Position numbers and translations under genes: made by a program
In this document: positions 1-64,000 of the stretch, one piece after another
How the letters are laid out: each line of letters begins with the position of its first letter
How positions within the stretch are numbered: position 1 is the stretch's first letter
DNA from: Candidatus Hermodarchaeota archaeon
GTDB taxonomy: Archaea > Asgardarchaeota > Thorarchaeia > Thorarchaeales > Thorarchaeaceae
Assembly: GCA_048885865.1 (NCBI GenBank)
Contig: JBHLLF010000002.1
Coordinates: 141,070 to 205,069, forward strand
Length of the DNA stretch: 64,000 nucleotides
Direction: 5' to 3'
The notes under the pieces: generated by a model
What the model saw: the letters and a program-made list of their open reading frames with translations, nothing else
Told to the model about the DNA's origin: nothing
The model's database searches: none

Positions 1-2162
1 AGCTTGAAATATCCGTCAATTAGACTGATGAATTTCTTTCTGCTAGAAGTGGATTCGAAGTAATCCGGAGTGAACTTCATGTTGTAGAGTGTTCCATTGT
101 AGCAAAGCCTGTGGTCCAGTCGCGCCACGGAGTTCATAGCAGCAGTTGGCCCATGAACGTCGCGATTCTGAGTTGGCGACACGCCGTCAGAAATCATCTT
201 TCCAGCTTTTCTGCCATCTGGAGTTGCTCCAAGAACCTCGCCTTGAGGTATATACATAGAAACTGAGAATAGTGCACCATGATACGGACCATTTCGCGTT
301 GTCATCCTTTTCTGAATTGAATTACAGAAGGCTCTGCCTGTGTCACGAGCTAAGAAGTCTACTCGCTCAATGTCATTTCCGTATTTATCAGGATCGTTCT
401 CAAGACGAATTCTGAATTCTTCTTTACCTTCATAATCGTTCTCTAGCATCTGAAGCATCTGGTCCATCGAGATTTCAGTTGACTCGAATACGTATTTCCT
501 TACCATCGAAAGCGAGTCGGCTACAATCGCAACGCCGGTGCCCATTATGCCTCCGGAGTTATACTTCGCTCCTCCTTCCTGCATTGTCTTTCCAATTTCC
601 AAGCAACCCTGAAGGAGTGATGAGATGAAGGGTGTAGGTTTTTCGCTTGAGAGAATACCTGCCGCTACTCTATCCGCCCTCGTGAGGAGGTCGATGGCGT
701 GATCAAGCTGTTTCTCATAAGCTTGCCAGAGTTCATCAAATGATTTGAAGTCCCTTGGGTCACCAGTCAAGAGACCTACCATTTCTCCAGTACCCGGGTC
801 TCTACCGTTATTGAGGGTTATCTCTAGAATCTTTGGCAAATTGACATAGCCGATATTCTGCCTTGGATCTGACTTTCCAGCTATGATAGGCTCTACGCAT
901 CCAAGGATGGAATAGTCATGGATTTCGGAGGGATCCGTTCCCTTATCCTTCATTAGTGGGATTATAATCTCATCATTGAATAGGCCCGGCATACCTAGTC
1001 CTTTGGAGATGACATCAACAACCTTGAGTTTGAATCTCTCTGGTGTCCCCTTATGCCACCTAAATGAAATGGTGGGCTGAGTAACTCTTGTGTTTCCAGT
1101 GGCCTCAAGAATGAGTTCTGTTAAGTCATTACATGCATCATCACCATTGGAGTCCTGACCGCCAATGGTAAGATTCTGAAACATAGGAAATCCTGCAAAA
1201 GCTACGCTATAGTATTCATTGCGGAGCTTGATTACAGAGGCGAATTTTATCCACAACATCTCTAGGAGCTCGATGGCTGTTTCCTTGTTTATCAGACCTG
1301 ACGCAATATCCTTGCTGTAGAAGGGATACATGTATTGGTCGAATCTTCCAGTTGATACAGAATGGCCATTCGACTCCAATTGCACTAGCAAATGAATGAA
1401 CCAAAATGACTGTAGCGCCTCATGAAATGAAGTGGCTGGCTTGGCAGGCACTCTTCTACATATCTCTGCCATTTGCTCAAGTTCTTTCCTGCGTTCTGGT
1501 TCATTTGTATCTGCAGCCATTTGCTCTGCCAAGTCTGCATATCGATTGGCGAACCCAATAACTCCTGCTATTGAAATTTCAACAGCCTCATAGAATTCCT
1601 GTTTGTCCTTGTCCTTTGTCTTGGCCTGAAGGCTAGCAGCTTCACTGGCCATCGCTTCAAGCCCTTCAGATAGAACACGTTCGTAGTCTGGAATGAAGTG
1701 GCCAATTCCAGTACCTGGCGCTCCAATAGTGAACAATCCAGCTTTAGATGCACGCTGTGAATCCGCAGGCATTTCTTCCCGAGCGATTTCAGCTGTGCTT
1801 TTCCCTTTCCAATATTCAAAGACATCTCTGAGTGTCTTTTTGTCGGATTCTTCTATCTCAAAACGTTCAGTTCGTCGCTTGTTGAATCGGTCAAGCTCGT
1901 CATAAATCCAAGTCCAACTATATTCTGGGAAGATCTGACAGGAGCGAGGAGTGGGTCCCATGTTTGCCACAATGACCTCTTCTGGCTCAATTCGTAGAGT
2001 CATATTATCTAGGACGAATGAAAATGCCTTTGCCATTCTAATCTTAGCTGGCTCATCTTCATGCGATTTGAGATACTCTGTGAAAAGCCTCGCTCTCTCT
2101 GAGGATATAGTTGGCTGAGCATCTAACATGCGGTCGCGCAAGCGACTGGTCCGAGAGTTCAT
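1..2162 (-). CDS. Glycyl radical enzyme, PFL2/glycerol-propanediol dehydratase-like (3' end truncated by window edge)
   Basis: Not in the ORF track; segments translated by hand from ATG 2162 (MNSRTSRLRDRMLDAQPTISSERARL...). Motifs: FPEYSW, ESNGHSVSTGRFDQY, FAGFPMFQNLTIGGQ, Cys loop ILGCVEP, SDGVSP, NGTLYNMKF. The Gly-radical loop lies beyond base 1. Confidence 0.93.
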   Translation of the reverse strand, partial: MNSRTSRLRDRMLDAQPTISSERARLFTEYLKSHEDEPAKIRMAKAFSFVLDNMTLRIEPEEVIVANMGPTPRSCQIFPEYSWTWIYDELDRFNKRRTERFEIEESDKKTLRDVFEYWKGKSTAEIAREEMPADSQRASKAGLFTIGAPGTGIGHFIPDYERVLSEGLEAMASEAASLQAKTKDKDKQEFYEAVEISIAGVIGFANRYADLAEQMAADTNEPERRKELEQMAEICRRVPAKPATSFHEALQSFWFIHLLVQLESNGHSVSTGRFDQYMYPFYSKDIASGLINKETAIELLEMLWIKFASVIKLRNEYYSVAFAGFPMFQNLTIGGQDSNGDDACNDLTELILEATGNTRVTQPTISFRWHKGTPERFKLKVVDVISKGLGMPGLFNDEIIIPLMKDKGTDPSEIHDYSILGCVEPIIAGKSDPRQNIGYVNLPKILEITLNNGRDPGTGEMVGLLTGDPRDFKSFDELWQAYEKQLDHAIDLLTRADRVAAGILSSEKPTPFISSLLQGCLEIGKTMQEGGAKYNSGGIMGTGVAIVADSLSMVRKYVFESTEISMDQMLQMLENDYEGKEEFRIRLENDPDKYGNDIERVDFLARDTGRAFCNSIQKRMTTRNGPYHGALFSVSMYIPQGEVLGATPDGRKAGKMISDGVSPTQNRDVHGPTAAMNSVARLDHRLCYNGTLYNMKFTPDYFESTSSRKKFISLIDGYFK

Positions 2163-2218
2163 CGTCAAATATACTAGCACGATAGCTATTTACTCTTCCC
2201 CTAGCGCCAAAATTCGAG

Positions 2219-3379
2219 CTATCGAAGGAGCTTCGGCAAATATGTATCAAGTCTCTGGATGGCATCTTCAATCGTTTCAGTAGACATGGCATAGCAGATA
2301 CGAAGGAACCCTTCACCATAATGGCCAAAAGCTGAACCATGAACTGTGACAACACCGGTGTCCTCTACAAGCTTAACTGCCAGGTCTAATGACTTGATTC
2401 CGAATGCGCTAACATCAGGGAAGACATAGAACGCGCCCCCAGGCGGAGCTAATTCAACTCCCTCAATTGCATTCAATCCCTTTGTTATGATATCTCGTCG
2501 CTTTCTGAATGTGTCAGTCATTATCTTCACAGAGTCCTGTGGTCCACTTACAGCTGCTTGTGCAGCTTTTTGTGAGATTGAGGTAGGCATCGATAACACA
2601 TGTTCCTGAAGTTTGACCATATTCTCTATTATCTCTGCGGGACCAGTTGCGAAGCCAATTCTCCATCCTGTCATTGCGTAGGTCTTTGAGAACGAGAAGA
2701 GTGAGACTGTTCTTTCCTTCATTCCAGGTAGCGATCCAATGAAGAGCGGCTTTTCATCGTTCCATCTAAACTTCTCATACGCACCATCCGCTAGGACATA
2801 CAAATCATGCTCGATTGCGATTTCAGCGATTCTCTTGAGTTCGTTTCTCGGAATGGTTCCCCCAGTAGGATTGTTGGGGAAATTGAGAACCAGCAGCTTA
2901 GTCTTGTCAGTAATCAATTCCAGGAGGTCGTCAGCTTTGAAGGAAAAACCCAGCTCTCTCTTAAGCTGAATTGGAACCCCTATTCCACCACACATTGCGA
3001 TATGTGCAGCATGGCTTACAAATCCAGGGTCTGGATAGATTACCTCATCTCCTGAATCGACAATGACAAGATTAGAGAGCAATAGGGAGCCCATGCCTCC
3101 TGCAGTGCAGATAATCTCTGTGACAGGGTCAGCGTCTATGCCATTATCTCGCTTAAGCTTCTCTGCAAATGCTTCGCGGACTTCAGGTAAGCCAGCATTG
3201 TGGGTATACTTCGTGTACCCGTCTGCAATTGCCTGATATGCGGCATCCTTGATGTACTGTGGAGTATCGAAATCAGGCATACCGACTGTCATATCAAGTG
3301 CATTCTCTCTACCCATTGCCATTCTGAACATCTTTCGAATCTCGCTGGCCACAATGATTTCATTTCTCTTCGCGAGCAT
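2219..3379 (-). CDS. PLP-dependent class I/II (AspC-like) aminotransferase
   Basis: GMPDFDTP, YTHNAGLPEVRE, NFPNNPTG, SFSKTYAMTGWRIG (PLP lysine), GAFYVFP. Confidence 0.93.
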   Translation of the reverse strand: MLAKRNEIIVASEIRKMFRMAMGRENALDMTVGMPDFDTPQYIKDAAYQAIADGYTKYTHNAGLPEVREAFAEKLKRDNGIDADPVTEIICTAGGMGSLLLSNLVIVDSGDEVIYPDPGFVSHAAHIAMCGGIGVPIQLKRELGFSFKADDLLELITDKTKLLVLNFPNNPTGGTIPRNELKRIAEIAIEHDLYVLADGAYEKFRWNDEKPLFIGSLPGMKERTVSLFSFSKTYAMTGWRIGFATGPAEIIENMVKLQEHVLSMPTSISQKAAQAAVSGPQDSVKIMTDTFRKRRDIITKGLNAIEGVELAPPGGAFYVFPDVSAFGIKSLDLAVKLVEDTGVVTVHGSAFGHYGEGFLRICYAMSTETIEDAIQRLDTYLPKLLR

Positions 3380-3528
3380 TACTAGTCCCTGATGGTGGCG
3401 GAGTCCACCTGCTTTATATAATGTGCCAATTGGACCACCTGATTATCTGAGGTTAATGTCCTCAATGCATAGGAGATTTAAGACGCCATTAGGAAACATA
3501 GCCAAGGATGACCATAGGAGAACAATAA

Positions 3529-4197
3529 ATGATTGACAAACGACAAGCAATAATCGATCGTTGCATGAAGCTCTATGTGGCGGCATTCTCAGATGCGGCT
3601 GATGAGGTTGGCATCGGTCGAGTATGCATGGATAGTGGCATAGTTCCTTTGACAAAGAATGTGAGAATGGCTGGATTTGCACGAACCGGTAGAATGGTCC
3701 GTTCGCCATCTCAGCAGCCTTATGACGAGAAGCAACTCGATCATCTAATGAGCTTGTCGACAGACGCCGAGCCTGGAGACCTTTTGGTCATCGACTCTGG
3801 AGGAGCGAAGGATTGCTCAGTATGGGGCCAAGTGTTGACAAAGATAGGCATCCCTCGGGGCATTCAAGGTGCTGTGGTCGATGGCACATCACGAGACATT
3901 GTAGATATTGACGAGGTTGGGTTTACGGTATTTGCCCGAGGACGTCATCCAGGCACTATGAGAGGTCGACTTGATGTTGAATCCGTAAACCAACAGATAG
4001 TGTGCGGCGGAGTCATTGTGAATCCGGGCGATCTTATCTTTGCGGATGGAGACGGAGTTGTAGTGATTCCTCAGGACAAGATTGAGGAGGTCCTAAAGCA
4101 CGCTGAGGGAGTAGTTGATACTGACAACTGGTGGTCAGAGAAGCTTGATGATGGCGAGGACCCTCATGAGCTTCACAAGGAACGGCCTATTCCCTAG
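3529..4197 (+). CDS. RraA family / HMG-CHA aldolase-like protein
   Basis: SDAAD, PGDLLVID, WGQ, GAVVDGTSRD, VNPGDLIFADGDGVVVIP. Confidence 0.88.
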   Translation: MIDKRQAIIDRCMKLYVAAFSDAADEVGIGRVCMDSGIVPLTKNVRMAGFARTGRMVRSPSQQPYDEKQLDHLMSLSTDAEPGDLLVIDSGGAKDCSVWGQVLTKIGIPRGIQGAVVDGTSRDIVDIDEVGFTVFARGRHPGTMRGRLDVESVNQQIVCGGVIVNPGDLIFADGDGVVVIPQDKIEEVLKHAEGVVDTDNWWSEKLDDGEDPHELHKERPIP

Positions 4198-5324
4198 AAA
4201 TTGAGGGGATACCTTCCCCTCTTCTCGGCATAGTCATACATCTCAAGAATCTTCTCTGGAGTAGAATCCGGCTGTATGTTGTGGGCTGGAGCTAGAATAT
4301 AGCCTCCACCCGGTGCGAGTGCTTTCAAGCGCGTATCTATCTCGCTCCTGAGGTCATCAGAAGTGCCTCTCTCAGACATAGCCCGTTGAAGGTCAACTCC
4401 GCCATGAAAGGTTAGTCTGTCACCGTATTTCTCTTTTAGAATAGCAGAGTCCATTCCCTTTGCAAGAGGCTGAATCGGATTCAGAATATCCACATCAACC
4501 TCCAATAGGTCATTAATCATCGGCTCTACTGCTCCGCAGCTGTGATACAGAATTTTGACGTGAGGAGCTCTCTTGTGGATGTCACCATAGATTTTCTTGT
4601 GCCGAGGTTTTACGAGCTTCTTGTACATCCGAGGACTCATAATCAGACCATCTTGATGCCCGAGGTCGTCACCTACTTGTACAATGTCCAGATACTCTCC
4701 TGCTTCATCCAAAAGGACTCTATTCATATCGAGTGCCAACTCCATTGCTTTGTCCATCATTGCTTCCGCAAGCTTTGTGCGTTGGCCCAGATCAATCAAG
4801 AACTTGTCAAATCCGCGCATATAGTGCTCACATATCTCAAAGACTCCCCATGGCCCGCCCACCATCCCAACCACTGCATAGTCAGTTTTATCATGGAGGT
4901 ACTTCGCCCACTCAACAACGCCTTCCATTCGTGAAGAATCATCAGCATCCGGCCACGGATACTCCTCGACTTGTTCCACTTCTGTGAACTCAGCCCATGG
5001 GAAATAGGTCACTTCCCAGTAGAGGCCGATGTATTTTCCGCGAAAGCCATATTCTGTGTCGGTAGAGCCATCAGGATAGGTCCTCATCTTGAAACTTGAA
5101 GATGGATTCATGTACACACGTCGGAAGTCTACATGAAGTCTACGCAGCATTTCCTCAGAGATTTTCCATGCTTCCATTATACCCCATTCTTGATCCTCCT
5201 TGGCAGTTATGCCTAGGTGATCTCGCAAGTTGCGGTACGCAGCCGACGTTGTCCAATAGTCGATTGGCACCCTATCTGGCTCCTCATGGTTAACAGCTTT
5301 GTGGAATCTCTCTCGTGAACTCAT
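4194..5324 (-). CDS. Uroporphyrinogen decarboxylase-like / MtaA-CmuA superfamily protein (possible methylcobamide methyltransferase)
   Basis: MSSRERF..HEEPDRVP, GDDLGHQ, YHSCG, LNPIQP, FHGGVD, GGGYILAPAHNIQPD. Confidence 0.85.
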   Translation of the reverse strand: MSSRERFHKAVNHEEPDRVPIDYWTTSAAYRNLRDHLGITAKEDQEWGIMEAWKISEEMLRRLHVDFRRVYMNPSSSFKMRTYPDGSTDTEYGFRGKYIGLYWEVTYFPWAEFTEVEQVEEYPWPDADDSSRMEGVVEWAKYLHDKTDYAVVGMVGGPWGVFEICEHYMRGFDKFLIDLGQRTKLAEAMMDKAMELALDMNRVLLDEAGEYLDIVQVGDDLGHQDGLIMSPRMYKKLVKPRHKKIYGDIHKRAPHVKILYHSCGAVEPMINDLLEVDVDILNPIQPLAKGMDSAILKEKYGDRLTFHGGVDLQRAMSERGTSDDLRSEIDTRLKALAPGGGYILAPAHNIQPDSTPEKILEMYDYAEKRGRYPLNF

Positions 5325-5458
5325 TCTTGATTGACACTCCTGAGAATGTGCTAATTCCGCTTGTGGGATTTAACTCCGCCTTAAGATGCAACCGCTAATT
5401 AAACCTTCAGCGGAAATGTTTATGTAGTTCGCAGCGTCAGGGCGTCTTCTTAGGGAGA

Positions 5459-6532
5459 TTGGCCAAATTGGGAAAAATGAAGGCTGGGATTCTTTACGGA
5501 CCTAGGGATCTCAGGGTTGAGGAACTTGATATTCCAAGCCTCAAACCTGGTTGGGTCTTGATCAAGGTGCGAGCAGCTGGAATTTGTGGAAGCGATTTAC
5601 ATCTGTACAAAGAGAAGACATTCATTCCAATATCATCTGTGATTGGTGAAGGAATCTATGTTCCAGGTCATGAGCTTGCAGGTGAAATTCAGGAGCTAGG
5701 CGAGGGTGTCACTGACCTTCAGGTTGGCGACAGAGTGGTTGTTGAGCCCACAGTCAACTGTGGCAAGTGTGATTGGTGTAGAACCGGTCTGTATAATTTA
5801 TGTGAGAATTCAGGACTAATCGGGTTTTACTACATTGGTGGACTAGCTGAGTTTGTTGTAGCCCCAGCAGAGAAGTGCTTCAAGATTTCAGAGAAAACCT
5901 CGTTTGAAGAAGCGGCTATGATGGACTGCGCTGCAGTTGCCGAACGGGCCATCCGACGCGCTAAGGTATCTAACGAAGACAGAGTGGCCATCCTAGGTTC
6001 TGGGACCATCGGTCTCTTTGCAACTCAGGGTGTTCTAGCAGCTGGAGCCCGAGAGGTCTTTGTCACTGGCACACACAAATTTCAGATTGAGGCTGCGAAA
6101 CGCTTTGGAGCAGCCGCTGCTATTAACGCAAGGACTGAAAACGTGGTTGAGAAAATAATGGAATTAACTTCTGGAAAGGGGGTGGATAAGGTCATTGAGG
6201 CAGTTGGAGGAGAAGCACCTGTCTTGGATGAGGGCGTCACCATTCTTAGGAGGCGCGGCATTATTGTTGCGACTGGCATCTTCTTGAATCCAGTGCCTAT
6301 CAATATGTTCAGCCTCATTACCAAAGAAGTCACACTAACGGGCGCGTGGGGATATGCATATTGGACCCATCTAAAGGAATTCGCTGTGTCCTTAGAGTTA
6401 TTGGAATCAGGGAAAATCGATGCTAAGTCCTTGATTACTCACAAATTCCCACTCGAAAAGGCATCAGAAGCTTTTGATATCGCTTTGGATAAGAAGAAAT
6501 CACAGTCTATCAAGGTCCAGATTACCTTCTAA
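5459..6532 (+). CDS. Zn-dependent MDR alcohol/polyol dehydrogenase (sorbitol/threonine DH-like)
   Basis: GICGSDLH, PGHELAG, structural Zn CGKCDWC..LC, Rossmann GSGTIG. Start is TTG 5459 or ATG 5477. Confidence 0.93.
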   Translation: MAKLGKMKAGILYGPRDLRVEELDIPSLKPGWVLIKVRAAGICGSDLHLYKEKTFIPISSVIGEGIYVPGHELAGEIQELGEGVTDLQVGDRVVVEPTVNCGKCDWCRTGLYNLCENSGLIGFYYIGGLAEFVVAPAEKCFKISEKTSFEEAAMMDCAAVAERAIRRAKVSNEDRVAILGSGTIGLFATQGVLAAGAREVFVTGTHKFQIEAAKRFGAAAAINARTENVVEKIMELTSGKGVDKVIEAVGGEAPVLDEGVTILRRRGIIVATGIFLNPVPINMFSLITKEVTLTGAWGYAYWTHLKEFAVSLELLESGKIDAKSLITHKFPLEKASEAFDIALDKKKSQSIKVQITF

Positions 6533-6552
6533 TCGAAAAATCATGAACTAAG

Positions 6553-7071
6553 GTGAAAGAGTTGTCTGACGAATTAAGCTGGGAGCTATGCAACGAACTT
6601 GTTGCAGGAGAGATAGCCACTAGATGCTTGATTGTTTCCTATTTCGTTCACAGATTGCCTAGGAAGTATGGCGAAGAGATCCTGGAAGACATCAAGCAGG
6701 CTAACTATGATGCTGGATATGTGGCAGGAAAGAATGCAGCCAAGGCAGTTGGCAAGAATGACCTCAAGACTCTTGGTGAGCTATTTGGGGGCACGAAAGT
6801 CTTCAATCCAGAAATAATTGGACTTACTGAGGATAGGGCAGTTATTCATTGGCGTAGATGTCCAGTCCCAACTCTCGTTGCTACATTCGAAGAGATGGGC
6901 TTGACTGAAGATTATCTAGCGACCGTCTGTCCAATACTCGAGCTATTTGACAATGGATTCGTTGAGGGTTGGAATCCTGAGCTAGAAGCCCAGAATCCTA
7001 CAGAGGTTGGAGAAACACATCTGCAAAAGGGTGGCGATTTCTGTACAGTTGTGATTGCCAAGAAGAGCTGA
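6553..7071 (+). CDS. ATC-hydrolase/V4R-like small ligand-binding protein
   Basis: Helical N-terminus, then RCP, CP...D.GF, GGDFC cysteine pattern; same pattern as 13744..14223. Confidence 0.6.
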   Translation: MKELSDELSWELCNELVAGEIATRCLIVSYFVHRLPRKYGEEILEDIKQANYDAGYVAGKNAAKAVGKNDLKTLGELFGGTKVFNPEIIGLTEDRAVIHWRRCPVPTLVATFEEMGLTEDYLATVCPILELFDNGFVEGWNPELEAQNPTEVGETHLQKGGDFCTVVIAKKS

Positions 7072-7112
7072 ATTGAAGTCAGAGATTCTGGCTGTTAGTG
7101 GATTTATTAATT

Positions 7113-7883
7113 TCATCCCCCAGGGGTGTCAACATCCTTGTACCACTTCTTTGATGTCCCAACTCTAGCTCTCATCTTCCAAGATCTGCCTTTTGGCTTG
7201 TCCTCAATGCTCTGAAGAAGCTCTTCTATTCGAGAACTTGCAACCTCCTTTTCTTGATTATCGAGAACAGTGAACTCACGCATCAATGATGCGACCTTTT
7301 TCAGGTTGGTAGTAACTGTATAATAGAACCCCCATTCCTTGGAGAGTATCTCAGCTATGTAGCCAGCATTGATGGTGTTCTCATCAGTATCGCCAATTTC
7401 GTGAGCTAAAATCAGCATGGTGGTGTCGATAATGTCCTTCTCGCTAATCTTCACAATCTGCATCTTCTGAAGTAGCAATTCTGCAAGAGGAACGGTAGGA
7501 CTATCAATTTCTAATCTCTTCTTATATTCGATCTTATGACACATCTCTAGTCGATCAAGAAAGACATCTATATGTCGCCCATCAGAGTTGTTTATGAAAA
7601 TCATTCTGCCTCCCAATGCAAAGCTAAAAGAGAGCAATCTTCGAGAGTAGTTTTGGCCTTCGAAGAACTTCTCTATTTTGGATGACTGTTTCTCATAGGC
7701 GACATAATCTATGTCAGTGATGAACCTACCCATTTTCTCATGCAGATACGCATATTCTGGGCTGTGAAGTCGAATTGCTATTGCCCCCATGAGTCTAAGA
7801 ATGATTCCTTGTTTGTTCGCCTCCTCGATGATTCTAAGAGCTTCGTCAACAAACACTTGGTGATTTCCTTTCTCTCCTTCCAT
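7113..7883 (-). CDS. Uncharacterised Pol-beta-superfamily nucleotidyltransferase (copy A)
   Basis: LRLMGAIAIRLH...TDIDYV (hG..DxD) and third acidic residue in HIDVF; C-terminal WKMRARVG..KWY. ATG 7883 preferred over the ORF-track start 7907. Confidence 0.75.
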   Translation of the reverse strand: MEGEKGNHQVFVDEALRIIEEANKQGIILRLMGAIAIRLHSPEYAYLHEKMGRFITDIDYVAYEKQSSKIEKFFEGQNYSRRLLSFSFALGGRMIFINNSDGRHIDVFLDRLEMCHKIEYKKRLEIDSPTVPLAELLLQKMQIVKISEKDIIDTTMLILAHEIGDTDENTINAGYIAEILSKEWGFYYTVTTNLKKVASLMREFTVLDNQEKEVASSRIEELLQSIEDKPKGRSWKMRARVGTSKKWYKDVDTPGG

Positions 7884-7929
7884 GTACAACACTTCGAGGA
7901 ATAGCAAATTCCTGGCTTGAATTCTGTAA

Positions 7930-7941
7930 CGTTTAAATATC
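7930..7941. promoter_or_regulatory. TATA-like element in the ~90-bp divergent NTase/phosphoesterase spacer
   Basis: gtttaaatat with palindromic core TTTAAA between the two starts; gaggt SD-like motif before TTG 7974. Confidence 0.45.
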
Positions 7942-7973
7942 TATTTCGGCCGCTGGCTTTGCGAGGTTTAATC

Positions 7974-8924
7974 TTGACCCGCATCTTCTTCTCCTGTGAT
8001 GCTCACGGAAGCGTTCCGGTCCTTCGCAAGATGGTGAAAGTCCACGAGGCCTACAATTGCGATGTTGTCATGATGTGTGGTGACCTCACCGGAAAGGCAG
8101 TTGTGCCTATCGTTGAGGAGAAGCCAGGCGTCTGGTGGTCATCACCGTGGGGACGAAAGGAAACATACAAGTCCGAGAAGGACCTTCAAAGGGCTAAAGA
8201 CATCTATGAGAAACGCGGCTTCTATTGGTTCTTCTCAAATGAGTCGGAACTAGAAGAGCTTCAAGATTCGCCAGAGAAAGTCAAATCCCTTTTTCAGAAG
8301 CTGATGCTTGAGCGAATGGAGTTTTGGATTAATCTCATTGAGGAGAAAGTTCCTAATGACATAATGGTCATAGTGAGTCCTGGAAACGATGATGCAAAGG
8401 ATATTGATGAGCTCATTATGAAAAGCAGTCGGATTACGCAGTCTATCGAAAAAGTTGTTGATCTTGACGATAGACATCAGATGATCTCCTGTGAATGGGT
8501 GAATTCAACGCCTTGGGATACTCCGCGTGAGTGTCCTGAGGATGAGTTAATGGTCAAGCTGGAGACGGAATTTGGTCGAATCAGCACACATGAGAATCTA
8601 GTCTGCAACTTCCATGCCCCTCCGTATGGGACACTGATAGATCTTGCACCAAAACTGGATGACAAGCAACAGGTTAAGGTCCGATATGGAGCTCCTGAAA
8701 TGGTGCCTGTTGGAAGCAAAAGCGTCCGCGAAACCTTCGAGAGATACCAGCCTCTCCTAGGTCTTCACGGACATATCCATGAATCAGTAGGTATGGAACA
8801 CATTGGTCGTACACTCTGCGTCAATCCAGGCTCCGCATACACGCAGGGTATGTTGAATGCATTTGTAATTGATCTGCCTAGGAAGCCAGAAGAAGAGGTG
8901 GTAGCGGTCAGTGTGACAGCTTAG
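7974..8924 (+). CDS. Calcineurin-like (Icc-related) metallophosphoesterase (copy A)
   Basis: CDAHGS, CGDLTGK, PGNDD, NFHAPP, LHGHIHE, CVNPGS. TTG 7974 start inferred from alignment with copy B. Confidence 0.9.
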   Translation: MTRIFFSCDAHGSVPVLRKMVKVHEAYNCDVVMMCGDLTGKAVVPIVEEKPGVWWSSPWGRKETYKSEKDLQRAKDIYEKRGFYWFFSNESELEELQDSPEKVKSLFQKLMLERMEFWINLIEEKVPNDIMVIVSPGNDDAKDIDELIMKSSRITQSIEKVVDLDDRHQMISCEWVNSTPWDTPRECPEDELMVKLETEFGRISTHENLVCNFHAPPYGTLIDLAPKLDDKQQVKVRYGAPEMVPVGSKSVRETFERYQPLLGLHGHIHESVGMEHIGRTLCVNPGSAYTQGMLNAFVIDLPRKPEEEVVAVSVTA

Positions 8925-8941
8925 CGTATTTTGGTGGGTGA

Positions 8942-9640
8942 TTGAAGATGTCCATTGATAGTGGCGAAAGAAGGCGTGCAAAGGGGAAAGCCAAGAGGTC
9001 GCAACCAGGTGAAGTTGATACTGATGATTTACGAAAAGCAATCTACCACATTGACGCCTATCGGTCGCACATCTTCTACAATCTCAGTTTCGTAGAAAAG
9101 ATGGTGGAGCAGGGAACCCTTGGGCGCATATTTGGAGAAAACTGGAAGAAGCTGAGTAGAAGACTCATTAGAATGGCACGTGGTCCCACATCAAATCCCC
9201 ATACTCTTCGTCTTGCACGGTATCAGTCGTATACCGAAGCATTCTGGCAGATAGCAATACCTATTGTCTTCATCTTGCTGATAGTTGGCCTCATCGCACC
9301 GGATATTCCATTTATCAGTACGATTGCCCCATATGTAATGATTGTTGCATTTTCTGCAATGATAATTGGACTTCTCGGAAGATCTCTAATTGGAGCGCGC
9401 ATTGCGAAGAGTATCGATGAATACTTTAAGAATAATCCCGAGGCGCAGCAACTTCGAGTTGAAGAATTGAAATCAGTAGTCCAATTGTTAATCAATGAAC
9501 TGCGACGTGCACTGCATCAATTGAAAGAAGAGCCTGATGAACATCTGGTTGGAATTGGGCTTTTAGACTATAATCACATCGAAGTCGTGAAAGAGCCCAG
9601 GCCCTGGCGGAAATACTACCTAGTGAAGGTTACGTTCTGA
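8942..9640 (+). CDS. Unknown two-TM membrane protein (copy A)
   Basis: Two central hydrophobic helices flanked by soluble regions; aligns with 21275..21982 (D.YR...Y.L.F; DYN.IEV.K.P...RK.Y.VK). Confidence 0.75.
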   Translation: MKMSIDSGERRRAKGKAKRSQPGEVDTDDLRKAIYHIDAYRSHIFYNLSFVEKMVEQGTLGRIFGENWKKLSRRLIRMARGPTSNPHTLRLARYQSYTEAFWQIAIPIVFILLIVGLIAPDIPFISTIAPYVMIVAFSAMIIGLLGRSLIGARIAKSIDEYFKNNPEAQQLRVEELKSVVQLLINELRRALHQLKEEPDEHLVGIGLLDYNHIEVVKEPRPWRKYYLVKVTF

Positions 9641-9815
9641 AGTCTACCTATATCTCATGCTTGGAAATTCTAAGGACAACTGATGAACTTTAAACATAGT
9701 AGTCTACTCATTAAACAAAAACGGGAACTCTTATTACACAGAACACCTCCATTAGCGATTCATCTTCTCTGATTTAAGTTCGGAGGAGGTTAAAAGAAAT
9801 AGAGGGAGAGATTAG

Positions 9816-11396
9816 ATGTCACAAGAAGTACTCTTTCTAAGGCCAACCTCAGGGCTGACCAAGTATTTCGGTACATGGACCTCTCTGTTCGCAATTATTG
9901 GTGCAAGTCTAGGAACGTATCAATGGCTATTTGTTGGTATTCTACAGGATCTCTACCCGGGTATCAATGCCGGCATGACATGGGGAATAGGTATGTTCTT
10001 CATGCTCCTGTATACCCTCATGATGACACTCCTGTCTATGGCCATGCCTCGTTCTTCAGGCCTATACCAAATCTCTGCAAGAGGATTTAATCCAGTTGCG
10101 GGGACAATTGCGGTTTGGCGTGGTATAATAGCCAATCCCATCATCAAGACAAGTGAGTTCTACCTCTTTCTTGTATTCCTGGGCGCTGCATTCGCTCAGT
10201 GGGGCGCAGTTACGAATAATGCCGCAATGCAAGGACTCGGGGCTACCTTCTCCACACAGGAGCCGATGGTACTTGTTTTTGTTTCAATTCTATTAATGGC
10301 GTTATTCTCAGTAATTGCATACTTAGGGCCATTACTCAAGATGGAACCCAGGATACAGATGGCGGGAGGGGTCTTCTCCACAATTGGATGGTTAATGGCG
10401 CTCTTCGTTCTCCTTGGTACTCCAACAACTGCTGTCCAGGGCCGCTGGGATGCAGTTTGGGGTGCAGGAGCGTATACAGAGGTGCAAACAGTGGCCGCTG
10501 CTGCAGGGTATGCAGCACCGGTGTTTAGTATAGAAATGACACTGTTGGCAACGGTGTGGCCTATAGGCCTAACGTGGCCATATCTTATCCTGCTTTATGG
10601 TGGAGAGGTATCAGATCCAGCAAAGAACCTAGTGCTGACTCAGCTTCTGGGTGGGCTAATTCTTGCTGGATTGTTAACAGCAGGTGCTGGACTATTCCAA
10701 GGGGTCTTTGGGACCTTCTCAAGTGAATATGGCGTGGCAGCAGCATCAGGCAACTTGACGCAAACAGGTGTCTTCCAAGGAGGCTTAGGGACATTCACTG
10801 CGGTGTTAGCTGCAAATCCGTTTATCTCTGGATGGATATTACTTTCACCAGTAGTCATCGGACTTACAGCAACTCCAATAAATATGGCGTGGGTCACGAG
10901 AGGATTCTTCCAGGCTTCACTCGACAGAATGATGCCATCCGTCTTCGGCAGGCTCTCGAAGTATCACACACCAACCTATGCAATCCTATACTACTTCCTA
11001 TTTGGTGCTCCGTTTGCATTTGCCTACGCAAATCCAGGGCTAAGTGGCTTCCTGGCCGTAGTCACTTCGCTAGTGGGATTGTGGGGCATCGAGATGCTAT
11101 TCCAGTCAATGGCTGCGTTACAATTGCCCTTCATACGGCGGCCGTTATATGAAGGGAGTATAAGAGCGCAACCTGAGATCGGCGGATTTGCCTTGGTATC
11201 GTTACTTGGCGTAATCATATTGCCAGTATCGTTATTCCTATTGATTGGCTTCTTCCAAGGGGCAGCATTTCTGTCGATCGTCTCGATGTGCGTCCAATAT
11301 GGATTCTCGGCGTTATGGTTTGTGTATTTTGCACGGCGGTTACAGAAGCAGAATATAGACCTCGATGCAATATACACGTCATTATCACCTGAGTAA
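9816..11396 (+). CDS. APC superfamily amino-acid permease (copy A)
   Basis: About 12 TM segments; FLRPTSGL, AMPRSSGLY, GGEVSDP.KN, DRMMPSVF..LSKYHTP, C-terminal IYTSLSPE. Confidence 0.88.
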   Translation: MSQEVLFLRPTSGLTKYFGTWTSLFAIIGASLGTYQWLFVGILQDLYPGINAGMTWGIGMFFMLLYTLMMTLLSMAMPRSSGLYQISARGFNPVAGTIAVWRGIIANPIIKTSEFYLFLVFLGAAFAQWGAVTNNAAMQGLGATFSTQEPMVLVFVSILLMALFSVIAYLGPLLKMEPRIQMAGGVFSTIGWLMALFVLLGTPTTAVQGRWDAVWGAGAYTEVQTVAAAAGYAAPVFSIEMTLLATVWPIGLTWPYLILLYGGEVSDPAKNLVLTQLLGGLILAGLLTAGAGLFQGVFGTFSSEYGVAAASGNLTQTGVFQGGLGTFTAVLAANPFISGWILLSPVVIGLTATPINMAWVTRGFFQASLDRMMPSVFGRLSKYHTPTYAILYYFLFGAPFAFAYANPGLSGFLAVVTSLVGLWGIEMLFQSMAALQLPFIRRPLYEGSIRAQPEIGGFALVSLLGVIILPVSLFLLIGFFQGAAFLSIVSMCVQYGFSALWFVYFARRLQKQNIDLDAIYTSLSPE

Positions 11397-11406
11397 ATCC
11401 ACCATA

Positions 11407-11449
11407 GCCTGAGGACTAACAACCCTCGGGCATCCCCTTCTTTTTTTTT
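11407..11449 (+). terminator. Hairpin plus T9 tract after APC permease A
   Basis: gcctgagg...cctcgggc stem (one G-U pair), then ccccttc and ttttttttt. Confidence 0.6.
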
Positions 11450-11622
11450 GAATTGAATCTTCATGAATATAATATAAGTTAAATCCCAGCGACTATCAGT
11501 CGTTTAAGAAGAACGACTAGAGATATAAGACCCACAGACAATAAGCGAGGTTGCGTGAAGCGTTCAAGCAGCTCACAATTCTGTGTATTCATGCTTGTAT
11601 CATATACAGGAGGAGAAATGAC

Positions 11623-12273
11623 ATGAGTCCCGATATATTCGAGGATTTGGAAAAAGCCGTCATTGAAGGAGATTCTGAGCAATGCGAGGATCTCGCAAAG
11701 AAATCATTGGAGCAAAACATACCTCCCCTTGACGCTATCACCAATGGACTTGCAAAAGGCGTGAAATCTGTTGGAGACAAGTTCAGCAAAGGGGAAGTCT
11801 TTCTGGTTGAGCTAATCATGGCTGGAGATGCCATGAAAGCTGGCATGTCTGTCTTACTACCAGAAATAAAAGCATCCAAGGCTGAGATGAAGACGCTTGG
11901 AAAGGTCATACTTGGTACTGTGGCGGGTGATATCCATAGCATCGGCAAGGATATTGTCGCTACACTTCTAGAAGCAGAGGGTTTTGAAGTGATTAACGTT
12001 GGTGAGGATATTGCCTCTGAGGTATTCGTTGAGAAGGTGAAGGAACACTCACCCGACATATTAGGACTGTCTTCTCTATTGACAGCTACAATGCCAGCGC
12101 AAAAGGAAGTTATCGAAAAGCTAGTTGAAGCTGGATTGAAGGATAAAGTGAAGGTCATTATTGGAGGGGCGCCCACAACCAATGAGTGGGCAGTCGAAAT
12201 AGGGGCTAATGGCTGGGCGGGAGATGCAGTTAGTGCAGTTGAACTAGTGAAGCAGCTGGTAGGCGAGAATTGA
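11623..12273 (+). CDS. Corrinoid (B12-binding) methyl-acceptor protein, MttC/MtbC family
   Basis: Cap domain followed by GTVAGDIHSIGKDIV (DxHxxG), GLSSLLTAT, IIGGAP. ATG 11623 follows an aggag SD motif. Confidence 0.95.
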   Translation: MSPDIFEDLEKAVIEGDSEQCEDLAKKSLEQNIPPLDAITNGLAKGVKSVGDKFSKGEVFLVELIMAGDAMKAGMSVLLPEIKASKAEMKTLGKVILGTVAGDIHSIGKDIVATLLEAEGFEVINVGEDIASEVFVEKVKEHSPDILGLSSLLTATMPAQKEVIEKLVEAGLKDKVKVIIGGAPTTNEWAVEIGANGWAGDAVSAVELVKQLVGEN

Positions 12274-12290
12274 ACTAGAGGTGATATTGC

Positions 12291-13730
12291 ATGTTTAATT
12301 TACTAGGTAGAAACGAAATAGCCGACATCCATGTAGCAGCCATGGAGGTTCTTGAAAATGTTGGAGTAATGGTTCAACATGATAAGGCACTGAAACTACT
12401 CGGGGATGCAGGAGCAGATGTAGATAAGAAGTCCAAAGTGGTGAAAATCCCTGAGAGCCTGTTGCAGGATGCTCTGCAGAAATCGCCTGGAAGGCATTTG
12501 ATGGCATCGCGGAATCCGAAGTACGATTTTGTGATTGGAGATGGAGCGTCATATTATACGAATGCATTTGGAGCTCATTATACTATAGACTTGGAAACGG
12601 GTGAACGAAGACTATCTACACTGAAGGATCTAGAGGAGTTCACACTTCTTGCAGATTACTTCGCAACTGTAGACTACATCAAGCCAAACATCCTTCCACA
12701 AGATGTGTCTAAAACCATCTGGGAACAAGAAATGGCTTTGGCTATGTTCAAAAGTGCTGAGAAGCATCTAAGCTTAGTCGCATTAACTCCTCAGGGGTGG
12801 AGAGATGTGATTAGAATGTCAATGATTGTGGCTGGGGGTGAGGAGGAGTTCATCAAGAATCCATCCTTTATTGATACAGGATTCAATAATGTTCCCCCCC
12901 TCAAGTATACGCCAGAAATCATTGATATGATCCTGGAATGCGCGAAATACAAGATACCATTTGACATCAGTACTGGTGCCCTCGCTAGCGCCAGTGCTCC
13001 AGTTACGCTAGCAGGAACAATAGTGCAGGGGATAGTTGAGAACCACGTAATTGTAGTCCTAACTCAGCTTGTGGGACCTGGTACACCCATTATGTGGGGG
13101 TCCTGCGCAACCATTCTTGACCAACGATATGGGACCGCAGCCTATGGGTCGCCTGAGAATGGACTAATTCACGCGGCGTTTTCCCAGATGGCTCGATTCT
13201 ATGGCATTCCCTACTACGGTGCGGCTGGAGTCATTGACTCAAAGATTCCTGATCATCAGGCCGTATATGAGAACACCATCAATGTACTAGTTGCAACCCT
13301 TGCTGGCGCTGATGTTGTACACGACGCAGTATACGGAATAGTTGAAGCTGGAGTGACTGCTAGCTATGAGTTGTTCGGAATAAGCAATGAAATCTGTGGA
13401 GCCATAAAGCGAATCGCAAAAGGTATGAGAGTGACAAAGGAGACCCTTGCTGCTGATCTTATTGCAGCAGTGGGACATGAAAAGAACTATCTCAATACCC
13501 CAGAAGCATTGAGATTTACAAAGAAGCATCTACTAGAGGAACAATGGCAGCCTGTTTTGACTGAACGGGCTTCCAGACCGGAATGGGAAAAGAGAGGTTC
13601 GAAAGACATGTTCCAGAGGGCAAAGGAACAAGTCAAGGAGATTCTCTCCAGTCATGAGGTTGAACCTCTGGGCAAAGATGTGGAAGCAGAAATGCGGAAG
13701 ATTATAGACAAGAGATCTAAAGGAAAATAG
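12291..13730 (+). CDS. Trimethylamine methyltransferase (MttB) superfamily, non-pyrrolysine type
   Basis: IHVAAMEVLENVGV, SAPVTLAG, PGTPI, GSPE, YGIPYYGAAGVIDSKIPDHQA; no in-frame amber codon. Confidence 0.92.
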   Translation: MFNLLGRNEIADIHVAAMEVLENVGVMVQHDKALKLLGDAGADVDKKSKVVKIPESLLQDALQKSPGRHLMASRNPKYDFVIGDGASYYTNAFGAHYTIDLETGERRLSTLKDLEEFTLLADYFATVDYIKPNILPQDVSKTIWEQEMALAMFKSAEKHLSLVALTPQGWRDVIRMSMIVAGGEEEFIKNPSFIDTGFNNVPPLKYTPEIIDMILECAKYKIPFDISTGALASASAPVTLAGTIVQGIVENHVIVVLTQLVGPGTPIMWGSCATILDQRYGTAAYGSPENGLIHAAFSQMARFYGIPYYGAAGVIDSKIPDHQAVYENTINVLVATLAGADVVHDAVYGIVEAGVTASYELFGISNEICGAIKRIAKGMRVTKETLAADLIAAVGHEKNYLNTPEALRFTKKHLLEEQWQPVLTERASRPEWEKRGSKDMFQRAKEQVKEILSSHEVEPLGKDVEAEMRKIIDKRSKGK

Positions 13731-13743
13731 AAGGAACGAAGGA

Positions 13744-14223
13744 GTGTTAGAGATGGAGGAACCCTCAGCGGACGATGTCAGAAAAGTCGGTATGTCTACA
13801 GTGGCTGCTGCGCATACTGTATATGTTGAAACAGTGAGAAGGCAATTCGGTGAGAAAGGGCTTGAGGCACTTGGCGAGGCAAATCGTCTTCATGGCATAG
13901 AACTGGGAGAGGATGGTGTCAAGAGCGGAGGACTCAGAAAAGGTGATCTAAGGTCTATTTACGAGTTCTTTGCTGCCGCTCATCCTTTCTTTGGATTTGA
14001 ACTAGAGATATCTGACATTTCGGATACTTTACTTGACCTCAAAGTCACTGCGTGTCCATGGATTGACACATTTCGAACAAAGGGTGCCAATGAAGACATC
14101 TGTCACTGGGTATGCAAGATTGACGAAGGCATCGCGCAAGCAGTTGACTCAGACCTCAGCATGACCATTCCTCTTTGCATGATGCGTGGAGATAACTATT
14201 GCATCTATAGATGGCAGAAGTAG
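13744..14223 (+). CDS. ATC-hydrolase/V4R-like small protein
   Basis: VTACPW, ICHWVCKID, CMMRGDNYC pattern. Confidence 0.7.
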   Translation: MLEMEEPSADDVRKVGMSTVAAAHTVYVETVRRQFGEKGLEALGEANRLHGIELGEDGVKSGGLRKGDLRSIYEFFAAAHPFFGFELEISDISDTLLDLKVTACPWIDTFRTKGANEDICHWVCKIDEGIAQAVDSDLSMTIPLCMMRGDNYCIYRWQK

Positions 14224-14396
14224 ACAGCTACCCCTTTCAAAGGAATGCTGGAACACCTAAGAGGCAAATGTGAATCTACATCCACTCCTTTTGGACCTTT
14301 AACATGGTTTAAACCGGAGTGCTTAATTAACCCCGGACCACACTCCTTCGTTAAATCACGGATAGTGAGGTCCGTCCTCAGACTGGAGGTCCTAAT

Positions 14397-15782
14397 ATGG
14401 TTGATGTGAAGAAGATAACGGAGCTTCTCGTCGATGTGGTTGGCTCAGACCGAGTTACCGATAGGGACTTCGATATTATCCCCTATAGCAGAGACCTTAG
14501 TCCTGCAAAGCAGAAGAAGCCGAGCCACGTAGTGATGCCAGAAACCCGTGAAGAAATTCAGGGCATTCTGAAGATTGCCAATGACATTGATGTTCCAGTA
14601 TATGTCAGGGGCGGCGGCACCTCACACTGGGATGCCTTTCTCCCTCAGGTATCTGGTCCAAGTATTATGTTAGACCTGGGAAGGATGAACAAGATTCTTG
14701 ACATAAATGAGAGGGATCTTGTGGCGACTGTCCAACCCAACTGTACCTGGGCCAAGTTGGATCAGGAACTACGTGACAAAGGTCTAACCTATCTTTGCAG
14801 TGAAGCTGGCGGTCCTGCCATGACTATTGGCGGCTCAGTGATGAAAGCCGGAGGAGGTCCACATTCCACTGCAAAGTTCGGATTCCATGGGAATCAAGAT
14901 GTGATAACTCTCGAAATGGTCATGCCAAATGGTGATGTTGTGGAAACAGGCAGTGCCGCTTGGCCTAGTGCAGGTAAGTTTGAACGGCAATGCCTGGGCC
15001 CAGACCTGGCTGGGATGTTCATAGGCGCAGAGGGAATTCTTGGAATCTGCACTGAACTAACTCTGCGAATTCGTCCCGCGGTTGATATTAGTGAGCGGTT
15101 GACTGCGGTCATGCCAACGCTTGATGAAGTGATTGAGTTCGGCCATTTCATCAATCAGCATGTGGGGGATGAGTTTTTGCAGGGGATATACCTGTGGGTG
15201 GATCCTACTGCTCCTGATGTGTTCTTTCTGATGATGGATATCTTTGGCTATGAGCAAGAGATTGTCGCACATCGCAAGAAACGAATTGAGGATAAGATTA
15301 AGGAGCTGGGCGGTGAGATTGGAGACCGTGCCCCTGCAGATGACTATTATGGTCGGATTCTTACAGGGCTCACTGATTTGTTCAAAACTGGTGTTTGGCA
15401 CTTCTTTGGCTCAGGCTCTTTGAGAATAGATGATATCTCATTTCTTTACAAGGTCTGGAGGGAGGAGGTTATCGAGAAGAGAGGATACACAAAGGCTGGA
15501 TTTGGTGGACAGGTCCTGCCGAGGCGATGGCTGGCCTTCATGGTAACTAACTACAAAGAGCCTGAAGAATGGGATGAGCTTGTCAAGATGTGTGATGAGA
15601 TAGATGAAATGGTGCTGGCTGGGCCAGTGGTTCCTTATGGAATAGGCGGGCGAGACGGGCTTCGTCAATTTGTAGCTGCACGTGACACTGGCTATTATCG
15701 CTTGCTGAAGACTTTGAAGCGAACACTAGATCCCAAGAATATCCTGCAACGTGGCATATTCATACCGGAGGAGGAGTTCTGA
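14397..15782 (+). CDS. FAD-binding (GlcD/D-lactate dehydrogenase-like) oxidoreductase
   Basis: VVMPET..EI, VRGGGTS, LDLGRMNKIL, TIGG, FIGAEGILGICTELTL, LKRTLDPKNIL. Confidence 0.9.
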   Translation: MVDVKKITELLVDVVGSDRVTDRDFDIIPYSRDLSPAKQKKPSHVVMPETREEIQGILKIANDIDVPVYVRGGGTSHWDAFLPQVSGPSIMLDLGRMNKILDINERDLVATVQPNCTWAKLDQELRDKGLTYLCSEAGGPAMTIGGSVMKAGGGPHSTAKFGFHGNQDVITLEMVMPNGDVVETGSAAWPSAGKFERQCLGPDLAGMFIGAEGILGICTELTLRIRPAVDISERLTAVMPTLDEVIEFGHFINQHVGDEFLQGIYLWVDPTAPDVFFLMMDIFGYEQEIVAHRKKRIEDKIKELGGEIGDRAPADDYYGRILTGLTDLFKTGVWHFFGSGSLRIDDISFLYKVWREEVIEKRGYTKAGFGGQVLPRRWLAFMVTNYKEPEEWDELVKMCDEIDEMVLAGPVVPYGIGGRDGLRQFVAARDTGYYRLLKTLKRTLDPKNILQRGIFIPEEEF

Positions 15783-16976
15783 ATGAGAATCGAGGACTAC
15801 AAGGATATGATCTATGCATGCGGTAGATGCAATCTGTGTCATGGGGCAGATTTCGATGAGCGATGTCCTGAACTCTTCACCCAATATTGGGAATCGTCGA
15901 CTCTGAGAGGCCGGATGGCCATTGCTAGTGGCATTCTGGAGGGGAAGCTTGACTATTCTGAGGAGATGGCTGAACGAATTTTCGGTTGCTTCATGTGTGG
16001 CCGTTGTCAAGAGGAATGCAAGAAGGCGGCAGATATCAATACAATTGATATTACGAAGGCCATGAGAGCTGATTTCGTGGAAAAGGGGATCAAGATTCCC
16101 GAAGCCGGAGCAAAGATGGCTGATACCGTTGTGGATAGTGGGAATATCTTTGCTGATCCGCCAGCTGAGCACACAAAGTGGGCTGAGGGCCTGAAATTCA
16201 CAAATGATGCCAAAACCCTGTTCTATCCGGGATGTTTAGCCAGTCATCGATTCAAGGAGAAGACCAGAATACTTGTGCAAACATTGCAGGCCGCGGGATA
16301 CGAACTCAACTTCCTAGGAGAGAAACAGAGATGCTGTGGGACGCCCTATTGGATAACTGGCAAAGACTCCGAAGCAAAAAGCAATGCAGAAGATTTCGTC
16401 AATATGCTTACCGAGCTAGGGATACGAGAAATAATCACTCCCTGTCCCAGCTGCTTTCGAGCTCTTGATGAGGAATATCCAAAGTTGCTGGGAAAAGAGG
16501 TTCCATTCCGAGTGAGGCATACTAGCCAGGTCCTTCAGGAGATTGTGGAAGGAAAGAAACTCAAGTTCAAAGTTCCAATTGATAAGAAAGTGACCTACCA
16601 TGACCCATGTGAAATTGGAAGACTCCGGGGAATATACGATCCTGGACGCACTGTCCTCAATGCGCTACCCGGCGTCGAGCTAATTGAGATGGGGCGAAAT
16701 CGCGAGGAAGCATTTTGCTGCGGCGGAGGTGGAGGAGTCAAAATCATGTACGAGGACCATTCCAATAAGGTCGCAGAGGAACGCATCGGCGATTTCATCG
16801 AGACCAATGCTGACCTACTCACAACAATCTGTCCGGCATGCGAGATGAATCTCACCCATGGTACTTACGCGGCTGATATTGAAGCAAGAGTCTTGGATGT
16901 TGCAGAACTTGTAGCTGTTGCAGCCGGCATTGTAGATAGGGAGATACTTGAGCCTGACTATTTCCCTGAGGACTAA
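15783..16976 (+). CDS. GlcF/HdrD-like Fe-S oxidoreductase (2x[4Fe-4S] plus two CCG domains)
   Basis: CGRCNLC..CP, CFMCGRCQEEC, YPGC, CCG, CPSC, YHDPC, CCGGGGG, CPAC; ATG directly follows the upstream TGA. Confidence 0.93.
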   Translation: MRIEDYKDMIYACGRCNLCHGADFDERCPELFTQYWESSTLRGRMAIASGILEGKLDYSEEMAERIFGCFMCGRCQEECKKAADINTIDITKAMRADFVEKGIKIPEAGAKMADTVVDSGNIFADPPAEHTKWAEGLKFTNDAKTLFYPGCLASHRFKEKTRILVQTLQAAGYELNFLGEKQRCCGTPYWITGKDSEAKSNAEDFVNMLTELGIREIITPCPSCFRALDEEYPKLLGKEVPFRVRHTSQVLQEIVEGKKLKFKVPIDKKVTYHDPCEIGRLRGIYDPGRTVLNALPGVELIEMGRNREEAFCCGGGGGVKIMYEDHSNKVAEERIGDFIETNADLLTTICPACEMNLTHGTYAADIEARVLDVAELVAVAAGIVDREILEPDYFPED

Positions 16977-16984
16977 CTATTGGT

Positions 16985-17275
16985 CTATCCCCCAACTGCA
17001 GCAATCATGAATACAATGAGGTCTCCTCGCGAGAGCTTTGTTTTCTCTCCCTGATGTGCTACCATGTTTTTACCATTCACAATGACAATTGCATCTCTTC
17101 GCAGCTTGCCGCTGCCCTTCTCTTCAAGGTATGGCTCGAATCTCTCCCCATAAGATTCTCGAAGGTCGTCAATCAGGTCTCTGACAGTAGCTCCGTCTTG
17201 AGTTTCAAAGCTGAATTTGTCATGTTCATGTGACTTGAGCCCCTTATTCATGAGTTTGACAAAGACCTCTGTCAT
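16985..17275 (-). CDS. MoaD/ThiS/SAMP ubiquitin-like sulfur carrier
   Basis: GATVRDLI, IVIVNGKN, LSRGDLI, C-terminal AVGG; ATG 17275. Confidence 0.9.
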   Translation of the reverse strand: MTEVFVKLMNKGLKSHEHDKFSFETQDGATVRDLIDDLRESYGERFEPYLEEKGSGKLRRDAIVIVNGKNMVAHQGEKTKLSRGDLIVFMIAAVGG

Positions 17276-17486
17276 GGCATACACTTCCTTAACATTCAAG
17301 TCAAAATAGCCAAAGTTTAAGTTAAGTATGACGGAACAGTCTCTAAGCATGAGGGCATATTAAGCCACCACAAGTGTTTTCAGGCGGTAGCTCTCGTGCC
17401 TACACAAGAGTGATATACCCTAAGCAGGGCTGAATGAAACATCAAACAGGGAACTTGCCATCACCGGCAAAAGAAGGCTGGTCTAA

Positions 17487-18272
17487 TTGACTGAAACGAA
17501 TGGACACCGACTAACATTGAAAGAGTGGCTTGCTGCGCACGCACGTACTGAACCTGTACATTATAGGAAAATTGCTGAGGCTCTTGGTCGTGATGCCGCT
17601 TCAGTTTCTGCATCGCTATCTATTGAGAGAAAACAAGCCGAGGAGGACAATAGACCACCCTATTTCGTTAGAATTCGACCTGGCCTATATCAGTATAATG
17701 ACCTCTGTGAGGGTGCTGTTGATGAGGACCTAATAAGAGAGGTTCGTGATCGTGCAGAAGAGTTCAACCTAGCTACCCGCAGAGAGATGCGACAGAGGAT
17801 TGCTAATCTTGACATCCATGGGTTTGAAGAGCTAGCGAAGATCATTCTACTGAACATCAGGGCCAGAGTCGAGAAATCTGAAGTTATCAGGCGCTACAAC
17901 AACACTATTGTCATGACCACATCTTGGCGAGACGATGGAGGGAGGTCTCCTGTTGTTGTATATGCGAGGAAATGTCGTCTTGACGAGAAGATAGAACGTG
18001 ATACAATACTTGAGATCCGTGGCGCTCTCCCGACCTTCAAGGCCAATCAGGGAGTTCTAATATCGAATGGGATTGTTACCCCTGAGGGGAAGGACGAGGC
18101 TCTAGGCTATGCAGGTGCTGATGTGAAGGTTTCAGTACCTCCTGTCCACCTGATGGACATTGAGATATGCCTTAACATTCTTCTAGAGAGCCGCACCGGC
18201 GTGAGAGAGAGAAAAGTCGAGGTTCTTATCCCGGACGATGAGTTTTGGGAACGTCTATCCACAGAAGAGTAG
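17487..18272 (+). CDS. wHTH (HARE-HTH-like) plus Mrr-like endonuclease-fold protein, catalytic motif degenerate
   Basis: N-terminal VHYRKIAEAL...FVRIRPGLY; C-terminal FEELAKIIL, EIRGAL, QGVLISNG.VT, VHLMD resemble Mrr_cat. Confidence 0.65.
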   Translation: MTETNGHRLTLKEWLAAHARTEPVHYRKIAEALGRDAASVSASLSIERKQAEEDNRPPYFVRIRPGLYQYNDLCEGAVDEDLIREVRDRAEEFNLATRREMRQRIANLDIHGFEELAKIILLNIRARVEKSEVIRRYNNTIVMTTSWRDDGGRSPVVVYARKCRLDEKIERDTILEIRGALPTFKANQGVLISNGIVTPEGKDEALGYAGADVKVSVPPVHLMDIEICLNILLESRTGVRERKVEVLIPDDEFWERLSTEE

Positions 18273-18521
18273 CGTTCCAATCATGAGTCAACACGCATTC
18301 GACTCAGGCCGTCATTTACATCCAAGTTCTACATTAGTCGATGGGATAATACTCAATTCATTGTATAGGTATTGTATTAAATCGCAAAATGTTAACTTTT
18401 TCATAAAGTAGCGCACGAAAGGCGCGCCTTAAGGTTTTAATAGAGGAAATGCGTTACTTCTGGCTCATCACGGAGAGAGATTCACAATTCACCGTGAGAG
18501 AGAAATTTGGAGAAGAACGCA

Positions 18522-20060
18522 ATGGGCGAGGAACAAAAACTCCTATTCGTGCGTGAAAGCTCCGGCCTAGTAAAGGAAGTAGGTACGGGCTTTGCCCTGC
18601 TTCTTCCAATTGCACTAACTCTTGGACCTTGGTTCCACTACTTCGGGCCTCAGGTTTCATCATGGTATCCAGGTGCGCATCTAGTTCCGATGTATGCCAT
18701 CGGCGCAGGAATCGTCTTCTTTGAAGCAATTGCATTGATGTGCCTAATGCTTGCGATGCCACGATCTGGTGCCTCCTACCACTTCACTGGTAGAGGTCTC
18801 AGTCCAATTTTTGGTGTGATGGAAGGTTGGCGGTCCGTAATTACCAATCCTGTATTTAGAGGGACAGGTAGCTTCTTCGCGGTACAGATCTTCGCAGGCG
18901 GTCTCGTAGTTGTTGGTACAGCAACCGGCAACGCTGGTCTTGTTGCAGCAGCGACAGCTCTAGGATCAGACTGGATTCTACTGTTTGTTGCAGCAGCAAT
19001 AATGATCTTTGTAGGATTCATCTTTAGCTATCTCAGCGTAAAATGGTTGGGCTGGTTTACGATAATCCTCGGATTGATCAATATCATAGCGTTGTTAGTT
19101 GCTGATCTTGTTATGCTAGCGACTCCCATTACTCAGTCAGTTTGGGAGGGTACAATGGGCTCAGGTACCTGGGCTCCGATCGCTGCATTCGACAACTCAG
19201 CCTATGTCGACTTTGACTGGGCAGCTGTGGGCCCTGCTTTGATTCTAACCGTTGGTGGAATGTGGCCTTACCTTATTATGCCAGTAGCAGGTGAAGTGGC
19301 ACAGCCAAGTAGAAACATCCCCTTGAGCAATCTGGGTGGATGGGCTGGTATCGCCTTCTTTTTCATGCTCTCAGGCTTCGCAGTTGAGTCAAGCATGGGA
19401 GCCGACCTGTATGGCATCAACTTCGCTGGAGGCGTATTCCCAGGATTTGGTAACTATGCAGCAGTCATTCTTGGAGCCAATCCGTTAGCGTGGTTCGTGA
19501 TATTATGTCCGGTCTATGCGAGCGTGTTAGACTCACCGAGCAATGCACTGTGGGTTACCCGACCAATGCATTCCATGGCTATGGACCGGTTCTGTCCTGA
19601 AGCATTCGCAAGTGTCCATCCGAAGTACCATGTTCCACACATTACATTGTACTTCTGGTTGATTCTATCACTTGGAACAGTAGCCTTCGCTACATTCCTA
19701 GTAATTACAACCGGCACTGCTCTCGACGCACTGATTGGCGTAGCATTCACCTACGTCTTTATCAGATGGCAGATGGCACTGGCTGCGGTATCATTACCGT
19801 ACTACAGGCCAACATTATGGGAGCGAAGCGGAGCGTGGAAGTTCCTGGGCATTCCACTGATATCAATCGGTGGTCTGGTTGCAGGCGGCGCATTCTTCTA
19901 TTCTATGATAGCATTCGTACCAGGTGGTGCCGCTTACGAGGTCTGGTTCACTGTGATCGTATACGTGATTGGTCAATTAGCCTACATGTACTACGGTGCT
20001 AAGAACAAGGCCAAAGGCATCGAGATGTCTGCTATCTTCGGACAGCTTCCGCCAGAGTAG
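18522..20060 (+). CDS. APC superfamily amino-acid permease (copy B)
   Basis: FVRESSGLVKE, AMPRSGASY, AGEVAQPSRN, MDRFCPEAF..VHPKYHVP, C-terminal IFGQLPPE. Start is ATG 18522 or TTG 18507. Confidence 0.88.
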   Translation: MGEEQKLLFVRESSGLVKEVGTGFALLLPIALTLGPWFHYFGPQVSSWYPGAHLVPMYAIGAGIVFFEAIALMCLMLAMPRSGASYHFTGRGLSPIFGVMEGWRSVITNPVFRGTGSFFAVQIFAGGLVVVGTATGNAGLVAAATALGSDWILLFVAAAIMIFVGFIFSYLSVKWLGWFTIILGLINIIALLVADLVMLATPITQSVWEGTMGSGTWAPIAAFDNSAYVDFDWAAVGPALILTVGGMWPYLIMPVAGEVAQPSRNIPLSNLGGWAGIAFFFMLSGFAVESSMGADLYGINFAGGVFPGFGNYAAVILGANPLAWFVILCPVYASVLDSPSNALWVTRPMHSMAMDRFCPEAFASVHPKYHVPHITLYFWLILSLGTVAFATFLVITTGTALDALIGVAFTYVFIRWQMALAAVSLPYYRPTLWERSGAWKFLGIPLISIGGLVAGGAFFYSMIAFVPGGAAYEVWFTVIVYVIGQLAYMYYGAKNKAKGIEMSAIFGQLPPE

Positions 20061-20073
20061 AACGCATTTCATT

Positions 20074-20112
20074 TGAAGAGAGCCGCAAGCTCTCTTCACC
20101 CCTCTCTTTTTT
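20074..20112 (+). terminator. 10-bp perfect hairpin plus pyrimidine/T tract after APC permease B
   Basis: tgaagagagc-cgcaa-gctctcttca followed by a C/T-rich tract ending in a T run. Confidence 0.7.
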
Positions 20113-20150
20113 CGCGTCTCTCAGTAGCCAAAAGATAGCTGAATCATCAT

Positions 20151-21119
20151 CTAGGAAATGGCGCTATCATCATTTTCCTCTGATTCCTGAGGCTCTTCTT
20201 CTGCAAAATCGTATATGGGCGGAAATCGATTTCTGCTTGCCTTGCTTGAAAATGCTTCCAGCTTGTCCCACGATTTGTGAAAACGCGAAGGGAAGGATCT
20301 AGGTCTGATTGCTAGTACCTCCTCAATATCATCTGAGGATCTGTAGATATCGAGCGCTTTCTTGGCATCCTCCACAATTCGCTGTCGCTCTTCATCATCG
20401 AGCACCTGCTGTTGATATTGATAGGCATCCTCATGCCATTGGTATTTTATCGAGAACTCTTGATGATCATTGAAGATGCTATCAATAAGCCTCCAAGGCC
20501 AGAACGTGGCCATCTGAGCAAGTTGCACACCGGCACCGTAGAAGTCTATTGCCATTCCCTCTTTACAGAAGATATAATCGGGGCCTCGCTCCCGAAATTT
20601 TGGATTTGGCTTAGCCATACGCCCTCTCTTTGACCAATCGAACCACTGTGCCCTATGGCGTCCAACGACCTCGCACTGGTTAATAATGTATCTGACTGCT
20701 GCGGCAGTACCATGATGTGCCAATCCCGGTAGACTCGGACGTTCAAGAATCCCCTCAACCAGCTCCTTTACAGTTGCCACATCCTCCAATGGAAATGTAG
20801 CCCAGACTGGAAAAACTGCACGTCCATATGGCATCGAAAACAGAAACAGCATCCCTGCAGGTCCAATTGGCTCGAAGTCATCAGGAAGTTCCTCATACAT
20901 CGGCCACGTTTTATCATCCTTACAGTAATGCACTTCACAGACTTCAAAGGATACTACCTCACTCCAACCGGCGTCATATGTAGCTAGATACTTCTTCCTT
21001 CTTTTTTCGCGAGGAAGAACGAATCTTGCATACTCTGAATTGATTTGGAGCTCCTGTTTGTCGTCATAAGGATCAGTACCAAGATATTCAAGGTCTGGAA
21101 GTCTGTCATATGTACTCAT
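20151..21119 (-). CDS. Hypothetical soluble protein
   Basis: 322-aa ORF filling the gap between genes; no motif recognised. Confidence 0.7.
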   Translation of the reverse strand: MSTYDRLPDLEYLGTDPYDDKQELQINSEYARFVLPREKRRKKYLATYDAGWSEVVSFEVCEVHYCKDDKTWPMYEELPDDFEPIGPAGMLFLFSMPYGRAVFPVWATFPLEDVATVKELVEGILERPSLPGLAHHGTAAAVRYIINQCEVVGRHRAQWFDWSKRGRMAKPNPKFRERGPDYIFCKEGMAIDFYGAGVQLAQMATFWPWRLIDSIFNDHQEFSIKYQWHEDAYQYQQQVLDDEERQRIVEDAKKALDIYRSSDDIEEVLAIRPRSFPSRFHKSWDKLEAFSSKASRNRFPPIYDFAEEEPQESEENDDSAIS

Positions 21120-21274
21120 CTTTAGTAAATCCCCATGAATAAGCGCGAGTCGGTTTGAGAGTTATTTGAATCTCCTGCCAGCCCATTCTTAAACAAGCTG
21201 GTATATGCCCGCAAGTTAATCGTAAACATTAATTAGCTGTATTCGCGAGCCAATCGCTAAGAGGACTTGGTAAG

Positions 21275-21982
21275 ATGAGTCACCGGGGAAAGCAAGATAA
21301 AAAGGTAAAGCGGCCATCATCAGTATCGCTTGACGATTTCCAATTCACTCCCGCGAATCTGGATTTGAGATTCAGCAAGAATCTATTGACAGTGTTGGAT
21401 GGCTATCGAATTCAGAGAACATATGACCTGGGCTTTATCGATAAGAAAGTTGGAGAAGGAGAATTGCCTAGGACTTTCGTTCAGCAGTGGGGAACCATGA
21501 GGAAGGCTCTCACCAAGCTCGCTGCCATTGGCCCAAAAGTCCCTGGAGTTGAGTCCTCGCTGAATCGTAGGCAGACAATGTCCTTCATTGGGATGGCTTC
21601 ACTCACCATTGCAGTTCCAATTCTGCTATTCACTTACGTATTGCAGCTTGATTGGCTAGCACCTATTGGCTTACCAATTGCCCTTGTTGCAGTCGGCTTA
21701 ATGCTAATCAGCTGGATGACTTCAGCCTGGTATAATAGAAAGGTTGCATGGTTGATTCATGACTATGTAGAAGAGAATCAAGCATTGGTATCCAACGAAA
21801 GGCGGCACCTCAAGAAATGGGTCCAAATACTGATAATGCACACATCAAGTCTTATGCGAAAAAGCGGTGAGGATCCCGAGAAGAATCTTGTCAAATTCTT
21901 TAATGACGACTATAATGGAATTGAGGTATTGAAAGTTCCAAGTGGTTTCCGGAAGCACTATGTCGTCAAAATTAGATTGTAA
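21275..21982 (+). CDS. Unknown two-TM membrane protein (copy B)
   Basis: Paralogue of 8942..9640: LDGYRIQRTYDLGF, two TM helices, DDYNGIEVLKVPSGFRKHYVVKI. Confidence 0.75.
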   Translation: MSHRGKQDKKVKRPSSVSLDDFQFTPANLDLRFSKNLLTVLDGYRIQRTYDLGFIDKKVGEGELPRTFVQQWGTMRKALTKLAAIGPKVPGVESSLNRRQTMSFIGMASLTIAVPILLFTYVLQLDWLAPIGLPIALVAVGLMLISWMTSAWYNRKVAWLIHDYVEENQALVSNERRHLKKWVQILIMHTSSLMRKSGEDPEKNLVKFFNDDYNGIEVLKVPSGFRKHYVVKIRL

Positions 21983-21987
21983 GAAAA

Positions 21988-22015
21988 GGGACTCGATTTG
22001 CCCTGAATCGAGCCC
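21988..22015. terminator. Hairpin between convergent genes
   Basis: ggg-a-ctcgatt / aatcgag-ccc inverted repeat, A-rich on one side and T-rich on the other. Confidence 0.45.
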
Positions 22016-22029
22016 AGTAGTTTCAGTTT

Positions 22030-23145
22030 CTATACAAGATCTTCCATAGGCTTATAGTCAAGGTCAAAGCCGAAATGACGTGGGCCTAAAACCTTCAAAC
22101 CTTCAGTGCTACGAAATACCTGTTCTGATTTCATTCCGATTACACTGACCTGGTCACCGGCTTTGATGTCTGTGTTTGTTATTGGCTCACCAGATTTTGC
22201 ATCAATTATCTCAATAATGTCCGGACTCATGACCCAAGGTTTGTCATCAAGCCATGTGACATGATTCTCATTCTTGAACCAGACTCGAAGCTCAGACCCG
22301 GGCCTAATACCACTTCCCTTGATCTTAGTTTCGCCCCACATGTAGCCTGCCCGGTTCTCCCATGTCTTATCCACGACCTCTCCCCGGAAGAGAATCCAGC
22401 CTCCTACATTTTCAACAATCTTGTCAGCAGGATCATCGCCCGTGTCACGACTCTCTCTAATCATCTTGCCAACTTCATAGCTTTTAGTCAGTGTTCCTGG
22501 GATAATTGCATCATGGAAATCCGAGCCTTTCAATGGAAAAGCAACATTTCCCAACCTTCCCCAGGCAGCTTCACTGAGTGCCTTGGAGATTCGCTCACCC
22601 ATCTCAAAGTTGATGACATGTTCTACTATGCTCTTGTTACCAAACCAATCGATAAGAGCCATTGGTGCCATCGAGAACCCCTTGATGCATACTGTGTTCT
22701 GGCAAATCTCTGGAACTGCTCTTGCTGAATAATCTCCGTCAACACATGGAATGCCGTGTTTCACAGCTGAATCTATTGGTGCTGGCGTATTCACTCCTCC
22801 AAGCTCAAATGGAGCCACCGCCGCGAACTTTACTCCCATATGGTCCTCTAACGCTTTGAGACCCGCAGCTAGTTCTTGCTCATAGTAGTCCCAAGGAAAT
22901 CGAGTTCTCAACGCCTCAATTTCTGGAGTAGGAGGTGCGATAGTCCCTGAATAGTAAGAGCAAGCAACCCAGTCATCATTCTTCACGTGCCCCACGTCAA
23001 CAATCTCTATTGTCTTCCCCGCATCCATGTGAGGATAAAGCATATCGAGTCCGAGCTGCTTTGAGCCGCCCCCGCCAGTTCCAAAGAATGTGCATCCGGT
23101 GGTGAGGTCGTCTACATCGGTCCTCGTTTTTAATATCAAAGTCAT
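22030..23145 (-). CDS. DUF917 family protein (copy 1)
   Basis: GCTFFGTGGGG, PFELGGVN, VDGDYSARAVPE, FKNENH, SPDII. ATG 23145 preferred over 23262. Confidence 0.9.
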   Translation of the reverse strand: MTLILKTRTDVDDLTTGCTFFGTGGGGSKQLGLDMLYPHMDAGKTIEIVDVGHVKNDDWVACSYYSGTIAPPTPEIEALRTRFPWDYYEQELAAGLKALEDHMGVKFAAVAPFELGGVNTPAPIDSAVKHGIPCVDGDYSARAVPEICQNTVCIKGFSMAPMALIDWFGNKSIVEHVINFEMGERISKALSEAAWGRLGNVAFPLKGSDFHDAIIPGTLTKSYEVGKMIRESRDTGDDPADKIVENVGGWILFRGEVVDKTWENRAGYMWGETKIKGSGIRPGSELRVWFKNENHVTWLDDKPWVMSPDIIEIIDAKSGEPITNTDIKAGDQVSVIGMKSEQVFRSTEGLKVLGPRHFGFDLDYKPMEDLV

Positions 23146-23267
23146 ATTAGTCCCAATCCCATTAAAGTGACTTAAACAAGAATTATGCTTGGCTCTATAT
23201 ATTTCCAATGGACTAAAAACAAGGTTGGAAGGAAGGCGCAAGTGCACCTTCCTCTCCGACATCAGAG

Positions 23268-24209
23268 CTAAAGCTCTACTCGTCCCGCTTGGACATTTCC
23301 ATCTTCGATGGTGATGAGGAATCCTTTCAAGATGCCCTCTCTGTACTCTGAGCCTGGGTTAACACAGAGCGTTCGCCCAATCTTTCTGTATCCCACACTT
23401 TCATGGATATGACCATGCATGCCCAATAATGGCTGATACTTCTCAATCACTGCTCGGACTGATTTGCTACCAACTGGTGTCATAATCTCATGTGCACCTG
23501 CCTTTGCAACACGATGGTCCTCAGTCAACTGAGGTGCTACATCGAGTCCTGAGTTGAATGGAGGGTCATGAAAGTTGCAGAGTACGTTTGAGTAATCATC
23601 TGTTTCAAGACGTGCAAATTCTGCTTCCAGCTTGTCCAGCAGCTCCTCATCAGGACATTCTCTGTGAGTGTTCCACGGTGTGGAGTTTACCCATTCCAGA
23701 CTTATCATGGGATATCCATGAATGTCAACAACTCTCTGTAGAGGATATATGATTCTCTCGTCATTCTTTATTACTTCATCAATGACATAGTCGTCATCAT
23801 TTCCTGGATTCACAACGACCATTACGTCTTCAGGTATCCGTTCATTAGCCATGTGCATCCATTCCTGAATTCTCTCCACCATTAGTCTTTCAAAGAGCTT
23901 GGTGATCTCTCCAGGCGTTTCCTGAAGATGCGCCAACTCATCCGGTGTAAGTATTGCTGGATAGAACCCCTCGTCCTTAGTGAACTTGATGAATTTGTCA
24001 AGATCCTTTTGCTTCTTGAAGGTCTTCTTTTGGCCTCGGGGGTTGGCATACCATCTGTCTTCTTTCTCTTGTATAATCGGCATGATGGCTTTCCCGGTTA
24101 GGTCGCCGCACATCATCGCTACGTCTGCTTTGAACGCCTTTGGTGCCCGACACATTTTCTCCCAGGTCTGTTGGCTTCCGTGTGGGTCACAGGCTTGGAA
24201 TATCCTCAT
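23268..24209 (-). CDS. Calcineurin-like metallophosphoesterase (copy B)
   Basis: CDPHGS, CGDLTGKA, NPGNDD, NFHDPP, MHGHIHES, CVNPGS; long blocks near-identical to copy A. Confidence 0.92.
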   Translation of the reverse strand: MRIFQACDPHGSQQTWEKMCRAPKAFKADVAMMCGDLTGKAIMPIIQEKEDRWYANPRGQKKTFKKQKDLDKFIKFTKDEGFYPAILTPDELAHLQETPGEITKLFERLMVERIQEWMHMANERIPEDVMVVVNPGNDDDYVIDEVIKNDERIIYPLQRVVDIHGYPMISLEWVNSTPWNTHRECPDEELLDKLEAEFARLETDDYSNVLCNFHDPPFNSGLDVAPQLTEDHRVAKAGAHEIMTPVGSKSVRAVIEKYQPLLGMHGHIHESVGYRKIGRTLCVNPGSEYREGILKGFLITIEDGNVQAGRVEL

Positions 24210-24430
24210 CTAATTACCTCGTAATCGTTTCTGCGTTGTGAACTCCTCAGAGTCCCAGACGAATTGTCGATGTGACAGTTTAGCCTTGTTTAAAGTTTAA
24301 TGGTGCAACACATTTTGCAGCTTAAGGAGATTTAGAAAAAAAGGAGTCTGTGCCATGTCACAAGATATTAATGTCATATGAAACATCGCAGGTGTAATAA
24401 GACCCTTGAATTCTAGAGGAGTACAGAGAT

Positions 24431-25231
24431 TTGAATGGGAAATATGGTCCAATTCTAGATGACTTCATGGAGGAAGCAATGCGGATTGAGAAAGCAGCTG
24501 CTGAAATGGACATTCCACTTCGCCTTATTGGCTGTCTTGCATTTAGGTTGAAGAGTCCGGAATATACAGACCTCCATATCAAGATGGGAAGAGAGGTCAC
24601 GGATATTGACTTCATAAGCTACTACAAGCATCAGAAGAAATTGCGGAATCTGTTCAGAGATGAACTAGGGTACCACTGGGTTCCTCCCGGATTTGCTCGT
24701 GCTAGCACATTGAGAGACCTCTTCATCGATGTTGAACGTGAACGCAAGGTAGATGTCTTCTACGATCACCTTGAATTTTGTCATAAGATTGATTTCAAGA
24801 AGAAAGACCGACTAGAGGTGGACCAACCCACAATTCCATTGGCGGAGCTATTCCTAGAGAAGACGCAGATAGTCGAGATCAATGCCAAGGACTTGAAGGA
24901 TCTAATCATTACTTTCCTTGCCCACGATGTAAGTACTCAAGATGATGACACTCAGGTCAATGGCAAGTACATAGCAAAGATGCTATCGGATGACTGGGGA
25001 TTTTACTATACTGTGACGGAGAACCTCAAGAAGTTCTTCGACTTCGTACCCACCGTTCCGGAAATCACTGAGGAGCAAAAGGAGATAGTGTTGTCCAGAG
25101 CCAAGAAGCTTCATCAGATGATTGAGGAGGAACCGAAATCAGGGTCTTGGAAGCGTCGAGCAAAGGTTGGTCCTAAGCAACGCTGGTATAAAGTAGTTCA
25201 TTCAATGGAAGGAACTAGGAACGCAGACTAG
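24431..25231 (+). CDS. Uncharacterised Pol-beta-superfamily nucleotidyltransferase (copy B)
   Basis: LRLIGCLAFRLKSP...TDIDFI, KVDVF, LEFCHKI, PTIPLAEL, WGFYYTVT.NLKK, WKRRAKVG...WY. Confidence 0.75.
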   Translation: MNGKYGPILDDFMEEAMRIEKAAAEMDIPLRLIGCLAFRLKSPEYTDLHIKMGREVTDIDFISYYKHQKKLRNLFRDELGYHWVPPGFARASTLRDLFIDVERERKVDVFYDHLEFCHKIDFKKKDRLEVDQPTIPLAELFLEKTQIVEINAKDLKDLIITFLAHDVSTQDDDTQVNGKYIAKMLSDDWGFYYTVTENLKKFFDFVPTVPEITEEQKEIVLSRAKKLHQMIEEEPKSGSWKRRAKVGPKQRWYKVVHSMEGTRNAD

Positions 25232-25273
25232 TTTCCGAACATTCCGCATAGGCAATCATTGGAGAGAGATGCA

Positions 25274-26392
25274 ATGGAACTAACAAAGCAGAATTCCTAC
25301 GACATGCTAACAGGCGTGGGAATACTAGGGACAGGCGGTGGAGGAGATCCTGTGACTTTTGGTAAGCCAATGGTCGATTGGGACTATGACCGAGGGCGTG
25401 TCTACGAGGTCACACCTCCAGCTGAGATCAAAGATGATGCATTCATTGTCTGTGGCGGTTACATGGGAAGCGTAAAGGCATTCACCTCCATAGGGGACAT
25501 GCTTGAAGCCTGGGAGACCAGATATGAGCTCCATGAAGCAATGAAGATGTCCGAGAAAATCGCCGGCAAGAAGGTCGACCACCTTGTACCATTTGAGCTG
25601 GGCGGCACGAATACTACTGTCATGTTGTCGCTAGCCGCTAGAGCAGGGATAACCACCGTAGATGGGGATGGACTCGGCCGCTCTGCTCCAGAGAGCCAGA
25701 TGATTTCGTTTGTTGGATATGGAATAGAGCTGTGCCCTATGCCACTTGTTACGAAGAATGGGAGCATAGTAGTCGTTGAGAAGTCTACGTCACCAGCTCT
25801 TGCTGATGAGATTGGCAGATTCGCAGTGGTTCAGGATGGTGGAGCTGGTGCTAACAACCACTACCATCAGACTGGCGCACAGTTGAAGAAATCCGTGATT
25901 CCAGACAGCATTTCGAAATCAATTGAGCTTGGTGAAGCTGTACGTGATGCAAACGAGAGCAAAAAGGATCCAATTGATGCATTCCTAGATACTATGGGCG
26001 GCCAGAGACTCATCAAGGGCAAGATTGAGGAAGTAAGAGGCGAGGATCGAGCAGGCCATTGGCAGGTAGTGGTGAGAATCAAGCCAGAGGACTTGAAGAG
26101 CAAATTCGAAGTTGTCGTGAAGAACGAGTACATGATGGCAATGAGCGATGGAAAACCGGTAGTAATGTTTCCTGATCTCATTTGCATACATTATCCTGAC
26201 ACCGGACATGGAGTCATGAGTGCTAACCTCAAAGAGGGTATGGAGGTGGTTGTTACAGCATCTCCTGCACATGAAAGGTTGAGATATGCTGGGAGTACAG
26301 AGATTGGTCGGAAGGCATTCCATCCTGAGCGCTATGGTCATCCTGAACTTGAGTACATACCCATGGAAGAAATCATCGGAAATCTCCGATAG
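25274..26392 (+). CDS. DUF917 family protein (copy 2)
   Basis: GVGILGTGGGG, PFELGGTN, VDGDGLGRSAPE, KNEYM, FPDLI. Start is 25274 or 25259. Confidence 0.9.
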   Translation: MELTKQNSYDMLTGVGILGTGGGGDPVTFGKPMVDWDYDRGRVYEVTPPAEIKDDAFIVCGGYMGSVKAFTSIGDMLEAWETRYELHEAMKMSEKIAGKKVDHLVPFELGGTNTTVMLSLAARAGITTVDGDGLGRSAPESQMISFVGYGIELCPMPLVTKNGSIVVVEKSTSPALADEIGRFAVVQDGGAGANNHYHQTGAQLKKSVIPDSISKSIELGEAVRDANESKKDPIDAFLDTMGGQRLIKGKIEEVRGEDRAGHWQVVVRIKPEDLKSKFEVVVKNEYMMAMSDGKPVVMFPDLICIHYPDTGHGVMSANLKEGMEVVVTASPAHERLRYAGSTEIGRKAFHPERYGHPELEYIPMEEIIGNLR

Positions 26393-26440
26393 ATAATTTG
26401 AAAGGCGACCGACCTTGTCGGTTCTTACTGGTGTTGCATC

Positions 26441-27208
26441 ATGAAGCGGATTGCCCTTATCGGTGCTACCGGCATAGATTGGTGGATGGATGAGAAGAAG
26501 CGAGATTTCGTGAAGTTACATACTCCTATGGGGTATGAAATAGTAAACTATACTCCGAAATATGGCACACACAGTGTTGAATCGCATGTCGACGAAGCGT
26601 ACAATGCGCCATTCATCTTGGAGCAAATATTGAAAGCAGAGAAGGACGGCTGTGATGCAATTGTCATCGATTGTGCTTGTGACCCCGTTCTTGATGCAGC
26701 TAGAGAAGTCTGTAGGGTACCTGTTGTTGCTCCACGAAACTCAGCCCTTCACGTTGCACTTACTCTAGGTACAAAATTCAGTATAATTACAGTTCAAGGC
26801 CAATCGCTTCTGAGATGCATGCAAGAAGGCGTTCGGAAAGAGGGTCTCGAGTCATTCTGCGCCAGTGTTCGGCATCTAACAATGCCAGTTCTAGACATTC
26901 CGAAGAACCCAAAAGATACACAGGAAGAACTCCTACGGACGTGCAAGACGGCTATAGAAGAGGATGGGGCAGATGTCATTGTCCTCGGATGCACGGCACT
27001 TTCTCATGAGGTTGACCTCGAGCCTATCATGAAGGAACTTGGCATTCCTATCTTGGACCCATGGGTGATAGCAATTCGAATGGCTCATACGCTGGCTGAA
27101 ACTGGATTGACGCATAGCAAGATTGCCTATCCAAATCCTCCACGGAAGGGCATCACAGAAATCCCTGCGATCGAGGGTGTCTTTGATGACGTGCTAAAGT
27201 CTGATTGA
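26441..27208 (+). CDS. Asp/Glu/hydantoin racemase family protein
   Basis: DAIVIDCACDP, AARE, DGADVIVLGCT (two catalytic cysteines), SKIAYP.P. Confidence 0.92.
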   Translation: MKRIALIGATGIDWWMDEKKRDFVKLHTPMGYEIVNYTPKYGTHSVESHVDEAYNAPFILEQILKAEKDGCDAIVIDCACDPVLDAAREVCRVPVVAPRNSALHVALTLGTKFSIITVQGQSLLRCMQEGVRKEGLESFCASVRHLTMPVLDIPKNPKDTQEELLRTCKTAIEEDGADVIVLGCTALSHEVDLEPIMKELGIPILDPWVIAIRMAHTLAETGLTHSKIAYPNPPRKGITEIPAIEGVFDDVLKSD

Positions 27209-27223
27209 GGAATATACATTTCA

Positions 27224-28465
27224 CTAAGTCTTGCTTCTTCTTAGTAGGACCATCATCATCAGCAAGATTACCACTGCCAGAAGTGCATACATGAGATACG
27301 GGAATGTGAGACCGAAGCCCGTCACCCAGCCTCCAACGATTGGACCGAGGAAGAGTCCCACACCGCCCATACTCTCGACTAGTCCAGCATGAGCTCCTTT
27401 CTCCAAATCCGTTGCTGAAACAACCAGATACAAGGCTCCCAGATAGTTGAATCCCACCCCCAATCCGGAAAGCATCATTGCAATCGCAAACACCCAGATG
27501 TCTATGAATGAGAACAAAAGGAAGCCTGAAATCGCAGACAGAATTGCTCCAAGAAGTATGACTGTCTTCATGTAGTCCCCAGGCATTCTGGCGATCGCAA
27601 TGAAACCAGCAGTTCGAACAATGTTCCATATCAGAAGCAGGTTTCCGAAATCTTCTGTAGCAAATGGATATCCTAGGAGAACGAGATTCTCAATGTAGGA
27701 AGGGAATAAGGCCAGAATTACAGTCGATACTACACCCCATAGCATCACAGAGAGATATGACGCAATGAATATGGGTGACGCTTTGCTCGCCTTTTGCTCC
27801 CTAGTCGTGATTTGAGTCGCTGTATTCAAGTTCTCAGGCGTTTCTGGCTTTCTCTTGTACGCCTGAAGGAATAATGCGATAATTGCCAATGAGAATACCT
27901 CAATGGCTAGGATAACATAGATGCTCGAGAGGTCTCCATAGATACCAGCGAGATACGCAATAATCATCGGTGGGAGGATCATTGACGCACTCCATGCCGT
28001 TGAGAAATTGCCAAGAGTCGCTACCTGTGATTCTGGTTCAAGTTCCGCGACCATTCCTTCAATGGTTGGAGCAATGAATCCAAAGACAAGGCCCTCCACC
28101 GTGCGTATCGCTATCAAATGAATAGTTTGAATGAACGGAAGAAGATAGAGAAGAATGACCCCGACATAAGCTGCTGTGGAAACTAAAAGCGTCTTCTTTC
28201 TACCAACCCTATCTGAAAGACGACCACCAATTGCAGGCGAAAACATATACACAAATCCAAACACACCGAAGGCGATTCCTGACTCTAAGGGGGTTCCTCC
28301 AAGTCGAAATACATACCACGATGCAAAGATCTCAGTCGTTCCCAATACGAACACAACGAGAAACGTCGTAATGTATCCAACAATCCGATTCTTCTTTCGA
28401 ATTTCAGGGGTTAAGTCCGGCTCTCCATCTACATCTAGGCAGAAGGGTTCACATGGTTCGTGCAT
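27224..28465 (-). CDS. MFS transporter
   Basis: About 12 TM segments; motif A GRLSDRVGRK. Confidence 0.9.
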   Translation of the reverse strand: MHEPCEPFCLDVDGEPDLTPEIRKKNRIVGYITTFLVVFVLGTTEIFASWYVFRLGGTPLESGIAFGVFGFVYMFSPAIGGRLSDRVGRKKTLLVSTAAYVGVILLYLLPFIQTIHLIAIRTVEGLVFGFIAPTIEGMVAELEPESQVATLGNFSTAWSASMILPPMIIAYLAGIYGDLSSIYVILAIEVFSLAIIALFLQAYKRKPETPENLNTATQITTREQKASKASPIFIASYLSVMLWGVVSTVILALFPSYIENLVLLGYPFATEDFGNLLLIWNIVRTAGFIAIARMPGDYMKTVILLGAILSAISGFLLFSFIDIWVFAIAMMLSGLGVGFNYLGALYLVVSATDLEKGAHAGLVESMGGVGLFLGPIVGGWVTGFGLTFPYLMYALLAVVILLMMMVLLRRSKT

Positions 28466-28486
28466 ATTCTCACCGCATGCGTCTGA

Positions 28487-29500
28487 CTACTTGAGATGTG
28501 GAGCAATCTCTTTGCCAATCAGCTTCGCTGTTTCAATTGGATTGGTACCTGGAACTGGAAATGCCACAGGAGTATTGGCTCCGGCATCGATCATGTCTTG
28601 TATCTGTTTGATACATGATTCAACATCTCCTACAACGCAAAGCTCTTGCAGCATCTTGTCAGTAATCAATTCTCCAAGCCCAGCATCGTCGCCTTTCTCT
28701 GCAGCCTCTCTAAAAGCAATTGTATCTTCAGGTCGGACTCCTGCATGCTCCATCAAAGGACCTCCTGCCTGAGAATGAGGCAAGTATAGCTTTGAAAACT
28801 CTCTGACGATGTTGTATGCGTTGTCCAAGTCATCATCAACCACAACTGGAAGATATCCCACCATCTCGAAGTCATCCAAGGACTTCCCTGCTTCTTTAGC
28901 ACCTGCTTCAACTCTTTCCCAGGCAAACTTTGTGTAGTTTGGAGTGCAGAAGATTGACATTATGGCTCCGTTTCCAATCTCCCCTGCAAGTTTCATTCCC
29001 TGCTTTCCCTCGAACGCAAGATAGATTGGAACTTCTTTTCTAACAGGTTCAAAGATCAACTGCACAGCTTTGGTTTCGAAGAATTTCCCCTTGTGAGTAA
29101 TGCTTTCTCCGGTCATTATCTTTCTGATGACCTCGATACTCTCCTTGGTCCTCGAGATTGGCTTCTTATCCCAGAGTCCCATTTGATCCATCCAGAAAGG
29201 TACGCCTGACCCTAGACCAAAGATAGCACGTTTGTTGCACATCTCATCTATAGTCGCAAATTCCATTGCTGTTAACGCTGGGTGCCGAGAGTAGGGATTG
29301 ACAACACCCAATCCAATTCGTATCTTCTCGGTTGCCATAGACCCTGCAGCCATGTATGGAATCCCGCCTCTGAAGAAGTAGTCTTCAGCGAACCAGACCG
29401 ATCCTAATCCCGCAGCTTCTGTCGCTTTCGCCAGTTCAACACCTTCTTTCACTGGGAAAACACCTGTCATAGCCATTCCAAATTCCTTGTAACCTTTCAT
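28487..29500 (-). CDS. LLM-class, probably F420-dependent (Mer-like) oxidoreductase
   Basis: SVWFAED, ATEKIRIGLGVVNPYSRHPALTAM, GLGSG, VPIYLA, LAGEIGNG. Confidence 0.88.
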   Translation of the reverse strand: MKGYKEFGMAMTGVFPVKEGVELAKATEAAGLGSVWFAEDYFFRGGIPYMAAGSMATEKIRIGLGVVNPYSRHPALTAMEFATIDEMCNKRAIFGLGSGVPFWMDQMGLWDKKPISRTKESIEVIRKIMTGESITHKGKFFETKAVQLIFEPVRKEVPIYLAFEGKQGMKLAGEIGNGAIMSIFCTPNYTKFAWERVEAGAKEAGKSLDDFEMVGYLPVVVDDDLDNAYNIVREFSKLYLPHSQAGGPLMEHAGVRPEDTIAFREAAEKGDDAGLGELITDKMLQELCVVGDVESCIKQIQDMIDAGANTPVAFPVPGTNPIETAKLIGKEIAPHLK

Positions 29501-29520
29501 GACATCTCACCATTTCTTTC

Positions 29521-29552
29521 AAAACAAGAGAGAAGGGGGAAGAAATCCCCCT
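29521..29552 (-). terminator. Hairpin plus pyrimidine tract after AOR
   Basis: aggggga-agaaa-tccccct stem; the minus strand continues tctctcttgtttt. Confidence 0.5.
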
Positions 29553-29555
29553 GTT

Positions 29556-31475
29556 CTAGGGCAATTTGCCAATGCTCTCTAGATAGTCTGCTACATCCTT
29601 GAGACCAAGCTTCTCGTAGGTCTCTCTCTTGGGCCAACTTGTCTTGGGATCCCATTCGTGAAGCGCATAGTACCTGTCGAGCATGCCATCCAATTCCTCC
29701 TGGGAGTTCATCTCGCCCTTGAGTGGACCACTAGCGGCTCCCTCATTCATTAACCTCCAGGGCAAATTGTCATGCTCCCTGGTGGCTCCACGTGTCACAT
29801 TGAACGCCTTCTCAAGTGTCACGACTCTGCGGCCAGTGTACATCATCTCATCCTCAGTCAAGGAGATGCCTGTCGCTGCTTCATACAGACGCGCCATGTT
29901 ATCGGGATTGACTCCAAAAGCGGCTGTAGAAGTGAATACACAGAATCCCAAAGCTTCCGTTATCTCATAGCAGTCTTCATGCCAGCGGACAATCTCGGCG
30001 CGAAAATCAGTGAAGTGAGGTGACGCCCACTTCTTGTCACCTGTCACCTTCTCAATGACTTCGACCGCCTCAGGGCTAGCTCCGAATTCTGCAAAGGTTT
30101 CAGTCATGAGATGGTCATTTCCTCGGGGGTTGACTGCAAAGGCTAATGCATATGCTTTCGCAGATCTTGTTTCGACATTGGACTGCTCAAGACCCTTGGA
30201 GTTCATGATGGCCCACTTATAGGAGTCGTGACCAACCTTCTTGGTTGCTATCTTGAGACCATCTCCAAGGAGGTTCCCCAGCTTGCCTTTTCGCAAGGCC
30301 AATGCCTCGACCGTCTTTAGAGTTTCATCAAGCTTGCCCCAGTCAAGCTCAAGCCCATCTGTGTCTTCTTTCGTAAGAACTCCCCGCAGGTAGCTCTCAA
30401 TAGCCCACTGGGAAACAGTGCCTGCTGTAATAGTGTCTAATCCCAGACGGTTACACATCTCGTTGAGCAGAAGGACACCTTCAGTGTCAATGATTCCTGG
30501 ACCGTTGCCAAGTGCTCCAAAGGTTTCATATTCTGGACCACCGCTCGCGATTCCCTTGTTTGGTCCTTCGTCTATGACAGAGTACCGATGGCATCCTATA
30601 GTGCAGCCAAAGCAAGCTACGCGTCTTTTGAGATACCCTTTCTCAACCAAAGCTTGGCCAGTTATTGGATGGACATTTTCAGTATACCCAGTTTGCCAGT
30701 TCTTCCCTGGGAATGCATGCAGCTCGTTGACAGCAGCTATCGAACCCGCTGTTCCGAAGTCATGAAGGCCAACTGCGCCGCTATCGTTACGAAGATTCTC
30801 TCTCATCTCTTCCGCAACATCAGCGAATTTCTTCGGATCTTTCACCCTTACTGGTTTGTTGCCTTTCACTGCAATGGCTTTCAACTTCTTTTTACCCATA
30901 ACTGCAGCTCCGCCTCCACGGCCAGCAGCATGGTATAGTGAGCACTGAATTGAAGATGCTCGAACAAGCTTTTCCCCAGCTGGGCCAATATACAGCGCCT
31001 TTGAGTCATTCCCATGCCACTTCTTCAGCAGAGTATCCGTTTCAATGATATCCTTGCCCCAGAGGTCCTTGGCATCTCTGATTTCCACGTCGTCATTATT
31101 GATCCAGATGTATGAGGGTTTATCCGCCACGCCATGAACAACTAGGTGGTCATAGCCTGCAAACTTCAGTTCCGAACCCCAGTGGCCTCCAGTGTTGCTC
31201 TTGAGATAGAGCCCAGTTGTGCAACCAACAGTGGTCACAGATGTTCGGCCTGAGCACGGAGCAGTTGTGCCGGTTACCGCGCCGGGGGCATAGATGATTA
31301 TATTCCTTGGATCATCCCATGTGATCGCTGGATCTTTACAGTAGTCCCAAAGGAGCTTGGCATTTATACCTCTTGAGCCGACGTACAGGCGTCTCCATTC
31401 CTCTGGAATGTCTTCTTTCCAAATCTTCCCACTTGAAAGGTCAACATGTAGTATCTTTCCTTGATGCCCGTACAT
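29556..31475 (-). CDS. aor: Tungsten aldehyde:ferredoxin oxidoreductase family
   Basis: IGPAGEK, AAGRGGGAAVMG.KKLKAI, CFGCTIGC, GPEYET, GLDTI, NPRGNDH, YYALHEWD. Confidence 0.93.
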   Translation of the reverse strand: MYGHQGKILHVDLSSGKIWKEDIPEEWRRLYVGSRGINAKLLWDYCKDPAITWDDPRNIIIYAPGAVTGTTAPCSGRTSVTTVGCTTGLYLKSNTGGHWGSELKFAGYDHLVVHGVADKPSYIWINNDDVEIRDAKDLWGKDIIETDTLLKKWHGNDSKALYIGPAGEKLVRASSIQCSLYHAAGRGGGAAVMGKKKLKAIAVKGNKPVRVKDPKKFADVAEEMRENLRNDSGAVGLHDFGTAGSIAAVNELHAFPGKNWQTGYTENVHPITGQALVEKGYLKRRVACFGCTIGCHRYSVIDEGPNKGIASGGPEYETFGALGNGPGIIDTEGVLLLNEMCNRLGLDTITAGTVSQWAIESYLRGVLTKEDTDGLELDWGKLDETLKTVEALALRKGKLGNLLGDGLKIATKKVGHDSYKWAIMNSKGLEQSNVETRSAKAYALAFAVNPRGNDHLMTETFAEFGASPEAVEVIEKVTGDKKWASPHFTDFRAEIVRWHEDCYEITEALGFCVFTSTAAFGVNPDNMARLYEAATGISLTEDEMMYTGRRVVTLEKAFNVTRGATREHDNLPWRLMNEGAASGPLKGEMNSQEELDGMLDRYYALHEWDPKTSWPKRETYEKLGLKDVADYLESIGKLP

Positions 31476-31476
31476 T

Positions 31477-31968
31477 CTATGCAGCCTCCCTTTTCAACTC
31501 ACGATACATGGCCATTCTAGCCGATCGTAGCTTCTTCTTCTGTTTCAACAAGTCATCTGTGGCACCCATCCACTGAATTGCACCGGGTACACAGTGCTTT
31601 GCACAATACGGATCGCCTCCACAAAGGTCACAGATTATCGCCTTGTTATTCTCTGGATGCAGTCGAATTCCATGGTAAGGACAGGCTTCCACACATTTAG
31701 CCTGGCTCGTACATTTGCTATTATCAACAGTGATGATTCCCGTTTCATCATCTCTTGATAGTGCCTTTTCAGGACACGAATCAATACATGGATGTGCATC
31801 GCATTGTTCACACAAGAACTGAATGCCTAGCGCGATGTCCTCTTTCTTGTAGACTTTCACTCTCCCTCTATATGGGTCGAATAGGTCCTCCTTCGTCAAA
31901 GAACAAGCTAGAGAACACTGCTTGCAGCCAGTACATTTGTCCATATCGACTAATAGTAAATTGGCCAT
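31477..31968 (-). CDS. 4Fe-4S dicluster electron-transfer subunit (AOR partner)
   Basis: CTGCKQCSLAC, CEQCDAHPCIDSCP, CTSQAKCVEACP, CDLCGGDPYCAKHC. Confidence 0.93.
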   Translation of the reverse strand: MANLLLVDMDKCTGCKQCSLACSLTKEDLFDPYRGRVKVYKKEDIALGIQFLCEQCDAHPCIDSCPEKALSRDDETGIITVDNSKCTSQAKCVEACPYHGIRLHPENNKAIICDLCGGDPYCAKHCVPGAIQWMGATDDLLKQKKKLRSARMAMYRELKREAA

Positions 31969-32173
31969 TTTCCATCAGCGTCCATTTCGAATGTTAAATT
32001 GGTCCTATCACATTGAATCCACCATTTTAATGCTGTCCTTCTCGTCCTGTTATACGATGCATATCGATTGACTTTAACAAATTATGAAATCTTAATCTTT
32101 CATTATCAATATCAAAATTCGAAAGACACATCTTGCAGATTGTCTCTATCAAAGATACGTCTGAGGTTCAGAG

Positions 32174-34165
32174 ATGGTCAATCAACAAAGTATGCAGAAG
32201 ACTATTCGCCAACTAGTTAAGTTCAAGAATGCCTCAGATGCTATTACAGATATCGAGATTCTACGACTAGTCTTCGTTCGCATACTCGAGGAGATCCATA
32301 AAGAATTGGAAGAACCACCAAGGTCTCCCGACTATACACATCTCGGCTTGTTTTCTGATTCGCGTTCCAGCTGGAACCAAGAATGTGCCGAGAACATCTT
32401 AGATTTCAACTTGGAACCCAAGAATAATGAATCACTGCTCGACACCAGAGTTTTGATACTGGGTAACTTGTTTGAGGCATTCAAAAGTCAGAAAAGCAGG
32501 AAGAACCGGGGAGTCTACTACACTCCATATAATCTTGCACGAACCATAAGCAGTCTCTCCGTTGATGCTTTCGAATCGCAAAACCGTATTTCGACGGTTT
32601 CTCAACTACTGGGTCTCAAGATATTGGACAATGCGTGTGGAAGTGGGACATTCCTTTTCGCTATGCTCGAAGAGATTCTCAGAAGAATCTCAGCAGGAAA
32701 AGAGAAGATTGTATTGGAAAGCATTGATGTAGAAACCACTAAACTCGATTCCGTAGCATCATATCTGCTAAGCAAATCGCTCTTTGGGCACGATATTGAT
32801 GAAGATGCGATTGCGATTGCTGAGGCTCAGCTTTGGCTAGCTCTATACTCTATCAGTGGCACAATTCCTTCATTGATTCGCATACCAAACCTCAAAGTCA
32901 CAGATACTCTTTTTTCAGAAGTACTTGATGAGAAATACGACATTGTGATAGGAAATCCCCCATATATGCGACTCACATCCGCGGAGATTGAGTTTAAGAA
33001 GACTATCAAAGCACGATATGATACAACCCGAGAATACAACACACACGCTCTCTTTGTCCAGGCATCTTTGTCCCAACTGAAGCAGAACGGAATCCTTGGC
33101 TATTTGATTCACAAGAATCTTCTAACTCTCGACACTTTTAGAAGACTCAGGAAGTCAATTGTAAAATCCCATGGCCTTATTCATATCTCAGATTGTGGCC
33201 CAGGAGTTTTTCGTGGTGTGACGGCTGAAACCGCATTCATTATCCTGCAAAATAGACCCAGAGCAATTCCTCCCAAAATCCGTCTATCACGATACAATTC
33301 TGTTCTCGGCAGGTGCTGTGAAATATCAACCGTTGACCGAGATGACTATTGCAGTCTAATCTCAGCTTGGAATCATCGGTACCTATTGAGTATCACCTCA
33401 GATGTTATACCCTATTTGCAGTATTTGTCCAATTTGCCGCAGCTAAACACATTGGTCACAATAAAACGCGGAATTGAAACAGGATGCAATCGAAAGTTCA
33501 TTTCAGACGCAGCCAAGCAGGGAGGTAATTGGAAGCCTCTACTTCGAGGAAGGGATGTAGAGAAATTTGCTATAAAGGGCAACGTATGTTTGAATCATGA
33601 TGTCGCCAGATTGGCAAAACCCGGTCGAAGAGACTTGCAGGAAATTCCAAAGGTTGTGGTGCAGCAAAACTCAGAACATCCCATTGCTTTCTATGATTCT
33701 GGAAACTATCTGGTACTCAACTCAACAACCTATTTGACTGATGCCAGTGAAGATCTGCTTAAGGCAGTCTGTGTGTTGCTGAATTCTAACCTAATATCTT
33801 GGTTTTTCAAGACTGTACTGACGAATAATGCAGGTTTAACTGTCAATCTCCTACCCAACAATTTGGGTATGATTCCAGTCCCAAAGAGATTGGATTTACC
33901 CTTTTTTTCTACCCTTTGTGATATTCTAACTCATTTGCGGGCATCATCTGATTCAGCATCGTTCCAGTTTTGGCATGAAACTCTTACTGAAACACTAGTA
34001 CTTGGTGCCTACTTTCCACATCTTTCCAAAGACAGCAATGGAAACCACCGAATACAAGAAATCGTGGACTCAATTACATCAGAATCAATTGGGAGCGTCT
34101 TATGTGATAAGGCTGTCAATTCTGCAAAGATCGCCTTGAAGGAATTTGCATTCCTCCAGTCATGA
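32174..34165 (+). CDS. N6-adenine DNA methyltransferase (Eco57I/TaqI-like) with C-terminal target-recognition domain
   Basis: GVYYTP, LDNACGSGTF (motif I), IGNPPY (motif IV), GIETG...PLLRGRDV. Confidence 0.9.
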   Translation: MVNQQSMQKTIRQLVKFKNASDAITDIEILRLVFVRILEEIHKELEEPPRSPDYTHLGLFSDSRSSWNQECAENILDFNLEPKNNESLLDTRVLILGNLFEAFKSQKSRKNRGVYYTPYNLARTISSLSVDAFESQNRISTVSQLLGLKILDNACGSGTFLFAMLEEILRRISAGKEKIVLESIDVETTKLDSVASYLLSKSLFGHDIDEDAIAIAEAQLWLALYSISGTIPSLIRIPNLKVTDTLFSEVLDEKYDIVIGNPPYMRLTSAEIEFKKTIKARYDTTREYNTHALFVQASLSQLKQNGILGYLIHKNLLTLDTFRRLRKSIVKSHGLIHISDCGPGVFRGVTAETAFIILQNRPRAIPPKIRLSRYNSVLGRCCEISTVDRDDYCSLISAWNHRYLLSITSDVIPYLQYLSNLPQLNTLVTIKRGIETGCNRKFISDAAKQGGNWKPLLRGRDVEKFAIKGNVCLNHDVARLAKPGRRDLQEIPKVVVQQNSEHPIAFYDSGNYLVLNSTTYLTDASEDLLKAVCVLLNSNLISWFFKTVLTNNAGLTVNLLPNNLGMIPVPKRLDLPFFSTLCDILTHLRASSDSASFQFWHETLTETLVLGAYFPHLSKDSNGNHRIQEIVDSITSESIGSVLCDKAVNSAKIALKEFAFLQS

Positions 34166-34235
34166 GTCAATGTATTGATAGCGAGAGGCAAACAGAGATA
34201 AGTCGTGTCTTATGCAATGGCACTGAGGGAATTCT

Positions 34236-34769
34236 GTGACCGCGGAACAAGACGCGCCTGTACGACCAGATGAATTGGTCTATGATCCAGCTTCGATGGA
34301 TGGTAGAGGTATACTTGATACCCTGAGTATGCTTCTGTCTCATCATCCTCCGTCTCAGTATGGACATTGTCTCAGGGTTTCCTTTGCAGGTCGTTCTGTA
34401 TATTTCTGTGGTAGATGTTCGGGCATCTATGGCGGTCTAGGATTAGGTATGATTCTGCTTTTATTCTTCAGATCCATTTTGGAACCAGATTGGTTCTGGT
34501 TCATGATATCAATGGCAGTAGGATTTGCTACCGTTGTTGATTGGGTGAGTCAAAGACTAACTCCTAGGAAGACAACGAATTTCATAAGGGCTATTACAGG
34601 ATTTCTAAGCGGTTTCTGCCTTGCAATAATCTTCTACTTGGGCAATCTCTGGTATATGCTGGTTGCGCTTGCTATAATGGGTGTCACGGTAGGAGGAGTG
34701 GGATTTGTGGAAAATAGAAGAATAAAGCATGAGAGGGCAATCCTTGAAGCTGAAGAATCCGAAGAATGA
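34236..34769 (+). CDS. DUF2085-like membrane protein
   Basis: SHHPP, FCGRCSGIYGG, VDW..Q, TNFIRAITGFL. Confidence 0.78.
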   Translation: MTAEQDAPVRPDELVYDPASMDGRGILDTLSMLLSHHPPSQYGHCLRVSFAGRSVYFCGRCSGIYGGLGLGMILLLFFRSILEPDWFWFMISMAVGFATVVDWVSQRLTPRKTTNFIRAITGFLSGFCLAIIFYLGNLWYMLVALAIMGVTVGGVGFVENRRIKHERAILEAEESEE

Positions 34770-34806
34770 GACAATCATTTTAACAATGGTATAGTTCCTT
34801 GAAGTT

Positions 34807-35952
34807 GTGACTCCGATGATTCCTACAGCAAAACCGATTATCGAAACAGAAGAGATTGAGGCAGTGAAGAGTGTCCTCGAATCAGGTATGTTGGCAGAGG
34901 GCAAGGTTTCGCGGCAATTTGAAACAGAGTTTGCAGATTACGTTGGGACCAAGTATGCCACTGTGACCAGCAACGGAACAACAGCACTTTCAACCGCACT
35001 TGAAGCTCTAGGCCTCCAACCCGGAGACGAAGTTATCACAACTCCATTCACCTTCATTGCGTCAGCCAATTCTATCGTCATGATTGGTGCTGTTCCTGTG
35101 TTTGTTGATGTGAAATTTGACACCTACAATATCAATCCAGAGTTAATTGAAGAGGCCATTACAAAGAACACTCGGGCAATTATGCCAGTTCATATCTTTG
35201 GAATGCCATGCGAGATGGACCAAATCATGGAGATTGCAGAGAAGCATGACCTCCTAGTTATTGAGGATGCATGTCAAGCACATGGAGCTACTGTGAGCGG
35301 CAAAATGGTGGGATCAATAGGGCACATTGGAACATACTCATTCTATGCCACCAAGAACCTGATGACAGGTGAAGGAGGCATGATCACAACGAATGATGAA
35401 GAACTCATGGATCGTTGTCTGATGATAAAGAATCACGGACGGGGTCCCGAGGGTGGCTATAATCATCATCGTGTTGGATATAACAATCGAATGCTGGATA
35501 TAGTAGCAGCACTAGGACGGGTCCAGTTGAAACGCATGCCTGAAGTAGTCAGAAAGCGACAAGAGAATGCCAGCAGATATGACCAGTTCTTCTCAGACTT
35601 TCCCGAGGTCCAACCGCAAATCACCTTGCCTGGAATGGAGTCAGGCTATCATGTATATGCTCCGCGCTTCTTCGTAAAGAATCTCTCGCGAGATGAAATC
35701 CTCCAACGTCTTCGCGATGCGAAGATAGGAGCTCGCACTGTCTATGCATTACCTTGTCACAAGCAGAGAACATATCAGAATATCTTCAGTTGGCGGTGGT
35801 CTCGGTGCGTGAATTATCCTGACTATTCTTCCATGACATTTCAGAATGCGGAAACCATAGGTGAAACGCACATTGAGATTCCAGTTCATCCAGGTGTGAC
35901 TGAAGAGAATCTGACCCACATATTGGAAACCTTGACGAGCATTCTAGGCTAA
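34807..35952 (+). CDS. DegT/DnrJ/EryC1/StrS sugar aminotransferase
   Basis: SNGTTAL, FTFIASAN, MPVHIFG, EDACQAHGA, SFYATKNLMTGEGG. Confidence 0.95.
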   Translation: MTPMIPTAKPIIETEEIEAVKSVLESGMLAEGKVSRQFETEFADYVGTKYATVTSNGTTALSTALEALGLQPGDEVITTPFTFIASANSIVMIGAVPVFVDVKFDTYNINPELIEEAITKNTRAIMPVHIFGMPCEMDQIMEIAEKHDLLVIEDACQAHGATVSGKMVGSIGHIGTYSFYATKNLMTGEGGMITTNDEELMDRCLMIKNHGRGPEGGYNHHRVGYNNRMLDIVAALGRVQLKRMPEVVRKRQENASRYDQFFSDFPEVQPQITLPGMESGYHVYAPRFFVKNLSRDEILQRLRDAKIGARTVYALPCHKQRTYQNIFSWRWSRCVNYPDYSSMTFQNAETIGETHIEIPVHPGVTEENLTHILETLTSILG

Positions 35953-36602
35953 GCATCTGGAATGAAATGGGGAAGTATAGATCGGAGGTCTTTGGACCGG
36001 ATAGTTAGGCTAGCGGCGCGGCTGACATTTTCAGTCATTGGATTAAACGCGATGCTCAGATTGGAGATCTGAAACAACGGAATGTCATTCTCACCATCAC
36101 CCACACTAGCTAGATTGTTGGTTGCAAACCCGTTTTCTTCCAAATACTCAGTCATCCGTTCAGCCTTTTGAGGCCCTTCCATGATATAATGCACCTCGCC
36201 GTCATGAGTCCCATTCTTCTCTCCTAGCATATTGGAGTAGGCGAAATCTAGATTGAGCCTCTTTCCAAAGGGCTTCATGAAGAACTGACTAACACCACTT
36301 GAGATGCATCCCACGAGATAGCCCCACTTTTTCAATGTTGCAACAGTTTCTTCCGCACCGCACATCAGGGGCAGGCATTCAACAAGTGGGTCTAGAGTAC
36401 CGTCTGTCGGCACTCCTATCCATATCTTGGCTCCCTCCTTTATTGCCTCAGCCATAGTCCGACGGTTTTCTCCCTGCTTCGCGTAGATGGCCATGAACTG
36501 TTCCTCTATTCCAAGTTCTTTTGTGATTGGATGAACGGCACTTGGCCCATCATAAAGGACTCCGTCAAGATCAAGGCATACTACTTTGATATCCGGGTCC
36601 AA
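35949..36602 (-). CDS. HAD-IB phosphatase, phosphoserine phosphatase-like
   Basis: DLDGVL, ISSG, K, VGDGENDIPL, AFNP. Confidence 0.85.
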   Translation of the reverse strand: MDPDIKVVCLDLDGVLYDGPSAVHPITKELGIEEQFMAIYAKQGENRRTMAEAIKEGAKIWIGVPTDGTLDPLVECLPLMCGAEETVATLKKWGYLVGCISSGVSQFFMKPFGKRLNLDFAYSNMLGEKNGTHDGEVHYIMEGPQKAERMTEYLEENGFATNNLASVGDGENDIPLFQISNLSIAFNPMTENVSRAASLTIRSKDLRSILPHFIPDA

Positions 36603-36729
36603 TGGATTTTGACCTCCTTAGCGCTTGTTTTTGTACGCTTCGCCATGTATTAGAATATACTGGACTATCCAAAGGGGATGCCGTAGAAAGGGTATTATCT
36701 CGATGCTCATCTGAATGCGATGACTGAGG

Positions 36730-37899
36730 ATGAACTCAATAGTAAATGAACCACGCCGCCGCCGTCATCGTCCAGATATAATAAATGAGATTCGTCGAAT
36801 AGGTAAAAAGAAGCGAAAGGATGAAGATCTCACTTTTGAGATTGGCAGGACACCTCGAGAAACACTCAGTAAGCTGCTCATTGTGTGCGGGAAGGTAGGA
36901 GATGAAAATGCTGATGCATATCAAGCAAAGGCACAAGAAATAGGCGCTGACTTTGTAGTCGAGCCTGGTAGATCATGGGTGTTGACAGACAAGACGGTTA
37001 AAGATTGCTTTGAAGAAGGAAAACATGCAGGAGTACTGCTGATTGGTACAAACAAGGAACTACCTGCGACTCAAATAGAATATCAAGGATCCTATGGGTT
37101 CACTGATTGGTTTATTCAGGACATAGACGGAGATGAAATCCCTGACACTCCGGTTGGCAGAGTATTTGGCCCACAGGAAACAATCCTGTATCATATGGAC
37201 CCACTGATTATTGACAGCAACATTGCTGTAGTGTTTGATTCCCAGCCAGGGCGTTCAACGAGGCATGTAGAGGGATTGAAACAACTTGGCTTTGAAGTTG
37301 ATGTGTTAAGGCGGTTCACAGAGAAAGATAGAAAGCTGCTTTCAGTTAGCGAATTCATACTTCAGTTCTCAGATGGTATGTTTGATTCTAGAATACATGG
37401 CACTCCGGAGAAATGGGCATCACACAATTCAGTGATTCTCGATTATCAACAAGCGTCCTCCATCAACTTTGAAGGATATCCTGTTATTTACTCGGAAGCG
37501 TGCAGCACCGCGATGGAGGGGCCACTCCTTAGAGCATTCCTGGACCAAGGCGCATGCTACATTGGTGCAACATTGGACACGATGAACAATCTGGAACCCT
37601 TTGACGATTGGAGGTTCTGCGCATATGCGGATGGCTGGAAGTTTGGCTTTCTTGACCTTCTAGACACATACAAACTCATAGGTCAGGTCAAGGTCAGCGT
37701 TGACAAAGCAATTTTTGAGAACTTGGATGAAAATGCGAAAAGAGAGATAGCGGCGGTCAGAAATGGGGAAACATTCGAGATAACTTCGGACAATGGATTA
37801 TCTGCGACGGAATGGGTCATGTTTGGGAATCCGCTTCGAAGAACAACCGTCGGTCCAGCTGCAGATTACACACCAGGTCGGCTCATTGTAGACACCTAG
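36730..37899 (+). CDS. C25 (gingipain)-like cysteine peptidase domain protein
   Basis: LLIG...LP, TDWFIQDIDGDEIPDTPVGRV, IHG, SEACST, YIGAT, MFGNP. Confidence 0.62.
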   Translation: MNSIVNEPRRRRHRPDIINEIRRIGKKKRKDEDLTFEIGRTPRETLSKLLIVCGKVGDENADAYQAKAQEIGADFVVEPGRSWVLTDKTVKDCFEEGKHAGVLLIGTNKELPATQIEYQGSYGFTDWFIQDIDGDEIPDTPVGRVFGPQETILYHMDPLIIDSNIAVVFDSQPGRSTRHVEGLKQLGFEVDVLRRFTEKDRKLLSVSEFILQFSDGMFDSRIHGTPEKWASHNSVILDYQQASSINFEGYPVIYSEACSTAMEGPLLRAFLDQGACYIGATLDTMNNLEPFDDWRFCAYADGWKFGFLDLLDTYKLIGQVKVSVDKAIFENLDENAKREIAAVRNGETFEITSDNGLSATEWVMFGNPLRRTTVGPAADYTPGRLIVDT

Positions 37900-37901
37900 A
37901 C

Positions 37902-38300
37902 CTAGCCTTGCACTTGCTTCTGCGTCCTCAATCCAATCATTCCACCAATGAATCCGCCTAGTCCACCAATCACTGATAGAATAATAGCTGCCATGAAAAT
38001 TGAGAGAATGTCTGCTCCTGATGAGGAAAGCGATTCCAGAAAGAGGAGAAGTGGAGTAGTTGAAAGGACTGATGCTAGGAAGCCCCCTATTGCGCCCCAC
38101 CTAGGACTAAGCATGAAATAGCCGCAGACAAGTCCCGAAACAAGAGGAGCTGCAACCCACAAAACTACATAGAGTCCTATATTTAACAGAGCGGCTGCGA
38201 AAACCAACCCCAAAAATCGGATCAATGTATCCTTGGAGATTATCTCAATCGCCTCTTGTGGGCAACATAAGATTTTGATATAACGGTGACGTTTCAACAA
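37902..38300 (-). CDS. Small Gly-rich membrane protein (DUF5518-like)
   Basis: APLVSGLVCGY, GAIGGF, GGLGGFIGG; start uncertain. Confidence 0.6.
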   Translation of the reverse strand: MLKRHRYIKILCCPQEAIEIISKDTLIRFLGLVFAAALLNIGLYVVLWVAAPLVSGLVCGYFMLSPRWGAIGGFLASVLSTTPLLLFLESLSSSGADILSIFMAAIILSVIGGLGGFIGGMIGLRTQKQVQG

Positions 38301-38340
38301 TAGTCTTTCATAGGGGTTCGCAGCGACTTGATGAAGTTGG

Positions 38341-39273
38341 TTGATGCATTTGCTTCTTGAACTTGAAGTGCCCTCAAACTACGACCTCCTTAAGTCCGTT
38401 CATTCTTGGATCTTTCCTGATATTCAACCTGTTCCAGAAGTGACTGGTCTAGACTATTTTGGTCGTGTTTTTAGAATCAAGGGTAGACCAGTCCCTATAA
38501 TTATCAGACAGCATGGGCCCGGGCAAATACTTGAAATCGTATATCCAGAGAAGTCCGCGACCATCAAGGATGTCCAGCAGCTCTCAAGGAGAATCCTCGG
38601 ACTAGACAAGAGGATGGACTCAGCCCTTTCATTAATGAGAAGTGATTTAAAACTGAAACGATTTGTGGCAAATGTAGCAGGCATATTTCCGTATATTGCA
38701 GAGTCATTTTATGAGGCACTAGTGAAGACCATCATTCAGCAACAGATTTCCTATCGCTCAGCAAATGTCGTGACAAAGAGGATGATTCTTGGCCTATCAA
38801 AGAAACATGTCTTCGAAGGTATTGTACTTTACCCTTTTCCCACTCCTGAAGATATCGTGGAATGCGGCGTAGATGGACTTGGAAGGTTTGGAATAGGATA
38901 TAGGACGGAATATGTGCATAGAATCTCTTCACTTGTTGCCTACGGCGATCTAGACCTAGAACCGCTGTCGACGATGACATTCAAAGAGATAATGGAGATT
39001 CTAGGTCCTATCCGTGGTGTTGGTGAATGGACGGTTCAAGCCGCCATGATTGCAGGTTTGGGCGATCTTTCTATTTTCCCATATGACGACCTCGTCATTC
39101 AGAATATTCTGGGCGAGCTTTACAATAATGGAGTTAGAATGACAAAAACACAGGTGATCGAGAAATCAGCAGAATGGGGGCATGAGGGGCCTTCAGTCCT
39201 TTATCTTTTGATGTCAGCCTATGTCCTTGGACTCGTGCCGCCCCAAGGCAAGCCGAAAACGCATAAAAGGTGA
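38341..39273 (+). CDS. alkA: AlkA-like HhH-GPD DNA glycosylase
   Basis: YEALVKTIIQQQIS, FPTPE, IRGVGEWT, FPYDDL. Confidence 0.85.
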   Translation: MMHLLLELEVPSNYDLLKSVHSWIFPDIQPVPEVTGLDYFGRVFRIKGRPVPIIIRQHGPGQILEIVYPEKSATIKDVQQLSRRILGLDKRMDSALSLMRSDLKLKRFVANVAGIFPYIAESFYEALVKTIIQQQISYRSANVVTKRMILGLSKKHVFEGIVLYPFPTPEDIVECGVDGLGRFGIGYRTEYVHRISSLVAYGDLDLEPLSTMTFKEIMEILGPIRGVGEWTVQAAMIAGLGDLSIFPYDDLVIQNILGELYNNGVRMTKTQVIEKSAEWGHEGPSVLYLLMSAYVLGLVPPQGKPKTHKR

Positions 39274-39300
39274 CTGTCTTTTGATGAACCATAGCCTCGG

Positions 39301-40470
39301 GTGAGTTGCGTGACCGAGAAGGGAAAGAAGAAGAACACAAAACTTTGGCGCATATATTCTATGTTCAGAAAGGAGCTAAGACTAATCATCAATGACAAAT
39401 TCGCACTTCTTCTTATCTTCGCTTTGCCAGGGATGATTATGCTAACAATGTACGGAGCGATAAATACCGGTCAAGTAGGCTTTACATCAACTGAATATGG
39501 CCAGAAAAGCGAGGATGCAATGGTTCTTGGTGTAGTAGACTCGGATCCAACTGACACCTTCCCGGGCGAGGACCTTTCCCAGAATTTCACATGGTATCTT
39601 CAACGTAGCCCGGACTTCATTGTGGAGATATTTCCAGATGAAGAAGCAGCACTGACTGAGTTGTACTATGATCGTGTCGATGCATACGCAGTAATTCCCT
39701 ATGGATTTGAGGGTAACATAACCGGTGATATTCCTGCATTCGTTTCAATTCATATCTCAAGCACGAATATCATGAGTCAGGCAGCCGTGTTTGGTGCATT
39801 CAGTAGTGTGGTAGCTGATTTCAGATTCGACCACGGTTGGATTAAACATGAAGTAGATGTGGAAACAGTACGGGAATTTGAGCCAACAGGAAATTACACT
39901 GCAGCCACATTTGGTGCTTTCATGGTTGTCTTTGCAGTCTTCATCGCCACCTCCGCAACGGCTGCACAGGCGATCGTAGGAGATGTCCCTCTGAATCGAA
40001 TGCTACTGACTCCCGCCACCAAGATGGAGGCCGTGCTTGCTAAGACTCTAGCATATTTCGCGGTGGGCCTAATCCAGATTCAATTTCTGCTAATAATGTG
40101 GATGGGCATGTTTGGCATTATTCCAAATACCGATTATATCACTCTTAATGCAGTCCTGTGGCTATTAGCCCTATCCGGCTCGGCTCTGGGAGTAGTTATT
40201 TCAACTGTCGTAACGACGCGTCTGCAAGCAAACCAGTCCTTCCTTTTCCTCCTATTTGCATCAATGATTGTCGGGACTGGATTCCTTGATGTTGGAATAA
40301 TCGATGAATGGTTCCCACTAAACCTAGGTAGAGTCATGATGATTGATACTGCTTTCAAGGGAGTAGACTTGTTTACATTCACCAACGAAATAATTAGGAT
40401 ATTGATTTTCTCTGCGGCTCTAATCCTCGTAGCCTGGGGAATCTTTGCGAGGCGAACAAGTCTCGCATAG
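39301..40470 (+). CDS. ABC-2 type permease
   Basis: KELRLIIND, external domain with IPYGF, RMLLTP...VLAK, six TM segments. Confidence 0.85.
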   Translation: MSCVTEKGKKKNTKLWRIYSMFRKELRLIINDKFALLLIFALPGMIMLTMYGAINTGQVGFTSTEYGQKSEDAMVLGVVDSDPTDTFPGEDLSQNFTWYLQRSPDFIVEIFPDEEAALTELYYDRVDAYAVIPYGFEGNITGDIPAFVSIHISSTNIMSQAAVFGAFSSVVADFRFDHGWIKHEVDVETVREFEPTGNYTAATFGAFMVVFAVFIATSATAAQAIVGDVPLNRMLLTPATKMEAVLAKTLAYFAVGLIQIQFLLIMWMGMFGIIPNTDYITLNAVLWLLALSGSALGVVISTVVTTRLQANQSFLFLLFASMIVGTGFLDVGIIDEWFPLNLGRVMMIDTAFKGVDLFTFTNEIIRILIFSAALILVAWGIFARRTSLA

Positions 40471-41379
40471 CTAGAATCCCAGGAATACAAAGACAACTAC
40501 GGCAGCATTGTTGAATCCATGAGCCATTGTAGGAGCCATTATTGAGTAATTACGCTTCTGAGCGAGATAACCCAATATGAGTCCCAGCACGAATCTATTT
40601 GGCATTCCGAAAATATCCAGGTGAATCGCAGCGAAGATGAAACTTGTGATAATCAAGGCGTAAAGACCAGGATTTGTCCTCCGCTGAATGAAATACATCT
40701 CCATTCTTCTCTGCAAGAATCCTCTGAAAAGAAGCTCCTCGCTGAAACCAACGGCAGCAAACATTAGGATTACCCAAAGGATGACATCTAATACACCATT
40801 TACCTCAAAGAAGCTAATACCTGCGTCTGGCAGATCAAATGCGATGCTAATCAGCAAAGACACAAGAAGATTGGCTACAAGCATTACGCCTCCTATGGCA
40901 AGTCCCAGAATGGCTTCTTTCAAAGAAGTCATGTCCTTAACCCCAATAGAGCTGAGCTTGTACCCATTCCTTCTCACATACCAGATTGGTGGAACAATGA
41001 ATCCGATTTCAGCGATGGTTATGACAAGCACTGCTATAGGATCGAGGTAAATATTGCCAGTGACGAGGTCGACGATAATGAGACCCGATGCCATAAGCGG
41101 TACCATTAGGATGACTGTGAGCCCCACAGTAATGCCAAACGCAGCTCCTGTCAGAAGAAGAATGTGGAATAATCTGTTCCAATCAACCTCACGTTCAATT
41201 ACCGAACCTGGCTCGAAGATGTCAATTCCTGCAAATTCCTGCATTTCAAAAGCGTCTGGGTCACTGATTGCCAAGTGGTGTGCACCAACTGAGTCAGCAT
41301 CCGACCTGAGATAAGGATTTGCTTGTGCGACATTCTTATTGCTGAGTCCAATAGGTTTTATCAGGTGGGTTCGCAGCAA
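40471..41379 (-). CDS. CPBP (Abi/CAAX type II) intramembrane glutamic endopeptidase
   Basis: EELLFRG, FAAIH, HGFNN; multiple TM segments; start uncertain. Confidence 0.9.
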   Translation of the reverse strand: MLRTHLIKPIGLSNKNVAQANPYLRSDADSVGAHHLAISDPDAFEMQEFAGIDIFEPGSVIEREVDWNRLFHILLLTGAAFGITVGLTVILMVPLMASGLIIVDLVTGNIYLDPIAVLVITIAEIGFIVPPIWYVRRNGYKLSSIGVKDMTSLKEAILGLAIGGVMLVANLLVSLLISIAFDLPDAGISFFEVNGVLDVILWVILMFAAVGFSEELLFRGFLQRRMEMYFIQRRTNPGLYALIITSFIFAAIHLDIFGMPNRFVLGLILGYLAQKRNYSIMAPTMAHGFNNAAVVVFVFLGF

Positions 41380-41423
41380 GTGGTCAAATCAAAATCTCCA
41401 TGCCTTATGATTGGTGGTGACTT

Positions 41424-43424
41424 GTGGAGCATGTCAGCGAGCCTCGCTTTCGAAGAGGCACAGCACTTCTCGTCATCTCAGTCATCTTTGTTGCTGCTTT
41501 TGCTATTATCGTGATAATCCCTCGCAGTTCAGACCAACCTAGCTTGAATGTGAGAGTCTGCATTATTGATTCGGGAATCAACAAGGACAGCTATTTGCGT
41601 CCTAGAGTAATTCTAGAAAGTAGCTTTATCAACACGTCCTATGGGTATTCAATCAATTTGAATTCAACCACAGATAGTCTCCCACTATATACTCCTCATG
41701 GAACTTACGTCGCACAGATAATCGCCCGTGATGCGCCGGATGCAGCTATCGTGAATGCGAAGGTCGTCACTTCAAATAACACGGCGACTGTGGAATCTAT
41801 TGTTGCTGCAATCCAATGGGCTGTCGAAGATGCAGAATGTGATGTAATCAACCTGAGTATCGGCACATATCCCTACATTCAGGGAACGCTCCGTGATGCA
41901 GTGAGATGGGCTTTCTACAGGGGGGTGACTATTGTAGCCGCAGCTGGAAACGATGGCCAGGGCGGAATCGCTGGAACTTCTGTCGATTCCCCCGCCGTCT
42001 ATCCTGAAGTCATTGCTGTCGCAGCTGTGAATGAGGGCGGAATACCCTATGACTTCTCCGCCCGAGGACCACTAAGAAACAGAACCATCAAGCCAGACAT
42101 CGTCGCGAACGGATTTTATTCCACAAATGGGGCTGCTGGAGTGTTTGGTACAAGCTTTGCGGCTCCTGTGGTGGCTTCCGCGGCAGCAAACATAATCAAT
42201 TTCTGTGAGGAGAACGAGTGGTCTTGGACCCCAGGAATGATAAAGGCTGTTTTGATGTCAACTGCTACATACCTATCATCTGAGGCTTGGGAAGTTGGCG
42301 CCGGACTATTGAACAGCGAGCGAGCAATTGGGCTTGTCAATAACGTAGCCAAGAGAAACAGACTCCCAATGGTCGCATATCTGATGCCTGCTGCGGGCCC
42401 ATTCGCGTTTGAGAGATGGTTTGTAAACTCATCAATCATAATAACGGGTTCTGTGTTCTGCAGCCGCAATACCTTGTTCACAATTATTTATAGTGGCACT
42501 GCAGCTGATTGGGTTCACGGGCCAGCAACAATTCGAATCAATCAAACTGGCTCTTTTGAGTTCTCTATCGAAATCACTAGTAATGAAACTCTGGAAGGTC
42601 AGATGCTATCTGCAACCCTTTCTTCATCAGCCTATAGCAATCTACGTACACGAATGACCTTTGATGCCGCACTTCCATTTGCGAGGATTGCATTTGATAT
42701 CAGCCATTCTCCTTGGCTGACGGATTCAATTTACGGTCAATTTCGAGAGATGTACTCACTACTGACATCTTCTGGAATCGCAGTTGAGGAGATCAGATTC
42801 GAGTCCGATATAACTCCTGAGAATCTTGGTCGTTATGAAGCAATCTTCATCCTAGATCCCTGTGCCTGGGGATATAGGTACGAACAAGGAAACGTATGGT
42901 CAAGGCAATCATTCACCTATTCTCAGTCTGAGAAGGATGCATATCTTGGGTACTGGAATTCAGGAGGGAGTATTCTTGTTATTGGGATGGGAAACAGAAG
43001 TCTTGATTTGGAATCGGCAAATGGACTCCTCTCACTCTTTGGGTTCCGACTCAACTATGACAGCATTCCTAGAATTACAATTGAGGTGGGCGGCATATCT
43101 TCCACACTCCTTATCACAGATCTCATGAATCATACAACTACTGAGGATATAGAATCATTCGATTTTGTTGGATGCTCGATTAACTATACTGGCAATGCAT
43201 ATCCTTTGGCGCAAGCCGAACTGTCATTTCCGGATGAATACGGCATAATTCATAGTGAGAATTATACCGTGATGGCTGCATTGGAAGGGGTGCTAGGCGG
43301 ACGAATGATTGTGTCGGGAACGAATTTCATGTTCGACAATTGGGGAATAGAAGGATACTATCAATCAGAAGATAATGATCGATTTACACTTCAGATAGCA
43401 TATTGGTTGATTGGAGTGATCTAG
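41424..43424 (+). CDS. Membrane-anchored S8 subtilase with C-terminal GIFT/DUF4350-like domain
   Basis: N-terminal TM; catalytic triad IDSG / HGTYVA / GTSFAAP; AAGND; IKPDIVA; C-terminal IAFDISH...GGSILV...GRMIVSG; many N-x-S/T sequons. Confidence 0.9.
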   Translation: MEHVSEPRFRRGTALLVISVIFVAAFAIIVIIPRSSDQPSLNVRVCIIDSGINKDSYLRPRVILESSFINTSYGYSINLNSTTDSLPLYTPHGTYVAQIIARDAPDAAIVNAKVVTSNNTATVESIVAAIQWAVEDAECDVINLSIGTYPYIQGTLRDAVRWAFYRGVTIVAAAGNDGQGGIAGTSVDSPAVYPEVIAVAAVNEGGIPYDFSARGPLRNRTIKPDIVANGFYSTNGAAGVFGTSFAAPVVASAAANIINFCEENEWSWTPGMIKAVLMSTATYLSSEAWEVGAGLLNSERAIGLVNNVAKRNRLPMVAYLMPAAGPFAFERWFVNSSIIITGSVFCSRNTLFTIIYSGTAADWVHGPATIRINQTGSFEFSIEITSNETLEGQMLSATLSSSAYSNLRTRMTFDAALPFARIAFDISHSPWLTDSIYGQFREMYSLLTSSGIAVEEIRFESDITPENLGRYEAIFILDPCAWGYRYEQGNVWSRQSFTYSQSEKDAYLGYWNSGGSILVIGMGNRSLDLESANGLLSLFGFRLNYDSIPRITIEVGGISSTLLITDLMNHTTTEDIESFDFVGCSINYTGNAYPLAQAELSFPDEYGIIHSENYTVMAALEGVLGGRMIVSGTNFMFDNWGIEGYYQSEDNDRFTLQIAYWLIGVI

Positions 43425-43426
43425 AA

Positions 43427-43810
43427 TTAGAGCAGCGGAGCGATGCTGTCACAGGCCGTCTTTGCTGCGTAGACAAGCAAGCCAGTTTTCATGCTTTTTG
43501 CTGCAGCCAAGACAAGAATCGCTTTCTCTCCGGCGCTTTTCATAATCATGAGGCCTTTCTGATTTGTGAGGAGAACCTCTTCAAGCATTCCTTGCTCCAT
43601 TCGTTCTGCTGCAAGGTCCGCAACTCCCAAGATTGAAGCTGCCATCGCTGCGATTTCAGCCTCTTCAAGTCCCTGTGGGACGGCAGATGCAATAGGTAGG
43701 CCTTCTTTTGAAAGTAACATCCATGCCTTTACTCCGGTGGCAAGTGAGGTCGCCTCTTCCATGATTTGCCGAAGCTTCCCCTGTAGCTCTTCGAATGCTG
43801 GGTCAAACAT
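43427..43810 (-). CDS. Roadblock/LC7 domain protein
   Basis: LLSKEGLPIAS, IAAMAASIL, LEEVLL...GLMIM..AGEKAILVL; ATG 43810. Confidence 0.9.
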   Translation of the reverse strand: MFDPAFEELQGKLRQIMEEATSLATGVKAWMLLSKEGLPIASAVPQGLEEAEIAAMAASILGVADLAAERMEQGMLEEVLLTNQKGLMIMKSAGEKAILVLAAAKSMKTGLLVYAAKTACDSIAPLL

Positions 43811-43965
43811 GAAGGCCTCACTCCACACGTAAGGTACTAGCGGGACTGAGAATGGAAAGCGTATTAATAAAGTTTGATAACATATCTTGGTCGTACAAAT
43901 CAATGCGGCGTTTATCTGATGATTGGAGAGCGAGAATCAGTCAAAGACATGTTTTCTCCGTTTGC

Positions 43966-44592
43966 ATGGTGAGTGATATGTTTGATATACACGAAATAGA
44001 CTCGGATATCGAACAGAAGTTTCACAGCGAATGGAAAAAAGGTGTTCGCGTGTTAGGTGTTTCAGAGAGCTTTAAGCGCGGTGATGAAAGGAGCATAGCA
44101 GTGGGCGTTGTGATGAGGGGCGATATGCGGATAGATGGAATGGGATTCTGTGAGCCCAAGGTGGGAGGTACAGATGCGACAGAGAAGCTAGTTGGCATGT
44201 ACTCACGATTGGCAAGAGAAGACATCAGGGTGTGGTTGCTAGGTGGCTGCATTATATCATGGTTTAATGTCGTCGATTCTGTGAGGTTACATGAAGGCAC
44301 AGGAGTACCCGTCGTATGCCTCTCTTACAATCCGTCAGAGGGCATAGAGAGGTACTTCCGTGAATACTTCCCGGATGATTGGCAGAGTAGAATCGATATG
44401 ATGGATAGAGGCGGTCAGAGGCAAGAGGTTTCTTTGAAAACTGGCCACTCTGTATTTCTAACCACATCTGGAATCACACTTGATAAGGCACGAAAGCTTG
44501 TGGATCAATTCACCTTGGATGGTCGGGTTCCAGAGCCTATTCGTATTGCAAGAATCATCGCAGCGGCTCGAAGACGTGATGGACCACCGTAG
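43966..44592 (+). CDS. DUF99 family (endonuclease V-like fold, 'endonuclease dU')
   Basis: RVLGVSESF, GVVMRGD, VGGTDAT, WFNVVD, RVPEPIRIA. Start is 43966 or 43978. Confidence 0.85.
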   Translation: MVSDMFDIHEIDSDIEQKFHSEWKKGVRVLGVSESFKRGDERSIAVGVVMRGDMRIDGMGFCEPKVGGTDATEKLVGMYSRLAREDIRVWLLGGCIISWFNVVDSVRLHEGTGVPVVCLSYNPSEGIERYFREYFPDDWQSRIDMMDRGGQRQEVSLKTGHSVFLTTSGITLDKARKLVDQFTLDGRVPEPIRIARIIAAARRRDGPP

Positions 44593-44593
44593 G

Positions 44594-45214
44594 TCAGGTT
44601 TCATTCGCGAGATGTTTCTCGTGTTCCCTGCATAGTGAGTTGTAGATATCGACAGCTAATGCAACATCCAATCTCTCCAGCCGCAGTCGACTCGATTCGA
44701 AGAAGCCTGTAAGACTGCTTGGCGCCACGCCTGACCTCTCAAGCGCCACAGCATGGATAAGCATGTCCAGAATATCACTCGAAATAACAACTCGTGCTTC
44801 TAGAGAGGTTTGCTTCTGAATCTCATCCCAAAAGGTGAGTAGTGATGATCCTGCCTTACCTAACAGATCGAGGATTCTTGACATCGCTTCGGTTTCGGCT
44901 TTTGCTTTAATTCTCATCTGTATTTGGCTATCAGGAGCATCTCGATCAATGACCACATCCGATGTTTCAGATTCAGCAAGGTCATGCAGAATTGCCATGG
45001 TCAGGATTTTGCCAACATCTATCTTGACCCCATTTTGCTCACACTGCTTTGCGAGGAGAAGTGAGATTAGCGCTGTGCCAAATGAATGTTCAGCCACAGA
45101 CTCGACCTGACTTCCGTCAAGACCCGCGAGAATCCACCCAGTTCTATTCAGATTCTTGAGCACCTCGCCTTTCATTGCTAGCTCAATAATCTCTTCTGTA
45201 TTCATATTCATCAC
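44594..45214 (-). CDS. HD-domain hydrolase (YfbR/HDDC2-like nucleotidase)
   Basis: LKNLNRTGW, ESVAEHS, LHDLAES..SD, DILDM. Confidence 0.9.
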   Translation of the reverse strand: MMNMNTEEIIELAMKGEVLKNLNRTGWILAGLDGSQVESVAEHSFGTALISLLLAKQCEQNGVKIDVGKILTMAILHDLAESETSDVVIDRDAPDSQIQMRIKAKAETEAMSRILDLLGKAGSSLLTFWDEIQKQTSLEARVVISSDILDMLIHAVALERSGVAPSSLTGFFESSRLRLERLDVALAVDIYNSLCREHEKHLANET

Positions 45215-45264
45215 CTATAGGATAAGGAAATGGGGGCATGCACCCCCTCAACTCACCTTGTTTC

Positions 45265-46353
45265 TTAGGAGTCATCTACCGTAATTGTGCCGTTGATTAT
45301 TTGCCCAGCGTACTCCCAAGCGGCATTAATGTAAGTATCATCGACAATTGTAGTACTGAACTCAAAGTCCGTAATGTTGACACCTTGGTTGGCCAAATTG
45401 AAGTTCTCTGAGATTCCTCCAGGGAACATGTTCCAGAGTGTTGCATTCACGATATTGACTGCAGCTATATCATATCTTGGGACCACACTCGTCACAATCC
45501 AGCTGGGTCCTGATCTCACCAATGGATCCCGATTTCCATAGTAGTCAAGATTCATCTCAGCCCCTATTACCAAAGGCTTCCTATTGGTCAATGCCAAGTC
45601 ATAGAATGTGTCATTAGCGGCCTGCATTCCAGCCCTGACACCCTCAATACTCGCTCTAACAGGTGCGAATATGATTGAACAGAAATCGGTGGTGAAGAGG
45701 GTGTTGGTCATGGTTTCCGCAGTTGCACTGTCATTGTAACTACCTACATATCGAGGTGTGAGGACTTCCACATTCAGCCCATAGGCTAGTGTTGCGGTAT
45801 CCACTCCATGTTCAAAACCCGCAATCATGCGAAGGACATCGTAGTCGGTGGCTACTGAACCAAGTATTCCGATAGTGCCGTTGTAAGGGTCTTCATCTGC
45901 AACCAATGCTGCAATGATTCCTGCAAGAAAGGCAGCTTCATGGATATCAAATGTTGCAGATGCTACATTGTCAAGATTGACCAGACCCCCAATAATGGCG
46001 AATTTTTGCGTGGGGTGCTCATTTGCAACATTCTGGAGTTCATCCTGAAGTTCTTGGCCCACGACAATAATCAGAAGATAGTTGCCAGAGGCTGCAAGGC
46101 TCTCCATGAGTGTTTCTGCTTCGGCTTCTGTGGCAGGAGGATCAGGACGATAATACCGCACCAATATATTCTCAGTTAATCCCTCATCCACTTGATCAGC
46201 TCTGCCCATATCTCCAAAACCTGGGTTCATTACAACAACTGCAATGGAAGCTGGCTCATACTGAGCTGTCAGAAACAAAATGCCGCCCACCGATCCAAAG
46301 ACAATGACTGCTATCAATATTGATGCTAGCGTACCTGACCTCGAGCTGCTCAA
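45265..46353 (-). CDS. BMP/PnrA family substrate-binding protein, N-terminally anchored
   Basis: GFGDMG, HPTQKFAII, NVASATF...EAAFLAG, IVTSVV. TTG 46353 follows a ggagg SD motif. Confidence 0.85.
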   Translation of the reverse strand: MSSSRSGTLASILIAVIVFGSVGGILFLTAQYEPASIAVVVMNPGFGDMGRADQVDEGLTENILVRYYRPDPPATEAEAETLMESLAASGNYLLIIVVGQELQDELQNVANEHPTQKFAIIGGLVNLDNVASATFDIHEAAFLAGIIAALVADEDPYNGTIGILGSVATDYDVLRMIAGFEHGVDTATLAYGLNVEVLTPRYVGSYNDSATAETMTNTLFTTDFCSIIFAPVRASIEGVRAGMQAANDTFYDLALTNRKPLVIGAEMNLDYYGNRDPLVRSGPSWIVTSVVPRYDIAAVNIVNATLWNMFPGGISENFNLANQGVNITDFEFSTTIVDDTYINAAWEYAGQIINGTITVDDS

Positions 46354-46514
46354 GATGGTTCCTCCATCGTCGCTGTTCTCCAAGGTGGCTGTTCTTAAAC
46401 CTATTGGCATGAGTAGAGTCACACGTGCTTGAGTATAATAGATGGATGACAGAATCTTGGAGAGCATGAGTTATAAATATCTGAAGTCCTAACCAGTGAG
46501 TAGAGATTCGTGAG

Positions 46515-47240
46515 ATGAAGAAAATGGCCCAGAGAACGCTTGCTGAGGTGGCCACCCTTCTTGAAGAAACACTTGAGATTCACAAGTCGGTGACACACGT
46601 TGTCCTCTCTACTAAAGAAGGTGTAGTTGTCGCATCAGTCTGCCGGGAGAATGAGATGGACTCAAAAATCATCTCTACGGTTGCAGCCGCACTTGTATGG
46701 GCAGGAGCTACTGCATTGGACTCCATCGGCTCATCCAGCCCTGCATACCTTGTCCACTCAACAACTATTGAACGTATCATCACAATCCTCCAACCAAATT
46801 ATCTATTGGTAGTGATTATATCGAAGGCTAATGATGCAGGTCTGGATTTACAGAAGATTTTGCCAACTCTTCAATCTCTTGCTACAAGAATGGAGCTTGT
46901 TATGGGCTCAACCAGCACTTTTGGACAGCAGACTACATTGGGGCGAATTGTTGAAGAACTTCCTGAAATAACTCAGACAATGTTGCTGACAGAGGAGGGT
47001 CTTCCATTGGGATCAGTTGGATTTGAGAATACAATCGAGCTTGCTGGGCTTGCGAGTTCGATTTTCTCAAACGGCTTGACATTCTCTGAACAGACTGAGT
47101 ATATTTCATTCGCCGCAGGTACAACTGAACTGATGGTTGTTCGAGTTGACGAGAATCGTCTTTTACTTGTCGCTTGCCGTGATCAGAATCCAGCTGAACT
47201 GGCATCAAAAGTGAGGAATATTTTGGACGGTTTATCCTAG
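46515..47240 (+). CDS. Tandem double roadblock/LC7-like protein
   Basis: Two repeats: VVLSTKEGVVVAS...ISTVAAAL and MLLTEEGLPLGS...LAGLASSIF. Confidence 0.72.
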   Translation: MKKMAQRTLAEVATLLEETLEIHKSVTHVVLSTKEGVVVASVCRENEMDSKIISTVAAALVWAGATALDSIGSSSPAYLVHSTTIERIITILQPNYLLVVIISKANDAGLDLQKILPTLQSLATRMELVMGSTSTFGQQTTLGRIVEELPEITQTMLLTEEGLPLGSVGFENTIELAGLASSIFSNGLTFSEQTEYISFAAGTTELMVVRVDENRLLLVACRDQNPAELASKVRNILDGLS

Positions 47241-47242
47241 AC

Positions 47243-47944
47243 CTACACCCTCGCCTTTTCGGTGGGGACTTCTGCATCCGCCATCTCTTCATCGTCAAAG
47301 AACTGGAAATCCCACTCTCTAAGATTGATTGTGATAAAGCAGTCTTTTCCTCTCTCAGGACAGTCAATTCGGATTGTGACATGGTCCTCTGTTGATTCGC
47401 GGATCTCTGGATTCATGCAGCCATCTTCAAGTTTCTCCAAGAGGAACATAACAAATGCCTCTGAGATTGTATTCAGACTACCCTCCATGAGTGCTTGGCC
47501 TAGTTCATCTAGGAAATGCTTCTTCTTTCTGCCTTCCTTTTCAACTCTGCAAAGCCCTACCTCTTCCATTCTCGACACATGCCATCTGACAGTGTCATGA
47601 TGAACCCCGAGGTTCTCCGCCATTTGCTCCTGGTAACATCCCGGATTGTTCACTATAAATGCGAAGATCTTCTGAGCGGTTTCACTTCGCATAGTAAGAT
47701 ATGCCATCTCTGCTTCTCTAGACCTGAGCATTTTTGGATAGTAGAGGCGCTTTCCAGCAAACTTGATTGATTTGACGAGACCTTCGCGTTCCAGAATTCT
47801 GAGATGCCATGTAAGAGTGCCAAGAGGTGATTCGAGCATCTCAACTAACTCTAGCAAATATGTGCCCGGATTTTCACAAAGGACCTGGTAAAGGTCTCTT
47901 CGGAACGGATGGAGAAGCAATGCCATGCGTTTCTGCCTTCCCAT
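47243..47944 (-). CDS. Double winged-HTH transcriptional regulator
   Basis: Two repeats: ENPG...LTWHLRILEREGLV and NNPG...VRWHVSRMEEVGL. Confidence 0.85.
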   Translation of the reverse strand: MGRQKRMALLLHPFRRDLYQVLCENPGTYLLELVEMLESPLGTLTWHLRILEREGLVKSIKFAGKRLYYPKMLRSREAEMAYLTMRSETAQKIFAFIVNNPGCYQEQMAENLGVHHDTVRWHVSRMEEVGLCRVEKEGRKKKHFLDELGQALMEGSLNTISEAFVMFLLEKLEDGCMNPEIRESTEDHVTIRIDCPERGKDCFITINLREWDFQFFDDEEMADAEVPTEKARV

Positions 47945-48101
47945 CTTAAAACCTCTCGTCCTGCTCCCTCACAATCATCAATGAAGGGTAATAAAAGGGC
48001 TTCTGTCTTTGGTCTAAATTCGTACATATATCAAACATGCAGAATCCTTAATTAAGCCATCACCGGGTTTACAACTATTGCGCTACCAACGAGGGTCTAC
48101 T

Positions 48102-49934
48102 TTGTGCGGAATAACCGGTATTGTGAGTATGAATCGCAATAACATCGGCGAGATTCTGATCGAGTGCAGCAGAAAATTGACCTACCGAGGATACGACTCC
48201 GTGGGTCTTGCGGCAGTCCACAATGGCAAAGTAGAGCTAAGAAAGGATGTTGGCACAATTGACGAGGTCAACAAACTCCTCAGTCTATCAAAGATGCCTG
48301 GAGATCGGGGAATCTCTCAGCTCAGATGGGCAACCTATGGTGCTCCTACGAAGATTAATGCCCAGCCGCATTTTGCATGTGACAATATTCTGTTTGGAGC
48401 ACATAATGGCAACCTTCACAACTATGTTGAGTATCGACAAGAGCTGGTTGATACTGGACATGTCGTTCGATCTGAGAATGACGGTGAGCTGTGTGTTCAT
48501 GCTGTCGATAAATATTATGAACAAACCGGGGACATCTTTGAAGCTGTGCGCCTATCCGTAAACGACCTCAAGGGTGCATACGCGTATGCAGTTGGTCGGG
48601 CTGACTTGCGTGAGATTTATGCAGTGAAGATGGGTTCCTCTCTTGTTGCTGGAATAGCAGAGGAGGATACTATTGTTTCAAGCGACCTGCCTTCAATCCT
48701 TCCGCTCACGAATAACGTTGTATATCTTCAGGACGGGGAAATGCTTAGGCTGACACCTAATGATGTTGAAGTCTTTAGAATCAAGGACGGCAAACGTCTA
48801 TCTAGAGAGCCTGAGGTAAGCACCGTCGACGCACGTGCGGCGGAGAAGGGTGGATATCCTCACTTCATGCTCAAGGAAATTAATGAACAGCCCAAGGTGG
48901 CAGAGGATGTAATAGGGGTTCTGCAAGGGTCTCAAACCGATCAATGGCTCAGAATGATTGAAGACGCCTCCAGACACTATTTGGTTGCTTGTGGAACCTC
49001 CTATCATGCCGGAATAGTGGGGGCCTACTATTTCAACAAATATGCAGGCATTCCCTTGATTCCAGCAATTGGTGGACAGTTCATTCCAATGTATGGGAAC
49101 ACTATGACCGATGATTGCCTGTCCATCCTTGTATCTCAATCAGGGGAAACCAAGGATATCATCAATGTACTTAATCTAGCCAAAGAGAAAAATGTGGGGC
49201 AAACTCTAGGAATTGTAAATGTTATTGGAAGCACTTTGATGTTTGGAGCCAATGCCTACATCCCCATGGCTTGTGGGTACGAGGTTAGTGTTCCTGCAAC
49301 CAAGACATACTACTCACAGAATATCATCTTCGCATATCTTGCTGCACGACTTGGTGAAAGAAATGGAACTCTAGATCCTTCCGAGGCCAAAGCTTTCATC
49401 AGCACACTATCCAAGGACCTGCCTCGTCTTACCCAAGACACGATAAACCGGACCAGTATCCAGGCAAAAGACCTTGCACGGACTTTGGTTAATGTCAAAG
49501 ACCTGTATTGCTTGGGATATGGGTTTACGGATGGTGTAGCTCGGGAAGGCGCGCTGAAGATAAAGGAGATCGTGTATAATCACTGTGAGGGAATGTATTC
49601 GAGCGAGTTCAAACACGGACCGCTGAGCATTGTTCAGGATGGATACCCTGTGATTTTTGTTACAACTCGTGAGGACAGCTGGATGGTTATTAATCACCTG
49701 AGTGAAGTCAGGGTTCGGGGAGGACGAACCATCATAGTTGGTGAATATGAGGAAAAGCTTAGACATTACGTAGATTCAGATTTTGATTATATGGTGGTTC
49801 CGAAATCCAATCTTTTTCTAAATCCAATTCTGGATGTGATACCACTGCAGCTACTGAGCTACTTCCTTTCGGTTGATTTGGGGATAAATCCTGATTTCCC
49901 TAGGAATCTGTCAAAGACACTTACAGTTGACTAA
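48102..49934 (+). CDS. glmS: Glutamine--fructose-6-phosphate aminotransferase (isomerizing)
   Basis: (M)CGITG, YRGYDSVG, RWAT, HNG, HFMLKEI.EQP, ACGTSYHAG, SQSGET, EGALKIKE, PRNLSKTLTVD. TTG 48102 places Cys at position 2. Confidence 0.95.
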   Translation: MCGITGIVSMNRNNIGEILIECSRKLTYRGYDSVGLAAVHNGKVELRKDVGTIDEVNKLLSLSKMPGDRGISQLRWATYGAPTKINAQPHFACDNILFGAHNGNLHNYVEYRQELVDTGHVVRSENDGELCVHAVDKYYEQTGDIFEAVRLSVNDLKGAYAYAVGRADLREIYAVKMGSSLVAGIAEEDTIVSSDLPSILPLTNNVVYLQDGEMLRLTPNDVEVFRIKDGKRLSREPEVSTVDARAAEKGGYPHFMLKEINEQPKVAEDVIGVLQGSQTDQWLRMIEDASRHYLVACGTSYHAGIVGAYYFNKYAGIPLIPAIGGQFIPMYGNTMTDDCLSILVSQSGETKDIINVLNLAKEKNVGQTLGIVNVIGSTLMFGANAYIPMACGYEVSVPATKTYYSQNIIFAYLAARLGERNGTLDPSEAKAFISTLSKDLPRLTQDTINRTSIQAKDLARTLVNVKDLYCLGYGFTDGVAREGALKIKEIVYNHCEGMYSSEFKHGPLSIVQDGYPVIFVTTREDSWMVINHLSEVRVRGGRTIIVGEYEEKLRHYVDSDFDYMVVPKSNLFLNPILDVIPLQLLSYFLSVDLGINPDFPRNLSKTLTVD

Positions 49935-50317
49935 TCCTTGTCACCCGTTTCGCCAATTCTAATGGCTCTCATCTCAGAAGAAATAACATTTCCTGCATCA
50001 AAGCCCTCACGAATATCGACGACCTCATCATCATCTATTTCAAATACCCCGATGAGCTGAGTTTCATCACCCAAGGCCCACTGTCCATAAATCAGCTTAT
50101 TCTCAGTAGTTTCACACTCCAACAGGCCCATTGTGCCTGTGCTGGACCACCAGCTTAGACACTTCCCTTGGTATCCCATTTGAAGTATCAATTCGTCCCA
50201 AAGCTTTCCCAGCCTAGTTGGTCCGTGCTTGTTTCTAAATGTGATTAGAATATGCCCTCGCTTTTCTTTCAGTTCTTCGTTGATCGAGTGCATCTCTCTA
50301 TCTGTAAACAGTGGCAT
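49931..50317 (-). CDS. Hypothetical protein
   Basis: 128-aa ORF filling the gap; no motif recognised. Confidence 0.6.
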   Translation of the reverse strand: MPLFTDREMHSINEELKEKRGHILITFRNKHGPTRLGKLWDELILQMGYQGKCLSWWSSTGTMGLLECETTENKLIYGQWALGDETQLIGVFEIDDDEVVDIREGFDAGNVISSEMRAIRIGETGDKD

Positions 50318-50394
50318 CTATCTTCATTCTACTCAAATCTTGATGAGTTAAAAGCCCCTCGCTATGGATATAAGCTACAACATTCTATACCGGA

Positions 50395-51306
50395 TTGGTC
50401 TTAATCATGAATAAGGAGCGGCTCTCACGAATTGGACTCTTCTCATCGGACCCTTGGTCGTCGAGAGTTCAAGGTCTAGAGAATGCTCTCCAGAATCTTA
50501 ACGTAAGTTCCCTTCGTGTGATTCCATGGAAGGTAGCTCGAATCGGATCGACAGATGAGCACCATATCATTTCAGAAGGGGTGGACCTGACTGAGCTTGA
50601 TTTGCTTCTAGTACTCGATTTGGGGGCAAATGATATTGGAGCCTTCTTCAATCGAGTAGGGCTTTTGTCAGCGCTTGCTGAGCTGGGTGTCACGATAGTG
50701 AATTCGGTTTCATCAATCCTGCTTATGCGTAATAAATCTGAAACGATGAGAAAACTTGTTTCAGCGAAGTTGCCAGTTCCTCGAACATTGATTACAGAGT
50801 CTATGGATGATGCCGCAGCTTTCGTTCAGGAGAATTTTCCTTGTGTTCTCAAACCCATAACTGGGTTTGGTGGTCTTGGAGTCCAACTAATTGAGAAAGA
50901 CTTCGACTTGGAGAATATCTATGACTATCTCAAGTTCCATAGTCAGATGTTTGGCAAAGGTGCTTTCCTTCTTCAGGAGTATATACGCGGACCAGGATTC
51001 GACATACGCGCATTTGTGCTCGACGGAGATGTCGTTGCTACCATGCAAAGAGTGAGTGAAGGTGACTTGGTTACCAATATTCATTCAGGTGGAACACCCC
51101 GTCTGAATGAAATTGATGTCACGGATCTTGCACTTCGAGCAGCAGATGCAGTTAAGGGCAGAATGGTCGGAGTGGACATCATACCCGACCGAATTGGCAA
51201 CCTGTGGGTATTAGAAGTGAACGCGACGCCAGGCTGGACTGCCCTCCAACGGGTCACAGGCTTGAACATAGCAGAGAAAGTCGCCTATGCCATCTCCGAG
51301 GTCTAG
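50395..51306 (+). CDS. RimK family ATP-grasp ligase (CofF/MptN/LysX-like)
   Basis: RNKSET, VPRT, VLKPITGFGGLGV, QEYI, DIRAFV, TNIHSGG, GVDI, LEVNATPGW. Confidence 0.92.
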   Translation: MVLIMNKERLSRIGLFSSDPWSSRVQGLENALQNLNVSSLRVIPWKVARIGSTDEHHIISEGVDLTELDLLLVLDLGANDIGAFFNRVGLLSALAELGVTIVNSVSSILLMRNKSETMRKLVSAKLPVPRTLITESMDDAAAFVQENFPCVLKPITGFGGLGVQLIEKDFDLENIYDYLKFHSQMFGKGAFLLQEYIRGPGFDIRAFVLDGDVVATMQRVSEGDLVTNIHSGGTPRLNEIDVTDLALRAADAVKGRMVGVDIIPDRIGNLWVLEVNATPGWTALQRVTGLNIAEKVAYAISEV

Positions 51307-51433
51307 ACATCCGCATCTGGCATTGACCCAACCCAAAGTATTTAAGAGAGTCTCCTGAGCCCCCAAAACAGAGCCACCTCTATACGCCAAAGCGTGTGTT
51401 AGGGGTTACGGAATCCGCCCTGTAAAACAGGGA

Positions 51434-52621
51434 TTGCAAAACGAAATTCTGAGGCTAGAAGACTTGACAGAGGCAGCTGATGCAAAGCCAGAGGACATTG
51501 AGTTCCTTCGGGCAAGACTAAGGGAACTCAAGATACAAGCTCGCGAAGACCTAGAAGTCCTGAGAAGGGACAGAGACCAGATGCGGCAATACAAGACCGT
51601 CCGCGATGAACACAACAAGGAAGTACGTGGTCTTATTGAATCTGTGAAGGCAGAACGCGAAGAGCGTGACCGAATCAATAAGGAGATTTCCGAGGCTAAA
51701 GATCGAAGGTCCGCAATACACGCGCAATTGAAATCTGTCTATGAGGAGATTCGAGAGCTCAGGAGCAATATTGTTGGAAGCCCATCGACTGACCAGCGGC
51801 GAATGATGCGAAGAGTCGAAGAGCTTGAATGGCGCCAACAAACTGAGCAACTTTCAATGGATGAGGAACGCTCAATCGTTGAGGAGATCGCCAAAATTGA
51901 AGCCAAGCTTGTGAAGATTGGGCAAGAGAAGGAGAAACAGGATAGAATCCACGAGCAACGCAGACTTGCTCGAAGACTAAAGGAGGAAGCTTCAGAAGCC
52001 CATCAGAGAGTTCTGAAGTTGTCTGAGCAGTCTCAAATTCATCATCAAGAAGTTGTGAGAATTCGTCCGCAACTAGAGGAATTCAAACGGTCCGCCGACA
52101 CAGCGCATCAGAATTTTGTGGAGTGGCTCAAGAAGGTGAAAGACGGAGAAACCAAGCTCAAGGATGTTCGGACTGAGATTGACGAGATCTACGGCAAAAT
52201 CAGGAAGCACGAAGCAGAACGTCGTGACACTGCTGAAACCGAACGCAAAGAAGAGAAGAAGGTTCATGAGCAGGAACGTGTCGATGCCGCAGTTGAAAAG
52301 ATGCAATCAGGAAAACGGCTCACCTTTGATGAATTCATACTAGCACAGAGGAGTGTGACTGATGACAAACGCGGGTCAAGGAAACGCACTGGTAGGCGAC
52401 GTGCTCCCGTTGAAGCTGAAACTCCTGCTGTAGAGGAGGAAGCCGCCTCGACCGAGGACGATTCGGAAGATATTCTTCAGCAACTGGAAGCTGAGGTTTC
52501 CGTTTCGCCGACACCGGAAGAAGAGGAATCTCCAGCAGATGACTCAGAAACTGTGGCAGAAGAGATATCTGAAGAGGCATCTGCAACAGAATCGAAAGAT
52601 AAGCCAGACAAAGACGAATGA
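51434..52621 (+). CDS. Archaeal coiled-coil protein (COG1340-like) with acidic disordered tail
   Basis: Heptad-rich; RD..N repeats, LEWRQQT..LS..EE, GKRLTFDE; Glu/Asp/Ser-rich C-terminal tail. Confidence 0.75.
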   Translation: MQNEILRLEDLTEAADAKPEDIEFLRARLRELKIQAREDLEVLRRDRDQMRQYKTVRDEHNKEVRGLIESVKAEREERDRINKEISEAKDRRSAIHAQLKSVYEEIRELRSNIVGSPSTDQRRMMRRVEELEWRQQTEQLSMDEERSIVEEIAKIEAKLVKIGQEKEKQDRIHEQRRLARRLKEEASEAHQRVLKLSEQSQIHHQEVVRIRPQLEEFKRSADTAHQNFVEWLKKVKDGETKLKDVRTEIDEIYGKIRKHEAERRDTAETERKEEKKVHEQERVDAAVEKMQSGKRLTFDEFILAQRSVTDDKRGSRKRTGRRRAPVEAETPAVEEEAASTEDDSEDILQQLEAEVSVSPTPEEEESPADDSETVAEEISEEASATESKDKPDKDE

Positions 52622-52677
52622 AACCAAGGTCCGCTTCCGGTCATTTGCATCCCCTAAAATGAGTACGAGGTGTTTTC

Positions 52678-53937
52678 ATGAGTAGTGTTAGTCAGAGGCC
52701 TGTCGGACGCCGTTCCATCGTAACAGTGTTCTATATACTTGCAATTGGCTCTGGCGTAATGAGGTCCTTCTCAGTAGCCTTCGATATAATTGCCCTAAAC
52801 ACACTCATCTCTGATTCTCTTGCATATGGGTTTATGTCACAATGGACAAGCTTCATAGTGACCGTCATCCTTCTTTTGGTGTTCAGCATCCCACGATACA
52901 AGAATAGCAACCGAAGATCGTTGGGTTACAATCTTGATCCTGATTTTGGCCGACTGCGGGTTCTGCCAAAACGACCTACACTGTATCTACTTCTTGCAGG
53001 CACTTTTGCAGGAATATCGACTTTCTTCTATTACTACATTGCAAGTACTACAGATGCTTCAGTGGTTTTGCCTTATGGACAACTCGTCATTATCTACCTA
53101 CTGATAGGCGATTTGCTAGCTGAGAAAGATACGCCAACCATAGTTGAGATTCATAGCATTATGTCGGTAATGATTGGTGTCCTCTTGATCGGAGTTACGC
53201 CAGGAGGATTTGATATACCTACTCTTTTCATAGTGTTAATTCCAATGAATGTTTCTTCAGCATTCCTCACATACTATCAGCGAAAGACAAAGCGTTATGA
53301 AATCGAACCCGGTCTGCGAGTTGATTCTCTCAATATGCGGTTATGGTCGTTGCTCTTTCTAAATATCTCTTTCAGTGCGATTTCTCTGCCCTTTATGGGA
53401 GAAGAAACATGGAACACAATTGCGATTACATTTGCATCTTTGGTATGGATTATGGTTGGATCGTCAGCGACTGCCTTTCTCTCGATTGTAATGTATGTCC
53501 GAGCTCTTGGTCGAGGAACAATGTCAGTGGTAAATTCTCTTTCAGCGATTTCAGTTGTACTGGGAATCCCTATCACGCTTGTTGGTAATCTGATAATTCC
53601 AGGAGCTTTTGGGAGCTTGCCAGCTGATGCATTCCTTTGGACACTCAAGCTCTTTGGAATTGGACTGGTGATCATAGGAATATTGGCTTTGCAAGCTGCT
53701 GACGTACGGTCATTGGTTATTATCAAGGTTAAGCCCCAGACTGAGGATATTCTGCCAGCCCTATTTGACATCAAGGGAGTCGAGAAAGCGGCAGCCTTGG
53801 CAGGTGAATCTGATTACATTTTGAGTATTAAGAGCAGAAGTCTGGGGAAGACTCGAACTGGGATTCTAAGAAAGGTCCAGGCTATTCCTGGAGTGGAGGA
53901 TATACAGACTTTGATTGTTTTGAAGGATTATAGATAG
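52678..53937 (+). CDS. DMT/EamA-like membrane protein fused to a C-terminal Lrp/AsnC ligand-binding (RAM) domain
   Basis: About 10 TM segments in two repeats (ASVVLPY..L; MSVVNSL.AISVV); tail IKGVEKA..LAGESDYIL...IPGVEDIQTLIV. Confidence 0.75.
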   Translation: MSSVSQRPVGRRSIVTVFYILAIGSGVMRSFSVAFDIIALNTLISDSLAYGFMSQWTSFIVTVILLLVFSIPRYKNSNRRSLGYNLDPDFGRLRVLPKRPTLYLLLAGTFAGISTFFYYYIASTTDASVVLPYGQLVIIYLLIGDLLAEKDTPTIVEIHSIMSVMIGVLLIGVTPGGFDIPTLFIVLIPMNVSSAFLTYYQRKTKRYEIEPGLRVDSLNMRLWSLLFLNISFSAISLPFMGEETWNTIAITFASLVWIMVGSSATAFLSIVMYVRALGRGTMSVVNSLSAISVVLGIPITLVGNLIIPGAFGSLPADAFLWTLKLFGIGLVIIGILALQAADVRSLVIIKVKPQTEDILPALFDIKGVEKAAALAGESDYILSIKSRSLGKTRTGILRKVQAIPGVEDIQTLIVLKDYR

Positions 53938-53960
53938 AAATGAAAAAGGAGGAACGTCAT

Positions 53961-54212
53961 ATGGCGAAGAAGATTCAAGCATATGTTCTGATGAAAATCG
54001 AAATAGGTCGAACTGATGAAGTCGTTAAGCAGTTATCCACTATAAACGAGGCCACTCGCGTTGCAGTCACTACGGGAGTCTATGATGTTATTGCACTACT
54101 TGAGTTGGAAGACCTCGAGGCACTCTACGACATAACTGTTAATCGCATTCACAGCATCCCCGGCATCAAGGAAACCTCTACAGCAGTGGTTGAGAAAATG
54201 ATTAGCGTATGA
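53961..54212 (+). CDS. Stand-alone Lrp/AsnC ligand-binding (RAM) domain protein
   Basis: AYVLMKIE.G, TTGVYDVIA, IPGIKETST; no HTH. Start is 53961 or 53940. Confidence 0.88.
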   Translation: MAKKIQAYVLMKIEIGRTDEVVKQLSTINEATRVAVTTGVYDVIALLELEDLEALYDITVNRIHSIPGIKETSTAVVEKMISV

Positions 54213-54287
54213 CTTGCATCAGGAATCCAATCACCTTAATACTGAAATGGCTCATTGAATCCTGTATCTTAATTTGAGAATGCATCG

Positions 54288-55265
54288 ATGATGCCATTGG
54301 AGGAGTCAAGAGAATTGGAGTCTAATGCTGAAGTAGCGATTACTGGACTTACGAAGAATTTCGATGAGATCATGGCTGTAGATCACATGAATCTAGAAGT
54401 GCCTGCTGGTTCGATTTTCGGCCTTCTTGGGCCAAATGGAGCAGGCAAGAGCACGACGGTTAGATTGCTGTGTACACTACTTAGACCTGTAGAAGGCACA
54501 GCGAATGTAGCTGGCTATGATATTCTCAACGCCCCAGTTCATGTTCGTGAAGTAACCGGAGTATTGCCTGAAGAAGGGAATCACACTCTCTATCCGGGAA
54601 TGTCTGCGTATCAGAATCTAGAGTATTTTGCTCGACTCTATGGTGTTCCAGATGATGTTATTCCTGGACGCGCTCAGGAGCTCTTAGAGTTCATGGAGCT
54701 TTGGGAGCGGAAAGATGACAAGGCTGGAGAGTTGTCCACAGGAAATAGGCAGCGTCTTGCTCTATGTCGAGCTTTGCTTCACAATCCCAAGGTTCTTCTG
54801 CTGGACGAGCCAACTTCTGCTCTAGACCCAATTGCAGCCAAGCGTGTGCGAGAGCTAATCCTTAATCTTTCGCAGAAGTATGGACAGACCTTCTTTATCA
54901 ACAGTCATAATCTGGCTGAGGTTCAGCGGATATGCGATAGAATTGCTATTATTGACGAAGGCAAGATACTACTCAGCGGAAAGACTGCTGAGCTTCGTCA
55001 TAAACTACAGGCTCAGCAAGAGTTTAGGATTAGAGTGGCTGGCGATTTAGGTGAGGCGGAAGCAATAGTAAGGTCAGCCGACTATGTCGAGTCAGTTCAG
55101 TCCGACGTGGATTCGCTTCTTACGGTGATTACCAATCCTATAGACAACAACTCGAGATTAATGCGAACCCTTCTGGATGCAGGCGTCAAAATTGTTGAGT
55201 TTGCGGAAGAAGAGGCCACTCTGGAAGACCTATACCTTGATGTCATTAAGGGAGGTGTTCAATAA
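54288..55265 (+). CDS. ABC transporter ATP-binding protein (export type)
   Basis: GPNGAGKST, LSTGNRQR, LLLDEPTSALDP, SHNL. Confidence 0.95.
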   Translation: MMPLEESRELESNAEVAITGLTKNFDEIMAVDHMNLEVPAGSIFGLLGPNGAGKSTTVRLLCTLLRPVEGTANVAGYDILNAPVHVREVTGVLPEEGNHTLYPGMSAYQNLEYFARLYGVPDDVIPGRAQELLEFMELWERKDDKAGELSTGNRQRLALCRALLHNPKVLLLDEPTSALDPIAAKRVRELILNLSQKYGQTFFINSHNLAEVQRICDRIAIIDEGKILLSGKTAELRHKLQAQQEFRIRVAGDLGEAEAIVRSADYVESVQSDVDSLLTVITNPIDNNSRLMRTLLDAGVKIVEFAEEEATLEDLYLDVIKGGVQ

Positions 55266-56023
55266 TGGCCCGCAATAGATCTTGGGTAGTCGCTATGGCT
55301 GACTTCAAGGCCGCTATGGAACTACGTTTTGTGAAGTTTGGTATAATTGGCTTGGGATCTTTTGGACCAATTATGGTGATTATAATGATTGTAAGTGCAG
55401 CGCTGCTGATGCCCCCGGGACCTGATTATGAGCTTTTTATGCTGTTCATGGCTCCGATGGTGGCAACGATGCTCGCTCTATTCTCCGTGATACCGGCTTC
55501 AATGATATCAGCTAATTCCTTTGTAGGTGAGAAGGAGCAGAACACTCTGGAACCGCTTCTCGCGACTCCATTGACGGATGGACAATTGCTATTGGGTAAG
55601 CTTCTGGCATCCTTTATTCCAAGCGGCATCTTGCTCTTTGGGGGGACCGCGGTGGCGATTGTAGCCGGAAACGCGATTTTAATGTCATTTGGTCGTCCAT
55701 TCTTATTAATTCCCGATATCCCTGGTTTAATTTTCATATCACTAGCTGGACCCGCAATGATTTTGGCAGTCGTGTCGGTTATGATTCTGATTAGTGGAAG
55801 AGTCAGCCGTGTCTATGAGGCCTACCAAGTAAGCATGCTTGTTGCTCTGGTTCTCATAATCCCAATGATTGTGCCGTCTTTCTTTATCGGATCAGGACTT
55901 GACCAGTCGCTGGTTTGGATGACATACATAGTTACAATTCTACTGGCCGCGGCTATAATGGCTGTGACTATGGTGCTTGCAGTCAAGCGATTCAACAGGG
56001 ATACGATGATAAGAATGACCTAG
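55265..56023 (+). CDS. ABC-2 permease
   Basis: SFVGEKEQNTLEPLLATP...LLGK; start overlaps the ATPase stop (taatg). Confidence 0.92.
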   Translation: MARNRSWVVAMADFKAAMELRFVKFGIIGLGSFGPIMVIIMIVSAALLMPPGPDYELFMLFMAPMVATMLALFSVIPASMISANSFVGEKEQNTLEPLLATPLTDGQLLLGKLLASFIPSGILLFGGTAVAIVAGNAILMSFGRPFLLIPDIPGLIFISLAGPAMILAVVSVMILISGRVSRVYEAYQVSMLVALVLIIPMIVPSFFIGSGLDQSLVWMTYIVTILLAAAIMAVTMVLAVKRFNRDTMIRMT

Positions 56024-56057
56024 GGGGAAAGATCAGGAGGCTTTGTTGGCTCTCCTG

Positions 56058-56585
56058 CTACTCGTTCAATTTCTTCAGTCCAGTGGGGTATCTGTGGGCT
56101 AAATCTCTGTAGATTGCTTTGAATCTAGTCAGCTCTGTTTTATGATGCTCCTGAACATCGCCAATCACTTTGGCGGGAACACCCACTGCTATCTTCTCCC
56201 TTGGAACCTCAAAGTTCTGCCTGACAACTGCTCCCTCGCCCACAATTGCCCACTCTCCAACCACAGCCCAATCAGACACAATCGCACCCATGCCTATGAC
56301 TGCTTCGTCTTTCACGGTTGCATTGTGAATAATGCATCCATGGCCGAGAGTCACATTGTTGCCAATAATCGTAATCTCATCTGGCCTTGCATGGATGATC
56401 ACATTATCCTGAATACTAGTACCATTTCCGACACGAACTTCTCCGTAGTCGCCTTTCACAACTGCTCCGGGTGCGATATAGCATTCATCACCAATTGTCA
56501 CATTTCCGATGACTGATGCTGAATGACTGACGTAGGTGTTCTTTCCAAGCGAAGGAATTCTCCCTTCAAACTCATAGACTGTCAT
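56058..56585 (-). CDS. Gamma-carbonic anhydrase family hexapeptide-repeat protein
   Basis: IGNVTIG, SIQDNVIIH, LGHGCIIH, GVPAK. Confidence 0.93.
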   Translation of the reverse strand: MTVYEFEGRIPSLGKNTYVSHSASVIGNVTIGDECYIAPGAVVKGDYGEVRVGNGTSIQDNVIIHARPDEITIIGNNVTLGHGCIIHNATVKDEAVIGMGAIVSDWAVVGEWAIVGEGAVVRQNFEVPREKIAVGVPAKVIGDVQEHHKTELTRFKAIYRDLAHRYPTGLKKLNE

Positions 56586-56635
56586 TGCTCAATCACCTTT
56601 TTTCTCTAATAACTAGGATATTAGGATGCAGGTAT

Positions 56636-64000: not shown

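Follow-up and report, generated by a model that had tools for sequence, protein, structure and literature searches.

Layout and paralogy of the two modules

The window, a 64,000-nucleotide stretch of archaeal DNA, raises the question of why a nucleotidyltransferase (NT), a metallophosphoesterase (MPE), a two-helix membrane protein (2TM) and an APC-superfamily permease (APC) should lie together twice. The eight module open reading frames (ORFs) are all present at the coordinates given in the initial annotation, and homologue alignment makes its starts for NT_A (ATG 7883), MPE_A (TTG 7974) and APC_B (ATG 18522) likely. Copies A and B and their neighbours are laid out as follows.

7113..7883, minus strand: NT_A, nucleotidyltransferase of predicted Pol-beta fold, copy A, 256 aa (ATG 7883 as start)
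7884..7973: NT_A/MPE_A divergent spacer, 90 bp (starts backed by homologue alignments)
7974..8924, plus strand: MPE_A, calcineurin-like metallophosphoesterase, copy A (TTG 7974; PF12850 match)
8942..9640, plus strand: 2TM_A, two-helix membrane protein, 232 aa (hydropathy; homology to 2TM_B)
9816..11396, plus strand: APC_A, divergent APC-superfamily permease, copy A (homology to APC_B)
11352..11393, plus strand: signature C-terminal tail of APC_A, ...DLDAIYTSLSPE (tail consensus)
11551..13730, plus strand: copy A context, corrinoid protein and non-pyrrolysine MttB-family methyltransferase (PF02310, PF02607, PF06253)
18522..20060, plus strand: APC_B, APC-superfamily permease, copy B (PF00324; ORF opens at TTG 18507)
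20016..20057, plus strand: signature C-terminal tail of APC_B, ...GIEMSAIFGQLPPE (tail consensus)
20151..21119, minus strand: orphan gene within the B-type module, 322 aa (orthologues in other B-type modules)
21275..21982, plus strand: 2TM_B, two-helix membrane protein, copy B, 235 aa (homology to 2TM_A)
22030..23262, minus strand: copy B context, S-Me-THD-like (DUF917) gene in the 2TM_B/MPE_B interval (PF06032, PF20906)
23268..24209, minus strand: MPE_B, metallophosphoesterase, copy B (AF2 model, fold matches)
24210..24430: MPE_B/NT_B divergent spacer, 221 bp (ORF coordinates)
24431..25231, plus strand: NT_B, nucleotidyltransferase, copy B (homology to NT_A)
25259..26392: copy B context, second S-Me-THD-like (DUF917) gene (PF06032, PF20906)
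26441..27208: copy B context, hydantoin-type racemase (PF01177)

A search of the whole genome (Thorarchaeota-like, 3.58 Mb, 87% complete) returned exactly two copies of each of the four families, all eight genes inside 18 kb, and the chance of such clustering under random placement is roughly 1e-16 by our own arithmetic. The copies, first described as well-diverged paralogues, are true pairs by sequence comparison with identities of 28-50%: NT 46% (E 8e-77), MPE 50% (E 1e-113), 2TM 28% (E 3e-24) and APC 28% (E 2e-46). The four gene trees, whose congruence had been proposed as a check, all split A-type from B-type modules, with each type of Thorarchaeota module forming a separate single clade. 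The window is best explained as holding two anciently diverged copies of one conserved uptake unit.

Nucleotidyltransferase and metallophosphoesterase

NT_A has no match in Pfam, NCBIfam or PDB sequences, and the family gave no PADLOC CD-NTase match and no PF08843 match. The AF2 model of NT_A (pLDDT 91.7) has as its top fold matches ANT(2'') (Z 12.6, 154 of 175 residues), MenT1 (Z 12.4, 170 residues aligned) and LnuA (Z 10.3), with identity to the ANT(2'')/LnuA group of just 12-16%, followed by MenT3 (Z 9.6) and MenT4 (Z 8.9); the alarmone synthetases Rel, SpoT and SAS are weaker matches (Z 6.7-7.8). A CD-NTase likeness was not upheld, since cGAS-type and CdnC-type chains reach Z 6.2-6.7 against 12.6 for ANT(2''). 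Residues G33, D57xD59 and D106 are invariant among about 27-30 diverse homologues, the catalytic residues of NT_B are likewise invariant in the family, and 18 further genomes of the same family have NT_B orthologues, at 59-82% identity. Model, fold search and alignment agree with the earlier call of a Pol-beta fold with intact catalytic acids, and NT is best explained as an AbiEii/ANT-like Pol-beta nucleotidyltransferase on the evidence of its predicted fold. The homologue alignment also contains a conserved helix, K..Q..KDxxD, which we take to resemble the C-terminal motif of DUF1814 NTases, while the Ser/Thr auto-phosphorylated in MenT toxins presumably matches G-A-x-A in NT.

MPE_A matches PF12850 (33.8 bits, cut-off 27), and the module MPEs score 23.5 and 18.5 bits against PF14582, under its cut-off of 28.2. 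All five metal motifs (D7xH9, G34D35, G135N136D137D138, H213 and G265H266xH268) are invariant among about 27-30 diverse homologues. The closest folds to the MPE_B model (pLDDT 95.2) are aq_1956 (2yvt, Z 22.9) and TT1561 (1uf3, Z 22.1), structural-genomics proteins of unknown function akin to PF14582 that match across the full catalytic core; compared with them, the module MPE has 50-80 extra residues and a helical segment inserted between its GD and GNDD motifs. Phosphodiesterases and nucleases come next, namely MPPED2 (Z 18.6), Mre11 (Z 18.2), and GpdQ and Rv0805 (both Z 16.7). The expected dimetal site is intact in a protein that groups with phosphodiesterases and is best explained as a metallophosphodiesterase of TT1561/aq_1956 type, and both NT and MPE look active by their invariant catalytic residues and fold neighbours. 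The MPE fold is also near the nuclease SbcD and the debranching enzyme Dbr1.

Permeases and accessory proteins

APC_B matches PF00324 (55.4 bits, cut-off 24.6), while APC_A scores 20.8 bits against PF13520, below cut-off. APC_A ends in SPE and APC_B in PPE; among the genome's ORFs of 100 aa or more, no other has the PPE ending. Module permeases of archaea and bacteria share the tail consensus G-I-[DEN]-h-x-x-[AI]-[FY]-x-[EQ]-[LIV]-P-P-E, and in this genome the tail is restricted to the two module permeases; PPE is the end of 55 of 84 module permeases, and a P-x-E-like tail is present in about 79 of the 84. They also share an N-terminal motif, F-x-R-x-x-[ST]-G-L-x-[RK], and both conserved termini are predicted to be cytoplasmic. 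The module permeases are therefore best explained as a dedicated APC subfamily, marked in sequence by the N-terminal motif and the C-terminal tail. At the conserved aromatic position of the tail Phe is commoner than Tyr, so this position cannot be a general nucleotidyl acceptor. We presume the tail to be comparable to the C-plug of GadC, an APC-family antiporter with an autoinhibitory cytoplasmic C-terminal tail, but there is no sequence similarity, and the module tail, with its PPE ending, has only about 14 residues.

By hydropathy, 2TM_A consists of soluble N- and C-terminal domains on either side of two helices, at about residues 104-122 and 128-146, which make up a membrane hairpin. Its family comprises 266 representative clusters, every one stand-alone, with D38, R41, D209, Y210, R223 and Y226 invariant. 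The 2-TM protein, initially counted among the four module genes, is not a general component, as it is confined to Thorarchaeota, part of the Bathyarchaeia and a small number of metagenomic lineages. The 322-aa orphan gene, single copy in the genome, has no match in Pfam, NCBIfam, PADLOC or PDB; in 13 of 13 fetched B-type modules, APC and 2TM flank a full-length orthologue, and two further matches are both cut by locus ends. In Chloroflexota the gene directly after NT encodes a 4xCBS protein at 23 of 25 loci, and CBS proteins in modules are confined to this lineage; CBS domains are well known to bind adenine nucleotides. Accessory proteins (2TM, CBS, choline-kinase-like) vary by lineage, so that no single adaptor can be named.

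Linkage across archaea and bacteria

The neighbourhood check proposed in the initial annotation showed NT, MPE and permease to be linked in other genomes of both domains. Both MPE and APC lie within 8 kb of 48 of the 53 NT genes that have at least 6 kb on both sides, and the linked triad is found in Asgard archaea, Bathyarchaeia, Chloroflexota and Thermoleophilia; gene order and orientation vary across the last three and Thorarchaeota. NT and MPE are separated by a median of 95 bp, and at least 13 genomes retain the gene order of the B-type module. The head-to-head arrangement of NT and MPE holds for both copies in the window but not as a family-wide rule, with 51 of 93 pairs divergent, 35 on the same strand and 7 convergent.

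Among 151 Asgard genomes, NT is present in 62, MPE in 64 and both in 61, with copy numbers that match within a genome (7/7, 4/4, 4/4); the APC subfamily occurs in 48, and in 47 of these NT or MPE is present as well. Genome families f5 (13 genomes) and f9 (25 genomes) lack all three, and module copy number is variable and patchy across genomes. Natural NT-MPE fusion proteins of 578-580 aa form four clusters, and one fusion adjoins an APC ending in IPPD. The unit spans hundreds of archaeal and bacterial species, and its conserved core is the triad of nucleotidyltransferase, phosphoesterase and permease. The literature yielded no description of it and no characterised system of such composition, in keeping with the initial annotation; the unit is undescribed, and what is established here are its genes with their folds and intact active sites, as well as their linkage, their co-inheritance and the fusions.

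Catabolic neighbours and likely solutes

The genes reported around the two copies, a corrinoid protein and MttB after copy A and two DUF917 genes and a racemase beside copy B, were found again. The MttB of copy A matches PF06253 (E 1e-95) and scores 439 against TIGR02369, below the cut-off of 525; MttB/corrinoid neighbours recur in A-type loci elsewhere. Copy A probably imports a quaternary amine, given these neighbours. The DUF917 genes have weak matches to thiohydantoin desulfurase models, and copy B probably imports a hydantoin-type or amino-acid-derived compound. Across modules the neighbours vary from MttB with corrinoid protein and DUF917 with racemase to choline kinase, MttB and DMGDH-like genes, amidohydrolases and aminotransferases; bacterial modules have a choline-kinase-like gene together with MttB. 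One module holds an AlaX-like tRNA-editing gene.

Median pairwise identity is 0.42 for NT, 0.40 for MPE and 0.22 for APC. Since the catabolic neighbours vary and the permease is much less conserved than the two enzymes, NT and MPE probably act on a shared target and not on the transported solute. Membrane proteins diverge faster than soluble enzymes in general, which weakens the identity argument against the solute as target.

Possible mechanism and alternatives

The reading we favour, tentatively and with somewhat less than even confidence, is that the unit is a reversible nucleotidylation switch on nutrient uptake, in which NT as writer and MPE as eraser is a plausible assignment. NT would use an NTP to attach a nucleotidyl group via a phosphodiester bond to a hydroxyl of its target, and MPE would hydrolyse that bond. 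The target would be common to all modules and most likely a protein of the unit itself, candidates being the cytoplasmic face of the permease, the 2-TM protein in Thorarchaeota and the 4xCBS protein in Chloroflexota. The NT/MPE balance would set whether the permease imports a nitrogen-rich solute, one that differs from module to module. The opposition of NT and MPE, the identity of the target and the effect on transport are the parts of this mechanism that we infer. To our knowledge, no metallophosphoesterase is known as a de-nucleotidylase of proteins. A point against a protein target is that the enzymes nearest to NT in structure modify small molecules (ANT(2''), LnuA) or tRNA (MenT1).

A metabolic role, rather unlikely in our estimate, would have NT nucleotidylate the imported small molecule or a common moiety of it, trapping or activating it, with MPE later releasing or recycling the nucleotide. 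The small-molecule adenylyltransferases among the top folds of NT, the resemblance of MPE to GpdQ and MPPED2, the constant position of the unit among catabolic genes and the choline-kinase-like gene with MttB in bacterial modules favour it. Jiang et al. (2025; PMC12155760) showed that the substrate demethylated by MthB is phosphocholine rather than choline; that choline has to be phosphorylated for an MttB-family enzyme to accept it is a precedent for substrate activation before demethylation. However, neighbours and likely solutes differ widely at a near-constant 40% identity of NT and MPE, and neither copy B nor most Bathyarchaeia contexts point to a hydroxyl-bearing substrate common to all. 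To form a nucleotidyl bond and then hydrolyse it would be futile cycling, and bacterial modules already have an activating kinase. It is less probable still that NT makes a signal nucleotide which MPE degrades, with a CBS protein, the 2-TM protein or the permease termini as the receptor gating uptake. NT-MPE fusions parallel bifunctional synthetase/hydrolase enzymes, the 4xCBS protein follows NT in Chloroflexota, the relatives of MPE include the cyclic-nucleotide phosphodiesterase Rv0805 and AMP/GMP-binding MPPED2, and alarmone synthetases are among the weaker folds, but CD-NTase, cGAS and RelA-type chains reach only Z 6.2-7.8 against 12.4-12.6 for ANT(2'')/MenT1, PADLOC gave no CD-NTase match, and the restriction of CBS proteins to Chloroflexota leaves no receptor common to all modules.

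A MenT/AbiEii-like activity, in which NT would extend or block tRNA or RNA 3' ends and MPE trim them as antidote in a toxin-antitoxin system, a defence system or an amino-acid-linked translation brake, appears very improbable. MenT1 is a co-best fold match with MenT3 and MenT4 further down, the K..Q..KDxxD helix is conserved, MPE is structurally near Mre11, SbcD and Dbr1, copy number is patchy, and one module has the AlaX-like gene. Yet a permease and catabolic genes accompany the pair in both domains, the B-type order is stable family-wide, unlike mobile toxin-antitoxin or defence loci, an AbiEi or MenA-type partner is absent along with any PADLOC or PF08843 match for NT, the auto-phosphorylated residue of MenT is presumably replaced, and a toxin fused to its antidote at constant 1:1 dosage would be odd. 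That NT, MPE and permease share no more than their regulation and position, each having a role of its own, is the least credible reading; nothing positive speaks for it beyond its being the default if every biochemical link fails, and fusions, near-identical phyletic patterns, matching copy numbers and a linkage that survives many rearrangements across two domains stand against it.

Relation to known systems

For the favoured nucleotidylation switch, a functional parallel is GlnD/GlnK (PII)/AmtB, the uridylylation switch of an ammonium channel, which likewise combines a Pol-beta nucleotidyltransferase with a removing hydrolase, both genetically tied to a nitrogen-source transporter; GlnD also illustrates that writer and eraser can share one polypeptide, as in the NT-MPE fusions. 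The resemblance is functional only, as NT lacks ACT domains and is not similar in sequence to GlnD, whose eraser is an HD domain rather than a metallophosphoesterase and whose target is a PII protein, for which the modules have no gene; the transporter is Amt in one case and APC in the other.

The MenT/AbiEii (DUF1814) toxins share with NT the hG, DxD, D core followed by a helical C-terminal domain, but NT has about 70 extra C-terminal residues with invariant W, K and R of its own, and it is partnered by MPE and a permease in modules of stable, non-mobile order without an AbiEi/MenA antitoxin gene. ANT(2'')-Ia and LnuA are small-molecule adenylyltransferases with likeness to NT in fold. PsmN, by description an unclassified ANT(2'')-like NTase like NT, works with a kinase in lasso-peptide tailoring and decorates the phosphorylated C-terminal serine of the peptide (PMC6993621); the modules, unlike these three enzymes, have no resistance or RiPP context. 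RelA/SpoT has an HD-domain hydrolase unlike MPE and weak fold likeness to NT, but its NTase-like synthetase is fused to or paired with an opposing metal-dependent hydrolase, and the NT-MPE fusions follow the same logic.

Two copies of the module in the window

Eight open reading frames (ORFs) of the window make up two copies of one gene module, each with a nucleotidyltransferase (NT), a metallophosphoesterase (MPE), a two-helix membrane protein (2TM) and an APC permease. Copy A is flanked by genes for MttB, a corrinoid protein and an MtaA-like protein, and copy B by DUF917 and racemase genes.

7113-7883, minus strand: NT_A
7974-8924, plus strand: MPE_A
8942-9640, plus strand: 2TM_A
9816-11396, plus strand: APC_A
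18522-20060, plus strand: APC_B
21275-21982, plus strand: 2TM_B
23268-24209, minus strand: MPE_B
24431-25231, plus strand: NT_B

The initial annotation had described four families occurring twice each within 18 kb, and this was confirmed by ORF listing, pairwise BLASTP and a search of the assembly. The paralogues share 46% identity for NT (E 8e-77), 50% for MPE (E 1e-113), 28% for 2TM (E 3e-24) and 28% for APC (E 2e-46). In the whole assembly (3.58 Mb in 117 contigs, 87% complete), each family has exactly two copies, all inside a single 18-kb stretch, and this clustering of eight genes is not due to chance. NT and MPE are divergent in both copies, with spacers of 90 bp (A) and 221 bp (B), so the head-to-head arrangement noted earlier is indeed kept, and the start codons agree with the homologue alignments. 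By the names under which its close homologues are recorded, the genome belongs to Thorarchaeota, an Asgard lineage.

The trees of all four families, whose congruence the annotation proposed to test, separate A-type from B-type modules and place those of Thorarchaeota in one clade for each type. In the NT tree, the A type is closer to sequences of Bathyarchaeia, Chloroflexota and Actinomycetota. Because the two types lie far apart in this tree, each in its own clade, copies A and B are judged to be old paralogues or separate acquisitions rather than the result of a recent duplication. At least 13 genomes of the family share the B-type order of APC, a 322-aa orphan gene, 2TM, DUF917 and MPE head-to-head with NT. 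In one relative (G137), the A and B modules lie 14 kb apart, similar to the window. The other genes of the region are as follows:

3-2180, minus strand: long ORF that runs off the window start
6553-7071: ATC_hydrolase-like gene, the first of two flanking the MttB-family gene
12291-13730, plus strand: MttB-family gene
13744-14223: second ATC_hydrolase-like gene
16985-17350, minus strand: ThiS-like gene, between the modules
17487-18272, plus strand: Mrr_cat restriction-endonuclease-like gene, between the modules
20151-21119, minus strand: 322-aa orphan gene
29556-31475, minus strand: aldehyde:ferredoxin oxidoreductase gene, towards the far end of the examined region

The orphan gene is single-copy in this genome and has no match in Pfam, NCBIfam, PADLOC or the PDB. 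In each of the 13 fetched B-type modules, a full-length orthologue sits between the permease and 2TM genes, and two more matches are clipped by locus ends; the gene may be a fifth component specific to the B type. No in-frame stop interrupts the MttB-family gene, and its score of 439 bits against TIGR02369 lies below the cut-off of 525 bits for this pyrrolysine-type model; it is thus predicted to be a non-pyrrolysine MttB, which probably acts on a quaternary amine.

Linkage and distribution

NT homologues number more than 1,500 in the protein collection and occupy at least 590 loci in GTDB species-representative genomes. ORFs were called mechanically in 80 of these loci plus another 20 Asgard regions, which were then searched with a profile for each of the four families. 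Both MPE and APC lie within 8 kb for 48 of the 53 NT genes that have at least 6 kb of flank on each side, in a census skewed to relatives of copy A, as the 80 genome loci were the best-scoring for an A-type query among the 590 or more. The median NT-MPE gap is 95 bp; the two genes are divergent in 51 cases, on the same strand in 35 and convergent in seven, and gene order also varies. In four clusters, NT and MPE are naturally fused into proteins of 578-580 aa, with NT N-terminal and MPE C-terminal, and one of these fusions adjoins an APC gene whose product ends in IPPD.

The unit occurs in Thorarchaeota and other Asgard archaea, Bathyarchaeia, Anaerolineales and other Chloroflexota, and Thermoleophilia and other Actinomycetota. 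Many of the loci and homologues come from uncultured lineages that are abundant in sediment and soil, namely the Asgard groups, Bathyarchaeia, Anaerolineales and Thermoleophilia. Among 151 Asgard genomes, counted over related and hence non-independent genomes, NT was found in 62, MPE in 64 and both in 61, with equal copy numbers (7/7, 4/4 and 4/4). The permease subfamily was found in 48 of the 151, 47 of which also carry NT or MPE, while whole Asgard families have none of the three.

The linkage of all four families that the annotation expected in other genomes therefore stands for NT, MPE and APC, but not for 2TM, which was found only in Thorarchaeota, in some metagenomic contigs and, among the 27 Bathyarchaeia loci, in six. 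Since 2TM is confined to these few lineages while the other three are broadly linked, the conserved core is the triad of NT, MPE and APC, with lineage-specific additions. In Chloroflexota, a protein with four CBS domains directly follows NT in 23 of 25 loci, and most bacterial loci carry a choline-kinase/APH-like gene and a DeoR regulator.

The unit adjoins genes for uptake and degradation of methylated amines and other nitrogen-rich compounds. Its flanks contain amidohydrolases, aminotransferases and M20 peptidases in Bathyarchaeia, and choline kinase, MttB and DMGDH-like oxidases in bacteria. The bacterial modules are part of a larger island, seen at L038:8987-17285 and at other Anaerolineales loci. 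Besides DeoR and MttB, this island encodes a PfkB kinase, an aminotransferase and two each of choline-kinase-like and DAO-GCV_T (dimethylglycine-dehydrogenase-like) proteins; it looks like a complete route for demethylating choline or phospho-bases that would extend the MthK/MthB pathway. The module of one metagenome-assembled genome contains an AlaX-like gene (tRNA-synt_2c, tRNA_SAD and DHHA1; L142:901-2211, minus strand) between the 2-TM gene and MPE, which is of interest only if NT acts on tRNA.

Nucleotidyltransferase

The N-terminal part of NT (residues 1-160) is predicted to have the Pol-beta nucleotidyltransferase fold with an alpha-beta-alpha-beta-alpha-beta core (AlphaFold2 model from a 30-homologue alignment, pLDDT 91.7, pTM 0.90). 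Its best VIA-align matches are ANT(2'') (Z 12.6, 154 residues aligned) and MenT1 (Z 12.4, 170 residues), followed by LnuA (Z 10.3) and, lower, TUTases and Pol beta (Z 7-8.6), and Foldseek gives this set a probability of 1.00. MenT3 and MenT4 reach Z 9-10, and cGAS, CdnC and Rel-type enzymes Z 6-8. G33 and the DxD...D carboxylates D57, D59 and D106 do not vary across two samples of diverse homologues, of 30 and 27 sequences, while the second Gly/Ser of the hG[GS] motif is replaced by a near-invariant Ala34. The C-terminal part is helical and family-specific, with invariant basic and aromatic residues. On its modelled fold, NT is a member of the Pol-beta nucleotidyltransferase-fold superfamily, and the annotation was right to assign it this fold and its catalytic acids.

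By sequence, NT has no match in Pfam or NCBIfam, and a PDB search gave just a chance match to a designed TIM barrel. Its closest Pfam family is PF14907 (NTP_transf_5), which matches 21 of 30 members at E values down to 0.0011, all below the gathering cut-off of 31.2 bits; the NT of the window scores 12.5 bits.

Metallophosphoesterase

MPE was said to keep the DxH/GD/GND/H/GHxH pattern, and in 27 sequences the five metal motifs DxH, GD, GN[HD], H and GHxH are all invariant, with D7, H9, G34, D35, G135, N136, D137, D138, H213, G265, H266 and H268 as invariant residues and GNDD in place of GNHD/E. The AF2 model (pLDDT 95.2) confirms the fold and matches aq_1956 (Z 22.9) and TT1561 (Z 22.1), followed by the phosphodiesterases and nucleases MPPED2, Mre11, GpdQ and Rv0805 (Z 16.7-18.6). 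The 50 best VIA or Foldseek rows comprise phosphodiesterases, nucleases and nucleotidases, and no PPP-type phosphoprotein phosphatase (PP1, calcineurin or lambda phosphatase) is among these 50. PF12850 scores 33.8 bits for MPE_A, above its cut-off of 27, and 24.9 bits for MPE_B, below it; a PDB sequence search with MPE_B gave just aq_1956 (E 0.61), and PADLOC gave a single unnamed candidate model, PDC-S10, for the MPEs. The predicted structure thus makes MPE a member of the calcineurin-like metallophosphoesterase superfamily.

A search for longer fusions yielded one informative architecture, P0134 (607 aa), the single MPE homologue fused to an SMP-30/gluconolactonase-like PF08450 domain.

Permease and two-helix protein

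The permeases are by sequence divergent members of the APC superfamily: APC_B scores 55.4 bits against PF00324 (cut-off 24.6), and APC_A has 20.8 bits against PF13520, below cut-off, yet matches APC_B at E 2e-46. A PDB sequence search with APC_B detected no solved relative. A crude hydropathy scan gave 11 hydrophobic segments, and an APC topology with about 12 helices places both termini in the cytoplasm. Despite a median pairwise identity of about 22%, the module permeases share the N-terminal motif F-x-R-x-x-[ST]-G-L-x-[RK] and the C-terminal tail G-I-[DEN]-h-x-x-[AI]-[FY]-x-[EQ]-[LIV]-P-P-E, whose aromatic position is usually Phe. PPE ends 55 of 84 module permeases, and PPE or a close variant ends about 79. 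In this genome, the tail is confined to both module permeases, and a third APC-like gene on another contig is without it.

The 2TM protein has a membrane hairpin of two helices in the middle and a soluble domain on each side. Its 266 representative clusters are all stand-alone, PADLOC has nothing for it, and a hydropathy screen beside NT in loci without a 2TM match revealed no hidden 2-TM analogue. NCBIfam likewise has nothing for NT or APC_A and gives only chance or far-below-cut-off matches for the 2-TM proteins and APC_B; two of the four proteins of the unit have no family model at all.

Proposed function

As NT-MPE fusions exist and the copy numbers are 1:1, it is argued that both enzymes target a single bond. 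It is also argued that this bond is not in the solute, because the median identity is 0.42 for NT and 0.40 for MPE but 0.22 for APC, because the flanking catabolic genes vary widely, and because the kinase and MttB of bacterial loci are explained by phosphocholine demethylation, a pathway described in Eubacterium limosum (MthK/MthB) (PMC12155760). NT would then nucleotidylate, and MPE de-nucleotidylate, one component common to all modules, most simply the cytoplasmic face of the permease or a small adaptor, and this cycle would gate solute uptake. Such a cycle on a shared component is the favoured, though tentative, reading. Candidate sites for the modification would be the [ST]-G-L stretch in the N-terminal motif of the permease and, in 2TM, the invariant residues Tyr210 and Tyr226. 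Its narrower form, a reversible switch acting directly on the APC permease through its conserved cytoplasmic termini or a small membrane/CBS adaptor, is rather doubtful; it would be the first nucleotidylation-gated APC permease and an ancient device reused for many nitrogen-rich solutes, shared by Asgard archaea, Bathyarchaeia, Chloroflexota and Actinomycetota. Complex prediction of NT_B and MPE_B with the last 34 residues of APC_B scored 0.00 in two runs without controls, which counts neither for nor against binding.

Against a protein target stands the fact that the enzymes structurally closest to NT have small molecules or tRNA as substrates. Activation or trapping of a small molecule by NT would fit the former, while the arguments that separate the pair from the solute speak against it, and we consider it rather unlikely. 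The choline-kinase-like genes of bacterial modules prompted a CDP-choline (Kennedy or Lic-type) reading, which was set aside: the MthK/MthB phosphocholine pathway explains the link better (PMC12155760), and the link is absent from archaeal modules. A messenger synthetase and hydrolase working with CBS or other receptors would give the CBS proteins of Chloroflexota a place; CdnC, cGLR and CdnE, which may be distantly related to NT, reach just Z 6.2-6.7 or a low Foldseek rank against it. This alternative is improbable.

A MenT-like enzyme acting on tRNA, paired with an enzymatic antidote, has the MenT fold matches on its side, and is nevertheless very improbable: none of 30 NT members matches the AbiEii/MenT model PF08843 at E up to 1, and no AbiEi or MenA antitoxin partner was seen beside NT in more than 100 loci, whose neighbouring genes encode MPE, APC and catabolic proteins. 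A toxin-antitoxin or defence reading was likewise considered and ranked low, and NT has no PADLOC match. Mere co-regulation without a joint mechanism, against which the NT-MPE fusions speak, is the least probable of all. If the pair does control or complete uptake, the unit would represent a new way to regulate secondary transporters and a handle on what the host organisms feed on, and would supply a function for TT1561 and aq_1956, two orphans of structural genomics, as well as for a branch of the nucleotidyltransferase fold that has no model.

Comparison with known systems

The nearest functional analogue of the unit is GlnD/GlnK/AmtB, and the likeness is functional only. Unlike GlnD/GlnE, the unit is without HD, ACT or second NTase domains, and no PII gene occurs in the loci examined. 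Its nearest structural kin are ANT(2'')/MenT for NT and TT1561/aq_1956 for MPE, and it belongs to none of these systems. The annotation knew of no characterised system of this composition, and a search of the literature on the component families and their nearest relatives likewise found no description of an NT-MPE-permease unit. PsmN, an NTase resembling ANT(2''), modifies the phosphorylated C-terminus of a peptide (PMC6993621). The conserved tail of the permeases and the kinase of bacterial modules make it an intriguing lead.

Distant nucleotidyltransferase relatives

Asgard genomes that carry NT also contain a second, more distant NT subfamily with 29-35% identity to NT_B, for which there is no additional MPE copy (for example, G103:C3:33452-34174, G037:C116:104260-104955 and G001:C1:902472-903197). 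The metagenomic protein P0133 (708 aa) joins a distant NT relative (26% identity, with PF14907) to Fic_N and Fic domains and so has two different nucleotidyl-transfer domains in a single chain. Several Asgard NT homologues contain one in-frame TAG (G012:C1:1911169-1911876, G041:C7:130387-131163 and G034:C134:6475-7029), which could reflect broken genes or pyrrolysine read-through; the genomes concerned also hold methylamine methyltransferase genes.
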